From Nannocystis bainbridge (GTDB lineage: Bacteria; Myxococcota_A; Polyangia; Nannocystales; Nannocystaceae), in NCBI RefSeq assembly GCF_028368995.1, contig NZ_JAQNDL010000002.1, forward strand, positions 32,001 to 96,000: a DNA stretch of 64,000 bases, written 5' to 3'. Shown one piece after another: positions 1 to 64,000 of the stretch. The position numbers and the translations under genes are program-made. Position 1 is the first letter of the stretch; each line of letters begins with the position of its first letter. Below the pieces are notes generated by a model, which saw nothing but the letters and a program-made list of their open reading frames with translations, had not been told where the DNA came from and searched no databases.

Positions 1-2
1 CC

Positions 3-1169
3 GATCACGAGGTCGAGGGCGGGCCGAGCTTCGAGCAGCACATGACCCTGCTGCACCGCGACGTCGCCGCGCCGCTGGTGATCGTCACCGCCGGTTACAC
101 CATCAAGACCACGACGGCGGCCCTCGGCGAGCCTGCGCTGCTGGTCGCGGCCAATCAGCTGACCGTGGAGCACCGGTTCTTCGCCGGTTCGCGGCCGAGC
201 GCGCCCGACTGGGACGACCTCGACATCCGCCAGGCCGCCACCGATCACCACCGGATCGCCGCCGCCCTGCACCCGCTGTATTCGGGCCGCTGGCTGGCGA
301 CCGGGGCGAGCAAGGGCGGGCTGGCGGCGCTTTATTTCCGCCGGTTCTTCCCGGACGACGTCGACGGCACGATCGCCTACGTGGCGCCCTACAGCCTCGA
401 GGAGTCGGACGGCCGCTACGAGGCGCGGATCGCCACTCTCGGCGACGAGGCCTGTCGCCAGGCCTTGCGCGACGTGCAGCGCGAGGTGTTGCTGCGCCGG
501 CCGGCGATGCTGGCCCGCATGGCCGAGTCATCGGCGTCGTTCGAACTGTTCGGCGCCGACGAGGTGCTCGAGACGGCCGTGCTCGATCTGCCGTTCGGGT
601 TCTGGCAGTACCAGCGGGCGAGCCTGTGCGACGCGGTGCCGGGCCCGGCGGCCGACGACGACGCCATCTGGGCGTTCTTGCAGAAAGTCAGCGCGCCGAG
701 CTCGGACCCCGACCTGCTGCGCTACGAGCCGTATTACTGGCAGGCGGCGACGCAGCTCGGCGGGGTCGCCTGCGACGAATCGTGGGTGGCCGACCTCTTG
801 CTGTTCCCGGGCTTCAACGTGCCCCGCAATTTCATCGTGCCCGGGCCCGGCAAGACCCCGGCGCCCTTCGACCCGGAGCCCTCGCAGGACGTCGCCGACT
901 GGCTGGCGACCGAGGGCGAGCGGGTGCTGCTGATCTACGGGGAGAACGATCCGTGGTCGGCCGGCGCGTTCGAGCTCGGCGACGCCAGCGATTCGTATGT
1001 GTTCCACGCGCCGGGCGAGAACCATGGGGCGCTGATCGGCGACCTGGCCGAGGCCGACCGGGCCCAGGCGATCGCGGCGCTGGAGGCGTGGGCGGGCACG
1101 CGGGCGGGTAGCGACAGGCTGGTGCGGCCACGGCCGATGCGCGAGACACTGCGGCAGTTCGGCTGGTGA
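3..1169 (+). CDS. S28/S37-family serine aminopeptidase (PS-10-like), 5'-truncated by the window edge
   Basis: The frame is open from base 3 (DHEVEGGPSFEQHM...). Motifs: VEHRFF, nucleophile elbow GASKGG, IYGENDPW and a late His (GENHGA). Confidence 0.8.
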   Translation, partial: DHEVEGGPSFEQHMTLLHRDVAAPLVIVTAGYTIKTTTAALGEPALLVAANQLTVEHRFFAGSRPSAPDWDDLDIRQAATDHHRIAAALHPLYSGRWLATGASKGGLAALYFRRFFPDDVDGTIAYVAPYSLEESDGRYEARIATLGDEACRQALRDVQREVLLRRPAMLARMAESSASFELFGADEVLETAVLDLPFGFWQYQRASLCDAVPGPAADDDAIWAFLQKVSAPSSDPDLLRYEPYYWQAATQLGGVACDESWVADLLLFPGFNVPRNFIVPGPGKTPAPFDPEPSQDVADWLATEGERVLLIYGENDPWSAGAFELGDASDSYVFHAPGENHGALIGDLAEADRAQAIAALEAWAGTRAGSDRLVRPRPMRETLRQFGW

Positions 1170-1245
1170 GCGCGTCGCGGCGAAGCTCGGCAATGGCGGC
1201 GCGAATCGGGGCAGTCGGAGCGATGATTCGGGTGCCTTGACCGTG

Positions 1246-1296
1246 AAAAAAGCCAGGCGCGAATCATGGCACCAGTGGTGTCATGATTCGCGCCTG
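1246..1296 (-). terminator. Near-perfect 43-bp palindrome followed by a U-tract on the minus strand; likely intrinsic terminator between convergent genes
   Basis: CAGGCGCGAATCATGGCACCA-G-TGGTGTCATGATTCGCGCCTG at 1254-1296 with one G:T mismatch; AAAAAA at 1246-1251. Confidence 0.65.
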
Positions 1297-1321
1297 CAGC
1301 CCAAGAGCGCTGCTCGAGCGA

Positions 1322-2917
1322 TCAGGCCGCGCGGCGGCGGCGGCGGGCCAGGGCGCCGAGCACCAGCAGGCCGAACGCCAGCGGCGGGGTGCCGGCGTCC
1401 GAGCGGCAGCCGCAGCCGCCGGCTTCACCGACGTCCGTGCCGGCGGTGCCGCTGGCGCTGCCGGCCGTGACGCCGGCGTTGCCCGTCGATGCGTCGCCGG
1501 TCGACGCGTCGGTGCTCGCCTCGGAGTCGTTGCCGGTCACGTCACCGCTGCCGCCGGTGGTCGGCGGATCGCCGGTCGGATCGTCGCCGGTGGTGGCGTC
1601 GACCTGGCACTCGGGATCGAGGCTGTCGGGCACGCACTGGCGATCGTCGAGCTGATAGACCTCGGGGCCGGCGCCCTTGACCAGGATCGGCTTGTCCCGC
1701 AGCGGCGTGCCGACCGGGATCGCATAGACCTCGGCGGCCGGGAGCGTGACGACGGTGCCGAGGTCGAGGTCCCAGTTGTCGGCGATCTCGGGGCTCGGGA
1801 TGTGGCGCCGCACGGGGCCGTCCTTGAGCCACACCTCGGGCGAATCATCGTCGGCCCGCATCATCTGCGGCGCCGGCTCGATGGCGATCCACTCGGGGAT
1901 CGCCAGCAACGTCGGATCGTCGACGGTGACCAGATCCCAGAACATGTCGAACTTCCACGCGGTGACGACCGCCGGATCGGCGATGTGGCGGCGCACGCCC
2001 GTCAACGCCGGCGGGGCGCAGGTGAACGACAGCGGGCTCTGGGACAGCTGCGGGTTCTTCTGGCCCTCGATGTCGATGCCGTAGACGTGGACCGGATGGG
2101 TGGCGTTGTCGCGCAGGCTGTTGGGGACGTCGACCTTGTAGCCGTGCGCGCACGAGCCGAGGACCATGCAAAGGTCCTCGCGGTGAATGTTGGCAGAGGT
2201 CGACACGCCGATGCCGGCCGGATCGCCGGCGGGGGCGTTGAAGTAGACGTGGACGTCGATCGACGCGTCGGGCGCGTCGGGGTCCTGGGCCCAGCCGTAG
2301 ACCGTCTCGCAATCGACGGTGTCGAGGTAGCCCTGCGGGGGGATGCTGATGTCGCACACGCCGCCGCCGGGGCCGCCGCCCCACCACTCCCAGTGCCACG
2401 GCTCGCCAGGCACGGTCTCGGTGAAACCGAACGCGCCGCCGTTGGCGTTGAGCCAGTTATAGACGCCGGGGGTGGCGGTGTTGATGTCGAGCGCGTGGCC
2501 GCTCTGGTGATTCGACCAGCCGGGCTTGGCCGCCAGGTTGCAGCTGTTGCAGCTGCAGTTGATGTAGCAGTTGTAGAGGTACTCCTGCTCCGACATGGTG
2601 CGGAAGCCGCTGTTGATGTGCATGTCGACGCCGGCCGCGGCCGCGGCCTCGCGCATGACCCAGTAGGCGTTGGCGGTGTCCTTCTCGACCGGGCGCCCGT
2701 CGATGTGCACGACGGTGATCTCGAACGGGTTGCCGCTCGAGTAGCCGGTGTCCGTGCTCTGACTGCAATCGACCGGCGCCGGGTGCTCGCCGACGTCGGG
2801 CGGGATCGTCAATTCACAGACGTCCGCGTATTCGTGCGGGCCGTCGGCGCGAGCGGTGGACGGGGCCACGCAAAGGGCGGCGAGTACGGCGAGTCGGAGC
2901 GAGGTCGCGGTCGGCAT
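1322..2917 (-). CDS. M15B (VanY-like) D-Ala-D-Ala carboxypeptidase-domain protein with signal peptide and MYXO-CTERM tail
   Basis: Signal peptide MPTATSLRLAVLAALCVAPSTARA. M15B motifs INSGFR, SNHQSGHALD and EPWHW. C-terminus GCGCRSD...LAFGLLVLGALARRRRRAA. Confidence 0.8.
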   Translation of the reverse strand: MPTATSLRLAVLAALCVAPSTARADGPHEYADVCELTIPPDVGEHPAPVDCSQSTDTGYSSGNPFEITVVHIDGRPVEKDTANAYWVMREAAAAAGVDMHINSGFRTMSEQEYLYNCYINCSCNSCNLAAKPGWSNHQSGHALDINTATPGVYNWLNANGGAFGFTETVPGEPWHWEWWGGGPGGGVCDISIPPQGYLDTVDCETVYGWAQDPDAPDASIDVHVYFNAPAGDPAGIGVSTSANIHREDLCMVLGSCAHGYKVDVPNSLRDNATHPVHVYGIDIEGQKNPQLSQSPLSFTCAPPALTGVRRHIADPAVVTAWKFDMFWDLVTVDDPTLLAIPEWIAIEPAPQMMRADDDSPEVWLKDGPVRRHIPSPEIADNWDLDLGTVVTLPAAEVYAIPVGTPLRDKPILVKGAGPEVYQLDDRQCVPDSLDPECQVDATTGDDPTGDPPTTGGSGDVTGNDSEASTDASTGDASTGNAGVTAGSASGTAGTDVGEAGGCGCRSDAGTPPLAFGLLVLGALARRRRRAA

Positions 2918-3008
2918 GGAGGCGCACCGTATCACGGGGCGCGCGGGGACGAGTGGGGACCGCCGACGCGTCGGCAGATGAAGGTCGTCTGGGGCCTGTG
3001 GGCCGCGG

Positions 3009-3626
3009 GTGGTGCACGACGGCGAGTTCACCCATTGCCCCGAACATGGACCGGGCGCGGGAGCGCGGCGCGAGGCGCAGGCACTGCCGACAGCGCGGAT
3101 GGCTGGCCGCGAAGCGCTCGCCTGTCGGGGCCGGACCTCGCGTGAGCGAGGGCTTCGAAGTCGGTGCTTCGGCGCGCGGTTCCCGTTCGCGCGGCGGGAG
3201 CAGTCGGCCCGGCTCGCGGCGCGGGCGTGGCACCGCGAGCCCGAGACCACCGGGGCCATGCTCAGCAACCTGCGGGTCGACGACGCCCGCTGGAACAGCG
3301 TGATCGTGCCGCGGCAGGCCCGACTGACCCGCCACGATCCGTTCGTGCACGTGCTGCGCGTCGATCCGCCGATCCCGCGCGGCAGGCCGCAGGAGCAGGT
3401 GCTGGGCCCGGGGGTGTTCGCGCCGGAGGAGTTCCGCCGGCGCTTCGAGGCGGCGCGGCGGCAAAGCCGACGGTCGGCGCTCGAGCTGCGGTATCAGGGG
3501 CAGTCGCTGAAGAGCCGCGACCTGGCGGTCGACCTCGGCCTCGTGGGCTTCGCGGCCTCGCTGCCGGCGCGGCCGCTGGAGCAACCGGTCCTGGCGCTGC
3601 GCGGCCCGCAGCACTGTGTGCATTGA
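3009..3626 (+). CDS. Hypothetical protein, possibly a C-terminal gene fragment
   Basis: Only the part from about 3240 (ETTGAMLSNLRVDDARWNSVIVP...PQHCVH) reads like real coding sequence; the start is uncertain. Confidence 0.35.
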   Translation: MVHDGEFTHCPEHGPGAGARREAQALPTARMAGREALACRGRTSRERGLRSRCFGARFPFARREQSARLAARAWHREPETTGAMLSNLRVDDARWNSVIVPRQARLTRHDPFVHVLRVDPPIPRGRPQEQVLGPGVFAPEEFRRRFEAARRQSRRSALELRYQGQSLKSRDLAVDLGLVGFAASLPARPLEQPVLALRGPQHCVH

Positions 3627-3671
3627 GCCGGCGACGCGCCGGTCACGGCGGTCGAGTTCGAGGGCGGAAGA

Positions 3672-4199
3672 TCAATCGCCGAGCAGCTCGTCGAGCGCCT
3701 GCCACATCGCGGCGAAGCGGTCGCTGTAGAGCGCCGCGCGGAAGTCGGGCTGCTCGCGGCGATAGACGTCGCGCATGCTCGAGCGCGTGACCGTCGAGTA
3801 ACCGGCGTTGGCGAGGCGGTCGCAGATCTTGACGAAGGTGGCGACGTGGCTGGCGCGGATGCCCGCGTAGTAGCGGGCGTCGGCTCGCTCCTTGCGCGTG
3901 CGGCCCTTCTCATTGGTCAGGGCGTACGCGACCTCGGCGACGGCCTCGTTCGTGGCCTGCTTGACGTCGTTGTAAGTCTGGCGGGCGTCCTCGATGGCGT
4001 CGTGCACCCAGGCGCCGGCGAGGGCGATCGGCCGCTCGTCCTCGGCGAGCAAATGGACGAACTGGAGCGCGTGCTCGACGACCATGCTCAAGTGGGTCGC
4101 GTAGGGCCGGCCGTCGTAGAGGTGATTCGTGTCCGCGTGCGCGCGCGTGGCGTAGTGCTGGGCCGCCTGCACCAGGGGGTGGAGTAGGAGCTCCTTCAT
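3672..4199 (-). CDS. Stand-alone HD-domain protein of RelA/SpoT hydrolase type (small alarmone hydrolase / Mesh1-like)
   Basis: Motifs AH...YDGRPYATH, AWVHDAIED, ALTNEKG and VKICDRLAN; strong GGAGGAGG RBS before the ATG at 4199. Confidence 0.75.
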   Translation of the reverse strand: MKELLLHPLVQAAQHYATRAHADTNHLYDGRPYATHLSMVVEHALQFVHLLAEDERPIALAGAWVHDAIEDARQTYNDVKQATNEAVAEVAYALTNEKGRTRKERADARYYAGIRASHVATFVKICDRLANAGYSTVTRSSMRDVYRREQPDFRAALYSDRFAAMWQALDELLGD

Positions 4200-4424
4200 G
4201 TCCCTCCTCCATACACCCGCGAGGCCGGTCGCTTCAAAGCGCGAGGGAGCTCGCCGCCGCGGGTGTCTCTCGGGACAGCTCACGCCTCGTGGACAGTCTG
4301 CAGCGGCTGGGGCGCACCGGCGCGCGGTCGTTCGTCCGCCGGGGTCGAGCGCGGTCGCTGACGCGTCGGCAGATCCGGTTCGCGCGCCCACGAGCGCGTG
4401 CTCCGTGTCATACTGCCGAGCAGC

Positions 4425-6359
4425 ATGCGCGCGATCAGCAGGCTCTCTCTCGTCACTCTATGGGCCGGATCGATGGGGGCCTGTGCCGGGGGAGAGGGCT
4501 CGGAGAGCCGCGGAGGGACTGCCACCGAGACGACCGTCGGCGCGATGACGGCCACCGAGGCGACCGCCGGCACGGCCACCGACGCCCCGACCGGCACCGA
4601 CTCTGCCAGCGGCGCCAGCGAGGGCAGCGGGACCGACTCGGCGACGGTGGGCACGACCGCGACGCCGCCGACGACCACCGATCCGACCACCACCGATGGC
4701 GTCACGACCGACGCGGTCACCTCCACCGACACCGCCTCGACCACCGGTGAGCCGTGCGAACCGGTGCAGTGCTCGCCCGACCTCAAGGGGCTCGAGTGCG
4801 ACGGGCAGATCGTGTCGACCTGCGAGGACGACTCGTACTGCGTCGACGGCGTGTGCACGCCGCTGGCGCCGTGCGAGGCGGCCGCGCTGCTGCAGGGCAG
4901 CGAGGGCTGCGAGTTCTGGGCCGTGAAGACGCAGACCACCAAATCCGGCGGGTGCTTCGCGGCGTTCGTCGCCAACACCTGGGACGAGCCGGTCCACATC
5001 GAGGTCGAGTACGACGGCCAGAGCCTCGACGTCGCCGGCTTCACGCGGATCCCCCAGGGCCAGGGCGAGGGCATCAGCTATGCCCCGTACGATCCGGGGG
5101 CCGGGCTGCCGGTCGGGCAGGTCGCGCTGGTGTTCCTGTCCCGAGGGACAGGTGACAACCCCGACTGCCCGGCCCCCGCGGGCGTGGCGGCCGAGACCGA
5201 GGTGGTCGGGACCGGGCGCGGCAAGGGGTTCCGCATCACCACCGATCGGCCGGTCGCCGCCTATCAGATGCTGCCGTACGGCGGCGGCTCGGTGGCGATC
5301 ACCTCGGCGACGTTGATGCTGCCGACCAGCGTGTGGGACACCAACTACGTGGTCGTCAACGCCTACGCGCAGAGCGTCGCGGTGCCCGCGGCGCGGCCGC
5401 TGTGGGCCATCGTCGCTGGCGAGGACGGCACCGAGGTGACGCTCGATCCGAAGGTCGCCGTCGTCGGCGGCCCCGACGTGGCCGCCGGCGCGGCCGGGGT
5501 GCCGATTCAGTACACCCTCGATCGCGGCGAGACGATCCAGTTCGCGCAGTCGGCCGAGCTGACCGGCTCGCCGCTGGTCGCCAACAAGCCGGTCGGCGTG
5601 TTCGGCGGGGCCAGCTGCTTCAACGTGCCGGTGGGGGCCTCGTACTGCGACGGCGCGCACCAGCAGATCCCGCCGATCAAGGCGCTGGGCAGCGCCTACG
5701 TGGCGGTGCGTTACAAGAACCGGCTGGCGATGGGCGTCGAGGAGACGCCGCCGTGGCGGCTGGTCGGCACGGTCGACGGGACCATGTTGACGTGGGAGCC
5801 GGGCAAGCCGGCCGGCGCGCCCGACACCTTGTCTTTGGGACAGGTCGCCGAATTCGCCGCGGCGGGGCCGTTCACGGTCCGCAGCCAGGACAGCGAGCAC
5901 CCGTTCTATTTCGCCGGCTACATGACCGGCGGGCAGCTCCACGACAACCGCGGCGACCCCGAATGGGTCAACGTGATCCCGTCGGAGCAGTACCTCGATC
6001 GCTACGTGTTCTTCACCGACCCGACCTACTCCGAGACCAGCCTGGTGGTCGTGCGGCGCAAGCAGGACGGCGCCTACGCCGACGTCACGCTCGGCTGCGC
6101 CGGCGTGCTGGACGGCTGGGCGGCGGTCGACGACGAGCACGAGTACACCCGCGTCGACCTGGTGACCGGCAACTTCGAGGACGTCGGCGGGTGCTCGAAC
6201 GGCCGCCACGAGATCTCGAGCGCCAACCCGATCGGCGTGACGGTGTGGGGCTGGGGCTCGCCGGAGTCGGTCGATTTCTACACGCTGAACGTGTCGTACG
6301 CGTACCCGGCAGGGGCGGCGATCCGGCCGATCAACGACGTGACGATCATGCCGCAGTGA
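4425..6359 (+). CDS. Lipoprotein with Thr-rich linker and IgGFc-binding-protein N-terminal-like domain
   Basis: Lipobox-like SMGAC; motifs GCEFWAV, SATLMLPTSVWDTNY, HQQIPP, GDP and SYAYPAG. Confidence 0.75.
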   Translation: MRAISRLSLVTLWAGSMGACAGGEGSESRGGTATETTVGAMTATEATAGTATDAPTGTDSASGASEGSGTDSATVGTTATPPTTTDPTTTDGVTTDAVTSTDTASTTGEPCEPVQCSPDLKGLECDGQIVSTCEDDSYCVDGVCTPLAPCEAAALLQGSEGCEFWAVKTQTTKSGGCFAAFVANTWDEPVHIEVEYDGQSLDVAGFTRIPQGQGEGISYAPYDPGAGLPVGQVALVFLSRGTGDNPDCPAPAGVAAETEVVGTGRGKGFRITTDRPVAAYQMLPYGGGSVAITSATLMLPTSVWDTNYVVVNAYAQSVAVPAARPLWAIVAGEDGTEVTLDPKVAVVGGPDVAAGAAGVPIQYTLDRGETIQFAQSAELTGSPLVANKPVGVFGGASCFNVPVGASYCDGAHQQIPPIKALGSAYVAVRYKNRLAMGVEETPPWRLVGTVDGTMLTWEPGKPAGAPDTLSLGQVAEFAAAGPFTVRSQDSEHPFYFAGYMTGGQLHDNRGDPEWVNVIPSEQYLDRYVFFTDPTYSETSLVVVRRKQDGAYADVTLGCAGVLDGWAAVDDEHEYTRVDLVTGNFEDVGGCSNGRHEISSANPIGVTVWGWGSPESVDFYTLNVSYAYPAGAAIRPINDVTIMPQ

Positions 6360-6436
6360 GCCGCGGGCTCGCGACCTGATGCGCGCGGCCGCGACGAGCG
6401 AGCCGCGCGCGCCGGTTGTCGCGGCGGCGCGGAGAA

Positions 6437-6817
6437 TCAGTTGAGGAGGCGGCCCGGCGGGCGCGGCGGTCGAGGTCGGCCGCGCGAGCGATCGAGCCGG
6501 CCGCGGTCGTAGAGGGCCATGCGGTAGAGGTGCCCGCGCTCGCAGAAGAAGGTGATCGTGCAATAGCCGTCGCCGTGGATCGAGGTCGGCAGATCGATCC
6601 ACGACACGTGAATCGGCTGCGCGTCGAGCTCGGCCAGGCGGTCGCGCACCAGCGGCAGGCCCTCTGCCAGCGCGTCGAGGTCGTGCCAGACGCCGGGTTC
6701 GGCGGCGAACAGGCGGGTCAGGAGCGGCTCGTGGCGCCGCTCGCTGACCAGATCGGCCGCCAGGTCTTCGAGCAGCAGCTCGGCGTCGACGGGTTCGTCG
6801 GGGTCGTGGTCCGTCAA
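6437..6817 (-). CDS. Small hypothetical protein
   Basis: High-GC3 frame (DEPVDAELLLEDLAADL...WIDLPTSIHGDGYCTITFFCERG); TTG start inferred. Confidence 0.5.
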   Translation of the reverse strand: MTDHDPDEPVDAELLLEDLAADLVSERRHEPLLTRLFAAEPGVWHDLDALAEGLPLVRDRLAELDAQPIHVSWIDLPTSIHGDGYCTITFFCERGHLYRMALYDRGRLDRSRGRPRPPRPPGRLLN

Positions 6818-7513
6818 TGGAAGCTCAGGGGGCGACCGGCGCGGCCGGTCGCGAGGTCGGGGAGCGGGGCAACGTTCGGGGTGCTGACAATCGTGCGGAG
6901 CTCGCATTGGTGGCGGACGAACTCTCGCAGGAGGGGCCCGGGACGCCGGTCTTCGAGGTTGCCATCGGCCGCCGCCGGGGGCTCGTGCGCGGCCCGGCAG
7001 CCGCGTCCTTGCACCTGCATGCGTCGGCGAAACAGCCGTCGAGACCGCCGAGATCGCACCGCTCGCGGCGGCTCGCACCGGAACCGTTTTTCGTCCTATC
7101 GGAGGTCGAAGCGGGCGGCGTCGGGCCGTGATCGTCGACCGTCGCCGTCGCCGACGTGGGGTCCGTGGTCGTGGTCGCGGTCCGGCCCGATCGGCAGGGG
7201 GCCTTCGCGGGTGCCATCCGATCGTCGCTGCAAGCCGACGCGGGCGGGGGCCCGCGCCGGGGCGTGGCGGTCAAACGGCGTGCTCCGGTCATTGCGTTCG
7301 AGATCTTCGGCAGGACCGGGGCCCGCTTCAAGGCATGCGCGTCGGCGCTCGACCTGTCTCGGGCGAAAGCCGCGGCGGGCGAATGGGTGTGCACCGTTTC
7401 GCACACCGTGCGGAGCATGACGGCAGTGGCAGTCCTGTGCCGCGATTGGGGGGACGCTTTTGTTCGCAGAGGTCCCTGGTTGCCGAGGGGAGCTCGAGGG
7501 TATGTTCCCGCGC

Positions 7514-9619
7514 ATGCGAGTAAGCGATTGTACGAAGCGTCACATCCTTGGTTATTTGCTGGGCGCGGCGCCGGGCCTGGTGCTGCTGAGCGCGTGTCCG
7601 AACACGCCGGCCACCACCACGGATTCCGGCACCGAGACGGAGACCTCCTCGGGCACGGATACGACCGGCTCGATGACGACCACGCCGGACCCGACCGTGC
7701 CGACGACCGGCCCGACGACGACCGAGGGCGGGACCGAGACGACGACCGGGCCGGCCACCGACACTGACACCGACACCGACTCCGACACCGACACCGGCGG
7801 GCCGGGGGTGTGCGGCGACGGCAACGTCGACCCGATGGAGCAGTGTGACAACGGGGCCAACAACGACGACAACGCCGCCTGCACCTCGGAGTGCAAGGAG
7901 AACGTGTGCGGCGACGGCAAGGTCGGCCCCGGCGAGGGCTGCGACGAGGGCCCCGACAACGGCGGCGAGACCTGCAAAGAGAATTGCAGCGTCCCGAGCT
8001 GCGGCGACGGCAACGTCGACCTCAACGAGGAGTGCGACGACGCCAACGACGAGAACGCCGACGAGTGCACCAATACGTGCACCAGCGCGACCTGCGGCGA
8101 CGGCTTCCAGCAGGAGAGCAACACCGAGGAGTGTGACGACGGCGTGGCCAACGGCGCCAACGCGACCTGCACGCCCGAGTGCAAGGCCAACGTCTGCGGC
8201 GACGGCTTCGCGTTCATCGAGGGCGGCGAGCAGTGCGACGCCGGCAAGGACAACGGCGCCAACCAGACCTGCCTCGAGGGCTGCATCCTCAACGTCTGCG
8301 GCGACTCCGACGTCGGCCCGGGCGAGACCTGCGACGACGGCAACACCGACGAGGGCGACGGCTGCGGCCCGAGCTGCACCCTCGAGGGCTGCGGCAACGA
8401 GATCGTCGACGTGATGGAAGGCTGCGACGACGGCGCCAACGGCGACCAGGACGACGGCTGCACCGACCTGTGCCAGCTGCCCAAGTGCGGCGACGAGTTC
8501 GTGCAGGCCAGCCTGATGGAGGAGTGCGACACCGGGGCCGCCAACAGCAACTCCGGCGACTGCACCCTGCAGTGCAAGAACGCCAAGTGCGGCGACGGCA
8601 ACGTCCTCGCCAACGTCGAGCAGTGCGACGACGGGGTCGCCAACGGCGACGACAAGGCGTGCCTCTCGACCTGCGTGTCCGCCAAGTGCGGCGACGGCAA
8701 GGTCCAGGCCGGGGTCGAGCAGTGCGACGACGCCAACATGAGCAACGAGGACGGCTGCACCAACGTGTGCAAGCTGGCGTCCTGCGGCGACGGCTTCATG
8801 CAGGCCGGCGAGCAGTGCGACGACGGCAACATGGACGCGACCGACGCCTGCACCAACGCCTGCAAGCCGGCCGCCTGCGGCGACGGCTTCGTCCAGGCCG
8901 GCGTCGAGGAGTGCGACGACGGCAACCTGACGCTGACCGACGGCTGCGTGGCGATGTGCAAGGCCAACAAGTGCGGCGACGGCCACATCAACATCGGCGT
9001 CGAGCAGTGCGAGGACGGCAACGTCAGCGCCGGCGACGGCTGCAGCCCGACCTGTCAGTTCGAGCAGCCCAACGAGACCGTCAAGAAGAACGCGCTCGGC
9101 CTGGCGATCCCCGACAACGGCTACAACGGCACCATCGCCTCGATGGCCTGCACCACGATGAACGTCAGCGGCGGCGGCAACGGCACGGTCAAGGACGTGA
9201 CGCTGCGGATCGGGATCACCCACCCGTTCATCGGCGACCTGTCGATCAAGGTCGTCAATCCGGCCAACCAGGTCGTGACGGTCATGCTCAGCCCGGGCAT
9301 CATCGAGGCCTTCGACGACGGTGGCTCCTACATCGGCGACGGGACGGACCTGGACGCGGCGTACCCGGTGTTCTTCCGCGACACCGGGACCACCGACGCC
9401 GAGGCGATGGGCGGCACCATCGCCAGCGACAAGGTCGTGTGCAAGGACGACTTCCTCTGCGACTTCAAGCCGAACCCCGGCAAGGGCCCCGGCCCGAACC
9501 TGGCGGCGTTCGCCGGCAGCATGGGCGCCGGCAACTGGCAGGTTTGCGTCGGCGACAACTACGTCAGCGACGCCGGCTCGTTCCAGTCGGCCGAGCTGAC
9601 GGTCGTTTTCAACCAGTGA
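7514..9619 (+). CDS. Lipoprotein with about 13 myxococcal Cys-rich (DUF4215-type) repeats and a C-terminal proprotein-convertase P-like domain
   Basis: LLSAC lipobox; 13 CG(D/N)x...E.CD.G repeats counted; C-terminal AIPDN...ITHPFIGDL...GNWQVCVGD. Confidence 0.85.
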   Translation: MRVSDCTKRHILGYLLGAAPGLVLLSACPNTPATTTDSGTETETSSGTDTTGSMTTTPDPTVPTTGPTTTEGGTETTTGPATDTDTDTDSDTDTGGPGVCGDGNVDPMEQCDNGANNDDNAACTSECKENVCGDGKVGPGEGCDEGPDNGGETCKENCSVPSCGDGNVDLNEECDDANDENADECTNTCTSATCGDGFQQESNTEECDDGVANGANATCTPECKANVCGDGFAFIEGGEQCDAGKDNGANQTCLEGCILNVCGDSDVGPGETCDDGNTDEGDGCGPSCTLEGCGNEIVDVMEGCDDGANGDQDDGCTDLCQLPKCGDEFVQASLMEECDTGAANSNSGDCTLQCKNAKCGDGNVLANVEQCDDGVANGDDKACLSTCVSAKCGDGKVQAGVEQCDDANMSNEDGCTNVCKLASCGDGFMQAGEQCDDGNMDATDACTNACKPAACGDGFVQAGVEECDDGNLTLTDGCVAMCKANKCGDGHINIGVEQCEDGNVSAGDGCSPTCQFEQPNETVKKNALGLAIPDNGYNGTIASMACTTMNVSGGGNGTVKDVTLRIGITHPFIGDLSIKVVNPANQVVTVMLSPGIIEAFDDGGSYIGDGTDLDAAYPVFFRDTGTTDAEAMGGTIASDKVVCKDDFLCDFKPNPGKGPGPNLAAFAGSMGAGNWQVCVGDNYVSDAGSFQSAELTVVFNQ

Positions 9620-9625
9620 ACCGGG

Positions 9626-9653
9626 CGTCGGGGCGGTGAACGCCGCCCCGGCG
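9626..9653 (+). terminator. GC-rich hairpin just after the Cys-rich gene; no U-tract
   Basis: CGTCGGGGCGGTG-AA-CGCCGCCCCGGCG. Confidence 0.35.
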
Positions 9654-9778
9654 AAACGTGTTCCATGTGATCGGCCGATCGCACGCGCGTACCGGCCTCG
9701 TGAGCGGCGTTCAGGGAGGCGGTCCCAGCGCTGCTCTCGGCTTGCTCGTGCCGGCTGTGCGGGCAGGCAAAACGCGCT

Positions 9779-10339
9779 ATGAATGGTGCCGTGACCCGCG
9801 TAGCGAGCCTGGCCTTCGCCTGTCTGGTCGGTTCGACCGGCTGTTGGATGTCGGTGCCGGTGCTGGAGGCTTCGGCCAGCCCGGAGATGGTGCCCGCCGT
9901 GATCGCGCCGGAGTCCGACGCGGCGGTGGCGGTGATGGAAGTCGATGAGTCGATCGACGACTTCGACGGCGGCGACCCCTCGGCGCTGCCGGAGCCGTCG
10001 CGCCAGCTCGAGGTCGAGGCCCAGCTGGTCGAGGCCCGCAGCGCGGCCGCGTGCGGCAAGAACAACGTCGCGGTGGTGATGCGCTACGCGGTGAAGCGGG
10101 TGCTGGCCGGCAACTACGACGAGCGCGACCTGTACGTGGCCCTGCAGTGTCCGGAGATGGGGCTGTCGCCGTGCCGCGGGGGCAAGGGCGCCCGCGTGCG
10201 CGCGATCCGGGCCGGCGACGTGCACCGCCTGCAGCTGGTCCAGGGGACAGGTAGCGGCATGATCGTCGACAGGTTCACGGGCGGCGCGGGCGGCGAACTG
10301 CCGCGCTACCGGGCCCGCTGCGGCGCGGCCGGGGCGTAG
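9779..10339 (+). CDS. Hypothetical exported protein or lipoprotein
   Basis: Hydrophobic N-terminus with STGC; typical codon bias. Confidence 0.6.
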   Translation: MNGAVTRVASLAFACLVGSTGCWMSVPVLEASASPEMVPAVIAPESDAAVAVMEVDESIDDFDGGDPSALPEPSRQLEVEAQLVEARSAAACGKNNVAVVMRYAVKRVLAGNYDERDLYVALQCPEMGLSPCRGGKGARVRAIRAGDVHRLQLVQGTGSGMIVDRFTGGAGGELPRYRARCGAAGA

Positions 10340-10374
10340 ACCGGGCGCGCGGAGGCGCGAGCGGGCGTGCTCGA

Positions 10375-10516
10375 TCGGGCATGTGCTCGAGAGCATGTCC
10401 GATCGGGCATGTTCCATGGAGCATGCCTCGAGGAACATGATCGAAGAGACAGATGATGTCGCGGGTTGATGGGCGCCACGTCGCCATGGCGCGCGGGACA
10501 TGTCCCATGGGCCTGG
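10375..10516. repeat. 14-bp-phased CATG palindrome array
   Basis: Cores CATG at 10380, 10394, 10408, 10422 and 10436, and CAGA at 10450; a second pair of CATG at 10485 and 10499. Confidence 0.85.
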
Positions 10517-10539
10517 CCTGACGCGCGGGCGCGCGGCGC

Positions 10540-10569
10540 TTGACGCTGGCGCGCGGCCGGCGATAGCTT
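10540..10569 (+). promoter_or_regulatory. Sigma70-like promoter, leaderless geometry
   Basis: TTGACG-N18-TAGCTT, then 7 nt to the ATG at 10577. Confidence 0.5.
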
Positions 10570-10576
10570 CCCGGCC

Positions 10577-11644
10577 ATGCGCACCCCCTCGCCCGTGTGG
10601 CTCGTCGCGCTCGCGCTGGCCTGTCACGAGGACTCCGGCGCCAGCGCGTCCGCGGCTGCGGGCACCGCCCCGACGACGCTGCCCGATCTGACGCTGCCGG
10701 GGACCGCGAGCGAGACGGGCAGCGAGACGGAGCCCTCGTCGGGGACCGCGGACGGATCCAGCACGGCGCCGACGAGCAGCGGCGGCCCGAAGTTCGACCT
10801 CGGCGAGGACGACTCGACCGGGCCCGACGGGGCGCTGTGCCCGTGCGCGCCGAAGCTCGACCTGATCTACGTGCTGTCCGACGACCGCGAGCTGTGGACG
10901 TACGATCCGCTGGCCAACAGCTTCGCCCTGGTCGGGCCGCTCGGCTGCCCCACGACCGACGGCACGTTCTCGATGGGCGTGGGCCGCGACGGGTTCGCGT
11001 GGATCCAGACGACGATCCCGCAGGGCGTCAGCAATTACGTCGGCGACCTGTTCCGCCTCGACGTGACGAACCCGCTGAATTGCGTCGACCCGGGCTACGT
11101 GCCCGGGGCAGAGGGTTGGGTCCACTTCGGCATGGCGTTCGTGTCGGCCAGCGCCGGCGACCCGTGCGACCGGCTGTACGGCCAGCACTGGGACGGCCAG
11201 GCGGGGCTGTGGTCGGAGGGGCCCGGCGCCGGCAAGCTGGGGGTGTTCGACGCGGCGGCGCTGCGGATGGAGACGATCGGAGCGACGAACTACAACGGCG
11301 CGGAGCTGACGGGCACCGGCGACGGCCGGCTCTACGCGTTCGGCGGGGTGCCGCACGCGAAGCTGATCCAGTTCGACAAGCAGACGGCGCAGGCGATCGA
11401 GACGCTGCCGTTCAACAGTTTGCCGCTGACGAACGCGTTCGCGTTCGCGTTCTGGGGCGGTGATTTCTACTTCTTCACGCTCGCCGATCCGGACAGTCCG
11501 TCGAGCCTCAGCAAGGTGACGAAGCTCGACTACGACGACAGCGACAACAGCGGCAAGTCGCTGACGACGGTGAATGCCAATGCGCCGATCCGGATCGTCG
11601 GGGCCGGGGTCTCGACCTGCGCGCCGCTCGAGCCGCCAGGCTAG
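10577..11644 (+). CDS. Myxobacterial lipoprotein with probable beta-propeller domain
   Basis: LALAC lipobox, S/T linker, LIYVLSDD, AELTGTGDGRLYAF, AFAFWGGDFYFF and IVGAGVSTCAP. Confidence 0.7.
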   Translation: MRTPSPVWLVALALACHEDSGASASAAAGTAPTTLPDLTLPGTASETGSETEPSSGTADGSSTAPTSSGGPKFDLGEDDSTGPDGALCPCAPKLDLIYVLSDDRELWTYDPLANSFALVGPLGCPTTDGTFSMGVGRDGFAWIQTTIPQGVSNYVGDLFRLDVTNPLNCVDPGYVPGAEGWVHFGMAFVSASAGDPCDRLYGQHWDGQAGLWSEGPGAGKLGVFDAAALRMETIGATNYNGAELTGTGDGRLYAFGGVPHAKLIQFDKQTAQAIETLPFNSLPLTNAFAFAFWGGDFYFFTLADPDSPSSLSKVTKLDYDDSDNSGKSLTTVNANAPIRIVGAGVSTCAPLEPPG

Positions 11645-11669
11645 GGCGCGGGCGCGCGGCGCTCACGGA

Positions 11670-13403
11670 TCAAGGCGCCGCGGGCGGAGGCTGCTCGGCG
11701 GCCGCATCGGCGGCCGCGGTGGCAGCCGCAGCAGCGGCCGCCGCGGCGGTGCGATCGTGATAGGCCAGCGAGTGGCTCGCCATCTCGGCCATGCGCAGGG
11801 CCATGATGCGTTCGGCCATCACCGCGCCGTCGGCTCCGTGGCGGAGGAGGTGCTCGACCTCGGCTTCGGAGTGGCCGCGGGCGATGATCGTCATGTCGGG
11901 CTTGGCGGCGCGCAGGCGGGCCACGACCTCGCCGGCTTCGAGGGCGTGGGGGATGGCGAGCAGGGCGAGGCGGGCCCCGGCGGGGTTGGTCTCGGCGAGC
12001 ACGCGAGGGTTGGCCGCGTTGCCGCAGATCGCGGCGATGCCGAGGGCCTGGGCGCGGTCGACCAGGTCGGGGTCGGTGTCGAGGACGAGCAGCGGCACCC
12101 CGCGCTCGCTCAGGATCTTGGCGATCGAGCTGCCGACCCGGCCGAAGCCGATCAGCAGGACGAACGGGCCCTCGGGCGGCGGCGGACCGGAGGCGACGAC
12201 CGCCTTTTGCTCGGCCTCGGCGCGGTCGCGGCGGCGCTGCCAGCGATCGAGGGCGGCGAACAGCAGCGGATTGCAGAGGATCGAGAGGATGGCGCCGGCG
12301 AGGACCAGGTCGCGCGCCATCGGCGGCATGATGTCGAGCTCGATGCCGAGGCCGGCGAGGATGAACGAGAACTCGCCGATCTGGGCCAGGCTGGCGGCGA
12401 TCGTCATCGCGGTGCCCAGGGGGTGGCGGAAGGCCAGCACCAGCGCGAGGGCGGCGATCGATTTGCCGATGACGATGATGCCGAAGGTGGCGAGCACCAG
12501 CAGCGGCTCCTCGACGAGGATCCGCGGGTCGAACAGCATGCCGACCGAGACGAAGAACAGCACGGCGAAGGCGTCGCGCAGCGGCAGCGAGTCGCTGGCG
12601 GCCTTGTGGCTGAACTCGGACTCTGCCAGCAGCATGCCGGCGAAGAAGGCGCCGAGGGCCAGCGAGACGTTGAAGAGGATCGCCGCGCCGAGGGCGACGC
12701 CGAGGGCGATCGCCAGGACGCACAGGGTGAACAGCTCGCGCGAGCCGGTCCCGGCGATCTTCTCGAGCGTCCACGGGATGGCGCGCCGACCGACGACGAG
12801 CATGAGGGCGATGAAGCCGGCGACCTTGAGGAGGGTGAGGCCGAGCGAGAGCCACACGTCGCCGCTGCCGCCGTCAGCGGGCGCGCCGGCGATGGCGGGC
12901 ACGAGCACGAGCGCGAGCACCATGGCGAGGTCCTCGACGATGAGCCAGCCGATGGCGATCTTGCCGCGCGGGCTGTCGAGAAGGCGCCGCTCCTCGAGCG
13001 CGCGCAGGAGGACGACGGTGCTGGCGACCGACAGCGCCAGGCCGAACATCAAGCCCGCGCCGGCCGACCAGTCGAGCATCCAGGCCAGGCCGGCGCCGAG
13101 CGCCGTGGCCAGGGCTATCTGGACGACCGCGCCCGGGATCGCGATCGCCTTGACGGCGAGCAGGTCGCGCAGCGAAAAGTGCAGGCCGACCCCGAACATC
13201 AGCAGGATGACGCCGATCTCCGACAGCTCGTTGGCCAGCGCCTGGTCGGCGATGATACCCGGGGTGTACGGGCCGACGACCACGCCCGCGGCGAGGTACC
13301 CGACCAGCGGCGAGAGCCGGAGTCGCGTCGCCAACGAGCCGAGGACGAACGCGACGACCAGACCGGCGGCGATCGTGTCGAGCAGCGGGGTGTGGTGAAG
13401 CAT
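11670..13403 (-). CDS. ybaL: YbaL/RosB-like CPA2 cation:proton antiporter with C-terminal RCK_N (TrkA-N) domain
   Basis: MLHHTPLLDTIAAGL, EIGVILLMFGVGLHFS, ALSVASTVVLLRAL, GWLIVEDL, LAQIGEFSFILA and LIGFGRVG. Confidence 0.85.
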   Translation of the reverse strand: MLHHTPLLDTIAAGLVVAFVLGSLATRLRLSPLVGYLAAGVVVGPYTPGIIADQALANELSEIGVILLMFGVGLHFSLRDLLAVKAIAIPGAVVQIALATALGAGLAWMLDWSAGAGLMFGLALSVASTVVLLRALEERRLLDSPRGKIAIGWLIVEDLAMVLALVLVPAIAGAPADGGSGDVWLSLGLTLLKVAGFIALMLVVGRRAIPWTLEKIAGTGSRELFTLCVLAIALGVALGAAILFNVSLALGAFFAGMLLAESEFSHKAASDSLPLRDAFAVLFFVSVGMLFDPRILVEEPLLVLATFGIIVIGKSIAALALVLAFRHPLGTAMTIAASLAQIGEFSFILAGLGIELDIMPPMARDLVLAGAILSILCNPLLFAALDRWQRRRDRAEAEQKAVVASGPPPPEGPFVLLIGFGRVGSSIAKILSERGVPLLVLDTDPDLVDRAQALGIAAICGNAANPRVLAETNPAGARLALLAIPHALEAGEVVARLRAAKPDMTIIARGHSEAEVEHLLRHGADGAVMAERIMALRMAEMASHSLAYHDRTAAAAAAAAATAAADAAAEQPPPAAP

Positions 13404-13580
13404 CGCTACCTGGCATGCTAACCGCGGCGGTCGGCGCTGCTGACGAGGGCATACGGCAAAAGGCCGGTCACGCTCGCCGCGAATCCGAGTTCGGGCTCGC
13501 AGGACGGGGCCAGGGGCGTCGCGCCGCGCAGGGCCGCGAAGCGGGCTCGGCCGGTCCGGCGCTCGCAGGCCGCGCCGGGC

Positions 13581-14160
13581 CGGGTCCTGGCAGGCATGTC
13601 ATGTCGCGCGCGGCGGCGATGCAAGACGACGAGCGGTCGACAGGGCTCGTGGGGCGGCTGGATCGCCGGCAGCGCGAGCAGGCGCGCGGAGATGTCCTTG
13701 CGGACATGTCATGTCGCGGGCGAGGGCGCGGCGTGGCGGCGGAGCGGAGATGTCCTTGCGGACATGTCATGTCACGGGTGATCGCGGGGCCGTGAGCGCT
13801 CGCGGAGGGAGCCGGGGATGGATGTCCGGAAACGGAGGGGATGTCCCTTGGGACATGCTGGGTCGAAGCGACTCCAGCGCCGGCGCCGGGGCACGCGGCG
13901 AGGGCTCCGCGGGCATGCCATGGCGGTCGCGGCGCTGGCGTGGTGCCAGCGACAGGCAAGCCGGCGGTATATGTCCTTGCGGACACGTCATCGCGCGGGC
14001 GATCGTCGTCGGCCATGGGCAACCGCGTGGACGAGCCGGGATGTCCTTGCGGACATGTCACGTCCCGGGCCGCAGATGTTGCGGTCGGAGAGCGTCGAGG
14101 CGGCGCGACGGCGGGCCCGACGAGCGCAGAAATGTCCTGGCGGTTCCGCCGAGTCGGGGG
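13581..14160. repeat. Cluster of about 8 direct copies of a ~30-bp repeat (GATGTCCTTGCGGACATGTCATGTCGCGGG) separated by unique sequence
   Basis: Near-exact copies start at 13691, 13749, 13970 and 14040; degenerate copies start at 13581, 13840, 13900 and 14131. Confidence 0.8.
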
Positions 14161-14325
14161 GGCGCCCACGCTGTCGTCGGGCGCGCGCGGGCGGCCTTTT
14201 GTCGAGCGCTCGCGGGATCGGCGGGGATCGGCCGGGTCGCGTGGGCGCGGGCGGTGGGCGCGATGGAAGACAGGGCGAGCTCGGCTCCCGGTGCGGCTGG
14301 GCGGCGAGCGGCGATCGCATCGCTC

Positions 14326-14408
14326 CAGGACATGCTCGAATGGTCATGTCCTTGGAGACATGTAGTAGAGGACATGACGATATCGGCATGTCCTTCGGGA
14401 CATTCTGC
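14326..14408. repeat. 14-bp-phased CATG palindrome array
   Basis: CATG at 14331, 14345, 14359, 14373 and 14387; CATT at 14401. Confidence 0.85.
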
Positions 14409-14421
14409 CCGAGGCCGAGGC

Positions 14422-15942
14422 TCAGGGCGCTTCTTCGCCCTCGAGGCCGTGCGCCAGCGGCAGGGTGAACGTGAACACCGTGCCGGTGTGGTCGCTGGCG
14501 ACCTGCATGCGGCCGTCGTGGGCGTCGACGATGCTGCGGGCGATCGACAGGCCGAGGCCGAGGCCCTTCTTGCCGCCGCGGACCGTCGACCAGAACGGCT
14601 CGAAGATGTGGGGCAGGTCGGCCTCGTCGATGCCGGGCCCGTGGTCGCCGACGGCGAAGCGGACCTGGCCGCCCTCGATCTCGCCGTCGACGGTGACCTC
14701 CTGGCCGGACGCGCTGAACTTGATCGCGTTGTCGAGCAGGTTGCCGAACACCTGGGCGATCCGGGTGCGGTCGCAGAACAGCGGGGCCTGGGCCATGCGC
14801 AGGCGAGCGACCAGGCGCACTCTCTTTTTGTCCGCGAGCGGCTTCTGCAGCGCGAGCGCCTCCTCGACGATCTCGCGGGCGTCGGCGACCTCGCGCTCGA
14901 GCACGGTGGCGCGGCCGGCCTGGGCGCCGGCGAGGTCGAGCAGGTTCTCGGTGAGGCGCTCGATGCGGGCGGCGCTGCGCTGGATGACGGCGACGTTCTC
15001 CTCGGCGTCGCGGAGCTTCTTGACCAGCACGGTGGTGCCGAGGGTGATGGCGCTGAGCGGGTTGCGCAGGTCGTGCGAGACGACGGTGAGCACGTCCTCG
15101 CGGGCCTGGCTGGCGCGCAGGGCCTCGGCGTGTTGGCAGGCGTTGTCGAGGGCGAGGGCGAGCCGGTCGGCGAGGCGGCGCACCAGATCGAGGTCCTCGG
15201 CGTCGAGGCGGCGCGCGGCCAGCAAGCGGACGACACCGAGCGCGCGATCGCGGGCGATCAGCGGCGCGACCAGGCCGGTGCGCAAACCGAGCTCGTGCAG
15301 CGGCGCATCGAGGCGGCCGAGGTCGTCGAAGCCGCGGGCGCGGCTGTCCCGAAGGACATCCAGGGCGTGGTCGTGCAGCGGGAACAGGTCGTGCAGCGGC
15401 CGCTCGTGCAACAGGGCGGCGTCGGCGTGGGCGAGGCCGATCAGGCGCAGCTCGTCCTCGGCCTCGAGCAGCGAGACGAGGGCGACGTCGCCGAGGCGCG
15501 GGGCCAGCAGCTCGGCGCCGAGCTGACCGACGCGGGCGACTTCGAGGGACTCGAGCAGCAGGCGACCGGCGTCGTCGAGCAGCCCGGCGGCGGTTTGGCG
15601 GCGCCGCTCGGCGCCGACGTCGGTGAGCACGGCGACGGCCGCGACCACGGCCCCGGCGCTGTCACGCACCGGCACGGCGCGCACGTGGACGTGGACGACC
15701 TCGCCGCCGGCGGTGACGCGGCGGACATCCTCGTCGATGACGGCGCCGGCGAGGCAGCGCGCGAGCGGGTGATGGCGAGGGTCGTCGGGGAAGTAGGCCA
15801 GGAGGGCCGCCGCGGCGCCGCTGGCGGCCACGGGGGTGCCGTGCGGCGCGGCGGCGACGACGGCGTCGAGGGAGCCGAGGCGGGCGAGGGCGTCGACGAT
15901 CCGGCGCGCGGGATCGGGGAGGACAGCAACGGGCTCGCGCAT
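14422..15942 (-). CDS. Cytoplasmic sensor histidine kinase (PAS-like/GAF + HisKA + HATPase_c)
   Basis: H-box VSHDLRNPL, N-box NLLDNAIKF, G1 DHGPGI, G2 GLGLGLSI; no transmembrane segment apparent. Confidence 0.9.
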   Translation of the reverse strand: MREPVAVLPDPARRIVDALARLGSLDAVVAAAPHGTPVAASGAAAALLAYFPDDPRHHPLARCLAGAVIDEDVRRVTAGGEVVHVHVRAVPVRDSAGAVVAAVAVLTDVGAERRRQTAAGLLDDAGRLLLESLEVARVGQLGAELLAPRLGDVALVSLLEAEDELRLIGLAHADAALLHERPLHDLFPLHDHALDVLRDSRARGFDDLGRLDAPLHELGLRTGLVAPLIARDRALGVVRLLAARRLDAEDLDLVRRLADRLALALDNACQHAEALRASQAREDVLTVVSHDLRNPLSAITLGTTVLVKKLRDAEENVAVIQRSAARIERLTENLLDLAGAQAGRATVLEREVADAREIVEEALALQKPLADKKRVRLVARLRMAQAPLFCDRTRIAQVFGNLLDNAIKFSASGQEVTVDGEIEGGQVRFAVGDHGPGIDEADLPHIFEPFWSTVRGGKKGLGLGLSIARSIVDAHDGRMQVASDHTGTVFTFTLPLAHGLEGEEAP

Positions 15943-16173
15943 GCCCGAATCAACGTAGCACCCGCAGCGGTCGCTCCCGGCGCCGGTGTGGAGCGGCGCA
16001 CGCGGAGGCTTCGCGGGCGATCGACACAGGCGCTGCGGAGGGGGCGCCGGCCGGTGACGAGCGCCGCGGGGCGCATGGCGATGAGTGTGGGGCGGGGGGA
16101 CTCGTGGCGGTGATGCGAGCAGGATTCGCGGCGGAGGTCGCTCGATGCGATGCGCATCGAGTGGGGTCGCGAA

Positions 16174-17685
16174 TCAGCGGCGATCGTCGCAGTGCTCCGG
16201 CGGGTGGACTTCGGTGGCGGCGCGTGGGGCCACCTCGGGCGCTGCTTCGGGCAGCGGTGGGTCGCTCATGGCGAACGCTGCGAGCACGTGGGCGGTGGCG
16301 CGGGTGTTCTCGAGCAAGGCGTCGCGGCTGTAGTTGTCGCGGTCGTCGCAGCGGGCGTGGTAGCAGGGGTCGTAGGCGACCTCGGCCTCGCCGCCGAACA
16401 GCTGGGCCTCGTGGCTGCTCTTGCGGGCCTCGGCGCCGGTGAACAGGCCGCCGGCGGCGATGTCGTGGCGGATGAAGGCCCAGTAGTCGGAGCGGCCGTC
16501 GAACGCGGTCTCGCGGGTGGGCACGCCGAGGTCGACGAAGTAGTCGGTGAGCGCGGCCTCGATCGCGGCCGAGCCCGGGGGCCCGGCCTTTTGCCACGCC
16601 GAGCCGTCGCCGTCGTAGACGAAGCGGACCGGGTTGGGCGAGGCGATCATGTCGAGGTTGAGGTAGAGCGCGATCGCGGCGCGAGCCTCCGCGGACATGG
16701 ACTCGACGTGGTGGATCGAGCCGAGCAGGCCGAGCTCCTCGGCGCCCCAGAAGGCGAAGCGGACCTGATGGCGCAGATCACAGCGCGGCAGGGCGCCGGC
16801 GATGCCGAGCAGCGCGGCGACGCCGGAGCCGTTGTCGTTGACGCCGGGGCCGGCCGGCACCGAATCGAGGTGGGCGCCGAGCATGACGACGCGGCCGCTG
16901 GCGGTCGGCGCGGTGTCGGCGATCACGTTGAAGCTCTCGCGCACGACGGCCTCGGCGGCGATGACGAGGCGCAGCCGCAGGTCGCTCGGCTGCGCCAGCG
17001 CCTCGCCGAGCGCGTAGGGCACGGCGACGACGGGCAGGGTGGTGCCGGGGTCGAGGCGGGCCGTGAACAGGGGCAGGCGCTCGGGGATGTCGCCTTGATT
17101 GAAGTAGACGACCGCGGCGGCGCCGGCCGCGACGGCGTGGTCGACCTTCTGCTGGTGGGTGCAGCCGCCGCGCTGCAGGAGGGCGATGCTGCCGGGGAAG
17201 AAGCCGGCGAAGTCCTCGGGCTGGCAGCCGCTGGTGGATTTATTATCTGGCCCGAGAGACAGGTCGACGGGGAGCACGGGCCCGGCGACGTCGCCGCTGG
17301 CCGAGAAGGCGGCGACGCGGAAATCGACGCCGGCCTCGTACTCGGGGCCGGGCGCGTCGGGCCAGTGGAGGCGCGGCGGGGCCAGCAGGACGAAATCGTC
17401 GAAGGTGAAGGGCTCGCGGCGCACGGTCAGGCCAGCGGCGAGCAGCTTCTCGGCGACGTACTCGACGGAGGCCGCGAAGCCGTCGGTGCCGGCGGCGCGG
17501 GTGTCGGCGTGGACCTGGCCGAGGTCGGCGAGGGCGAGCAGGTGCAACTCGAGCGTGACGAGGTCGATCGTCTCGGCGAGCGGCGCGGGGCAGCCGGCCG
17601 GTTCGCCGCTCGGCGAGCCCGAACAGGCAGGGGCGGCCAGCGCGAGGGCGAGCGCGAGGGGCCGGATCCGTGGCTCGCGGCGCAC
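16174..17685 (-). CDS. M28 aminopeptidase lipoprotein with PA domain
   Basis: AAPAC lipobox; GAHLDSV, GVNDNGSG, FWGAEELGLLGS, LNLDMIAS, RSDY, DPCYH; PA-like IALLQRGGC. Confidence 0.9.
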   Translation of the reverse strand: MRREPRIRPLALALALAAPACSGSPSGEPAGCPAPLAETIDLVTLELHLLALADLGQVHADTRAAGTDGFAASVEYVAEKLLAAGLTVRREPFTFDDFVLLAPPRLHWPDAPGPEYEAGVDFRVAAFSASGDVAGPVLPVDLSLGPDNKSTSGCQPEDFAGFFPGSIALLQRGGCTHQQKVDHAVAAGAAAVVYFNQGDIPERLPLFTARLDPGTTLPVVAVPYALGEALAQPSDLRLRLVIAAEAVVRESFNVIADTAPTASGRVVMLGAHLDSVPAGPGVNDNGSGVAALLGIAGALPRCDLRHQVRFAFWGAEELGLLGSIHHVESMSAEARAAIALYLNLDMIASPNPVRFVYDGDGSAWQKAGPPGSAAIEAALTDYFVDLGVPTRETAFDGRSDYWAFIRHDIAAGGLFTGAEARKSSHEAQLFGGEAEVAYDPCYHARCDDRDNYSRDALLENTRATAHVLAAFAMSDPPLPEAAPEVAPRAATEVHPPEHCDDRR

Positions 17686-17922
17686 GCGATCAGGATAGCG
17701 CATCCGGCACGCGGCACGCGGGCGCGGGCGCACGAAGGGTCGCGGCTCGGCGATGAACGTGGTCCGAGTGTCAGGGCAGCGCGCCCGTAGATCGGCGAGC
17801 GGCACGGCGGCGCGGAGGGTCGGTGAAATCGCGCGGACTGCCGGGGCCACGCATCGCGGGGCCGCGTGCAGCACGGCGGCGCGGGTCGTCGGCGGATGGG
17901 CGCGGAGCCGCGGCGCAGCGCG

Positions 17923-18858
17923 TCACGGGCCGGTCCACACGTAGCCGGCGACGGCCTCGTACTGGTAGCCGAACATCGCCACCGCGCTGTCGCGCTCGCC
18001 CTCGCTGGTCGTGTAGAAGTGGTCGCCCTTGCCGTAGAGGCGGAACAGCGGGACCGCGCCGCACTGCGGGTCGGTGGCGATGTGGCCGAGCGGGCCCTCG
18101 GGCGTGGCCGCGTTCTCGCAGGTCGCGCTGGTGGTGTAGAAGCGGCGGCCGTCGCCCTTGAGGCAGCGGTAGAACGGGACCAGGCCGGTGCCGGGGGCCG
18201 CGTAGAGGAAGAAGAAGTTGAGCGACTCGGGGCTGAAGTCGCCGGACATCGCCTCGGCGGCGTCGACCGTATAGAAGTGGCCGAGCGTCGGGCTCGAGCT
18301 GCGGTGGACGCCGACGCGGCAGCCGGGCAGGGCGCCCTCGTCGCACACGCCGTCGCAGTTGTCGTCGAACACGTTGCACGCCTCGGCCTTGTCGGGCTTG
18401 CAGACCAGGCCGCACATCTGCCCGGGCGCGAGCTGCTGCTCGCAGCCGTTGTTCGGATCGGCGTCGCAGTCGAACCAGCCGTCGTCGCACTCGCCGAGGG
18501 CGCACTGGCCCGCGCTGCAGGCCGACGTGGCCCGCGGGATCACGCAGCTGATGCCGCACTTGCCGCAATTGGCGGGGTCGGTCATGAGGTCGACGCACTG
18601 CACGCCGCAGGTGATCAGTGGGTCGCACACGAGCGGCGGGTCGTCGACGCCACTGCCGCTCGTGGAGCTGCTGGTGTCGCCCGTGGAGGTCGGCGGGGCG
18701 TCGGTGGTGCCGGTGGTGCCGGGCTCGCCGGTGCTCGTCTCGGTGCCGGTCGCGTCGGGCCCGGTCGGGGTCGAGGCGGTCGAGCTGTCGGCCCGGCCGT
18801 CGTCGCCGCAGGCGGGCAGGAGCGTCAGCGCGACGAAGAGACATGTCCCGGAGGACAT
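17923..18858 (-). CDS. Cys-rich lipoprotein with C-terminal HFYT-type (DUF5648-like) repeats
   Basis: LLPAC lipobox; CVDLMTDPANCGKCG; EACNVFDDNCDG; repeated HFYT/RFYT motifs. Confidence 0.7.
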   Translation of the reverse strand: MSSGTCLFVALTLLPACGDDGRADSSTASTPTGPDATGTETSTGEPGTTGTTDAPPTSTGDTSSSTSGSGVDDPPLVCDPLITCGVQCVDLMTDPANCGKCGISCVIPRATSACSAGQCALGECDDGWFDCDADPNNGCEQQLAPGQMCGLVCKPDKAEACNVFDDNCDGVCDEGALPGCRVGVHRSSSPTLGHFYTVDAAEAMSGDFSPESLNFFFLYAAPGTGLVPFYRCLKGDGRRFYTTSATCENAATPEGPLGHIATDPQCGAVPLFRLYGKGDHFYTTSEGERDSAVAMFGYQYEAVAGYVWTGP

Positions 18859-18905
18859 GGCGCGAGCACCATGGCGTGATGGCCATGTCCCGGAGGACAT
18901 GGCAC
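18837..18905. repeat. 14-bp-phased CATG palindrome array overlapping the start codon of the 17923-18858 gene
   Basis: CATG at 18842, 18856, 18870, 18884 and 18898. Confidence 0.85.
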
Positions 18906-18947
18906 ATGCGCCAGGTCGAAGCAGCGGGGTCCCGCGGGGCATGGCGC

Positions 18948-20330
18948 TCAGGCCAGGATCCCGGTGAGGTGCTCGGTGGTCTCGCCGCCGTTGAAGCCGT
19001 AGCTGGGGGTGTCGATGCCGAGCGCGCGCAGGATGGTGACGTGGACCTTGCAGAGGTTGCCGCCCTGCTCGCGGTAGTGGTAGCCGCGGACCAGCTTGCC
19101 GCCGGCGCCGCCGGCCAGGACCACCGGCATCTCGGCGGTGCTGTGCTTGTAGCCCTCGCCGTACTCGGACGCCCCGTAGACGCAGGCGCGGTCGAGCACG
19201 CTGACGCCCATCGGGTCGACGGCGGCGGCGAGGTGGTCGAGCAGGCGGGCGAACGCCAGCATCTGGTACTCGGTGATGCTGCGGACGTGCTCCCACTGAC
19301 CGTCGTGGCAGACCTGGTGCATCCCGTTGGGCACGCCGAGGTTGTTGAACACGTGGGTGGTGGCCGGCGAGCTCAGCATGAACGAGAACACGCGGGTGAG
19401 GCCGCAGTTGAGCGCGGCGGCCAGCAGCCCGGCCATGATGTCGGTGCGGGCGACGACGTCGGCCGAGTCGCCGGGGGCGGCGGGGATGATGTCACATGTC
19501 CCGGAGGACAGATCGAGGCGGCGCTGGACCTCGCGCAGGTGGTCGAGGTGGGCCTCGAGCCGCTGCTTGTCGGTGCCGCCGAGGCGGCCGCGCAGGCCCT
19601 CGGCGTCGGCCATGACGGCGTCGATGAGGGTGACGCGGCGGGTCAGCGCCATCAGGTCGGCCGGCACGTCGAACAGCATCGAGTAGAGCTGCGCGGGGCT
19701 GTGGATCGCCCCGACCGGCGAGTCGGGGCCGGTGAACGAGATGGCGTTCCAGTGGCCGTAGTCGTGGAAGCGGGCCTCGCTGACGCCGAGGCACAGCGAA
19801 CGGAACCGCGAAGGCGTGTTGCCGTAGAACTGCTCGTGACCGGCGATGTACTGGTCGAGGGTCGGCCGCAGGCAGGTCAGGGTGTGCGACGGGTGATCGA
19901 AGCCCTCGGGGCGGATGCGGTCGCCGGTCATCGCCACCATGAAGCCGCGCATGTGGCCGTCGCTCTGGCCGTTGTCGGGCTGCGGGACCTCGGTCTTGGG
20001 CTCGAGGCCGGTGGCGACGCTGACCTTGTGGGCGGCGAGCGGCGTGAGCAGCGGCGAGGGCGTGAAGTCGGCGCCGAGCGTGGGCGGGGTCCAGACGTCG
20101 CCGCCGGGGCTGTTGGCGCCCTGATCGGCGCCGTGCCCGGCGTGCCACGGGACGCCGTTGGCCCAGTAGAACAGGCCGAAGATCGGGTCGCTGCTCGGGT
20201 CGGCGGCGCGGGCCTCCTCGGCGAACATCGCCTCGAGCGGCGGCAGGGCGAGGGCCACGGCGGCGCCGCCGACGGCCCCGCGCAGGACGGTGCGGCGGGA
20301 GATGGGCGGTTTGCGGATCAGGAAGGTCAT
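18948..20330 (-). CDS. DUF1552-family protein with Tat-like signal
   Basis: ISRRTVLRGAVGGAAVALALPPLEAM; DKQRLEAHLDHLREVQRRL; TRV; MPVVLAGGAGG. Confidence 0.85.
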   Translation of the reverse strand: MTFLIRKPPISRRTVLRGAVGGAAVALALPPLEAMFAEEARAADPSSDPIFGLFYWANGVPWHAGHGADQGANSPGGDVWTPPTLGADFTPSPLLTPLAAHKVSVATGLEPKTEVPQPDNGQSDGHMRGFMVAMTGDRIRPEGFDHPSHTLTCLRPTLDQYIAGHEQFYGNTPSRFRSLCLGVSEARFHDYGHWNAISFTGPDSPVGAIHSPAQLYSMLFDVPADLMALTRRVTLIDAVMADAEGLRGRLGGTDKQRLEAHLDHLREVQRRLDLSSGTCDIIPAAPGDSADVVARTDIMAGLLAAALNCGLTRVFSFMLSSPATTHVFNNLGVPNGMHQVCHDGQWEHVRSITEYQMLAFARLLDHLAAAVDPMGVSVLDRACVYGASEYGEGYKHSTAEMPVVLAGGAGGKLVRGYHYREQGGNLCKVHVTILRALGIDTPSYGFNGGETTEHLTGILA

Positions 20331-22051
20331 GCGTCGGTCTCCTCGGAGACGGTGCGGAAGGCCTCGCTGACGACGAGGTCGAGCAGCAGCTGCTTGAAGC
20401 GGTGGTCGGCCTTGATGAAGCGCTGCTCGAGCGCGTCGAGGGCCGGGAACTCGGACAGCGCAGGCAGGCGGCCGGTGGCGTGGCGGTACAGCTGGTTGAC
20501 GATGCAGCGACCGACGCGCGGGTCGGTCTTGAGCGCCTCGGCGAGGTCGCGCGCGCCGTCCAGCGGGATGCCGTCGAGGTTGCCGCTGGCGTCGACCGGG
20601 TAGCCGTTGTCGAGCGTGCGGTAGCCGCCGACCGAGTCGAAGTGCTCGAACAGGAACCCGGGCGGGTCGATGATCGAGTGACAGCCGGCGCACACCGGAT
20701 CCTTCTGGTGCTGCTCGAGCTTCTCGCGCACGGTCTGGGCGTCCATGTCCTCGTCGTCGCCGAGGTCGGTGTCGACGTCGCCGGGCGGCGGCGGGATGAC
20801 CTGACACAGCACCCGCTCGCGCACGTACTTGCCGCGGTTGGTCGGCGAGGTGATGGTCTCGTGCGCGTTCATGGTGAGGAAGGCGCCGAGCGTGAGGATG
20901 CCGGCGCGCGGGCCGTCGACGGGCAGGTCGACCGGGACGAAGGTGATCGGCGAGGCGCCCTCGGCCTCGATGTCGTAGAGCGCGGCCAGCTCGGCGTTGA
21001 CGAAGGTGTGGCGGGTGCTGAACAGCTGGCGGATGTCGCTGTCGCTGCGGTGGATCAGGTCGTCGACGAGCAGCTGGACCTCGGTGCGCATCGACGCGGT
21101 CATGGTCGGGCTGAACATCGGCCAGCGCGCGGGGTCGCGGGCGACGTGGTCGAGGCGCGCGAGGTCGAGGTACTGGGCGAAGAACTCCTGCAGGGCGACG
21201 CGGGCGCGCGGGTCCTCGAGCAGGCGCTCGGCCTCGGCGACGAGGCCGGCCTCGGTGTGGAGGTCGCCGCTGCCGGCGGCGTCGAGCAGGACGTCGTCGG
21301 GCGGGCCGTTCCACAGCAGGAAGGACAGGCGCGTCGCCATCTCCCAGCCGGTGAAGCGCAGCCGCGTCGGGTCGTTCGGGTCGGGCTCGCCGAGCTCGAC
21401 GCGGTACAGGAAATGCGGCGACTGCAGGACGCCGGCGACCGCGAATTGCAGGCCGCGCCAGGCGTCGCCCTCGGCCAGCTGGGTGGCGACGTCGGTCCAG
21501 CGGGCCTGCTCGGCGCCGGTCAGCGGGCGGCGATAAGCGCGGCGGCCGAAGCTGGCGAGGAAGTTCTGCACGCAGCCGTCGCCGGGCGACAGCGGGACGC
21601 AGCCGACCAGCGCCTCGCGTCGGGCCTGATCGGTGAAGACGGCCCGCGCGAGGGCGTCGGCGGCCTCCTCGTACTGCTGCACCCCGAGTTCGGAGATGAA
21701 AGTGCTGGTCGCGCCGATGTTGTAGAAGAGGTACGGGTTGGTGTCGGGCTCGAGCGGCAGGCCGGGCAGGCCGGGGCCGAGCAGGTGGGCGATCGCGTTG
21801 CGGTACTGCGAGGCGGTGAGGCGCGGCAGGACCGGCTCGGCCGGCTCGAAGGCCTCGGGCGAGTCGCCGCTGTCGCTGTCGCTGCCGCCGGTGTCGGTCG
21901 GATCGCCGGAGCCGACGGTGGCGTCGGTGCCGGCCGACTCACCGCTGCTGCTCGCGGGCTGGTCGCTGTCCCGGGCGCTGTTGTCGTCATAGCAGGCGCT
22001 GGCGAGCACGAGCAGCGCACCGGCGATTCCGAGCCGAGGGAACCTCACCAT
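20327..22051 (-). CDS. DUF1587/1595/1592/1588/1585-type lipoprotein with a CxxCH heme-binding motif
   Basis: RLTASQYRNAI, FGRRAYRRPL, LQSPHFLYRVE, MATRLSFLLW, TSPTNRGKYV, CAGCH; 4-bp overlap with the DUF1552 gene. Confidence 0.85.
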   Translation of the reverse strand: MVRFPRLGIAGALLVLASACYDDNSARDSDQPASSSGESAGTDATVGSGDPTDTGGSDSDSGDSPEAFEPAEPVLPRLTASQYRNAIAHLLGPGLPGLPLEPDTNPYLFYNIGATSTFISELGVQQYEEAADALARAVFTDQARREALVGCVPLSPGDGCVQNFLASFGRRAYRRPLTGAEQARWTDVATQLAEGDAWRGLQFAVAGVLQSPHFLYRVELGEPDPNDPTRLRFTGWEMATRLSFLLWNGPPDDVLLDAAGSGDLHTEAGLVAEAERLLEDPRARVALQEFFAQYLDLARLDHVARDPARWPMFSPTMTASMRTEVQLLVDDLIHRSDSDIRQLFSTRHTFVNAELAALYDIEAEGASPITFVPVDLPVDGPRAGILTLGAFLTMNAHETITSPTNRGKYVRERVLCQVIPPPPGDVDTDLGDDEDMDAQTVREKLEQHQKDPVCAGCHSIIDPPGFLFEHFDSVGGYRTLDNGYPVDASGNLDGIPLDGARDLAEALKTDPRVGRCIVNQLYRHATGRLPALSEFPALDALEQRFIKADHRFKQLLLDLVVSEAFRTVSEETDA

Positions 22052-22314
22052 ACAGTCGGAGGTTCTATCACGATTCGCTGCGGGCCCGCCGGCCCGCGCG
22101 TGCGGACGCTACTGTCCCTTGGGACAGGTCCTTGCGGGGGCGGCCGGCGACGCGTTCGCGGGCCGGGCGGGCGCGATGGCTCGCGGAGCCGGGTCGGTTC
22201 CGAGCGCCGCGGCGGCCCGGTCGTTCGCGGCTGGCGGCGGCGCGCCTCGCAGGTCCTTCGCGCGCCTTTACGAGGCCGCGCTGCGCCGGGCGGGCGAACT
22301 CGACTTCGCGGACG

Positions 22315-24456
22315 TCAGCCGGCGTAGCTGAGGAACTTCGGATCGACCGCCGGGCCCTTTTGCAGGATCTCGGTCGCCTGCTCGACCGCCTCGCGGCCGC
22401 CCGCGAAGGTGACGACCTCGCCGAGCGCCAGCTTGTGGCGGGTGATCGGCTGCGGGACCTCGGTGCCGTCGGGGCGGTGGATGGTGAGGATGGCGACGCC
22501 GGTGCGCAGGCGCAGGTTGAGCTGCGAAAGGCTGCGACCGAGGCCGGCGCTGGTCTCGACGATCTGCACCGCGGTCATGCCGGGCAGGCCGGGGAGAATC
22601 TCCTCGACGGTGGGCTCGGGGGGCTCGATGATCGCCGGCGAGCCGTGGTGCGACTCAGCGGCCCTGCGGCTCTGGCGGCCGAGCATCTCGACCACCAGCT
22701 CGGCGCCGGCGCGCACGTGGCCCTGGAGGTTCTTGATGCTGCGCCAGGCGTTGACGGCGAGGGCGAGGATGATGAGGGCGAACACCGCGAAGGTGGAGCC
22801 CGGGGGCACGAACGGCTGGGTGATGGCGACCAGCGGCAGGCCGACGGCGAGGCCGAGCGCGAGCTGGAACACGACGATGATGAGGTTGCGCGGGGCGGCG
22901 CCGAGGTCGGGCCGGGACGTGCCGTCGTTCGGGCGCTCGGGCATGACGATGCGCGCGAGGATGTTGGCGAGGTTGACGCTCTGGCGGATGACGCCGACGA
23001 AGAAGATCGCTGCGACCACGAGGGTGACGCCGGTGAAGGCGGGCCCGACCAGCCACTCCGGCAGGGTGAAGCGGTCGTGCAGCGCCTCGACCACGCGCTT
23101 TTGGACCAGACGCGCGCCGGCGAGGCTGGCGATCAGCAGCGCCGCGTCGACGCCGAGCAGGATGATCGTGCGGCGGATCCGCTGCCAGGTCGAGACCGTG
23201 CCGCGGGCCGACTTGAGCTGCTCGATCCACGTCTCGTAGAAGGTGACGAACGTCTGCAAGCGGGCCGGCAGGCGGCGGTCGACCGCGTCGGCGACCCGCT
23301 CGGAGTTGCGGACCATCCACGGGGTCGTGAGCGAGGTGAGCAGCGAGACGGCGACGGCGACCGGATAGATGAAGCTGCCGGTGGCGCCGCGGGCGATGCC
23401 GAGGCCGGCGATGATGAACGAGAACTCGCCGATCTGGGCCAGGCTCATGCCGGAGCGGACCGAGTGCTTGATGCCGTTGCCGGTGAGGAAGGCGCCGAGC
23501 GCCACGCCGAAGGTCTTGCCGACCAGGACCAGCGCGGTGAGCACGAGCACCGGCAGCCAGTGGGTGGCGACGTCCATCGGGTTGATCGACAGGCCGACGG
23601 CGATAAAGAAGATGGCGGCGAAGATGTCGCGCAGCGGCTGGACCAGGTGCTCGACCTTGCCGCCCTCGCCCGACTCGGACACCAGCATGCCGGCGAGGAA
23701 GGCCCCGAGCGCGACCGAGTAGCCGGCCTCGGCGGCGAGCGTGGCCATGGTGAAGCACACGGCGATGCCGGCGATCAGGGTGGTCTCGGAGCGGCTGAGG
23801 CGGACGACGCCGCGGATGAAGCGCGGCACGACGAGCAGGCCGATGGCCAGCAGCGCGAGCAGGAACCCGAGCAGCTTGCCGATCTCGAGCGCGAACTCGC
23901 CGGTGGTGAGGCCCTCGCCGGACGACACGGCGGTGAGCACGGCGAGCAGGAGGATGGCGATGATGTCCTCGAACACGAGGATGCCGAACACGACCTCGGC
24001 GAAGCCGCCCTTGAGCTTCTGCTCCTCGAAGGCCTTGGCGACCAGCATGGTCGAGGAGATGCCGGCGCAGGCGCCGACGAACAGCGACTCGATCGGGGTG
24101 AAGCCCAGCAGCCGCGCGGCGACGAAGCCGAGGCTCAGCATGAGGCCGACCTCGACGACGGCGGTGAAGCCGGCGACGAGGCCGATCCGGGCGATCTTGC
24201 GCAGGTTGAACTCGAGGCCGATGGTGAACATCAGCAGGATGACGCCGAGTTCAGAGAGGCTGTGGGTGAGCTCCGCGCCGCCCTCGCCGCCCAGCACGAT
24301 CCCGGGGACGTGCGGGCCGAGGAGGATGCCGGCGAGCAAATAGCCGAGCACCGGCGGCTGCTTGAGGCGCTGCGAGATCAGGCTCGTGACGGCGGCTGTG
24401 CTGAGGACGATGCTCAGATCGCGGAGATGGTCGGCGAAGCCGGCTGCGGCGCTCAT
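22315..24456 (-). CDS. CPA2 cation:proton antiporter with C-terminal RCK_C (TrkA-C) domain
   Basis: LKQPPVLGYLLAG, ELGVILLMFTIGLEF, ISST, GILVFEDI, LAQIGEFSFIIA; C-terminal GRSLSQLNLRLRTGVAILTIHR. Confidence 0.85.
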   Translation of the reverse strand: MSAAAGFADHLRDLSIVLSTAAVTSLISQRLKQPPVLGYLLAGILLGPHVPGIVLGGEGGAELTHSLSELGVILLMFTIGLEFNLRKIARIGLVAGFTAVVEVGLMLSLGFVAARLLGFTPIESLFVGACAGISSTMLVAKAFEEQKLKGGFAEVVFGILVFEDIIAILLLAVLTAVSSGEGLTTGEFALEIGKLLGFLLALLAIGLLVVPRFIRGVVRLSRSETTLIAGIAVCFTMATLAAEAGYSVALGAFLAGMLVSESGEGGKVEHLVQPLRDIFAAIFFIAVGLSINPMDVATHWLPVLVLTALVLVGKTFGVALGAFLTGNGIKHSVRSGMSLAQIGEFSFIIAGLGIARGATGSFIYPVAVAVSLLTSLTTPWMVRNSERVADAVDRRLPARLQTFVTFYETWIEQLKSARGTVSTWQRIRRTIILLGVDAALLIASLAGARLVQKRVVEALHDRFTLPEWLVGPAFTGVTLVVAAIFFVGVIRQSVNLANILARIVMPERPNDGTSRPDLGAAPRNLIIVVFQLALGLAVGLPLVAITQPFVPPGSTFAVFALIILALAVNAWRSIKNLQGHVRAGAELVVEMLGRQSRRAAESHHGSPAIIEPPEPTVEEILPGLPGMTAVQIVETSAGLGRSLSQLNLRLRTGVAILTIHRPDGTEVPQPITRHKLALGEVVTFAGGREAVEQATEILQKGPAVDPKFLSYAG

Positions 24457-24572
24457 GATGTGACCGCAAGAATACCCCAGGACGGGGCGGACTCGCGGCG
24501 GTCCCGCGTCCGCGTCCGGCGCCGCGCTGGCGGTGCGGGGGGTCGTGGTATGGTCGCAGGCCGGTCGCCCCC

Positions 24573-26630
24573 ATGTCGTCGACACCGGTTCCGCGGCCGA
24601 CCCGCCGTCTCCAGGCCGCTCGCCTCCTCGGTCTCGCGGCCGTCGGCGTGCTCGGGATGATCGTCACCGACGCGCCGTTCGGTCACTTCGGTGCGTCGAG
24701 TCAGGTGACCCTGCTCGGGGCGATCTACGCCGGGGTGCTGGTCGCGCTGTCGGGCCTGTTTTCCCTTGCGGCGCTGCAAGGTCGGCGGTGGGCGACCTGG
24801 GGTTCGTTCATCCTGCTGTCGCTGAACATCGGCGCGTTCCTGCCGGCGATGATCCACGACTTCCCGGTCGCCGGCTCGGTGATGCTGTGGAGCGTCGTCC
24901 ACGTCGCCAACGAGTTCTTCGTCGCCGACACGCGCACGCACCGGGTCCGCCGGCAAGAGCAGAAGGCGACGCCGGACGCGGTGTGGATCCAGCGCTACGG
25001 GGCGGCGGCGCGGCACATCCTGGCGGTGTCGCTGATGGCCAACCTGGCGATCGTCGGCTTCGAGATCGCGGCGTCGTGGGTGGCCGACATGACGTGCCTG
25101 GTGCTCGGCCTCGGGGTCACGGCGCTGACCGGGCCGTTCATGCTGGCGGTGGTGCGCGAGCGGCCGCGCTACCTGATCTGGCTGGCGCTGGTGCTGCTGG
25201 GGGTGCCGTGGGGGACGACGCCGCTGAACGCGGTGCTGGTGGGGCTGACGCTGTACCAGATCGTCGCGTTCGCGGTCGTGCTGGCCCGCGGGCCGCTGTT
25301 CGACGACCTCGTGCAGAGCTTCCTGCACCGGCCGGCGCTGCTGCTGCTGTCGACGTTCGGGACGATGGCGGTGACCGGGGCGCTGGTGCTGAGCTTCCCG
25401 GCGTCGGCCCGCGGCGCGCCGCTGTCGTTCATCGACGCGCTGTTCACCGCGACCAGCGCGGCCTGCATCACCGGCCTGATGGTGCTCGACACGGCGACCA
25501 CGTTCTCGGCGTTCGGCCAGGCGGTGATCCTGATCCTGATCCAGCTCGGCGGGCTCGGGATCATGGTGCTCTCGACGTTCGCGACCATCCTGCTCGGCGG
25601 CCGGCTGGCGCTGCGCAGCGAGCAGGCGCTCGAGGAGATCCTCGACATCCAGAGCCCGGGGGCGGCCTACGAGCTGGCGAGCTTCATCGTCGTGGCGACG
25701 CTGGCGCTCGAGGGGCTCGGTGCGGCGATCCTGGCGCTGCGGTTCTCGCAGGCCGGGATGGGTGTGCTCGACGCGATCTGGTACGGGGTGTTCCACTCCG
25801 TCGGGGCGTTCTGCCACGCCGGCTTCGCGCTGTGGCCGGACTCGCTGATCTCGCTGCAGGAGGACCCGGTGGTGCTGACGGTGATCATGGCGCTGGTGGT
25901 GGTCGGCAGCGTCGGCTTCTCGGTGCTGGCGGCGCTGTGGTTGCGCGCCCGCGGGGTCCACCGCCGCTTCTCGCTGCAGACGCGGGTGGTGCTGTGGATG
26001 ACGCTGGCGCTGATCGTGGTCGGGACGCTGCTCTTCGCGCTGCTCGAGTGGGACGCGACGCTGGCGGGGATGTCGACGTTCGACAAGTGGATGAACGCGC
26101 TCTTCCAGTCGATCACGCTGCGCTCGGGCGGGTTCAACTCGGTCGACTTCACCGGCGTCGAGCAGGCGACGATCGCGGTGATGATCGTGTGGATGTTCAT
26201 CGGCGCGGCCCCGGGCGGGACCGGCGGCGGGATCAAGGTGACGACCCTGGCGGTGCTGGCGGCGGCGTTCCCGGCCCTGCTCTACAACCAACCGCGCGCA
26301 GTGCTGATGCGCCGCGCGATCCCCAACGAGATCGTCTACCGCGCGGCGACCATCGTCACGGTGGCCGGGCTCATCACCGCGATCGCGGTGATCATCATGC
26401 TGGCGACCCACAAGCTGCCGTTCGCCCACGTGGTGTTCGAGGTGGTCAGCGCGGTCGGGACGGTGGGCCTGTCGCTCGGGATCACCGAAAACCTGCACGC
26501 GATCGGCAAGTGGGTCCTGATCGTGCTGATGTTCATCGGCCGGGTCGGGCCGACGTCGCTGGCGCTGGCCCTGGGGGCGCAGAAGACCGGCCGGGTGACG
26601 TTCCCCGAGGGCCGGCTGATGGTCGGGTAA
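24573..26630 (+). CDS. TrkH/KtrB-family K+ uptake membrane protein with long N-terminal membrane extension
   Basis: Four pore motifs: ATSAACITGL, SVGAFCHAGF, SITLRSGGF and VSAVGTVGLS; also GGTGGGIKVTT and MFIGRVGP. Confidence 0.9.
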   Translation: MSSTPVPRPTRRLQAARLLGLAAVGVLGMIVTDAPFGHFGASSQVTLLGAIYAGVLVALSGLFSLAALQGRRWATWGSFILLSLNIGAFLPAMIHDFPVAGSVMLWSVVHVANEFFVADTRTHRVRRQEQKATPDAVWIQRYGAAARHILAVSLMANLAIVGFEIAASWVADMTCLVLGLGVTALTGPFMLAVVRERPRYLIWLALVLLGVPWGTTPLNAVLVGLTLYQIVAFAVVLARGPLFDDLVQSFLHRPALLLLSTFGTMAVTGALVLSFPASARGAPLSFIDALFTATSAACITGLMVLDTATTFSAFGQAVILILIQLGGLGIMVLSTFATILLGGRLALRSEQALEEILDIQSPGAAYELASFIVVATLALEGLGAAILALRFSQAGMGVLDAIWYGVFHSVGAFCHAGFALWPDSLISLQEDPVVLTVIMALVVVGSVGFSVLAALWLRARGVHRRFSLQTRVVLWMTLALIVVGTLLFALLEWDATLAGMSTFDKWMNALFQSITLRSGGFNSVDFTGVEQATIAVMIVWMFIGAAPGGTGGGIKVTTLAVLAAAFPALLYNQPRAVLMRRAIPNEIVYRAATIVTVAGLITAIAVIIMLATHKLPFAHVVFEVVSAVGTVGLSLGITENLHAIGKWVLIVLMFIGRVGPTSLALALGAQKTGRVTFPEGRLMVG

Positions 26631-26710
26631 CGGCTGGCCGAAAGGGCATGTCCTTTCGGACATGGCCATTCGGGCATGCGCGTTTGGGCATGTCTGAACG
26701 GGCAGGTTCA
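26630..26710. repeat. 14-bp-phased CATG palindrome array filling a convergent intergenic gap
   Basis: GCTG at 26633; CATG at 26647, 26661, 26675 and 26689; CAGG at 26703. Confidence 0.85.
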
Positions 26711-26712
26711 GA

Positions 26713-27360
26713 TCAGTTCGGCAGGCAGGGGATGAGGACGCCGTCGTTGCTGATGACGCAGGTGCTGCCCGCGGGGCACTCGGGCGCTTCGGGGCTGCCC
26801 TCGCACAGAGGGACGCACACGGGACCGAGGGTGTCGGGGTCGGTGCCGAGGCAGATCGATTGCGCGTCGCAGGAGTCGATGAGGCGCGTCGGGTGGGGCT
26901 CGATGGTGCACGGCTCGCCGACGCCGTCAGGGTCGGGGTCGAGCGGGACGCAGGCGGTCGTGTGCCAGGGGGCGCCCTCCTCGCTGCTGGCGGGGACGCA
27001 CTTCTCGCCACTGGGACAGTTCTGCAGGAAGGGGTTGCAGGTGCTGCAGCGGGCCTGCTGTTCGCCGAGGCCGGCGACGCAGTTGCCGACGTCGGGCGGG
27101 GTGATGAAGGTGCCGCCCTCGCTGCTGGTGGCGGCGGTGCCTGGATCGGGCTCGACCGAGGTGGTGGTCGGCGCGGCGGTGGTGCTGGTCGCGGTGGTGG
27201 TGGTCGTCGTTGAAGGGCCGGTTGTCGTGGTGAGGCCGCCCGTGCTGTCCGGATTGCTGTCAGTGCCGTCGGTGGTGGACATCGGCGCCTGGGGGCCGCA
27301 GGCGACGGTGAGGAGCGCGAGGGCGAAGGGTAGAGCCAGGGCGGAAGCAGGCGAGGTCAC
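26713..27360 (-). CDS. Thr-rich, Cys-rich lipoprotein
   Basis: LTVAC lipobox, T-rich linker, CNPFLQNCPSGEKCVP...C; TACGCT 6 nt before the GTG start. Confidence 0.75.
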   Translation of the reverse strand: MTSPASALALPFALALLTVACGPQAPMSTTDGTDSNPDSTGGLTTTTGPSTTTTTTATSTTAAPTTTSVEPDPGTAATSSEGGTFITPPDVGNCVAGLGEQQARCSTCNPFLQNCPSGEKCVPASSEEGAPWHTTACVPLDPDPDGVGEPCTIEPHPTRLIDSCDAQSICLGTDPDTLGPVCVPLCEGSPEAPECPAGSTCVISNDGVLIPCLPN

Positions 27361-27426
27361 GCAGCGAGCGTAGCAACGGCCGGGCCGGATGGCCGGGATT
27401 TTTCGCGGCGGCGCGAGGGTGTGCGT

Positions 27427-27540
27427 GAGGAGATGTCTCGAAGGAGATGTCTCTCGAGACATTTGATTGTCAGGGCCGGTCGGCGAGGCGCTCGCAGTCG
27501 CGATCGGCGGACTCGCGGCATGTCTCGAAGGACAGGTCAT
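27427..27540. repeat. Degenerate 14-bp-phased elements
   Basis: GATG at 27432 and 27446 with CATT at 27460; CATG at 27519 with CAGG at 27533. Confidence 0.65.
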
Positions 27541-27775
27541 CGGGCTCGTCCGCGTGTAGCGGATCGGTCGCGTCACCCGTGGTCGGGTCGGCGGTGGTGC
27601 CGGTGGTCGAGGTGGTGGTCTCGTCGTCGGTGGTCGTGGCCGATTCGACGGTGATGGTGGTATCGAAGGTGGTCGACCAGGTGTGCTCGTCGAGGTGCTG
27701 GTGCTGGTGCTGGTGCTGGTATCGAAGGTGGTCTCGAGGGGCGCTGACAGAGGTGCGCAGGCGCGAGGTGGCGCT
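27470..27775 (-). pseudogene. Probable frameshifted remnant of a Thr/Ser-rich lipoprotein gene
   Basis: One frame reads RACAPLSAPLETTFDTSTSTSTS; another continues STTFDTTITVESATTTDDETTTSTTGTTADPTTG. A (GGTGCT)x4 microsatellite lies at the junction. Confidence 0.4.
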
Positions 27776-27795
27776 CGGGCGGCGGCGTAGGGCGA

Positions 27796-29334
27796 TCACT
27801 CGCCGTCGAGCAGGGCGCGGAGCTCGGGGTCGTCGCGGGCGACCGGGCGGATCAATTGGTCGAGACGCTCGCGTTGCCACCAGTCGGCGCTGCCGCGCGG
27901 GGCGAACCAGTAGCGGTAGACCTCGACGCGGACGAACCGCGGGGAACCGCCGGCGAACTGCGGGGGATCGGCGAACAGGCTCAGGACGGTCGGCTCGCCG
28001 GCGAGCAGGCGATCGAGGAGGTTGAACAGCCAGGTCTCGCGCGCGAGGGTGCCGTTGCCGGCGACGTCGAGCGCGGCGAACCACATGAGCCAGTCGAGGC
28101 GGCGATGGTACGGGGAGATCCAGCACGGCCGCCGATCGACGGGGCCGGGCTTGCACGGGAGTTGATAGGGGCGCCAGGTGGCGGTGTCGTCGGGGACGGC
28201 GGCGTCGGTGCCTTCGATCTGCAGCTCGTGGCGGACGGTGCTGATGCTGCCGAAGGCGCCGTAGGTGTTGACGAGATGCAGGCGATCGAAGGATGCGTTC
28301 ATCTGCTGGCGCCGGCCGGCGAGGTTGGCGACGACGTCGAGGCTGAGCCAGGCGACGACGAGGGCGTAACTGGCGGCGGTGACGACGGCGGCGCGGGTGG
28401 GGCGAGCTTCGAGATCGCCGAGGCGCGCGCGCAGGCGGGCGGGGACGAGGCGGCGCAGGGTGGCGTCGTCGAGGCAAGCGAGCAGCGGGACGAGGGTGAG
28501 CCAGTTGAGGAAGGAGAGGTTGCCGCTGACGATGAGGGTCAGCTGAAAGGCGATCATGCCGAGCGCGGCGAGCAGCCGCAGGCGTCGCGGGCCGAACACG
28601 AACCACGGCAGCACGAGCTCGGCGAGGTGGTTGAAGACGACGCCGGCGCGCAGGACCACGGGCGGCAGGTGGTGGAGGTAGAAGCTGAGAGGGTTCGGGA
28701 TCGGCTGGGTCTCGAAGTGGCTCTCGAGACAGGTGAGCTCGGCCCAGCACGGGTCGCCGCGCAGCTTGATGAGGCCGGAGCCGAGCATGATGCGGAAGGC
28801 GAGCCAGCGCAGCAGGACGATGGCGAGGTAAGCAGGCGGGCGATCGCCGGCGAGCGGCCGCACGCGCCAGAGCGGGCCCAGGAGGGCGCACAGCAGCGTC
28901 GTCTCGAGCAGCTGGATCTCCCAGCCGAAGGCGTACCAGCGGCCGCCGACGTGGACGATCGAGAGGTACAGGGCCCACAGGACGAGCAGGAGGATCGCGC
29001 TCTCGCAGCCGAGCAGCAGGAGGATCGAGAGCACGAGGCCGACGACGCTGACGGCCTGCAGGGCGGCGTCGGAGATGTCGAAGTAGAACAGGGTCGGGCG
29101 GGCGAAGAAGTCGTCGACGGGGCCCGCCGGGGTGATGCCGGCGGCGCCGACGAGCGGGACGAGCTGGGTGACGGCGGTGGCGAACGCGGCGACGAACACG
29201 AGGCCGAGCAGGCGCAGGACGACGAAGCGGGTCAGGACGTAGTTGCCCTCGCTACGCGGGCCGGAGACGAGCCGGCGAAGCCGCGAGACGAGGCGCTGCC
29301 CCGGTGTCTCGAGCTCACGCGGATCGGGCTCCAT
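27796..29334 (-). CDS. Lipase maturation factor (LMF1) family membrane protein
   Basis: WYAFGWEIQLLE, RIMLGSGLIKLRGDPCW, HFETQPIPNP, GNLSFLNWLT, NTYGAFGS, CKPG and PYHRRLDWLMWF. Confidence 0.9.
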   Translation of the reverse strand: MEPDPRELETPGQRLVSRLRRLVSGPRSEGNYVLTRFVVLRLLGLVFVAAFATAVTQLVPLVGAAGITPAGPVDDFFARPTLFYFDISDAALQAVSVVGLVLSILLLLGCESAILLLVLWALYLSIVHVGGRWYAFGWEIQLLETTLLCALLGPLWRVRPLAGDRPPAYLAIVLLRWLAFRIMLGSGLIKLRGDPCWAELTCLESHFETQPIPNPLSFYLHHLPPVVLRAGVVFNHLAELVLPWFVFGPRRLRLLAALGMIAFQLTLIVSGNLSFLNWLTLVPLLACLDDATLRRLVPARLRARLGDLEARPTRAAVVTAASYALVVAWLSLDVVANLAGRRQQMNASFDRLHLVNTYGAFGSISTVRHELQIEGTDAAVPDDTATWRPYQLPCKPGPVDRRPCWISPYHRRLDWLMWFAALDVAGNGTLARETWLFNLLDRLLAGEPTVLSLFADPPQFAGGSPRFVRVEVYRYWFAPRGSADWWQRERLDQLIRPVARDDPELRALLDGE

Positions 29335-29596
29335 CGCTCGCGCAGGCTAGCGCAGTTGCTTCGACGCGCGTGGACGGGGCGGTCGCGCGGGGCGAGGGTC
29401 GGCCGCGCGTGGGCCGGGGCGCTCGCTCGCTGACGACGAGGCGCAGGGACCGCGAGGCGGGTCGACGAGCGTGCGGGCGCCGGGGAATGATATGTCCGAA
29501 GAGACAGGTAACGCATCCACCGGGGCGGCTCCGCGCGTGCAGACCGATGGCCAAGCGCGGGGGCTTGGGCGTAGGCTGCGAGCAGCGAGGGGACGA

Positions 29597-30343
29597 ATGA
29601 GACTGAAGGACAAGATCGCGGTCATCACGGGCGGCAACAGCGGGATCGGGCTGGCGATCGCCAAGGCGTTCGTGCGCGAGGGGGCGAAGGTGGCGATCGC
29701 GGGGCGCAGCGCGTCGTCGCTGCACGCGGCCCAGCAGGAGCTCGGCGCCGATGCGCTGGCGGTCGAGGCCGACGTGACCCGCGTCGCCGACCTCGAGCGG
29801 CTGTACGCCGCGGTGAAGGAGAAGTTCGGCCGCGTCGACGTCGTGGTCGCCAACGCCGGCCGCAGCGTGATGGGCCCGGTCGACGCGATCGACGAGGCGT
29901 CGTTCGACATGTTGCTCGACACCAACATCAAGGGCGTGTTCTTCACGGTGCAGAAGGCGCTGCCGCTGATGACGGCCGGCGGCTCGGTGGTCCTGATCGC
30001 GTCGGGGCTGCACCAGAAGGCGACGCCGTACATGTCCGTGTACGGGGCGACCAAGGCGGCGGTGCGACAGTTCGCCCGCACCTTCGCGGTCGAGCTGGCG
30101 CCGCGGAAGATCCGCGTCAACGCGCTCAGCCCCGGCCTCACCGAGACGCCGATCCTCGTCAACATGGGCCTCGACGAGGCCACCATCGCCCACGTCAAGG
30201 CCTCGACCCACGGCGCCTCGCCGCTCGGCCGCAGCGGTACGCCCGAGGAGATCGCCAACGCGGCGGTGTTCCTCGCGTCCGACGAGTCGTCGTTCATGAC
30301 CGCGTCCGACGTGGTGGCCGACGGCGGCTACTCGATGGTGTAG
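29597..30343 (+). CDS. Short-chain dehydrogenase/reductase
   Basis: TGGNSGIG, ANAG, YGATK, IRVNALSPG and DGG. Confidence 0.9.
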   Translation: MRLKDKIAVITGGNSGIGLAIAKAFVREGAKVAIAGRSASSLHAAQQELGADALAVEADVTRVADLERLYAAVKEKFGRVDVVVANAGRSVMGPVDAIDEASFDMLLDTNIKGVFFTVQKALPLMTAGGSVVLIASGLHQKATPYMSVYGATKAAVRQFARTFAVELAPRKIRVNALSPGLTETPILVNMGLDEATIAHVKASTHGASPLGRSGTPEEIANAAVFLASDESSFMTASDVVADGGYSMV

Positions 30344-30353
30344 TCGAAGGCGT

Positions 30354-30408
30354 GTCTGCCTGGCCTAACGGTCAGGCGGCCATTTACCTGGCCTTCGGGT
30401 CAGGTTGA
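30354..30408. repeat. 14-bp-phased variant array of two tandem CCTGGCC-N4-GGTCAGG hairpins between convergent genes
   Basis: Cores CCTG at 30359, CAGG at 30373, CCTG at 30387 and CAGG at 30401. Confidence 0.7.
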
Positions 30409-30472
30409 CGCTGTCGCTTCGCCGTCCGGGAGGTCGAGCGCCGCGTCGGGCCGCATGCCCGGCCACACTGAC

Positions 30473-30853
30473 TCAAGCGAGGCCGAGGATCGCCGTGAGG
30501 CGGGCGATGAGCTGCTCCTCGGTCACGGTGATCTTGCCGTCGGCGCGGGCGAGCTCGATGAGGTTGACCAGCACGGCGCTGCGCTGCTTCTCGCTCATCT
30601 GCTCCTTCATGAGGTGGGCGTAGGTCTCGACCTGCGCCAGCCGCTCCTCGTCGCTGCCGATGCCGTTGACCCACGCGGCGGTCTCGACGAGCACGTGCGA
30701 GATCTGCTCGTTGGTGGCGTCGGGCAGCCAGCCGTGCAGCACCCGCGCGATGGTGTCGATCTCTTCGTGGCTCAGCTCGCCGTCGGTGACGTGGCTGAAG
30801 GTGAGGTACACGAAGGCGAGGATGTGCAGGGCGGACGGGTTCTGCGGCTTCAT
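30473..30853 (-). CDS. TerB-family (tellurite-resistance-like) protein
   Basis: TDGELSHEEIDTI and LARADGKITVTEEQLIARL. Confidence 0.75.
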   Translation of the reverse strand: MKPQNPSALHILAFVYLTFSHVTDGELSHEEIDTIARVLHGWLPDATNEQISHVLVETAAWVNGIGSDEERLAQVETYAHLMKEQMSEKQRSAVLVNLIELARADGKITVTEEQLIARLTAILGLA

Positions 30854-30921
30854 CGTCGCCGACGATACCGCAAGCGTTGTCGGATGACCGGGGCCTGCGC
30901 GGCGCGAAGATGCGCGCCGGC

Positions 30922-31533
30922 TCAGTGGTGATGGTGGCCGAACACTTCGGCGCCGCCGTCGTGGGCGCCCGGCGCGAGCTCCATCGGCCGGTTGTTGCTG
31001 CGCGCGAACTGGACCGCCTCGCGCAGGCGCTCGAACAGGTACCGGTGGTTGGGCAGGCCGTAGAGGAGCAGGCTCGGGTGGGTCTGGTCGGTGCCGATCA
31101 GGGTGATCTTGGCGTTGTCGAAGATCCGGTCGAGTACGCTTTGCTCGTAGCGGACGTCGAGCACGCGCCACAGCTCGAGCGAGTCGAGCCGGCGGGTGAT
31201 GACGCCCTTCTGGAACTCGACCCGGCGGCGCGAGATCTTGTAGCGGGTGGTGATGTGCTGCAGGTACGCCCACAGCAGCATCGGCGTGCCGATCAGCGCC
31301 AGCAGCCACATCGGCTTGTCCTTCAGGGCCTCGATCTGCAGCAAGCCGAAGGCGATGCCGCCGCCGAGGATGCAGACGCCCACCCACCACATATAGGTGC
31401 CGAAGTTGGCGCTGTGCTTGGCGATGCCCTCGAAGAAGAGCTCGTCGGTGGCCTGCGCCGGCGAGGAGCCGAGCGGCGGCTGCGCTTGCGGAGGCACGCC
31501 AGGGGGGGGAGGGTTGGCCTGGGGCTCTTGCAT
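30922..31533 (-). CDS. Membrane protein with bacterial PH (bPH_2) domain
   Basis: Two TM helices, then TTRYKIS.RRV...GV...L.RV.DV.YEQS..DRIF. Confidence 0.75.
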   Translation of the reverse strand: MQEPQANPPPPGVPPQAQPPLGSSPAQATDELFFEGIAKHSANFGTYMWWVGVCILGGGIAFGLLQIEALKDKPMWLLALIGTPMLLWAYLQHITTRYKISRRRVEFQKGVITRRLDSLELWRVLDVRYEQSVLDRIFDNAKITLIGTDQTHPSLLLYGLPNHRYLFERLREAVQFARSNNRPMELAPGAHDGGAEVFGHHHH

Positions 31534-31591
31534 GCGCCAAGGGTTGCACGACGACCGGGGCCGGCGCAATCGCCCGCGCCCGGCCGCCCGC

Positions 31592-32134
31592 TCAGCTGGT
31601 CTTCGGGGCAGGTTCGAGGTCGAGCGTGGGGTCGAACCGGCGCCCGTCGGCGAGGGTCACGGGCGTGGCGCCGTGGGCGACGCCGTGCTCGCGCAGGGTG
31701 TCGTCGACGAGCTGCGCGACCTGGCCGACCAGGGCGGTGCAAAAGGCGTGGCGAGCGGGGCCGAGGAACTCGCCGTGCGGGGCGGTGAGGTGGTTGCACA
31801 CGAGGTCGGGGCTGCTGCCGCGATCGAGCTCGGCCTCGACGCGGGCGAGGTAGCGGCTCATGGCGGCCCGCAAAGCCGGCGTAACCTTGCCGGTCGGGTC
31901 GGGGTCGCCGAGGAATTCGCCGAGCAGCAGTTGACCGGCCACGACCGCACCGCAGGTGCCCTGGCCGGTGATCCCGCCGCGGCGCAGCGATTGATAGGCA
32001 GCAGGCGGGCGGTCGAAGGCCTCGGCGAGGGCGATCCCGCAGGAGCGGTGGGCGGTGAGCACGCCTTCGTAAAGGACGAGGGCCTTGCTGCGAATGGGGC
32101 CGCGAATGGGGCCGCGAGGAGTGCTGCCGCTCAT
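31592..32134 (-). CDS. C_GCAxxG_C_C-family putative redox protein
   Basis: RSCG, GGITGQGTCGAVVAG, LVC and FC pattern. Confidence 0.65.
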   Translation of the reverse strand: MSGSTPRGPIRGPIRSKALVLYEGVLTAHRSCGIALAEAFDRPPAAYQSLRRGGITGQGTCGAVVAGQLLLGEFLGDPDPTGKVTPALRAAMSRYLARVEAELDRGSSPDLVCNHLTAPHGEFLGPARHAFCTALVGQVAQLVDDTLREHGVAHGATPVTLADGRRFDPTLDLEPAPKTS

Positions 32135-32209
32135 GAACCCCAGGATGCGCGCCGGGGCGGACGCGGGCAAGCGGTCGCGTCGGCGCGGAGGATGGATTAG
32201 CTTGCTGCC

Positions 32210-33394
32210 ATGTCCTGGACCGACCCGCGCGCCGAGATCGAGGCGCTGACCGAGCGTCTGCGAGAGATCCGCCACGACCTCCATCGCCATCCGGAGCTCG
32301 GCTTCGAGGAGGTTCGCACGCAAGCGCTGGTCCGCGCGTGGCTCGAGGAGCGCGGGTATCAGCCGCGCAATTGCGCGGAGACGGGGCTCGTCGCCGACCT
32401 GCACCCGGGCGCGCAAGGACCGACGATCGCGCTGCGCGCCGACCTCGATTGCCTGCCGATGCTCGAGACCACCGACCTGCCGCATCGCTCGCTGCATTCA
32501 GGGCGCGCGCACAAGTGCGGGCACGACGGGCACACGGCGATCCTGCTCGGGGTGGCCGACATCCTCGCGCGTCACCGCGAGTCGGTGGGCGGCAACATCC
32601 GCCTGCTCTTTCAGCCAGCCGAGGAGGGGGTCCGCGGCGGCGGGGCCAAGGTGATGGTGGCAGAGGGCGCGCTGGCCGGGGTGCGCGAGATCTACGGGCT
32701 CCACAACTGGCCGGCGTACCCCAAGGGCGAGCTGCGGGTGCAGGCCGGGCCGATGATGGCGCAGGTCCACATGCTGGCGCTCACGATCCGCGGCAAGGGC
32801 GGGCACGGCAGTCAGCCGCAATTGTGTCGCGACCCGATCGTGGCCGGCGCTCACCTGGTGACGGCGCTGCAGACGGTGGTCTCGCGCGGGCTCGGCTACG
32901 TCGGCGGGGCGGTGGTGTCGATCACCCAATTCTCGGCGGGCACGACGCACAACGTGATCCCCGACGTCGCGCGGCTGCAAGGCACGATTCGCACGTTCGA
33001 GCCGAGCATCACCGAGCGGGTGCTGGAGCGCGTGCGCGAGGTGGTGAGCGGCACGGCGGCGACGTTCGCGGTCGACATCGAACTCGAGGTCGAGGTCGGC
33101 TACCCGGTGACGATGAACGAGGCGAATTGCGCAGAGGCGGTGGCCCGCGTCGGCGCCGCCGTGCTCGGCCGCGAACGGGTGTCGAACGCGGGCCTGCCGC
33201 TGGCGGGCGGGGAGGACTTCGCCTACTTCGCGCAGGCCGTGCCGGCGGCGTACTTCTTCCTCGGGGCCCGCCGCGGCGACGAAGACACGCCAGTCTGCCA
33301 CCACCCCGACTTCGATTTCGACGACGACCTGATCCCGACGGGCGTGGCGATGTTCCTCGGCATCGTCCGCGATCGCCTCGCGGCGCTGGCATGA
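32210..33394 (+). CDS. M20D-family amidohydrolase
   Basis: HRHPELGFEE, LRADLDCLP, HKCGHDGH, FQPAEEG, GKGGHG, GEDF and HHPDFDFD. Confidence 0.9.
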   Translation: MSWTDPRAEIEALTERLREIRHDLHRHPELGFEEVRTQALVRAWLEERGYQPRNCAETGLVADLHPGAQGPTIALRADLDCLPMLETTDLPHRSLHSGRAHKCGHDGHTAILLGVADILARHRESVGGNIRLLFQPAEEGVRGGGAKVMVAEGALAGVREIYGLHNWPAYPKGELRVQAGPMMAQVHMLALTIRGKGGHGSQPQLCRDPIVAGAHLVTALQTVVSRGLGYVGGAVVSITQFSAGTTHNVIPDVARLQGTIRTFEPSITERVLERVREVVSGTAATFAVDIELEVEVGYPVTMNEANCAEAVARVGAAVLGRERVSNAGLPLAGGEDFAYFAQAVPAAYFFLGARRGDEDTPVCHHPDFDFDDDLIPTGVAMFLGIVRDRLAALA

Positions 33395-34206
33395 CGGGGC
33401 GCCCGATCGCCATCGTGACAGGAGCGTCGGCGGGGCTCGGCGAGGCGTTCGCGCGGGCGATCGCAGCGCACCCGGCGTTCGCCGACCTGGCGCAGATCTG
33501 GCTGGTCGCACGCCGCGAGCAGCGCCTGCACGCGATCGCGCGCGAGCTGCCGCGCGGGCTCGGGGTGCCGCTCACGGCCGACCTGGCGGCGCCGGGCGGC
33601 GTCGAGGCCGTGCTCGCGCGGGTGCGTGACGAACGACCTGCGGTGCGCCTGTTCGTGGCCAGCGCCGGTGTCGGTCACCTCGGGCCATTCGCCGACCAGG
33701 ACGCCGAGTCGCTGGCGCGTTTGCTCGACCTGAACATTCGCGCACTTTCCTTGCTGACACACGGGCTTTTGCCGTCGATGTCGCGCGGCTCGAAAGTGGT
33801 GCTGGTGGCATCGGCGGCGGGGTATGTGCCTTCGCCCTATTTCACCGCCTATGCAGCCAGCAAGAGCTTCGTGATCTCGCTGGCGTATGCGCTGCGGGAG
33901 GAGCTGCGACCGCGTGGCATCGACGTGTGCGCGGTGTGTCCAGGGCCGGTGGCGACCGAGTTCTTCGCGGCCGCCGGCGTGCATGGGCCGATCTCCGGCG
34001 CCGCGGATCCCGAGCGGGTGGTGGCCCTAGCGCTGCGCGACGCCTTGCGAGGAAGGGCCGTATCGCACGACGGCGTGGCCTCGGCTGCGGTGGCGCTGCT
34101 CGCCCGCGTGTTGCCACGGCGGACGCTCGCCTGGCTCGCCGGGCGCCGCAATGTGCGACGTTCTCCCGTCGCTGGTGCCACCGGCGGCGGATCCGAGAGC
34201 GCGTAA
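33391..34206 (+). CDS. Short-chain dehydrogenase/reductase
   Basis: TGASAGLG, YAASK and VCPGPVATEF; ATGA overlap with the upstream gene. Confidence 0.85.
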   Translation: MTGRPIAIVTGASAGLGEAFARAIAAHPAFADLAQIWLVARREQRLHAIARELPRGLGVPLTADLAAPGGVEAVLARVRDERPAVRLFVASAGVGHLGPFADQDAESLARLLDLNIRALSLLTHGLLPSMSRGSKVVLVASAAGYVPSPYFTAYAASKSFVISLAYALREELRPRGIDVCAVCPGPVATEFFAAAGVHGPISGAADPERVVALALRDALRGRAVSHDGVASAAVALLARVLPRRTLAWLAGRRNVRRSPVAGATGGGSESA

Positions 34207-34306
34207 AATCCGGGGTCGGGCGAGAAAGCGAGCGGGCGAAAACCCCAGGATTGCCAAGCGCGAGGCCCCGTGCAAAAACCATATCCCCGAGGCCCTTCGG
34301 GCCTTC

Positions 34307-35671
34307 ATGTCTAACTTTCCCATGTCTTCTCTCCCCCAACTCGACGCGATCGCGACCCTGCTGAACCAGGGCGCCGCGGATTCGGCAGTCCGCTTGTTGC
34401 GAAGCTGTTGGGAGCCCGACCTCCCGCCGGACGACCTCGTGCGGATGTATTGCATGTGGGTCCGCGGGCTGTGCGAGACCGGTGAACTCGACCACGCGCT
34501 GACGCTCGCGCGACGGGCCGCCAACGAGTTCCCGCGCGAGGCCGATGTCCTGATCGCGCTCGGCAACGTGCAAGATTTGGTCGGCGATCTCGAGAAGGCC
34601 CGCGAGGCGTTCGAGGCGGCGATCGACAACGACCCGATCGGCGGCCTGCAGCACTACAACCTCGGCGCGGTGCTCGAGCGGCTCGGGCGCGAGATGGACG
34701 CCGAGGTCTGTTATCGCCGGGCCAACGAGTGCGACCCGCACGGCGGGATGTTCGAGGCGATCGCGGCGCTGGGGGCTCTGCTGCGCCGCCAGGGCCGGCT
34801 CGAAGAGGCCGAACAGATCTACGACCTGTACCTCAGCGACGATTCGATCAACGTCGAGATCCTGGTCGAGCACGGCATCTGTCTGTCCGACCTCGACCGC
34901 CTCGACGAGGCGATCGATCGCTTCGACTTCGCGCTCAGCCTCGACCCCGAGAACGCCGGGGCGCAGTACAACAAGGCGATCACGCTGTACCGCCTGGGCC
35001 GCTACGAGCAGGCCCTGGGCGCGCTCGAGCGGGCGCGTCAGCTCGACAAGGGCAACGCGCTGACGCTGGCGGTGCTCGGCGGGTGGCGGCTGTCGGCGGC
35101 CGACTGCGACCTCGACGAGGCGCTCGGGCTGCTGTACGGCGCGCTCGAGCTGCTCGAGCGGCGCTACGCGCAGGACCCGGGCCAGCTCGGCTACTGCAGC
35201 CTGGTGGCCGAGGAGATCTTCGAGGCGCTGTGGCAGAACGGGCGCCAGGGCGAGGCGCGCGAGGTGGCGCGGCTGGCCGGTCAGCGCGAGTGGATCACGC
35301 CGCACATCCTCGATTGCCTCAACGAGGCCGACCACGGGCGCTCGCCGCAGGTCAGCATGTACACGGTGGTCGCGCGCGCGGAGGCCGGCGAGCGGCCCGA
35401 GCACTGGCCCGAGAACACCGACGGCTACACCACGGGCCTGACGGTGCTGGCGACCGACGAGAACGAGGCGCGCGAGTTCTGCCTGCAATACCTGCGGTCG
35501 ATCGAGCCCTCGCCCAGCATTCGCTTCACCCTCGACGTCGTCCCCCCGCAGTCGCCGACCGATCCGAGCCCGACGCTCGAGATGATGGCCGAGCTGCGCG
35601 GGGCGATGCAGCCGCGGCCGCGCGGCGTCGCGCGAGTCCACGGCCAGCGGGCCTATACGTTCCGGACTTGA
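34307..35671 (+). CDS. Tetratricopeptide-repeat protein
   Basis: Several TPR-like repeats (HYNLGAVLERLGR, AQYNKAITLYRLGRYEQAL). Confidence 0.8.
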   Translation: MSNFPMSSLPQLDAIATLLNQGAADSAVRLLRSCWEPDLPPDDLVRMYCMWVRGLCETGELDHALTLARRAANEFPREADVLIALGNVQDLVGDLEKAREAFEAAIDNDPIGGLQHYNLGAVLERLGREMDAEVCYRRANECDPHGGMFEAIAALGALLRRQGRLEEAEQIYDLYLSDDSINVEILVEHGICLSDLDRLDEAIDRFDFALSLDPENAGAQYNKAITLYRLGRYEQALGALERARQLDKGNALTLAVLGGWRLSAADCDLDEALGLLYGALELLERRYAQDPGQLGYCSLVAEEIFEALWQNGRQGEAREVARLAGQREWITPHILDCLNEADHGRSPQVSMYTVVARAEAGERPEHWPENTDGYTTGLTVLATDENEAREFCLQYLRSIEPSPSIRFTLDVVPPQSPTDPSPTLEMMAELRGAMQPRPRGVARVHGQRAYTFRT

Positions 35672-35817
35672 GCCGGCCTGAGCCGCAGTCGGCTTCGCTT
35701 ATCGGCGTTCACACGGTCTTCGCATCGGGCAGGGCCGGCGGACGCTGGCGCGGGGGACACCCCTGTGCGACGCTGTCGCGGTCGACTGCTTTGATTTACG
35801 AGATGCGGAGATTGGCG

Positions 35818-37623
35818 ATGCGAAATTCACTACTGCTGACGGCGGCGCTCGGCGCTGCGTGGACCCTGGCGACGCCGCAGACGGCCGAGGCCTGTGGCGG
35901 CGTGTTCTGCGACGGCGGGCTGCCGAACTCGATGCCCGTCAACCAGGACGGCGAGAACGTGCTGTTCGTGCTCGACCAGAACGAGGTCGAGGTCCACATC
36001 CAGATCAGCATCGATCCCAACACCAACGCGCAGAAGTTCGCGTGGCTGATCCCGATCGCCCAGATCCCCGAGTTCGAGGTCGGCTCGCAGCCCTTGTTCG
36101 ACGCGCTGCTGAACTCGTCGGTGCCGACCTACCAGGTCCAGCAGACCTTCGAGGTGTGCGGCGAGGACGGCATCTCCGGCGGCATCACGACCAACGCGAC
36201 CGGCACCGGCGCGCCCGGTGACTCGGCCGGCGGTAGTACCAGCGGCGACGATTCGGACGGCGGCGAGGACCCGGTGCTGTTCAAGACCACCGCCGGCGCG
36301 TTCGAGATCGTGGTCCTGCAGGACAAGCAGATCGGGCCGATCAAGGACTGGCTGGTCAACAACGATTACCAGTGGATCGACGGCTCGGAGACGGTGCTGC
36401 AGCAGTACCTCGACGAGGGCCAGGTGATCGTCGCGCTCAAGCTGGCGGCCGGGTCCGACGGCGGTGACGTGCACCCGATCGTGCTGCGCTACCCGTCGAA
36501 CGAGAACTGCTTCCCGCTGCGGCTGACGCGGTTCGCGTCGATCGAGAACATGGACATCCGCGTGTTCGTGCTCGGCGACAAGCGGGCGGCGCCGACCAAC
36601 TACCGCCACGTCCTCGTCAACCCGCTGAAGATCGACTGGCTGTCGTTCGCGACCAACTACAAGGAGGTCATCACCAAGGCGGTCGACGACCTCGAGGCCG
36701 ACGGGCTGGCGTTCGTGACCGAGTTCGCCGGGGCGTCGAGCGTGGTCCAGCCGTTCGCGTTCAACTTCTACAGCACGTCGTGGAACGAGGCGGCGTTCAT
36801 CGGCATCCCGCCCGAGCAGGTGGTCCAGGTGCTGAACGAGCAGGGGCTGACGCAGTGCTTCGACCCCGAGTTCTGCTTCTACAACCACCCGCTGGTCGAG
36901 AGCCTGCTGAACGATTTCCTGCCGGTGCCCGACGGCCTGACGGCGGAGGAGTTCTACTGGAACCTGCCCGCCTACGTCGACCAGATCGACGCGATGGCGT
37001 GGGGCGACGGCAGCGCGTTCGCGCAGGCGCTCGACAGCCGGATCATCGCGCCGGGCGAGCACGCGCAGGAGCTGATCGACACGTATCCGTACCTGACGCG
37101 CATGTACACGGTGATCTCGCCCAACGAGATGATCGCGGACCCGATCTTCCACATCAACCCGGACCTGCCCGACGTGGCGAGCTTCCGCTCGGCGACCGAG
37201 TACAACCTGTGCGACGGCAACAGCGTGGTGACGCTGCCCGACGAGCGCGAGATCTTCGTGCCGAACGGCGGGCCGTGGCCGGAGTTCATCGGCGAGATGT
37301 GGTGGGCCGAGGAGGTCCAGCAGGTCGCCCTCAAGGGCAAGCCGATGCACCTCGTCAACAACACCGCGGCGATCAACAAGAAGATCGAGGAGTGGAACCT
37401 GGCCCACGGTTGGCCGCGCTTCCCCGACGCGCCGACGACCAGCGCCAGCGACACGGACACCGACGGCTCGGGCTCGAGCGGCGGGCCCGACTCTGCCACC
37501 GGCGGGGGACAGAACGACAGCAGCGGCTGCGGCTGCCGCAGCGACGGGACCCCGGGCGCCGGGATGCTGGCGCTCGTGGGGCTGGGGCTGCTGGCGCAGC
37601 GGCGCCGGCGAACCCGCGGCTGA
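35818..37623 (+). CDS. DUF2330-family protein with MYXO-CTERM tail
   Basis: AEACGGVFC, VNQDGENVLF, FAWLIP, YLTRMYT, ADPIF; C-terminal GCGCRSDG...LVGLGLLAQRRRR. Confidence 0.8.
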   Translation: MRNSLLLTAALGAAWTLATPQTAEACGGVFCDGGLPNSMPVNQDGENVLFVLDQNEVEVHIQISIDPNTNAQKFAWLIPIAQIPEFEVGSQPLFDALLNSSVPTYQVQQTFEVCGEDGISGGITTNATGTGAPGDSAGGSTSGDDSDGGEDPVLFKTTAGAFEIVVLQDKQIGPIKDWLVNNDYQWIDGSETVLQQYLDEGQVIVALKLAAGSDGGDVHPIVLRYPSNENCFPLRLTRFASIENMDIRVFVLGDKRAAPTNYRHVLVNPLKIDWLSFATNYKEVITKAVDDLEADGLAFVTEFAGASSVVQPFAFNFYSTSWNEAAFIGIPPEQVVQVLNEQGLTQCFDPEFCFYNHPLVESLLNDFLPVPDGLTAEEFYWNLPAYVDQIDAMAWGDGSAFAQALDSRIIAPGEHAQELIDTYPYLTRMYTVISPNEMIADPIFHINPDLPDVASFRSATEYNLCDGNSVVTLPDEREIFVPNGGPWPEFIGEMWWAEEVQQVALKGKPMHLVNNTAAINKKIEEWNLAHGWPRFPDAPTTSASDTDTDGSGSSGGPDSATGGGQNDSSGCGCRSDGTPGAGMLALVGLGLLAQRRRRTRG

Positions 37624-37711
37624 GATCGATGACCGCGCAGGGCCGCCCTCGAAGCGGTCCTGCGCACGGTTCAGGCATGGCGGGCTCGTGAGACGTGGCC
37701 TTCAGTGAATC

Positions 37712-37840
37712 GCCGCGAACAAGGACCGACGCGCTGGGCCCTGACGGCCGCGCCGAACCCGTGACCCGGCGCCTCGGGCCGCGAAGAAGGGTCGACGCGC
37801 AGGGCCCCTGGCGACCGCGCCGAACCGTGACCGACACCTC
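37712..37840. repeat. Imperfect tandem duplication of about 65 bp
   Basis: GCCGCGAACAAGGACCGACGCGCTGGGCCC...GAACCCGTGACC at 37712 versus GCCGCGAAGAAGGGTCGACGCGCAGGGCCC...GAACCGTGACC at 37778. Confidence 0.7.
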
Positions 37841-37876
37841 ACGGCGGGTCCTTCGGCGAGCCGCCTGCCTGGCGCC

Positions 37877-37958
37877 TGGGGCATGTCCGTACGGACATGC
37901 CTTTTAGAGCATGTCTCTCCGGGCATGTCCGCGGGGACATGCCCCGGAGGTCAGCCGA
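37877..37958. repeat. 14-bp-phased CATG palindrome array between convergent genes
   Basis: CATG at 37882, 37896, 37910, 37924 and 37938; CAGC at 37952. Confidence 0.85.
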
Positions 37959-38772
37959 CCGGGGCGTTGGCGATCCGGTGGACCAGCCAGAACAGGTTGG
38001 GGCCGTGGCGGTCGGGCAGCTCGCGGCGGACCGCGCGGAGGCTGTCGCACAGGGTCTCGAGGCCGCGGTCGAGGACGGAGGCGCGGCGGGCCTCGAGGCG
38101 CTGACCGACGCCGATCGGCTGCCAGCTGGTGCCCCACGGGATCGCCCACGTCAGGACGCGGTCGCCTGCGCGCAGGGCCTGCGACAGGTTGCTGTCGGTG
38201 AGCGCGACCGGCTCGTCGCGCAGGAGGTCCTTGCCGCGCACGCGCTGCTTGCCGGGGTTCACGTCGTCGACGGTGACCAGCAGCAGTCGCGCCTGCAGGC
38301 AGGCGTCGAGGGCGGCGCGCTGGCGGCCGTCGAGCGGCAGGCCGGCGCTGGCGAACATGTCGACCAGGCGGATGCCCTTGGGGTCGCGGTAGCCGTAGAG
38401 GCAGAAGGTCTGGGCGGCCCGGCGCAGGTCGGCGTTGTTCTTCTCGGCCGGGGTGGCGGCGCCGAAGAAGCCGTTCATCACCTGGGTGACGAACGGGCCG
38501 AAGCGACGGGTGGCGAAGCTGCCGAGCATCGTCTCGACGCGCTCGAAGTCGCCGCGCTCGTAGCGGCCGAACTTCGGGGTGAGCGGCCGCTCGCTCGTCA
38601 GCGGCGCCGCGGGAGCGGGGTTGCGCGCGCGCGCGTCCACCTGCGCCTGCGCGAGCTCCTGCTCGGAGGTGAGGAACGGGCCGGTGCCGCGACGCTTGCG
38701 CCGCGAGTCCGAGCGAGTTGCGGCCGCGGCGGGCGGCTCCGGGGTGCCGGGTTGTTCGGGTGTGTCGGTCAT
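37951..38772 (-). CDS. Hypothetical cytoplasmic protein
   Basis: High-GC3 frame from MTDTPEQPG; 4-bp overlap with the upstream lipoprotein gene. Confidence 0.65.
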   Translation of the reverse strand: MTDTPEQPGTPEPPAAAATRSDSRRKRRGTGPFLTSEQELAQAQVDARARNPAPAAPLTSERPLTPKFGRYERGDFERVETMLGSFATRRFGPFVTQVMNGFFGAATPAEKNNADLRRAAQTFCLYGYRDPKGIRLVDMFASAGLPLDGRQRAALDACLQARLLLVTVDDVNPGKQRVRGKDLLRDEPVALTDSNLSQALRAGDRVLTWAIPWGTSWQPIGVGQRLEARRASVLDRGLETLCDSLRAVRRELPDRHGPNLFWLVHRIANAPVG

Positions 38773-40124
38773 GGTTGCATTCCAGCGCAGGCGCCGTCGA
38801 AGGCGAGCCGCGGCAGCGCGAGCCCCAGGCTGGCGTTCGGGGCGGCCAGCGCCGGCTCGTCGCCGTTGCCGTAGCAAGCGACGTCGGAGTCGGGCGCGAG
38901 CCCCTCGACGCGCAGATACAGCTCTTCGTGGGCCATCGGCGCGTCGTCCCACACCAGCGGCTCGATGCGGGGCAGACCGCCGAGGGTGGCGCAGGGGACG
39001 GTGGCGACGCCGTCGAGCACGATCGGCGGGTCGCCGCCGTCGCGCAACGCCGCGGTCGGGACGACCTCGAGGTCGGCGTCGAGCACGGTGACGCGGACGC
39101 GGTCGATCACGAGGCCCGGCTCCGGCTCGCAGGTCGTGAGGGGCAGCTGCTCGGAGCCGCTGAGGAACGCCAGCGAGAACTCGAAGCCAGCCTCGATCGG
39201 CGCGAGGAAGCTGGCGATCGTGAAGTCGGCGACGAGGTCGACGCTCTGGAAGCCCTCGGGCGCGAGGGTGAAGGTGGTGATGTCGAGGTCGAGCGTCGGG
39301 ACGGCGAGCACCTTGCCGCCCGGGCCGAGGCCGGTGACCGAGAGGGTGTAGTCGCCGGGATCGAGCGACTCGGTGAAGGTCTGGGCGGTGGTGGTGCAGG
39401 GGAAGCGGAGCTGCTTGGTCGTCGGCCCGGTGATGGCGAGCTCGATCTCGCTGAGGCCGAGGCCGTTGCAATAGGCGCTCGGGTTGCCGCCCATCAGCCG
39501 CGGGCGCACCACGACCTGCGCTCCGGCGCTGTCGCCGACCTCGAGGCCAGTGCGGTCGCCGGCGCACGAGGGGTCGGCGAGGTCGGTGTAGCCGTCGCGG
39601 TCGTTGTCGATGCCGTCGCTGCACTGCGGCGCGCCGACGATGACGAACTCGGGCAGCCGCTGGCCCTCGCCGGTCTCGCGGATCACGACGTCCTGGGCCG
39701 CGGAGGCGAGGACTTTTTTGCAGGAGGTGTCGATCTCGCTGCCGTCGGTGTCGGCGTCGGGATCGGCGGGCTCGTCGGCGCAGAACTGGACGCCGCGGCG
39801 ACCCAGGGCGGTGACGGTGACGCTGTAGGCGCCGGCTCCGACCTCCGGCCCCGGGGCGCGCGCTTCAGGGTCGTCGAAGCCGGCGGGGAAGCAGGGGAAC
39901 TCGCGCTCGTCGATCAGGGTGTCGGCGCCGTCGCGGGTGCTGATGCGGATCCGGCTGATGCCGAGCTGGGAGCACTGGTCGACGGAGACGAGCCCGCGGG
40001 GCTCGCGGACGTCGACGTCGGTGAGCGGCTGCAAGCGCCAGCGGACCCAGAAGCTGGGGTCCTCCGCGCAGCCGACCGCGGCGACGGACGCGAGCGCGAG
40101 GGGAGCGAGGCGGGCGCGGAGCAT
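38769..40124 (-). CDS. Lipoprotein with beta-rich domains and a QCSDGIDNDRDGYTD...DPSC Ca-binding-like motif
   Basis: AVGC lipobox; the motif is visible in the translation. Confidence 0.7.
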   Translation of the reverse strand: MLRARLAPLALASVAAVGCAEDPSFWVRWRLQPLTDVDVREPRGLVSVDQCSQLGISRIRISTRDGADTLIDEREFPCFPAGFDDPEARAPGPEVGAGAYSVTVTALGRRGVQFCADEPADPDADTDGSEIDTSCKKVLASAAQDVVIRETGEGQRLPEFVIVGAPQCSDGIDNDRDGYTDLADPSCAGDRTGLEVGDSAGAQVVVRPRLMGGNPSAYCNGLGLSEIELAITGPTTKQLRFPCTTTAQTFTESLDPGDYTLSVTGLGPGGKVLAVPTLDLDITTFTLAPEGFQSVDLVADFTIASFLAPIEAGFEFSLAFLSGSEQLPLTTCEPEPGLVIDRVRVTVLDADLEVVPTAALRDGGDPPIVLDGVATVPCATLGGLPRIEPLVWDDAPMAHEELYLRVEGLAPDSDVACYGNGDEPALAAPNASLGLALPRLAFDGACAGMQP

Positions 40125-40134
40125 CAGGGCCGGT

Positions 40135-40893
40135 CTATCCGTCACAGGCGGGGTTTTCAAGGTCCAGGGCGATCTGGACGGGTGAGTCTTCGATGGCGAG
40201 GGCGCGCGAGCAGGTCCGGCCGTCGATCTCGAGATCGAGGCGGTAGCGCCCGGGGTCGAGGCCCTGCACGCGGTGGGCGCCCGCGAGGCCGGTGCAGGGC
40301 TGCGACTGACCGCCGAGGCGCAGGCCGCGATCGCTGGCGAGGGCCTGGCGATAGAGCGCGGGCGGCTCGTCGCCCTCGGCGAGGAACAGATCGGCAGCGG
40401 GGTCGGCGTAGCGCAGGGCGACGGTGAGGTCGCCGCACGCGCCGGTCAGGGCGAGGTCGAGCTGTTGCGGCGGGCGCTGCAGCTCGAGGTCGACGAGGGT
40501 GATCGCGTGGCTCTCGACCTCGCCGACGGCCAACGCGATGGCGAGCGGCGCGTCGTCGGTGGCCCGACCGCTGGCCGTCAGGTCGTAGGTGCCGGCCCGC
40601 AGGTCGAGGAAGATCTCCGGCGTCTCGACCGTCCGCGCCGCTGGCGAGATGTTGCCGGCCTCACACGCATAGGCGAACACGCGGTCGCGTGCGGGGTCGG
40701 CGGCGTCGACCACCTGCACGGCCACCCGGGACAGGCCCGTGCCGAGGCAGGTGCGCGCCCGGCGAGCTTCGGGGCCGTCGACGGCGTTGACCTCGCGCGC
40801 GCTCCACGTCAGCTCGAGGCCGGTGGCCCCGCCCGCGGGCAAGACGCACGCCGGCCCCAAGAGCCAGGTCCCTAGGAGCAACCGGCGCAGCAT
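40135..40893 (-). CDS. Hypothetical lipoprotein
   Basis: MLRRLLLGTWLLGPAC; GLELTW...C; GTYDL and PGRYRL. Confidence 0.65.
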   Translation of the reverse strand: MLRRLLLGTWLLGPACVLPAGGATGLELTWSAREVNAVDGPEARRARTCLGTGLSRVAVQVVDAADPARDRVFAYACEAGNISPAARTVETPEIFLDLRAGTYDLTASGRATDDAPLAIALAVGEVESHAITLVDLELQRPPQQLDLALTGACGDLTVALRYADPAADLFLAEGDEPPALYRQALASDRGLRLGGQSQPCTGLAGAHRVQGLDPGRYRLDLEIDGRTCSRALAIEDSPVQIALDLENPACDG

Positions 40894-41534
40894 CCCACGA
40901 GGTCCATGACGGTGCGGCCCTGCTCGGACGGCTCCTGCACGCAGGCGTCGAGGCCGGTGAGCACGAACAGGTAGACTTGGAGGTCGGTGAGGAGGCCCGG
41001 CTCGACGGTGCGGCTGCGCGGGCCAGGGGTGAGGGCGCAGGCTGGGCCGAGCTCGCAGACGCATCCATCGGCGAATTGGGCGACCACGCCGACCTCGAAG
41101 TCGTAGGGCTCCTGCTCGCGGGCGGTGACGATGGAGAACCCGCGCGCGGCCTTGCAATCGTACGTGAGCACGTCGACCTGGCAAGATTCGTCGGTGGCGC
41201 AGGCCTGCGGGCAGTCCGGCTCGCACAGGCGGAGCTGGGCATGCAACTGATAGGGTTTGCGCGGGCCGTCGGCGGTGACGCGGCCGATGAAGCCGCACAG
41301 GTCGCCGAACCTGGCGGCGTCGGCGTCACAATTGTCGATGTCGTCCAGCTCGCCGGCGGGGAAGATCGAGCGGCCGGCGGCGTCGACGACGGTCCAGTTC
41401 AGCTCGACCTCGCCTTTGTCGCGCACGCAGGCGGCGATCGTGACGAGCGCGAGGATCGCTCCTACCGCCGGGCTCGGGCGCCGCCGCAGGGGCGAGGCGG
41501 GCGCGGGCGCGAGCGCGTGGGCGGGGCGAGGCAC
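40872..41534 (-). CDS. Cys-rich hypothetical lipoprotein
   Basis: TIAAC lipobox; GEVELNW; TATCCT 6 nt before the GTG start. Confidence 0.65.
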   Translation of the reverse strand: MPRPAHALAPAPASPLRRRPSPAVGAILALVTIAACVRDKGEVELNWTVVDAAGRSIFPAGELDDIDNCDADAARFGDLCGFIGRVTADGPRKPYQLHAQLRLCEPDCPQACATDESCQVDVLTYDCKAARGFSIVTAREQEPYDFEVGVVAQFADGCVCELGPACALTPGPRSRTVEPGLLTDLQVYLFVLTGLDACVQEPSEQGRTVMDLVGCCAGCS

Positions 41535-41615
41535 GGCCGGAGGATAGCAAAACCGGCGTCGTCGGGGGCGGCCCGCGGTTTGACGGGGCCGGGCGGGGGC
41601 GTGTAGCCTGCCGGC

Positions 41616-42320
41616 GTGTTGCTCCCCGTGCCCAGCTTGCTCGCCGAGATCGACATCCTCCACCTGCTGTTCGGCGCCAAGGGCCTCGTGCTCGTGGTCG
41701 GCATCCTGCTGGTCATCTCGATCTTCACCACGGTCTTCGTGATTCTCTACAAGCTGATCCACATCAGCCAGGCGCAGTCGCAGTCGATCACGTTCCTCGA
41801 CCGGTTCTGGGAGTCGAAGCGCCTCGACGACATCTACCGGGTCGCCGAGCAGCTCAAGTACAGCCCGCTGGCGGCGATGTTCCGCGCCGGCTACATCGAG
41901 CTGTCGAAGGTCAAGAAGGGCCAGAACGAGGCCACCGGGTCGATGCACGAGAAGATGGACGGGCTCGAGAACATCGAGCGCGCGCTGGTCCGCGCCAGGG
42001 TCAGCGAGACGACCAAGCTCGAGAACCTGATGCCGCTGCTGGCCACCATCGGCTCGGCCGCGCCGTTCGTCGGTCTGCTCGGCACGGTGTGGGGCATCAT
42101 GGAGGCGTTCTCGGCCATCGCCGCGTCCGGTTCGGCCGACCTCGCGGTCGTCTCGGGCCCGATCGCCGAGGCGCTGGTGGCGACCGCGACCTCGCTGATG
42201 AGCGCGATCCCGGCGGTCATGGCGTACAACTACTTCAATCGCCGCATCAAGGTGCTCGGCGCCGAGATGACCACGTTCGGCAGCGACTACACCAACATCG
42301 TCAAGCGCCACTTCTTCTAG
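41616..42320 (+). CDS. tolQ: TolQ (MotA/TolQ/ExbB family)
   Basis: FLDRFW, LATIGSAAPFVGLLGTVWGIMEAF, IAEALVATA and AIPAVMAYNYF; first gene of the tol cluster. Confidence 0.9.
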   Translation: MLLPVPSLLAEIDILHLLFGAKGLVLVVGILLVISIFTTVFVILYKLIHISQAQSQSITFLDRFWESKRLDDIYRVAEQLKYSPLAAMFRAGYIELSKVKKGQNEATGSMHEKMDGLENIERALVRARVSETTKLENLMPLLATIGSAAPFVGLLGTVWGIMEAFSAIAASGSADLAVVSGPIAEALVATATSLMSAIPAVMAYNYFNRRIKVLGAEMTTFGSDYTNIVKRHFF

Positions 42321-42357
42321 GCCGCGACCGGTCGCCTGCTACGATCACGGTGTACGC

Positions 42358-42804
42358 ATGAGCAGCAAGGTCACAGCAGACGCGATCCAGGGCGAGGGCC
42401 CGGTCTCGGCGATCAACGTCACGCCGCTGGTCGACGTGATGTTGTGTCTGCTCATCATCTTCATGGTGTCGACGCCGTTGATGGCGCCGAAGCAGCCGCA
42501 GAAGATCGATGTGCCGAAGGCCAAGGCGCAGGCGATCGCGCAGGAGCAATTCCTGCTGGCGACGGTCTCGGTCGACGCCAAGGGCGACGTCTTCATGGGC
42601 ACGGTCGCGCTCTCGCGCGACCCCGCGACCATGACCAACGAGCTCAGCAGCAACGCGCGCCTCAAGCAGGAGGGCGTGGCCTTCATCCAGGGCGACTCGA
42701 ACATCGACTTCAGCCGGATCGTCGAGGTGCTCGTCGCGTTGCGTACGGCAGGGGTGTCCAAGGTCGGGTTCCTGACCGACCCGAAGGTCCCGCCGCGCAC
42801 CTGA
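42358..42804 (+). CDS. tolR: TolR (ExbD/TolR family)
   Basis: INVTPLVDVMLCLLIIFMV, IQGD and AGVSKVGF. Confidence 0.85.
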   Translation: MSSKVTADAIQGEGPVSAINVTPLVDVMLCLLIIFMVSTPLMAPKQPQKIDVPKAKAQAIAQEQFLLATVSVDAKGDVFMGTVALSRDPATMTNELSSNARLKQEGVAFIQGDSNIDFSRIVEVLVALRTAGVSKVGFLTDPKVPPRT

Positions 42805-42816
42805 GAGGGAACGAGC

Positions 42817-43671
42817 ATGTCCGAGATCAAAGTCCGCTCCGTGCCGATGCTGCTGACGCCGTTCGTCGAGCTGGGCCGCCAGTTCGGCGACATCCTCCGC
42901 AACCCGACGGCGTTCTTCGGCAGCCTGCTCGGTTCGGCGCTGCTGACCGGCGGCGTCGCGGCGCTGGTGATGTTCGGACCGACCTTCGAGGTCTCGGCCG
43001 AAGAGGACGACGACGAGCTCGAGATGGAGTTCGTCCCCGGTGAGCTGGTGCGGCTCGGGCCCAAGCTCGACCCGACCCAGATCCCGGAGAAGATCATCGT
43101 CGAGAAGACGGTCGCCGCCGAGGCCGCCGCCGAGACCACGGTGACGACGGACGAGAAGGCGCAGCCGACCACCGAGCCGAAGAAGAACGAGCCGAAGAAG
43201 ACCGACGCCAAGTCGACCGAGAAGCCCGATCCCACCAAGAAGGGCGCCAAGGAGTCGACCAAGAATCAGGACTCCAACACGCCGCACAACGATCTGCCGA
43301 CGGTCAAGGAGCTGCCCGGCGACCCGTTCGGCGACGCGGGCGGCTGGTCCGACACCTTCAAGGCCGGCGACCCGTGGGCCACCGAGGTCATGAAGGTGTT
43401 GAACGGCATGAAGGTCGGCACCTTCGGCGCCGAGGGCAAGGACGCGACCTTCAAGTTCCGCCTCGAGGTCTGCCCCGACGGCAAGCTGTCGGCGCAGCAG
43501 AAGCAGGGCACCGGCGACACCACGCTCGACTCGCGGATCAAGAGCACCATCGAGGGGCTCAAGGTCAGCGTGCCGGCGGGCGTGGCCGACCTGCTGAAGG
43601 GCAAGTGCAAGAAGATCCAGTACGAGTTCACGTGGCGCGGCAAGGGTGCCGGCGCCGGCGCGGTCAAGTAA
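42817..43671 (+). CDS. TolA/TonB-like energy transducer
   Basis: Single TM, K/E/P/T-rich linker and small C-terminal domain; lies between tolR and tolB. Confidence 0.65.
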   Translation: MSEIKVRSVPMLLTPFVELGRQFGDILRNPTAFFGSLLGSALLTGGVAALVMFGPTFEVSAEEDDDELEMEFVPGELVRLGPKLDPTQIPEKIIVEKTVAAEAAAETTVTTDEKAQPTTEPKKNEPKKTDAKSTEKPDPTKKGAKESTKNQDSNTPHNDLPTVKELPGDPFGDAGGWSDTFKAGDPWATEVMKVLNGMKVGTFGAEGKDATFKFRLEVCPDGKLSAQQKQGTGDTTLDSRIKSTIEGLKVSVPAGVADLLKGKCKKIQYEFTWRGKGAGAGAVK

Positions 43672-43866
43672 GTGGATCGCCGCCGCGTTGCGGCGGATCG
43701 GGGTGACAAATTGTCTGCCAGGGCTCGCTGGGCGGCTCGCGGCGGCCGGCCGGTGGGGCCGGCCCCCAGCGCGTCTGCGGGCCAAAGCGGCACAATTGGG
43801 GCGCGGGGGGTTCCCCCGGCCTTGACGGGCGGGTATGGTTGGCGCGCTCAGAAGGTGCCAACGCCC

Positions 43867-45141
43867 ATGAAGCGGACCCTGCTCGGAACTTCTTTCTTCG
43901 CCACCCTCCTGCTCGCCACCTCGTTCTACGCGGGCAAACAGCCGGCTCTGGCCAACGCGGCTCCGGCCGCGGGCTCCGAGGTCGACCTCGGCGGCGGGTT
44001 CACGCTGCTGCGTCTCGCGGTCCCGGCCGACGGCCGCATCGGCGACATCCTGCGCAAGAACGCGTTGATCTCGAGCGGCTTCGAGGTCATCGACCGCCGC
44101 AGCATCCCGGCCGCGCTGATCAAGGCCAACGACTTCGACCAGAAGGGCTGGCAGGACATCGGCGCCCAGGCCGTCATCCTCGCCGACGAGGTCGGCGGTC
44201 AGTTCAAGTTCCGCCTGTTCGACATGGGCGCCGGCGGCAAGCCGGTGCTGTCGCGCGGCTACGCGGCCAACGACCCGCTCAAGGCCGCCAACCGGTTCAT
44301 GAACGACGTCATCGAGCACTACACCAAGATCCCGGGTGTGTTCGGCTCGCGCATCGCGTTCGTCCGCACCAACCGGACGCCGACGGTGACCAAGAACGTG
44401 TTCACGATCGAGATGAACGGCGAGTCGCCGGCCTCGATCACCAACAACCGCTCGCTCAACATCTCGCCGTCGATCGGGCCGGGCGGGCAGGTGCTCTTCA
44501 CCTCCTACGCCAAGCGCAACCCCGACCTGTGGATGAGCTCGGGCGGCTCGCTGAGCCGGATCAGCACCCAGCGCGGCCTCAACCTCGGCGGCGTGATGAG
44601 CCCCGACGGCTCGAGCATCGCCCTGACGCTGTCGAAGGACGGCAACTCCGAGATCTACCTCATCGACACCGGCGGCACGATCAAGGCCCGCCTGACCAAC
44701 AACGCGGCGATCGACGGCTCGCCGACGTGGAGCCCGGGCTCGAACCAGCTCGCGTTCGTGTCGAGCCGCTCGGGCGGCCCGCAGGTGTTCCGCATGGGCT
44801 CCAACGGCGCCGGCGCGGCCCGCCTGACCAAGCAGGGCACCTACAACCAGACGCCCGACTGGAACCCCGGCCAGGGCGCGCGCGGCAACCTCGTCGCCTA
44901 CGCCGGCCGCGACAACTCCAACCGCTACGACATCTTCGCCATCGACGTCGGCAGCGGCAAGCTGTCCCGCCTGACCCAGAACCCGGGCCGCAACCTCGAC
45001 CCGAGCTGGTCGCCCGACGGCCGCATGATCGCCTTCCAGTCGACCGTCGGCGGCATCGTCGTCGCCAACGACAAGGGCAACAACCAGCAGGTCATCGCCA
45101 AGGCCGGCACCACGCCCGACTGGGGCCCGCGCAGCGAGTAG
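43867..45141 (+). CDS. tolB: TolB (PD40 beta-propeller)
   Basis: Signal peptide; GVFGSRIAFV, SPDG, LSKDGNSEIY, SPTWSPG, FVSSRSGGPQVF and PSWSPDGR. Confidence 0.85.
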   Translation: MKRTLLGTSFFATLLLATSFYAGKQPALANAAPAAGSEVDLGGGFTLLRLAVPADGRIGDILRKNALISSGFEVIDRRSIPAALIKANDFDQKGWQDIGAQAVILADEVGGQFKFRLFDMGAGGKPVLSRGYAANDPLKAANRFMNDVIEHYTKIPGVFGSRIAFVRTNRTPTVTKNVFTIEMNGESPASITNNRSLNISPSIGPGGQVLFTSYAKRNPDLWMSSGGSLSRISTQRGLNLGGVMSPDGSSIALTLSKDGNSEIYLIDTGGTIKARLTNNAAIDGSPTWSPGSNQLAFVSSRSGGPQVFRMGSNGAGAARLTKQGTYNQTPDWNPGQGARGNLVAYAGRDNSNRYDIFAIDVGSGKLSRLTQNPGRNLDPSWSPDGRMIAFQSTVGGIVVANDKGNNQQVIAKAGTTPDWGPRSE

Positions 45142-45172
45142 GTCCTTCGGGACATGTCCCAACAGTCAGGTG
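45136..45172. repeat. Three-unit 14-bp-phased element spanning the tolB stop and the ppx start
   Basis: TAGG at 45139, CATG at 45153 and CAGG at 45167 (TAGGTCCTTCGGGACATGTCCCAACAGTCAGG). Confidence 0.7.
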
Positions 45173-46104
45173 AGCCTGCGACGCCGCGCGCCGCGGATCC
45201 GCGAGGATCCTGGCGCGCGGTCATTGATATCGGGACCAACAGCGTCCTGCTGCTGATCGCGCGCTGGCACGGCGACGACCTCGAGATCGCGCTCGACCAG
45301 GCGACGATCACCCGCCTCGGCAAGGGCGTGGCCGCGTCGGGAGTGCTGGCGCCCGAGTCGATCGCGCGCACGCTCGCGGTGCTGAAGCAGTACCGCGAGA
45401 CGGCGGAGCGCCATGGGGCGACGCCGCTGGCCGTGACGACCGAGGGCGTGCGCCTGGCCAGCAACCGCGACGATTTCCTGACGCCCGCGGCCGCGGTGCT
45501 CGGGGCGCCGGTGCGGCTGCTCAGCGGCGCGGAGGAGGCCGAGCTGTCATACCGCTCGGTGGCGCAAGAGCTGGGCCCGACGACGGCGCTGCGCGTGCTC
45601 GACATCGGCGGCGGCTCGACCGAGCTGGCCGTCGGCGAGGGCGAGCGGCTGATCTCGTCGGTGTCGCACCCGATCGGCGCGGTGCGACTGTTCGAGCGGT
45701 TCGTGACCCAGGATCCGCCGGCGCCGAGCGAGGTGGCGCAGATCGAAAAAACGGCCCTGGAGACGCTGCAGCGCGGGCAGCCGCTCGATCCGGAGCCCGT
45801 GCTCACCGGCCTCGCGGGCACGGTCACGACCGCGGCGGCGATGCTGCTGGGGCTGACGCAGTACGACCGCGAGCAGGTCGACGGCTCGACCTTCACGATC
45901 GATCAGGTCCGCGACCTCCGCGATCGCGCGGCCCGGGTGACCGTCGCCGAGCGCTGCCAGATCTGGCCCACGCTCGAGCCTGCGCGCGCCGACGTGATCG
46001 TCGCCGGCATGACGATCCTGCTGGCGGCGATGCAGCACTGCGGGGCCACCAGCCTGGCGGTGCGCGACCGCGGGCTGCGTTACGCGCTGATCGAGAGGGA
46101 ATGA
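45154..46104 (+). CDS. Ppx/GppA-family phosphatase, single-domain type
   Basis: VIDIGTNSVLL, TRLGKG, SGAEEA, DIGGGSTE, AGTVTT, RADVIVAG and GLRY. Confidence 0.9.
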   Translation: MSQQSGEPATPRAADPRGSWRAVIDIGTNSVLLLIARWHGDDLEIALDQATITRLGKGVAASGVLAPESIARTLAVLKQYRETAERHGATPLAVTTEGVRLASNRDDFLTPAAAVLGAPVRLLSGAEEAELSYRSVAQELGPTTALRVLDIGGGSTELAVGEGERLISSVSHPIGAVRLFERFVTQDPPAPSEVAQIEKTALETLQRGQPLDPEPVLTGLAGTVTTAAAMLLGLTQYDREQVDGSTFTIDQVRDLRDRAARVTVAERCQIWPTLEPARADVIVAGMTILLAAMQHCGATSLAVRDRGLRYALIERE

Positions 46105-46931
46105 TGCGCGTCGACCTGCACTGCCACTCGACCTGCTCGGACGGCAGTCTGACGCCGACCGAGGTGGCGACGCGGGCCCAGGCCGAAGGGGTCGAGCTGT
46201 TCTGCCTGACCGACCACGACTCGGTCGCGGGCTACCAGGCGACCGCGGCTGCGCTGCCGGGAGCCCGCGTGCTGCGCGGGGTGGAGCTGAGCTGCCGCTT
46301 CGCCGACAAGACGGTCCACTTGCTGATCTACGGGATCCGCGACGGCTCCGGGCTGACGGCGCTGGAGGTCCGGCTCGAGAGCGTGCTCGAGGACAGGCGG
46401 ACGCGGCTCAAGGCGATCATCGCCCGCCTGCGCCGGCTCGGGGTCAAGCTCGACGGGGAGAAGATCCTCATCGCCACCCACGGCCACACGCCGGGTCGGC
46501 CCGATGTCGCGCGCGCGCTGGTCGAGGCGGGCGTGGTCCGTTCGCACCGCGAGGCGTTCGAGCGCTACCTCCGCGACGGTGGCCCGGCCGACGTGGCGCT
46601 CGAGCGGGTGTCGCTCGACGAGGGGCTGCGGCTCGGTCGCAACGCGGGGGCGAAGATGTCGCTGGCGCACCCGCACACGCTGCGCTCGCCGCAGCTGGTC
46701 GACGAGATGTACGCGCAGTACCGCTCGGCCGGGCTCGAGGGCATCGAGGCGTACTACGGCCGCTACGGGTCGCAGGAGCGCGGCCAGTGGCTGAACCTGG
46801 CCAAGCGGCGCGAGCTGGTGGTGACGGGCGGGTCGGACTTCCACGGGGCGGCGGTGCCGGAGATCCGGCAGCCGGGGATCGAGCTGCCGGAGCGCCACGC
46901 GGAGCGCCTGCAGGCCTGGCTGGCGGAGTGA
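46101..46931 (+). CDS. PHP-domain phosphoesterase (YciV/TrpH-like)
   Basis: DLHCHSTCSDG, LTDHD, GVELS, LAHP, GIEAYY and TGGSDFHG. Confidence 0.9.
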   Translation: MMRVDLHCHSTCSDGSLTPTEVATRAQAEGVELFCLTDHDSVAGYQATAAALPGARVLRGVELSCRFADKTVHLLIYGIRDGSGLTALEVRLESVLEDRRTRLKAIIARLRRLGVKLDGEKILIATHGHTPGRPDVARALVEAGVVRSHREAFERYLRDGGPADVALERVSLDEGLRLGRNAGAKMSLAHPHTLRSPQLVDEMYAQYRSAGLEGIEAYYGRYGSQERGQWLNLAKRRELVVTGGSDFHGAAVPEIRQPGIELPERHAERLQAWLAE

Positions 46932-46940
46932 GCCGGGGCG

Positions 46941-47008
46941 AGTGATGTGTCTGTTGCGACATGTGTGAAGCGCCAGGTCCGAAAGGACAGGTGCGAAGGG
47001 GCAGGTGA
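46941..47008. repeat. 14-bp-phased array (CAGG-rich variant) running into the next start codon
   Basis: TGTG at 46946, CATG at 46960, and CAGG at 46974, 46988 and 47002. Confidence 0.75.
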
Positions 47009-48624
47009 GCGTGGACGCGGGGACCGGCGAGACCGAGGCGGAGCGGCGGGGCGACGAGCGGCCGGTGCTGCTGCGCGTCGAGGGGCTGGCGATCGCGCGG
47101 CCCGACGGCTCGCCGCTGGTCGAGGCGCTGACGCTGACGCTGCGCGCCGGCGAGACGGTGGCGGTGTTCGGGGCTAGCGGGGCCGGCAAGTCGACGCTGA
47201 TGGCGGCGCTGCACGACGCCGAGGGGCTGCGGGCGCGCGGCTTCGCGGTCCGTGCGGCCGCGTTCACGACGGCCGGCGCGGTCGGGATCGTGCCGCAGCG
47301 AGGGGCGCTGCTCGACCACCTCAGCGCGGCCGGTAACATCGCCCTGGCGCTGCGCAACGCCGACAAGCCGACGGCGGCCAGCGCGGCGGCGGTCGAGCGC
47401 TGGATCGCCGCGCTCGATCTGCCGCGGCGCTGGAGCGGGGGCGGGCAGGCGGTGGCGCACGTCAGCGGCGGCGAGGCGCAGCGGCTGGCGGTCGCGCGCA
47501 CGCTGGCGGGCGGGCGCCAGATCTTGCTGCTCGACGAGCCGTCGGTCGGGCTCGATCCGCTGCGCGTCGATCGGCTGGCGGCGGCGCTGCGCGGCCAGAT
47601 CGCTGGCCAGGGCGCGGCCGCGCTGGCGATCACCCACGACCTCGAATTCGCGGCGGGCTTCGCCGATCGCTTCCTCTACCTCGACCCGGCCGCGGGCCAG
47701 CTGGTCGAGCTGCCGATCGCCCGCGGCGAGTCGCCGGCGGCGACGGTCGCGGCGCTGGGGGCGGCGCTGCGCGAGCGCATGGCCCGAGAGACAGGTCATG
47801 CGGGCGGGGGCGCGCGCCGGCGCCTGGGGCCGCGGCTGCGAGCTGTCCTTCGGGACATGCTCGCTCCGTTCGCGGTGCTGGCCCGGGCGCTGGTGGCTGC
47901 CCCGGCGGCGCTGGTCCGGCCGCGCGATTTCTTCGAGGTGGCGCGGGTGACGTTCGCCCAGGGCCTGTGGCGGCCGCTCCTGTTCATCGCCGCGGTGTCG
48001 CTGCTGGTCGGGTTCACGCTGCTCTACATCTTCCACCGCGCGTTCTCGGGCGGCGGGGTGCCGGTGCGGCCGGACAAGATCTTCGCGCTGATCGGGTCGA
48101 TGCACGTGCTCGCGCTGGCGCCCCCGCTGTCGGGCATCCTGTTCGCGGCGACCTCGGGCAGCGCGGTCGCGGCCTGGCTCGGCGGGATGTCGCTGACGCG
48201 CCAGACGGCGGCGCTGCGCGGGCTCGGGATCGCCGAGGCGCGCTACCTGTGGCTGCCTGCGGTGCTCGGGCTGGCGCTGGCGTACGTGGTGCTGGCGGCG
48301 GTGTTCACCGGCGGGATGGTGCTCGGCGGGCTGCTCTACTTGAAGGTCCAGGTGCCGGCGCTCGCCGATCCGTGGGCCGTCGTCACCGCGGACTTGCTCG
48401 ATCCCCCGGCCGCGCGGGCGCCGTTCCGCGCGCGCGCGCTCGTGCTGGTCGCGCTGTACGCGGGCGGGATCGCGGCCGACGCGGTGGCGAAGGGGGCCAG
48501 CGACAAGGCCAGCGCAGACGCGGTGACGGCGGCGATGGTCCGCAGCGTGATGGCCTGTACGCTGTGGATCGTGGCGCTCGAGCTGGCGTCGCTGGTGGTG
48601 CTGTATGGCGCTCGCGGTGGATAA
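47005..48624 (+). CDS. Fused ABC ATPase and MlaE-type permease
   Basis: Walker A GASGAGKST, signature VSGGEAQR, Walker B LLLDEP, H-loop ITHD; C-terminal half LAPPLSGILFAATSGSAVAAWLGGM...QTAALRGLGI...YLWLP is MlaE-like. Confidence 0.75.
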   Translation: MSVDAGTGETEAERRGDERPVLLRVEGLAIARPDGSPLVEALTLTLRAGETVAVFGASGAGKSTLMAALHDAEGLRARGFAVRAAAFTTAGAVGIVPQRGALLDHLSAAGNIALALRNADKPTAASAAAVERWIAALDLPRRWSGGGQAVAHVSGGEAQRLAVARTLAGGRQILLLDEPSVGLDPLRVDRLAAALRGQIAGQGAAALAITHDLEFAAGFADRFLYLDPAAGQLVELPIARGESPAATVAALGAALRERMARETGHAGGGARRRLGPRLRAVLRDMLAPFAVLARALVAAPAALVRPRDFFEVARVTFAQGLWRPLLFIAAVSLLVGFTLLYIFHRAFSGGGVPVRPDKIFALIGSMHVLALAPPLSGILFAATSGSAVAAWLGGMSLTRQTAALRGLGIAEARYLWLPAVLGLALAYVVLAAVFTGGMVLGGLLYLKVQVPALADPWAVVTADLLDPPAARAPFRARALVLVALYAGGIAADAVAKGASDKASADAVTAAMVRSVMACTLWIVALELASLVVLYGARGG

Positions 48625-50326
48625 TTGGCGACTCGCGTCGATGGCCGGTCTGGCCGGGCTGGTGCTGGCGGGCGCGCTGCTGGCCGCCGGGCGCGGGGCG
48701 CTGATCGAGGCGGCGGCGATCGAGCCGTTCCGCGTCGAGGTGGCGTCGGCCCACGCGCCGGCCGCGGACGGGCGCTGGTCGGGGCGGGTGGTGCCGCCCG
48801 AGCTGACGGCGCGGACGGTCGTGCGCGTCGACGGGCAAGTCATCGATGATGCTTCTGGACATGTGCGAGAGGACATGTCCGATGGGACATTATCGGTCGC
48901 GCTGGGTGACGCGCCGGGGCTGCGGCTGATCGAGGTCGAGCTGCCGCGGCAGGGCGGCGCCGAGGTGGCGACCGACGCGGCGCTGATCGGGCCGTTCCGC
49001 GAGCGCTGGGGCGAGGGGCCGGAGTGTGGGGCGGGGGTGCGGGTCGCGGCGGCGGCGATCGATCGTCTGGTGCTGCCGCCGCTGCGGGCGAAGCTGCTGG
49101 CGGCGGCGCCGTCGATCGGGCTGCTCGGGCCGGCGACGACGATCGAGGAGGCGAGCGTGACGCTGCTCGGCGACGCGCTGTTCTTCCGGGTGGCGCTCGC
49201 GGGGGAGCACCGCATCGCGGTGGCAGGCAAGCTCGAGGTGCGGGTGGCCGGGTCGCGTCAGCTCGGCGTGCGGCTGGCTTCGCTCGGGCCGGTCGAGTTC
49301 TCCGGCACGCTGCGCACGCGGGCGACGCTCGGGGCCGCGGCGCTCGGGGCGGCCATCACCGGCCCGCTGGCGCCGCTCGGAGCGCTCGCCGGCTACGCGC
49401 TGGCGGACGGCTACATCGATCGGCGGGCGCGCCAGGAGGTCGAGACGCAGCTGACGGCGGCCCTGGCGGTGGCCAGCGCGATCCCGCTGATCCCGGAGCG
49501 CGCCGAGCTGATCGTCGGCGAGCCGCGCTCACGGGCGACGCTGGCGTTCTGCGCGGTGGCGATCGAGGCGGGCGGGATCGCGGCGCACCTGTCCGTTCGG
49601 CCAGATCGGCCGGAGCCGCGGACCGGCGAGGAGGCGGGCCGGGTGCGCACGCGCCTGGCGGCGATCCCGGGGCCGGCGCGGCACGGGCTGTCGCTGCCGC
49701 CGCTGCGGCCGGTGGCGCCGACGGCCGACGCGGAGGTCGAGCTCAGCCTCGACACGGTCGACGCGCTGCTCGACGCGTGGACGGCCAACGGGCTGCTCGG
49801 CGAATTGATGGGGCGGGCCCAGTGGGTCGAGCGGGTCGACGAGGAGCTGGGCGAGTGGACGACGCTCGGGCTGGAAGGCATCGAGGTGCGGCTGCCGCCG
49901 TCCCTGTCTCCGGGGACAGGTGACGGCTGGGCCCTGACGATCGCGGGGCTGCGGCTCGATCTGACGGGCAGCGAGGGCGACGATCCCGGCGAGGTGCTGG
50001 TGGCAGGGCGCGGGCTGGTGCGCCCGCACTACGACGGCGCGCGCGGGCGCATCGCCCTGGCGGGGACGATCGACCGCCTGCGCCTGTCCTGCGCCCGCGC
50101 GGGGGCGCTGTGGCCGTGCTTCGCGGCGCTGCTCGAGCTGGGCGACGTCGAGGCGAGGCTCGACGCGCTGCTGGCCCCGGGCGCGGCCGGGCTGCCGGGG
50201 ATCGACGTGCGGACGCTGCTGCGCGACGGGACGCAGGCGCTGCGCGAGGGCGGGCTGGAGCTGGCCGACCTGACGATCAGCTACCCGGCGCACGGGGTGC
50301 TGCGGGTGGCCGCCGAGGTGCGCTGA
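48605..50326 (+). CDS. Hypothetical membrane-anchored or exported protein
   Basis: N-terminal hydrophobic segment and beta-rich body; overlaps the end of the ABC fusion gene. Confidence 0.7.
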   Translation: MALAVDNWRLASMAGLAGLVLAGALLAAGRGALIEAAAIEPFRVEVASAHAPAADGRWSGRVVPPELTARTVVRVDGQVIDDASGHVREDMSDGTLSVALGDAPGLRLIEVELPRQGGAEVATDAALIGPFRERWGEGPECGAGVRVAAAAIDRLVLPPLRAKLLAAAPSIGLLGPATTIEEASVTLLGDALFFRVALAGEHRIAVAGKLEVRVAGSRQLGVRLASLGPVEFSGTLRTRATLGAAALGAAITGPLAPLGALAGYALADGYIDRRARQEVETQLTAALAVASAIPLIPERAELIVGEPRSRATLAFCAVAIEAGGIAAHLSVRPDRPEPRTGEEAGRVRTRLAAIPGPARHGLSLPPLRPVAPTADAEVELSLDTVDALLDAWTANGLLGELMGRAQWVERVDEELGEWTTLGLEGIEVRLPPSLSPGTGDGWALTIAGLRLDLTGSEGDDPGEVLVAGRGLVRPHYDGARGRIALAGTIDRLRLSCARAGALWPCFAALLELGDVEARLDALLAPGAAGLPGIDVRTLLRDGTQALREGGLELADLTISYPAHGVLRVAAEVR

Positions 50327-50386
50327 TCGGGGCGCCGGGCGGGTGACGAAGCAGGCGAGGCTGGCCGGGCACCCGTGCGGGGCCTG

Positions 50387-50482
50387 AGAGACATGGTCGA
50401 GACGACATGTCAAAGAGGACATGTCGAATGGCGCATGTTCATCGGGGCATGTCGCCAAGGACATGGCCCTCCAGACAGGCCG
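50387..50482. repeat. Longest 14-bp-phased CATG palindrome array (7 units), between convergent genes
   Basis: CATG at 50392, 50406, 50420, 50434, 50448 and 50462; CAGG at 50476. Confidence 0.9.
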
Positions 50483-50848
50483 TCAGTCTTGCTTGCGTGG
50501 GTCCTTGCGGTCGAAGCGCTCGCGGGCGCGGGCGATCTCGCCGCGGTGGCCGTCGGCCCAGGCGGCGAGCGCCTGCACCGGGTCGAGCAGGGTGCGGCCG
50601 AGGTCGGTCAGGTCGTAGTCGACGCGCGGGGGGTTCGTCGGGGTCACTGTCCGCGTCACCAGGCCGTCGCGCTCGAGGCCGCGGAGCGTCAGGGTCAGCA
50701 TTCGCTGCGAGATGCCGTCGATGGTCCGCCGCAGCTCGCTGAAGCGCAGCGGTCGGTCGCTCAACATGCTGACGACGAGCACGCTCCACTTGTCGCCGAC
50801 GCGGCTGAGGACGTCGCGCACCGCCAGGCAGGTCTCGTGCTGATGCAT
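50483..50848 (-). CDS. HxlR-family winged-helix regulator
   Basis: C...[34 protein letters not shown] and [11 protein letters not shown]. Confidence 0.9.
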
Positions 50849-50923
50849 GTCGCGGGCTCGGTTCCCTTTCATAACCCAGGCTGCAAGCGGGATGAAGCCG
50901 TCCTGGACGGGCCCGGCGGCAGG

Positions 50924-52204
50924 TCAGCGGCGGCGCGGTCGCCTGGCTGCGCGCGCGCCGGGCAGCTCGGCCTCGGCGGCGACGGCCTCGAGGCGGCGGC
51001 CGATGTCCGCGATCGTGGCCGGGGCGACGTCGACCGCGCGGGCTTCACGAGGCCAGCGCGTCAGGGCCGCACGCACCTCGTCGACGATCGCCTGCGCGGC
51101 CTTCTCGTCGATGCCGGCGCGACGGGCGAGGCGCAGCAGGTGCTGCCAGGTCGGGCGGCGGCCCTCGCCGTCGAGCGTCATGGTGTGCTCGCCGCCGGGA
51201 CCGGCGACGAAGTTGAGGTCGTAGGCGGGGGACAGGCGCCAACCACCCTCGCGGTCCATGAGGAAGGAGAAGTTCTTGCCGTGGTCGTCGCGGTTGTGCG
51301 CGAGCACGTTGAACACCATCTGCCGGTAGGCCCGGCGCACGTCCGGCTGGGCGCGCGTGAGGTGCATGGTGACGCGCAGCAGCATGTCGTAGTCGAGGTT
51401 CGGCTCGCGGAAGTCGGCGTCGAGCAGGCCGGCGAGGGTGTGGACGTGGGTGCGCGCGCCGGCCTCGTCGCGGTCGAACCGGCGCACGCCGAAGAAGCGC
51501 TGGCCGCTTTTGGTAGCGAACAGCCGCGTGTCCGGGACCTCGAGCCCGGCGTGGCGCGCCAGGCGGGCGTAGACGTGCTCGATCGCCCCCGCGTCGCGCT
51601 GCTCGTCGCCGGCCCAGAACTTGATCAGCCACGGCTCGTGGTCGGGCGGCGGCACGGCTGTCCCAAAGACCATGCTGTCCCCGCGGACAGCCACGAGGAT
51701 CTTCGGCCGCGCGCCGCCGGGCGAACCACCGGCGTGCTGCAGTACCGGCAAGAGCTCGGACGGGTGGCCCCGGTAGACCTCCTCGGCGGCGGCGGCGAGC
51801 TTGTCGAGGGCGATCGATCGATCGGCGACCGGCTCGGCGTCGGTGCACGGGTGGAAGGTCAAGGCGCCCATGGTGCGGGCGCCGAGGTGGGCCAGGCGAT
51901 CGAGCGGCGACAGCTGCTCGGGGGCGAGGCCGCGCTTGCGAAACAGCCGGTCCATCAGCAACAGGCCCCAGCCGTCGGGCAGGGCGTCGGCGAACACGCC
52001 GTGCAGGCGGGTGGCCGCCGGGGCCTTGAAGATGCCTGGCTGAAGGGCCAGCTTGAGCGGCGAGATCGACGGGCCGCGGGCCAGCCAGGTCGGCTCGTAC
52101 TCGAAGTAGATCGCCCGCTCGTGCAGCAGCAGGTGGCCGACGATCGGCGTGTCCCCGGCGCCGAGCTCGAGCCGGACCTCGATCTTGTGGATCGCCGCGT
52201 TCAC
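50924..52204 (-). CDS. hipA: HipA-family Ser/Thr kinase toxin
   Basis: FEY..W...ISP, ALPDGWG, GGSPGGARPK, WLIKF, RFDR, HNRDDHGKNFS and LSPAYDL. Confidence 0.9.
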   Translation of the reverse strand: MNAAIHKIEVRLELGAGDTPIVGHLLLHERAIYFEYEPTWLARGPSISPLKLALQPGIFKAPAATRLHGVFADALPDGWGLLLMDRLFRKRGLAPEQLSPLDRLAHLGARTMGALTFHPCTDAEPVADRSIALDKLAAAAEEVYRGHPSELLPVLQHAGGSPGGARPKILVAVRGDSMVFGTAVPPPDHEPWLIKFWAGDEQRDAGAIEHVYARLARHAGLEVPDTRLFATKSGQRFFGVRRFDRDEAGARTHVHTLAGLLDADFREPNLDYDMLLRVTMHLTRAQPDVRRAYRQMVFNVLAHNRDDHGKNFSFLMDREGGWRLSPAYDLNFVAGPGGEHTMTLDGEGRRPTWQHLLRLARRAGIDEKAAQAIVDEVRAALTRWPREARAVDVAPATIADIGRRLEAVAAEAELPGARAARRPRRR

Positions 52205-52494
52205 CGGCGACCTCGCTGGCGCACGGGCGCCTGGCCGCGCTGCTCGAGCTCGGCCAGCGAGCGCGCGGGCGGCGGGGCGAACAGCGCCTCGAACTGCTCG
52301 AGGCAGCCGAGCGCGAGCGCCAGGCGGAGCAGGTTGTCGAGCGCGATCTGGCCGGTCGTCTCGAATCGCTTGACCGTGCCGGCGCTGATGCCGGCCCGCT
52401 CGGCCAGGGTCTCTCGCCGCCAGTCACGCGCCAGCCGGAGCTCTTTCAGCCGCCCCGCCAGCCGCTGCGCGACCTCCTCGGTAGTGAAGAGCAT
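52201..52494 (-). CDS. Xre/HipB-like HTH antitoxin
   Basis: LKELRLARDWRRETLAERAGISAGTVKRFE; GTGA overlap with hipA. Confidence 0.85.
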   Translation of the reverse strand: MLFTTEEVAQRLAGRLKELRLARDWRRETLAERAGISAGTVKRFETTGQIALDNLLRLALALGCLEQFEALFAPPPARSLAELEQRGQAPVRQRGRR

Positions 52495-52501
52495 ACGGGG
52501 T

Positions 52502-52529
52502 ATTATATGCGCCTTTATGGGGCTGACAA
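52502..52529 (-). promoter_or_regulatory. Sigma70-like promoter of the TA operon, leaderless geometry
   Basis: TTGTCA-N16-TATAAT on the minus strand, 7 nt before the ATG, in an AT-rich patch. Confidence 0.65.
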
Positions 52530-52577
52530 CGAGGTTGAGGGTAGAATATTGGCTGTTCTGGCCGAGGCCCGGACGCG

Positions 52578-52611
52578 AAAAAGCCCGCCGCCTCGAGCGA
52601 GGGGCGGGCTT
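52578..52611 (-). terminator. Rho-independent terminator of pntAB
   Basis: Minus strand reads AAGCCCGCC-CCTCGCTCGAGGC-GGCGGGCTTTTT. Confidence 0.75.
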
Positions 52612-52631
52612 CACCGCGGGCGCGGAGGAGC

Positions 52632-54044
52632 TCAGCCGCGCAGCTTGCCGAGCAGGGCGTCGACGTTCTTCTTGGCGTCGCCGTAGAGCATGCGGGTGTT
52701 TTCTTTGTAGAAGAGCGGGTTGTCGACGCCGGCGTAGCCGACGCCTTTGCCGCGCTTCATCACCACCACGGTCTTGGCCTTCCACACCTCGATCACGGGC
52801 ATGCCGGCGATCGGGCTCGACGGGTCGTCCTGGGCGCCAGGGTTGACGATGTCGTTGGCGCCGATCACCAGCACGAGGTCGGTGTTGGGGCAGTCGTGGT
52901 TGATCTCGTCCATCTCGAGGACGATGTCGTAGGGCACGTTGGCCTCGGCCAGCAGCACGTTCATGTGGCCGGGCAGGCGGCCCGCGACCGGGTGGATGGC
53001 GAAGCGGAAGTTGGCGCCGGCCTTGCGCAGGAGCTTGGCGATCTCGGCGACCGGGTGCTGCGCCTGGGCGACGGCCATGCCGTAGCCGGGCACGACCATG
53101 ATGTTGCGAGCGGAGCGCATCAGCTCGACGGTGCCGTCGAGGTCGACCTCGCGGCACTCGCCGACCGGCTGGGCCGCGGCGCCCTTGGGGACGGCCGCGC
53201 CGCCGTCGGAGCCGAAGCCGCCGGCGATGACGCTGATGAACGAGCGGTTCATCGCCCGGCACATGATGTACGAGAGGATCGCGCCCGAGCTGCCGACCAG
53301 CGCGCCGGTGACGATCAGGAGGTCGTTGTTCAGCATGAAGCCGGCGGCCGCGGCGGCCCAGCCGGAGTAGCTGTTGAGCATCGACACGACGACGGGCATG
53401 TCGGCGCCGCCGATGGCCATGACCATGTGCACGCCGATCACGCTGGCGATGCCGGTCATGATCAGCAGCGGGGTGAGGCCGTGGTGCGGGTCGGCCAGGA
53501 ACTGCCAGCCGAAGAACACGCAGCCGAGCAGCAGCGCCAGGTTGAGCAGGTGGCGGCCGGGCAGGGTCAGCGGCCGGCCGCCGATGCTGCCGCGCAGCTT
53601 GAGGAAGGCGATGATCGAGCCGGTGAAGGTGATCGCGCCGATGAACACGCCGATGTAGACCTCGACGTTGTGGATCGTGTCGGCGTGGTTGCCGGCGCCG
53701 AGGAACGACGAAAGGCCGACCAGCACCGCCGCGGCGCCGACGAAGCTGTGCAGCACGGCGACCAGCTCGGGCATCGCGGTCATGGCGACGCGCGCGGCCA
53801 GGACGGCGCCGATGAGCGCGCCGGGGACGATCGCGGCGGCGAGGATGGCGAAGCCGCTGCCGCTGATGTTCATCACCTTGTCGGCGTTCATGCCGATGGC
53901 GGTGGCGATGACGGCGAGCAGCATGCCGATCATGCCGTAGACGTTGCCGCGGCGGGCGGTGTCCTGGCGCGAGAGGCCGCCGAGGCTGAGGATGAACAGC
54001 GCGCTGGCGGCGATGTAGATGACGGTGAGGAGGCTGAACGACAT
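52632..54044 (-). CDS. pntB: NAD(P) transhydrogenase subunit beta
   Basis: [62 protein letters not shown] and GANDIVNP. Confidence 0.95.
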
Positions 54045-54062
54045 CGTGGTGGTCCCCGCCGC

Positions 54063-55658
54063 TTACTTGCGGAACATCTTCAGCATGCGCTGGGTGACGA
54101 GGAAGCCGCCGGCGACGTTGATCATCGCCAGCAAGATGGCAGCCGCGCCGAGCAAGGTCGCGGCCGAGGTCGGGGCGCCCGAGATCTGCAGCATGCCGCC
54201 GATGATGATGATGCCGCTGATCGCGTTGGTGACGCTCATCAGCGGGGTGTGCAGGGCCGGGGAGACGCTCCACACGACCTGGTAGCCGATGAAGCAGGCC
54301 AGGACGAACACGGTGAAGTGGCTGAGGAAGCTCGACTTGTCGTCGACGCCGAAGCCGATGCCGATCAGCAGGAGGCCGGCGAACAGCAGCGGCCACGGGC
54401 TCGACTCGCCCGCGGGCGGGCCGTGGCCGTGACCGTGGCTCCTCGGCGGCGGGGCCGAGGGGCGCGGGGGCTCGGGCGCGGGGGCGACCGGCGCGGCGGG
54501 CTTGGATGCAGCGGGAGCGGCGGCGGGCGCGGGCGCGGCGGCGGGGCGCGGCGGCGGCCACTTGATCTCGCCGTGGTGGGTGATGAGGCAGCCGCGCACG
54601 ACCTCGTCGTTCTCGTCGATGCGGAAGTTGGCGGCCTTGCCCATGTCGTCGAGCAGGTGGCACAGGTTGGTGCCGTAGAGCTGGCTCGACTGCGCGGCCA
54701 TGCGGCTCGGCAGGTCGGTGAAGCCGATGATCGTGACGCCGCCGTGCACGATCTTCTCGCCCGGCGAGGTCAGCTCGCAGTTGCCACCTGTCTCGGCGGC
54801 CAGGTCGACGATGACCGAGCCGGGCTTCATGCGCTCGACCATGTCGCGCAAGATCAGCTTGGGCGCCGGCTTGCCGGGGATCAGCGCCGTCGTGACGATG
54901 ATGTCGACCTCTTCGGCCTGGCGGCGGAACAGGTCCATCTCGGCGGCGATGAAGGCCGGGCTCATCTCCTTGGCGTAGCCGCCGACGCCGGTGCCGTCCT
55001 CGTGGAAGTCGAGCTCGAGGAACTCGGCGCCCATGCTCTCGACCTGCTCCTTGACGACGGGGCGGGTGTCGAAGGCGCGGACGATCGCACCGAGGCCGCG
55101 GCCGACGCCGATGACGGCGAGGCCGGCCACGCCGGCGCCGATGACCATGAGCTTGGCCGGCGGGACCTTGCCGGCGGCGGTGATCTGGCCGGTGAAGAAG
55201 CGGCCGAAGCTGTTGGCGGCCTCGATGACGGCGCGGTAGCCGGAGATGTTGCCCATCGACGACAGCGCGTCGAGCTTCTGCGCGCGAGAGATCCGCGGCA
55301 CCGCGTCCATGGCCAGCACCGTGACGCCGCGGCCGCGCAGGCGCTCGACCAGGTCGGGGTTCTGCGCCGGCCAGATGAAGCTGATGAGCACCTGGCCCTC
55401 GCGCGCGAGGTCGACCTCGAAGCTACTCGGCGCGCGGACCTTGAGGACGATGTCGACCTGGCCCCAAAGACCTTCGGCGTCGGCCGCGATGCCGCAGCCG
55501 ACGCTGGCGTAGGCGTCGTCGCCGAACTCGGCGGCCGCACCGGCACCGCTCTCGACCACCACGGAGAAGCCCTGGCTCTGCAGGCGCTTGGCGGTGTCTG
55601 GGGTGGCAGCCACCCGGCGCTCGCCAGGGTAGATCTCCTTCGGAATGCCGATCTTCAT
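54063..55658 (-). CDS. pntA: NAD(P) transhydrogenase subunit alpha, fused type with Pro/Ala-rich linker
   Basis: MKIGIPKE...[29 protein letters not shown] and [14 protein letters not shown]. Confidence 0.95.
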
Positions 55659-55853
55659 AGCTTTGCAGGCTTGCAAGGCGGACCCAACGAGGCCGCGGCA
55701 GCCGGGCCGAGAGATATCACGAGGGCCGGCGCGGCTCTACCGTTTCCTCGCCGGAGTCGGCAAATCTCGGCGCGCGGAGCCCGGCCGCGGGCGTGTGAGC
55801 TTGAGCGGCCCCGCTGTCGCACGACCTCGCCTCGGCCGAGGCTAGCCTCGGCC

Positions 55854-56338
<485 letters not shown>

Positions 56339-56342
<4 letters not shown>

Positions 56343-56947
56343 ACGAGCCGCGGGTCGAGGGCTTTCGCGGCGGGGCGACCGAGCTGCGCGGGCTGCTCGG
56401 GCGGGCCTTCTGCGACAACCCCGGGATGGTCGCGACGCTCGGCGACGCGCGGCCGCGACGGCTGGCGCGCGCGACCCGATTGATGGGCGGCATGACCGGC
56501 ACGGCGCTGGCGAGCGGGACGGTCGAGGTGGTCCGCGCGGGCGGCCGGGTGGCGGCGACGAGCCTGTCTTATGGGCCAGATCAGAAGCCGAGCGGGCGGG
56601 CGCTGGTGCCGATGTACCTGGCGGGTCTCTCGACGGGGCCGCGCTGCCTGATCCGGCTGCTGCGCCTCGACGAGTTCCTGCGCACGCATCACCCGCGGGT
56701 GCCGCACTTCTTCCTCGCGGTGCTCGGGGTCGAGCCGGAGATGCAGGGCCGTCAGCTCGGCTCGGCGCTGCTGCGGGCGCTGTCGGCCCGCGCCGACGCG
56801 GCCGGGCTGCCGTGTTACCTCGAGACCGACCGCGAGCCGGCCAAGCGGCTGTACATGCGCCACGGCTACGAGGTGGTCGGCGAGCACGAGCTCGAGAACC
56901 TCGGCGGGGTGCGGTTCTGGCGGATGCAGCGACCGCCGGCGCGGTAG
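56339..56947 (+). CDS. GNAT-family N-acetyltransferase
   Basis: RAFCDNP, HFFLAVLGVEPEMQGRQLGSALL, CYLET and LYMRHGY. Confidence 0.85.
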
Positions 56948-57067
56948 TGATTCGCCGTCACTCGTGCGACGGGGTCGCGCGCATCGCCGGCGCGCAGTGA
57001 TTCGCGTCCGTCGCCGGCGACGGATTTCACGAGTCGTGCGGAGCGCCGGCGCGGTGGTGATGCGCCG

Positions 57068-57074
<7 letters not shown>
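56934..57074. repeat. 31-bp direct repeats flanking a perfect 18-bp palindrome at the glmS 3' end
   Basis: CGCCGGCGCGGT(A/G)GTGAT(T/G)CGCCGTCACTCG at 56934 and 57044, with a partial copy at 56985; TCCGTCGCCGGCGACGGA at 57007-57024. Confidence 0.7.
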
Positions 57075-58927
<1,853 letters not shown>

Positions 58928-59121
58928 GACTGGAATCTCCTGCCGAGAGAGGGGCGCGGGCCGTCCGGAGCGCCGGGGAGGCCGTGAGGCGAAACCCGGC
59001 GGGCCGTGGATCGAGTCCCGGAAAAGCTGCGGTGCTCGGCCCGCGGGCCCCGTACGCGCGAAGGGGGCCTCGCGCTTCCGCGGGGCCCCCCTGGGGTATC
59101 ACGAGCCGCTGCCGCGGTCGA

Positions 59122-60717
59122 TTACTTGGCCGGGGCGGGCGCGGGCGCCGGTGCGGCGCCAGCAGCCGCGAGGGCGTGGTTGGCGGCGCAGAAGGTGGTG
59201 TCCTTCTCGAGGCACTTGAGGTCGGTGTCGTAGTGGACGATCGTGGCGTCGGGCAGCGCGTCCTTGATCTGCTGCTCGGTCTTGTCGGCGCGGCCGACGA
59301 CGACCACCACCGGCACGTCGTTCATGAACTTGCGCGACATGGTCTTCATGTCGGCGATCTGGACCTTGCGGACCTCGTCGCGGTAGGTCTTGTAGTAGTC
59401 GGCCGGCAGGCCGTAGGTGAGGATCGTGCGCACGCGGCCGGCGACCTGGTCGGCGGTCTCGATGCTCAGCGGGAAGCTGCCGATCGCCTCGCGCGTGACG
59501 TCCTCGAACTCCTTCGCGGTGACGTCGGTGTCGCGCATCTTGTTGATGTGGCCGAACACGGCCTTGAGCATCTCGCCGGTGCTGGCGGTCTTGGTCTTGG
59601 TCCAGATCCGCCAGGTGCCCGGCGCGACGCCCGGCTCCATCTTGGTGTAGATGCCGTAGGTGAGGCCCTTCTCCTCGCGCACGTCGAGGAACAGGCGCCC
59701 GGTCGAGCCGCCGCCGAGGATGTCGGAGGCGAGGTCGAGCTTGATCCACTCGGGGTTCTTGCGCGCGAGCGCGAGGTTGCCGATGCGGATGTCCGACTGC
59801 GCCGAGCCGGGCCGATTGACCAGGTGGACGATCAGCTTGGGCGGGTGCTTGTACGACTTGAAGCCGTTGAGCGGGTTCGACGGGGCCTGGCCCTCGATCG
59901 GCTTCCACTTGGCGAACACCTCGTTGCCGAGCTTCTCCGCCTCGGCGACGGTGACGTCGCCGGAGAGGATCAGGTAGCTGTTGTTCGAGCGGTAGAAGGT
60001 GTCGTGGAACTTCTTGACCGCGTCGACGGTGACGGCGTCGATCCGGGCCTCGGTCGGCAGCGAGCGCCCGTACGGGTGGCCCGCCGGGTAGGCGGCCATG
60101 TCGAACAGCGCGTCGGCGAGGACGTCGGAGTTCGACTTCATCGCCTTGAGGCCGGTCTTGGCCTTCTCCTTGAGCTTGTCGAGCGCGGCCGGCGGGAACG
60201 CCGGGTTGACGACCTCGTCGGCCATCAGCGTCAGCGCCAGCTTGATGTCGCGCTTGAGCACCTGCGTGTAGACGCTGGTGTCGTGGACGCCGGCGCCGGC
60301 GCCGAGGCTGCCGCCGACGAACTCGATCTCCTCGTCGATCTTGGCCTTGGTGCGGGTCTTGGTGCCCTCGCCGAGCATGCTGGCGGTCATCTCGGCCAGC
60401 TGCTCGTCGTCCATGGTGCCGGCCTTGATCACCAGCTGGGCCGAGATCAGCGGGACCTCGTGGTTCTCGACGACGTAGATCTCGAGGCCGTTCTTGGTCT
60501 GGATCTTCTGCAGGTCGGGGAACTGGACCTCGCGCGGCTCGGTCGGCGGCGGCGGGTCCTGGTAGATGCGCGCGGGCTTGTCGGCGACCTGCGGCGCGTC
60601 GGCCGGCTTGTTGGCGTCGGGCGCGGTGGTCTCACCCTTGGGCTTGCCGCAGCCGGGGGCGGCGAGCGCGGCGACGACGAGGGCTGTGGCGAAGGAATGC
60701 GTGGTGCGCGTGAACAT
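59122..60717 (-). CDS. M16B peptidase, non-catalytic subunit (lipoprotein)
   Basis: APGC lipobox; no HXXEH; carries the R/Y motif RLFLDVREEKGLTYG. Confidence 0.85.
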   Translation of the reverse strand: MFTRTTHSFATALVVAALAAPGCGKPKGETTAPDANKPADAPQVADKPARIYQDPPPPTEPREVQFPDLQKIQTKNGLEIYVVENHEVPLISAQLVIKAGTMDDEQLAEMTASMLGEGTKTRTKAKIDEEIEFVGGSLGAGAGVHDTSVYTQVLKRDIKLALTLMADEVVNPAFPPAALDKLKEKAKTGLKAMKSNSDVLADALFDMAAYPAGHPYGRSLPTEARIDAVTVDAVKKFHDTFYRSNNSYLILSGDVTVAEAEKLGNEVFAKWKPIEGQAPSNPLNGFKSYKHPPKLIVHLVNRPGSAQSDIRIGNLALARKNPEWIKLDLASDILGGGSTGRLFLDVREEKGLTYGIYTKMEPGVAPGTWRIWTKTKTASTGEMLKAVFGHINKMRDTDVTAKEFEDVTREAIGSFPLSIETADQVAGRVRTILTYGLPADYYKTYRDEVRKVQIADMKTMSRKFMNDVPVVVVVGRADKTEQQIKDALPDATIVHYDTDLKCLEKDTTFCAANHALAAAGAAPAPAPAPAK

Positions 60718-60752
60718 GGTCTTTGGCTTCCTGTCCTGGAGGTCAGCGCTGC

Positions 60753-62222
60753 TCAGCCCGGGCCCATCATCGGCGCGCCGGTCGATCCGGGGTTGATCTC
60801 GAGGGTCAGCCAGTTGGCGCCCAGGTACTCGTTGGCGACCCGCTTGATGTCGGCGGGCTTGACCTGCTGGTACTTGTCCAGGTCGGTGAGGACGAACTTG
60901 GGGTCGTTGTGGAACAGCGCGCCGGTGGCGATCGAGTTGGCGCGGCCGGCGTTGGTGGCCAGCGTCTCGACCGTGTCCATCACCTGGCGGTTGATCGCCT
61001 TTTGCAGCTCCTTGGCGGTGATGCCGTTCTTCTGGACCTTGGCGACCTCGTCGCGCACGACCTGCTTGATGGCGTCGAACTTGACGTCCTTGTTGGGCAG
61101 GGCCTGGACGAACACGAGGCCGACGTCGCGCATGGCGAAGTGGGTGCCGCCGCTGACGGCGGTCAGCTTCTTCTCGTCCTGCAGGATCTTCGGGATGCGC
61201 GCCGACTCGCCGACGAGCAGGATGTTGCTCAGCAGGTCGAGGGCGTGGCGGTCGGGGTGGTTGGCGCCGACGGTGTGCCAGCCGAGCAGGAACAGCGACT
61301 GCTGGGCCAGCGGGTCCTCGACGATGGTCTCGATCGGCTTGCTGCGGTCGACCTGGCCGATCGCGGTCGGGGTGCGATCCGGGCCCTTCTTGATGTCGCC
61401 GAAGTACTTCTCGACCTTGGACTTGAGGTCGTTCAGCTCGACGTCGCCGACGAACACCAGCACCGCGTTGTTGGGCGCGTAGTACTTGTCGAAGAACGCC
61501 TGCACGTCGGGGGTCTTGGCGGCGTTGAGGTCCTCGAGGCTGCCGATGACCTCGTGGCCGTAGCCGGTGCCGGTCCAGGCGGCCGACAGCCACTTCTGGA
61601 CGGCGGCCGCGTACGGCACGTTGTCCATGCGCATGGCCTTCTCTTCCTTCACGGCCGAGCGCTGGTTCTCGAAGTTGGCGTCGGTGATCTCGAGCGAGCG
61701 CAGACGGTCCGCCTCCAACCACAAGCCGAGCTCCAGGTACTGGCTCGGCAGGTTGTTGTAGTAGATCGTCATGTCGTAGTTGGTGCCGGCGTTGTTGTTG
61801 CCGCCCACGCGCTGCACGAAGGTCAGGTGGCCCATCGGCGGCACGTTCTTGCTGCCCTCGAACATCATGTGCTCGAACAGGTGGGCGAAGCCGGTGCGGC
61901 CCTGGACCTCGTCGCGCGAGCCGACGTCGTACAGGAGCGTCATGTTGAACGCCGGGGTCGAGTGGTCCTCGACGACGTAGACGCGCAGGCCGTTGGCGAG
62001 CGAGAACTCCTGGACCGGGAGGTCGAAGGCGAGCCCGCCCTTGGCCGGCTTCTTGGCGGCCGTGGTCTTGCTTCCGGGCGCAGGATCCGCGGCGGGCGCG
62101 GCGTCAGCGGCGATCGAGGAGAGCGTCAGGCCACCGCAGAGGGTGAACAGGGCCAGGGTGCGGCCGGCGCGGCCGGAGAGGGTTCGGCGCGATCGTCCGT
62201 GAGACTTCAGCGTGGGCGACAT
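60753..62222 (-). CDS. M16B zinc peptidase, catalytic subunit
   Basis: LANGLRV, VGSRDE, GFAHLFEHMMFEGS, VKEE and YYAPNNAVL. Confidence 0.9.
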   Translation of the reverse strand: MSPTLKSHGRSRRTLSGRAGRTLALFTLCGGLTLSSIAADAAPAADPAPGSKTTAAKKPAKGGLAFDLPVQEFSLANGLRVYVVEDHSTPAFNMTLLYDVGSRDEVQGRTGFAHLFEHMMFEGSKNVPPMGHLTFVQRVGGNNNAGTNYDMTIYYNNLPSQYLELGLWLEADRLRSLEITDANFENQRSAVKEEKAMRMDNVPYAAAVQKWLSAAWTGTGYGHEVIGSLEDLNAAKTPDVQAFFDKYYAPNNAVLVFVGDVELNDLKSKVEKYFGDIKKGPDRTPTAIGQVDRSKPIETIVEDPLAQQSLFLLGWHTVGANHPDRHALDLLSNILLVGESARIPKILQDEKKLTAVSGGTHFAMRDVGLVFVQALPNKDVKFDAIKQVVRDEVAKVQKNGITAKELQKAINRQVMDTVETLATNAGRANSIATGALFHNDPKFVLTDLDKYQQVKPADIKRVANEYLGANWLTLEINPGSTGAPMMGPG

Positions 62223-62558
62223 GGGATTTGGTCGTCTCCTGCGAGGGCCGCAACCTAGCACACGGCCCCAGTGGCGGTGGGACAAAGCGGGACCCTCGCA
62301 GGCGCCCGAGACCCATCCTCCCACCTGCTTTGTGCCGCGCTGCCGAGCAAGAGAACTCACGTGATTCGCGGGGCGCCCGCGCGGCAGGCCACGGGCTTCG
62401 GACCCCCAATTTCACCGCGATCGTCGCCAGACCCTCGGGCCAGGTCGTCAGGGGCAGGCGCCGGCGGCGCCTCGGCGGGAGCGGCCGGCGACGTCCGCGT
62501 GTGACCCCGCCTACGTGGCGCAGGGCCGCTGGCGTCGGGCTGAGCGCCGGTAGGACGG

Positions 62559-62597
62559 TTGACAGCGCCTTTGGGCTAATCCTATAAAGCGCGCGCC
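62559..62597 (+). promoter_or_regulatory. Sigma70 promoter with GC-rich discriminator for tRNA-Gln/prs/rplY
   Basis: TTGACA-N18-TATAAA followed by GCGCGCGCC. Confidence 0.7.
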
Positions 62598-62670
62598 CTG
62601 GGGCCCGCTCCTGCGATCCTCAGAGCACGGTCAATTCGCAGGGCTCGGCCCTTCGAGGCTGAACAAATGC

Positions 62671-62742
62671 TGGGGCGTCGGCAAGTGGTAAGCCAGCGGT
62701 TTTTGGTACCGCCATTCGTAGGTTCGAATCCTACCGCCCCAA
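62671..62742 (+). tRNA. tRNA-Gln(UUG); CCA not encoded
   Basis: Acceptor stem TGGGGCG/CGCCCCA, D-loop AAGTGGTAA, anticodon arm GCGGT-TTTTGGT-ACCGC, T-arm GTAGG-TTCGAAT-CCTAC. Confidence 0.95.
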
Positions 62743-62777
62743 TTCATCTCCGCTGACCTTCGACCGAGGACCCGCGC

Positions 62778-63725
<948 letters not shown>

Positions 63726-63868
63726 CTCTACGGTCTCACGACCGACAATGGTCGCACCGACCGACCAAGACCTCTGCCCGACCGGCGGCGAGCCCGATGG
63801 TGTGGTTCCCACCCGGAGGCGAGACAAGAGGGTCCCGAACGGACCCGACGAGAGAAGAGACAATCACC

Positions 63869-64000
63869 ATGAATCAGCAACGCGAACTCACGGTTCAGAT
63901 CCGGACCGGCACTGGCAAGGGCGAGGCCCACAAGCTCCGCGCGTCCGGCAAGATCCCCGGCGTGATCTACGGCCACGGCGGCGAGCACCTGACGATCGCC
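63869..64000 (+). CDS. rplY: 50S ribosomal protein L25/Ctc, 3'-truncated by the window edge
   Basis: Translated by hand: MNQQRELTVQIRTGTGKGEAHKLRASGKIPGVIYGHG; matches the conserved prs-rplY gene order. Confidence 0.9.
   Translation, partial: MNQQRELTVQIRTGTGKGEAHKLRASGKIPGVIYGHGGEHLTIA

Follow-up and report, generated by a model that had tools for sequence, protein, structure and literature searches.

Nannocystis bainbridge is a soil bacterium with a large, GC-rich genome of 11 Mb. The window analysed here, a stretch of 64,000 nt, carries short palindromic arrays between its genes. A preliminary description had pointed to ten loci at which CATG-like cores recur exactly 14 bp apart. We found the in-phase cores at all ten, as CATG runs at six loci and in degenerate form at four, together with an array that had been missed (48855..48896) and a number of single units. 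The analysis established for these elements their anatomy, how strict the spacing is, where they sit, how they fold and how they differ between strands, together with their spread among taxa and their conservation in orthologous positions. The elements themselves have no assigned strand; signs refer to neighbouring genes.

5137..5150: single unit within the called gene 4473-6359 (+)
10375..10507: array of five in-phase CATG cores (10380-10439) and a two-core run (10485, 10499) 7 bp off phase; tandem intergenic, beginning 36 nt past the stop of ORF 9779-10339 (+)
13690..14058: five single units scattered at intervals of 58-130 bp, four TGTCCTTGCGGACA and one TGTCCCTTGGGACA, in a stretch of about 0.9 kb without a called gene
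14326..14409: array of five CATG cores (from 14331) and an end unit with CATT; adjoins the stop (14422), downstream of the histidine-kinase gene 14422-15942 (-)
15345, 19497, 47844 and 51676: other single units inside genes
18837..18952: array of five consecutive CATG cores (from 18842), with a further core in phase at 18940; directly adjoins the stop (18948) of the DUF1552 gene 18948-20330 (-)
22113: single unit between two minus-strand genes
26642..26711: array of four CATG cores (from 26647) and an end unit with CAGG; occupies the 82 bp that separate two convergent genes, the TrkH-family gene 24648-26630 (+) and ORF 26713-27360 (-)
27427..27468: degenerate in-phase units GATG, GATG and CATT, 14 bp apart (positions counted by hand)
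30355..30408: cores CCTG, CAGG, CCTG and CAGG with a 14-bp period, making two CCTGGCC-N4-GGTCAGG hairpin units; starts 16 nt past the stop of ORF 29597-30343 (+)
37863..37960: array of five CATG cores (from 37882) with degenerate ends CCTG (left) and CAGC (right); placed between two converging genes, the DUF2330 gene 35791-37623 (+) and ORF 37951-38772 (-)
45139..45172: unit GGTCC-TTCG-GGACA and a degenerate unit, with cores TAGG, CATG and CAGG; begins at the stop codon of ORF 43867-45141 (+)
46946..47005: cores TGTG, CATG, CAGG, CAGG and CAGG forming an array with a 14-bp period; occupies the 73 bp that separate the tandem ORFs 46101-46931 (+) and 47005-48624 (+)
48855..48896: two CATG cores (from 48860) and a CATT unit
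50387..50484: array of six CATG cores (from 50392) and an end unit with CAGG; located where ORF 48605-50326 (+) converges with the HxlR-family gene 50483-50872 (-)

The 14-bp period extends to the whole genome. Distances between CATG sites peak at 14 bp, with 3736 pairs; local shuffling leaves 74, and neighbouring distances give about 70-115 (72 pairs for 13 bp, 79 for 16 bp). Further peaks stand at 28, 42 and 56 bp. Arrays of at least three in-phase cores number 954, against 2 once the genome is shuffled. Within the window, CATG-N10-CATG is found 26 times where 0.70 are expected, a count reached in 0 of 100 shuffles, and TGYCC-N4-GGRCA 19 times where 0.37 are expected. The suspected GGR/YCC tendency of the flanks is also real: G has a frequency of 0.70-0.71 at both positions preceding R, and C of 0.75-0.76 following Y.

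Genome-wide counts identify the array word as a 14-bp dyad, TGYCC-N4-GGRCA, and not as CATG plus flanks. The strict form TGTCC-Nk-GGACA has 1987 copies at k=4 and at most 16 at any other k from 0 to 12, the N3 and N5 spacers being about 100 times rarer than N4. For the opposite arrangement, GGRCA-Nk-TGYCC, there are 1771 copies at k=0 and 28-78 at k=1-6. The half-site by itself is nothing unusual: its 23,769 copies place it 13th of 30 among 5-mers of equal composition, and over-representation is limited to the two dyad arrangements. CATG is the joint where two units abut (GGRCA/TGYCC), and the 14-bp period is therefore a plain tiling of 5+4+5. Because this tiling gives the period and the same unit is abundant singly, the helical geometry proposed earlier (120 degrees per site, three units to four turns) is superfluous. 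Arrays mostly hold 2-7 units, rarely up to 20, and their outermost ends retain the inner half-site only. Adjacent units differ outside the core about as much as random unit pairs do (identity 0.441 versus 0.422). With a spacer of exactly 4, an abutment of exactly 0 and neighbours no more alike than random units, the earlier argument for selection on spacing, and not recent slippage, is supported.

Placement relative to genes was derived from crude in-house gene calls. Among the 954 arrays, 808 are intergenic, 53 partly intergenic and 93 within genes; those not in genes (861) divide into 488 convergent, 339 tandem and 34 divergent. Arrays start 0-25 nt past stop codons, with a median of 18 nt from the upstream stop. 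Loci of these elements occupy 646 of 1498 convergent gaps (43%), 586 of 5194 tandem gaps and 120 of 1496 divergent gaps (8%), and the density of units is 2.9 per kb in convergent and 0.24 in divergent gaps, a 12-fold difference. A unit lies at most 100 nt past the stop of 1311 of 8193 genes, and within the same distance before the start of 243. The position of arrays behind stops and between convergent genes, and their rarity in promoter regions, had been overlooked in the preliminary description.

Transcripts of the arrays are predicted to fold strongly, whichever strand is read. The fold z of 150 tested arrays averages -4.1, with 81% below -2. Arrays in the window range from -4.0 to -7.3 over both strands: -4.18 at 10375..10507, -4.05 on the minus strand at 14326..14409, -4.55 (+) and -5.88 (-) at 26642..26711, -7.19 (+) and -7.34 (-) at 37863..37960, and -4.06 (+) and -4.01 (-) at 50387..50484. 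In 1265 two-unit elements the non-consensus positions 1/14' (z +5.2) and 2/13' (z +6.3) show excess complementarity and loop positions show none; covariation in longer arrays is weak. In a comparison of G000 with G010 for compensatory change, 7 double changes keep pairing and 4 do so in a slid control. At locus 37882, units 1 and 2 form by eye a 12-bp stem in four of five relatives (G001, G010, G007 and G005), with a-u and g-c swapped among relatives at two outer pairs; the window copy has wobbles and a mismatch at the outer pairs, and G003 is out of this register.

On the sense strand of arrays, U.G outnumbers C.A (993 versus 620), as it does in single units of convergent (167/76) and tandem gaps (111/67). 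The overall G+T skew is modest (0.514 at arm positions, z 3.3; 0.506 at loop positions, z 1.1), and along convergent arrays G+T shifts from 0.505 to 0.454. The sense-strand skew could be a transcription-linked mutation bias. Loop words read in the sense direction (CGAA 52, TTCG 37) are equally common in both orientations, and hence the loops are not tuned as RNA tetraloops. The preliminary description had likewise passed over the strong folding of both strands, the sense-strand surplus of U.G relative to C.A, and the units located in genes. RNA data over the window say nothing on transcript ends except for a weak hint at 45184-45186, where RNA-library contigs from two studies stop and a probable DNA run goes on.

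The unit is abundant in three related genera with about 71% DNA identity between them. Array-bearing genomes contain 1550-2090 units, distant genomes of the same genus 114-959, and two other genera 87-169 and 67-696; ten further genera are near control level (0-11 versus 0-10), and genus g281 has 5-20 units compared with 2-7 for controls. Tiled arrays occur only in one clade, whose genomes are large and about 90% identical to each other. The word, present singly in all three genera, predates the arrays by far and has a much wider range; its multiplication into arrays belongs to this clade alone. G009, which lacks arrays, has its intergenic units behind stops as well (median 20.5 nt).

Array positions are stable between species and unit number varies. 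The arrays at 26647, 37882 and 50392 lie in the same intergenic region in all five relatives, with 3-5 in-phase cores at the first and 2-5, separated by unalignable spacers, at the last. The element at 45139..45172 is near-identical in all five; G010, G007 and G005 have an array in the intergenic region of 10375..10507. Relatives have only 1-2 cores at 18837..18952 and 2-3 at 48855..48896, some with two or three such blocks. Across 43 gap-free units aligned between G000 and G010, identity reaches 0.88-0.98 for core positions, 0.51-0.79 for the arms and 0.51-0.58 for the loop. Orthologous loci keep cores and phase while loops drift, which fits the selection on spacing argued earlier.

The reading we favour, tentatively and at a little under an even chance, is a dyad word akin to BIMEs and uptake sequences, read by a dimeric factor and forming hairpins at gene ends. 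A putative sequence-specific, dyad-symmetric reader is the simplest cause of the unit geometry. That such a reader exists, that it targets either duplex DNA or the folded hairpin, and that transcripts are affected at all, we infer from these patterns. Several observations count against this reading. An unsystematic search brought up no reader protein, and gene 3' regions lacking arrays fold comparably well (-0.43 versus -0.45 kcal/mol per nt). The genome holds 747 decamers GGRCATGYCC without an in-phase partner, which cannot form a hairpin alone. A hairpin role at gene ends is further disfavoured because no T-run (U-tract) was seen downstream of arrays and, of 102 tRNA genes, only 4 are followed by an element at a distance of up to 150 nt. 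The weak covariation in longer arrays, the untuned loops and the modest sense-strand skew count against it too. Finally, a transcript-end role leaves unexplained the 1069 of 2826 classified units that lie in genes (38% of single units).

One alternative, which we consider unlikely, is a pure duplex-DNA word with molecular drive, similar to a DNA uptake sequence. Here a dimeric surface or periplasmic DNA receptor would prefer dyad-bearing fragments and recombination would spread the word where it is tolerated, best at gene ends, since there an inverted repeat can serve for termination as well. In its favour, the in-gene copies have a real coding context (median GC3 0.92), are evenly spread along genes, favour certain reading frames (576, 403 and 90), use codons rare in this genome (T-ending 3.7%; ACA 2.3% of Thr; GGA 2.8% of Gly) and are located in Pro/Ala/Ser-enriched regions. 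Seventeen are common to G000 and G010, 10 are found in G000 only and 8 in G010 only, consistent with near-neutral retention. Even density along contigs and the character of the word as a lineage-level 'dialect' in three genera also fit. Intact ComEC and DprA homologues are present, but they match in 10-11 of 14 control genomes too and so do not discriminate. To our knowledge uptake sequences show no phased tiling, and we know of no competence in this organism. Known uptake sequences are single asymmetric words, whereas here only dyads are enriched and the half-site is not; neither the sense-strand U.G bias nor the tight distance to stop codons would be predicted. The available part of a preprint (10.1101/2025.10.24.684340) gives a like pattern for uptake sequences (DUS/USS): lineage-specific short words in thousands of copies, about half of them inverted repeats at gene ends in predicted terminators, and in-gene copies that are frame-biased and in permissive regions.

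The model of the preliminary description, a cooperative duplex-DNA platform for an abundant protein or filament without an RNA role, serving chromosome structure or acting as a topological barrier or roadblock, seems to us quite unlikely. Its binding protein is kept in our own reading as the putative dyad-symmetric reader; its helical argument is not needed. Duplex recognition agrees with the strictness of both spacings, the weight-matrix-like statistical independence of unit positions, the A/T-rich spacer centre (A+T 0.59 at the two middle positions; genome 28.5%), strand-symmetric loop words, the enrichment of isolated decamers and the even spread of arrays over all contigs. Such a platform predicts neither the placement 0-25 nt behind stops nor the 12-fold convergent/divergent difference, nor sense-strand asymmetry, nor complementarity of non-consensus positions 27 nt apart, and no candidate protein was found for it.

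Placement, folding, U.G bias and complementarity would all fit plain RNA hairpins without a specific reader, acting as intrinsic terminators or 3' exonuclease blocks, with the common sequence a mere legacy of common descent. Many gene ends without CATG arrays do have related single hairpins, CCTGTCC-N4-GGACAGG. We give this explanation only a slim chance: thermodynamics allows loops of 3-8 nt, yet N4 is nearly exclusive; the stem sequence is fixed over three genera while loops are free; U-tracts are missing and elements after tRNA genes rare; and about 1000 copies lie inside genes.

A selfish mobile repeat, either REP/REPIN with a RAYT transposase or a MITE, is very improbable. In its favour are the large number of palindromes behind genes (hundreds to thousands, extragenic, at 3' ends), a unit number that differs between species and a few adjacent units that look recently duplicated (at least 90% identical in 1.6%, versus 0.28% of random pairs). 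Against it, PF01797 (Y1 transposase) has no match in the 6 array-bearing genomes, in a search whose control matches 6 of 14 known genomes; flanks and termini are not conserved, loops lack a consensus, positions are stable across species, and the word is retained between genera whose DNA identity is only about 71%. The methylation-read array offered earlier, with CATG methylated and read as SeqA reads GATC, has next to no chance in spite of a palindromic CATG at fixed phase and one D12-class methyltransferase gene in the genome, since CATG is merely a joint, single units flanked by CCTG...CAGG are equally typical, the D12 gene occurs in 34 of 41 relatives irrespective of arrays, Vsr is absent from the genome and CATG is not depleted (39,940 versus 27,770 after local shuffling).

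Among the closest precedents for our favoured reading are REP/BIME elements, short extragenic palindromes present in hundreds to thousands of copies in enterobacteria and pseudomonads, which form regular clusters at gene 3' ends or between convergent genes, fold in the transcript and are reported as protein-binding DNA sites. The elements described here share the palindromic form, the arrays at gene 3' ends and in convergent gaps and the ability to fold. They differ in unit length (14 bp versus 30-40 bp), in a loop free in sequence and fixed in length, in the absence of a RAYT gene from all 6 genomes, in the 38% of single units in genes and in one word common to three genera. MetJ met-boxes are tandem 8-bp palindromes that form cooperative operator arrays at few promoters. 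The exact period and drift between boxes are alike and by analogy may imply side-by-side protein binding, whereas thousands of sites here lie behind stops (1311 genes, versus 243 before starts). The stem-loop at the 3' end of animal histone mRNA is read by SLBP and defines the mRNA end; the resemblance is in working only (fixed short stem, 4-nt loop, position close behind the stop, putative dedicated reader), in another domain of life, and our unit is in addition found within genes and as part of duplex-symmetric decamers. We know of no SLBP-like protein in bacteria. REP and PU-BIME families appear in the available part of PMC2267715. Beggiatoaceae have abundant intergenic TAACTGA repeats according to the available part of PMC4679880, which like our elements form many dispersed arrays built on a short word conserved within a lineage; those are direct heptamers, unlike the inverted repeats with fixed spacer seen here.

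In the reading we favour, a two-fold-symmetric, sequence-specific factor would read the word and would not tolerate a 3- or 5-base spacer, an intolerance that we propose keeps geometry and core constant while loops drift. Lying just behind the stop, the word would be transcribed as the mRNA tail, where on either strand it could fold into stem-loops whose stems measure 5-12 bp and whose loops have 4 nt. The role of these stem-loops may be to label or protect the ends of transcripts and to keep convergent genes apart. The word has the look of a gene-end signal specific to its lineage, with a putative protein as its reader.

The repeat is a 14-bp inverted repeat, TGYCC-N4-GGRCA, whose 5-bp arms stand exactly 4 bp apart and which tiles without gaps. 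This follows from the pair counts of the half-site in the Nannocystis bainbridge assembly G000 (11.05 Mb, 5 contigs, 71.5% G+C), of which the window is C3:32001-96000. TGTCC-Nk-GGACA is found in 1987 copies at k=4 and in at most 16 at each other k from 0 to 12, and GGRCA-Nk-TGYCC in 1771 copies at k=0 compared with 28-78 at k=1-6. With 23,769 copies the half-site by itself ranks 13th among 30 5-mers of equal composition and is not over-represented; enrichment is confined to its N4 and N0 dyads. The preliminary description had taken CATG with its flanks as the unit and had related the 14-bp period to helical rotation. The period holds, CATG being the joint CA|TG of two abutting units; 5+4+5 tiling gives the number 14, for which the helical argument is superfluous.

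Among all 256 tetramers, scanned without prior choice for self-distance 14, ACAT, ATGT, CATG, GACA and TGTC rank highest, and the logo of the unit reads nnGGRCATGYCCnn with an A/T-enriched spacer. CTTC, GATC, CGAA and TCGA are among the preferred loop words, there is no loop consensus, and a loop word is about as frequent as its own reverse complement. At the array ends the last unit is reduced to its inner half (..TGYCC on the left, GGRCA.. on the right), with background sequence further out. Fully symmetric hexamers are rarer in the G000 arrays than under independence (GCATGC 282 vs ~413, ACATGT 1149 vs ~1279) and the mixed hexamers ACATGC and GCATGT commoner than expected; outside the arrays, GCATGC is the most frequent NCATGN.

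At all ten loci named in the preliminary description the cores are exactly 14 bp apart. The genome-wide distance histogram that it proposed as a check gave 3736 CATG-CATG pairs at 14 bp vs 72 at 13 bp and 79 at 16 bp, with further peaks at 28 (2073), 42 (1586), 56 (751) and 70 bp (383). The loci of the window are:

10380, 14331, 18842, 26647, 37882 and 50392: exact CATG runs of 4-6
27432, 30359, 45139 and 46946: degenerate cores (e.g. GATG, CCTG/CAGG, TGTG)
48860: a locus of two units, overlooked earlier

CATG-N10-CATG occurs 26 times in the window, where 0.70 are expected and none of 100 dinucleotide shuffles gets to 26. Across the genome, 954 arrays carry at least three in-phase cores, compared with 2 after local shuffling. 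Strict chains of CATG cores at 14 bp number 1265 with two cores, 328, 213, 159, 75, 22, 2 and 1 with three to nine, and 1 with twelve, amounting to 1793 loci after merging. The degenerate unit TGYCC-N4-GGRCA has 2828 copies, and the decamer GGRCATGYCC stands without an in-phase neighbor 747 times (244 convergent, 199 tandem, 269 in genes, 35 divergent); such lone decamers are incapable of folding alone. Locus density has no domain structure along the contigs, being even over all of them (mean 32 per 200 kb, range 11-50). The largest loci are C3:1501543-1501883, with 20 in-phase cores, and C3:1237910-1238190, with 15; nine of the twelve largest are on contig C3, and most fill a whole convergent gap.

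The window also holds other repeats. At 13580-14130, in a stretch of ~0.9 kb without a called gene, there are six dispersed copies of a ~30-bp repeat (GATGTCCTTGCGGACATGTCATGTCGCG-like), spaced 58-130 bp apart, four with the identical loop TTGC. Unlike the arrays, they look like recent local duplications or an operator-like site cluster. The gene at 7556-9619 has four DUF4215 cysteine-rich repeats and a proprotein-convertase P domain, and tandem DNA repeats of 93-96 bp at 8679-9044 encode its CGDG...CDDGN motif.

Gene context was taken from a crude codon-bias gene caller (8193 genes, 84.7% coding) with unreliable start codons and occasional errors, such as locus 48855 being classed as in a gene. 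For extragenic placement at 3' ends and between convergent genes, as expected of REP/BIME elements, the counts are mixed: of the 954 arrays, 808 are intergenic, 53 partly intergenic and 93 within called genes, and of the 2826 classified single units, 1069 lie in called genes. Units number 0.11 per kb in genes, compared with 2.9 for convergent, 0.9 for tandem and 0.24 for divergent gaps; overall the unit is ninefold denser outside genes. The 861 arrays outside genes divide into 488 in convergent, 339 in tandem and 34 in divergent gaps, and for those in tandem gaps the median distance is 18 nt to the upstream stop and 190 nt to the following start. The first core is mostly 0-25 nt behind the stop codon, and in ~90 cases each a degenerate first unit has its TG(A) or its GGA formed by the stop codon itself. 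A unit is found within 100 nt after the stop of 1311 of the 8193 genes and within 100 nt before the start of 243, and of 102 tRNA genes only 4 are followed by an element within 150 nt. A MetJ-like promoter operator array of a regulon is rejected on the distribution of loci over gaps (present in 646/1498 convergent, 586/5194 tandem and 120/1496 divergent ones) and on the functionally unrelated genes adjoining the window arrays, which encode a histidine kinase, a TrkH-family transporter, DUF1552 and DUF2330 proteins and an HxlR-family regulator.

The arrays are predicted to fold. Among 150 drawn at random from the 339 in tandem context, the mean fold z against dinucleotide shuffles is -4.1, with 81% below -2, and the window arrays reach -4.0 to -7.3 on both strands. 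Predicted pairs are centered on the spacer center in 55% and on the core center in 18%. Gene ends without CATG arrays fold about equally (-0.43 vs -0.45 kcal/mol per nt), and many of them bear related single hairpins, CCTGTCC-N4-GGACAGG. An intrinsic Rho-independent terminator fits in hairpin and position and is rejected on the U-tract: no T-run follows the arrays, and in the 60 nt after them, in sense orientation, T is not enriched, at 0.09-0.18 past the first 14 nt, which are taken up by the degenerate terminal unit. Rfam 15 at gathering score has only one match in the window, the tRNA gene at 62671-62742, and no family for the element.

Complementarity is not limited to the consensus. The 1265 elements of two units have more of it than expected at arm positions and also at the two non-consensus pairs flanking the arms (1/14' z +5.2, 2/13' z +6.3), with no excess at the four loop positions. 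In arrays of five or six units the excess is found at terminal pairs, not at inner ones. The symmetric pair 5/10 of one unit is rarer than expected (0.342 vs 0.424), and covariation over all neighboring units is weak. As a single example found by eye, units 1 and 2 of locus 37882 form a 12-bp stem in four of five array-bearing relatives (G001, G010, G007, G005), with a-u and g-c swapped at two outer pairs; at these positions the window copy has wobble pairs and a mismatch, and the fifth relative, G003, is off register. Between G000 and G010, on few and uncertainly aligned units, pairing survived 7 double changes vs 4 in the slid control.

The two strands are not equivalent. Read in the sense of the upstream gene, arrays have more U.G-compatible than C.A combinations (993 vs 620), and so do single units (167 vs 76 convergent, 111 vs 67 tandem); in genes the relation is reversed (91 vs 132). 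Along convergent arrays the G+T of plus-strand arms falls from 0.505 beside the plus gene to 0.454 beside the minus gene, a modest skew, with arm positions at 0.514 overall vs 0.506 in loops. The sense-strand skew may be a mutation bias.

The RNA runs that match the window are metatranscriptomic or of uncertain type and consist of contigs only, which cover shares of 0.05-0.15 of it; the four examined (X10, X7, X8, X1) gave no starts or ends, with one possible exception. Contigs of two RNA-labeled runs from different studies (X10 and X7) stop at 45184-45186, where a probable DNA run carries on across. This point lies ~20 nt behind the single hairpin unit 45141-45165, at the stop of the ORF 43867-45141, and is a weak hint of a transcript end.

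The copies inside genes lie in genuine coding context, with a median GC3 of 0.92 in the called frame, which has the top GC3 in 95%. They are spread evenly along genes and strongly biased in frame (576, 403, 90), the commonest frame reading x-V-P-x-D-x, often within repeated Pro/Ala/Ser-rich stretches. Because these units need rare codons (T-ending codons are 3.7% of all codons, ACA 2.3% of Thr, GGA 2.8% of Gly), it is at the nucleotide level that the word is maintained or arises. In the aligned coding DNA of G000 and G010 (~90% identical), 17 in-gene copies are common to both genomes, 10 are confined to G000 and 8 to G010; retention is close to neutral. Some long G000 genes encoding tandem repeats of 12-16 residues rich in Pro, Ala and Ser (C3:712626-717846, C2:1216679-1218890 and C2:2066053-2070511, for example) carry up to 13 in-frame 14-nt units reading x-V-P-x-D-x, some of them 42 nt, or three unit lengths, apart.

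We then consider the range of the element. The pattern of a fourfold array, with four RCATGY cores spaced by 14 bp, has 407 matches in G000, 183-220 in each of five genomes of the same genus (12-13 Mb each) and 0-2 in five smaller ones. It is absent from 30 genomes representing other genera in the class, and among 400 further genomes of the phylum four have 1-4 matches, all perfect simple tandem repeats. Coding DNA of the array-bearing genomes is 87-94% identical to the window, and trkH of array-less genomes of the genus only 70-72%. Single units range further: 1550-2090 in array-bearing genomes, 114-959 in array-less genomes of the genus (controls 1-4), 87-169 in all five genomes of a second genus and 67-696 in all seven of a third. 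A fourth genus (g281) has 5-20, weakly above its own controls, and ten other genera of the family are at background (0-11 vs controls 0-10). In a 400-kb sample of the array-less G009, the N4 form has 35 copies vs 0 for N3 and 1 for N5; 24 of 42 units are in genes and the other 18 are intergenic, at a median distance of 20.5 nt behind stops. On this range and placement, the single dyad at gene ends is ancestral and array tiling a derived expansion of one clade.

Arrays of loci 26647, 37882 and 50392 are present in the same intergenic region in all five relatives, unit number varying by whole units and spacers diverging. Of 91 units compared between G000 and G010, 43 are free of gaps; their cores are 0.88-0.98 identical, their arms 0.51-0.79 and their loops 0.51-0.58, figures in which the alignment may favor cores. 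At 37 alignment breaks in 480 kb of G010, chains are found in both genomes at 15, in G000 only at 5 and in G010 only at 1. The trkH neighborhood differs in distant genomes of the genus, where a trkA-like gene follows trkH. The array-less G002 has a small tandem hairpin repeat family of its own, GACCCGGAGGGTCGGGAAG, with a period of 27-33 bp, at L039 (G002:C167, ~2338-2437) and on 5 other G002 contigs; at up to 2 mismatches it has 16 matches in G002, 1 in G008 and 0 in three others.

Strict spacing, enrichment of the dyad only, free loops and persistence across genera would together be the product expected of a two-fold-symmetric, sequence-specific reader. These features support the core of the earlier inference of a binding protein. 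Placement behind stops and between convergent genes, folding on two strands, complementarity beyond the consensus and the asymmetry of the sense strand suggest that the intergenic word would act as a nucleic-acid stem-loop at the ends of transcription units. The in-gene copies and lone decamers show that the word is more than a transcript signal. We therefore tentatively favor, at somewhat short of an even chance, a dual reading like that of BIMEs, in which a dyad word with a putative reader also serves as hairpin modules at gene ends. It is a more speculative and unlikely proposal that a lineage-specific protein polymerizes on the phased dyads, or binds nascent-RNA stem-loops, and so sets transcription-unit ends. 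Such protein-dependent termination or insulation at gene ends would have a logic comparable to that of mTERF or SLBP, with arrays grown where convergent genes meet.

Uptake sequences (DUS/USS) are single, asymmetric 9-12-nt words enriched in both orientations, whereas here only the N4 and N0 dyads are enriched. Passages of a preprint describe DNA uptake sequences as lying about half in terminators, frame-biased inside genes and in permissive regions (10.1101/2025.10.24.684340); likewise, the present word lies in many terminator-like inverted repeats, and its in-gene copies are frame-biased and sit in permissive regions. An uptake-type drive, which the in-gene copies and lone decamers resemble in distribution as far as those passages go, is an unlikely rival. 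ComEC and DprA homologs are present but also match 10-11 of 14 control genomes and are non-discriminating. By analogy, the element appears most like BIME/REP arrays in function and most like uptake sequences in distribution.

A pure duplex-DNA platform, with the word read as double strand only, accords with the strict spacing; set against the complementarity outside the arms and the sense-strand asymmetry, we consider it doubtful. RNA hairpins with no reader accord with folding and with placement behind stops, and are set against the strict 4-nt spacer and the in-gene copies; we think them improbable.

A mobile REP or MITE is a very improbable origin. PF01797, the REP-associated Y1 tyrosine transposase, has 0 matches in G000 and in the five other array-bearing genomes (6 of 14 known genomes match in a control search), and a RAYT-associated REP is accordingly rejected. 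Near-identical descent from a master copy with conserved ends is not seen, flank information ending after one degenerate unit; no conserved flanks or MITE termini were found beside arrays, and long-range pairing of array ends as CCTG...CAGG has the joint frequency expected under independence. Slippage of a microsatellite or minisatellite, already argued against in the preliminary description, is rejected because neighboring units are hardly more alike than random ones: non-core identity is 0.441 vs 0.422 for random pairs (lags 1-4, 0.44-0.47 vs 0.42), and 1.6% of neighbors vs 0.28% of random pairs are at least 90% identical. A methylation array is barely credible. HIP1-like palindromes co-occur with a cognate methyltransferase and repair nuclease and are spread alike in genes and spacers; here the word is 9x denser outside genes, Vsr is absent from G000, and neither Vsr nor the methyltransferase of D12, the one class searched for, co-varies with arrays. 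The element lacks at least one defining property of each of RAYT-type REPs, uptake sequences, intrinsic terminators, microsatellites and promoter operators, and matches no Rfam family. We found no earlier description in full-text searches aimed at it in Sorangium or myxobacteria, subscription papers and supplements being outside our reach.

Returning to the dual reading of a dyad word with a putative reader, strict spacing, free loops and persistence in three genera together point to such a sequence-specific protein. The element is well defined and directly testable, and its graded distribution, with single units in three genera and arrays in one clade, is a handle for phylogenetic profiling of the reader gene. 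Should the word turn out to signal uptake or drive, it would be the first of dyad type outside the two families with known signals. The word adjoins the end of about one gene in six and separates 43% of convergent pairs. A reader acting on transcript ends would explain how genes are delimited in very GC-rich genomes without U-tract terminators, and would provide defined terminator or insulator parts for engineering myxobacterial natural-product producers.
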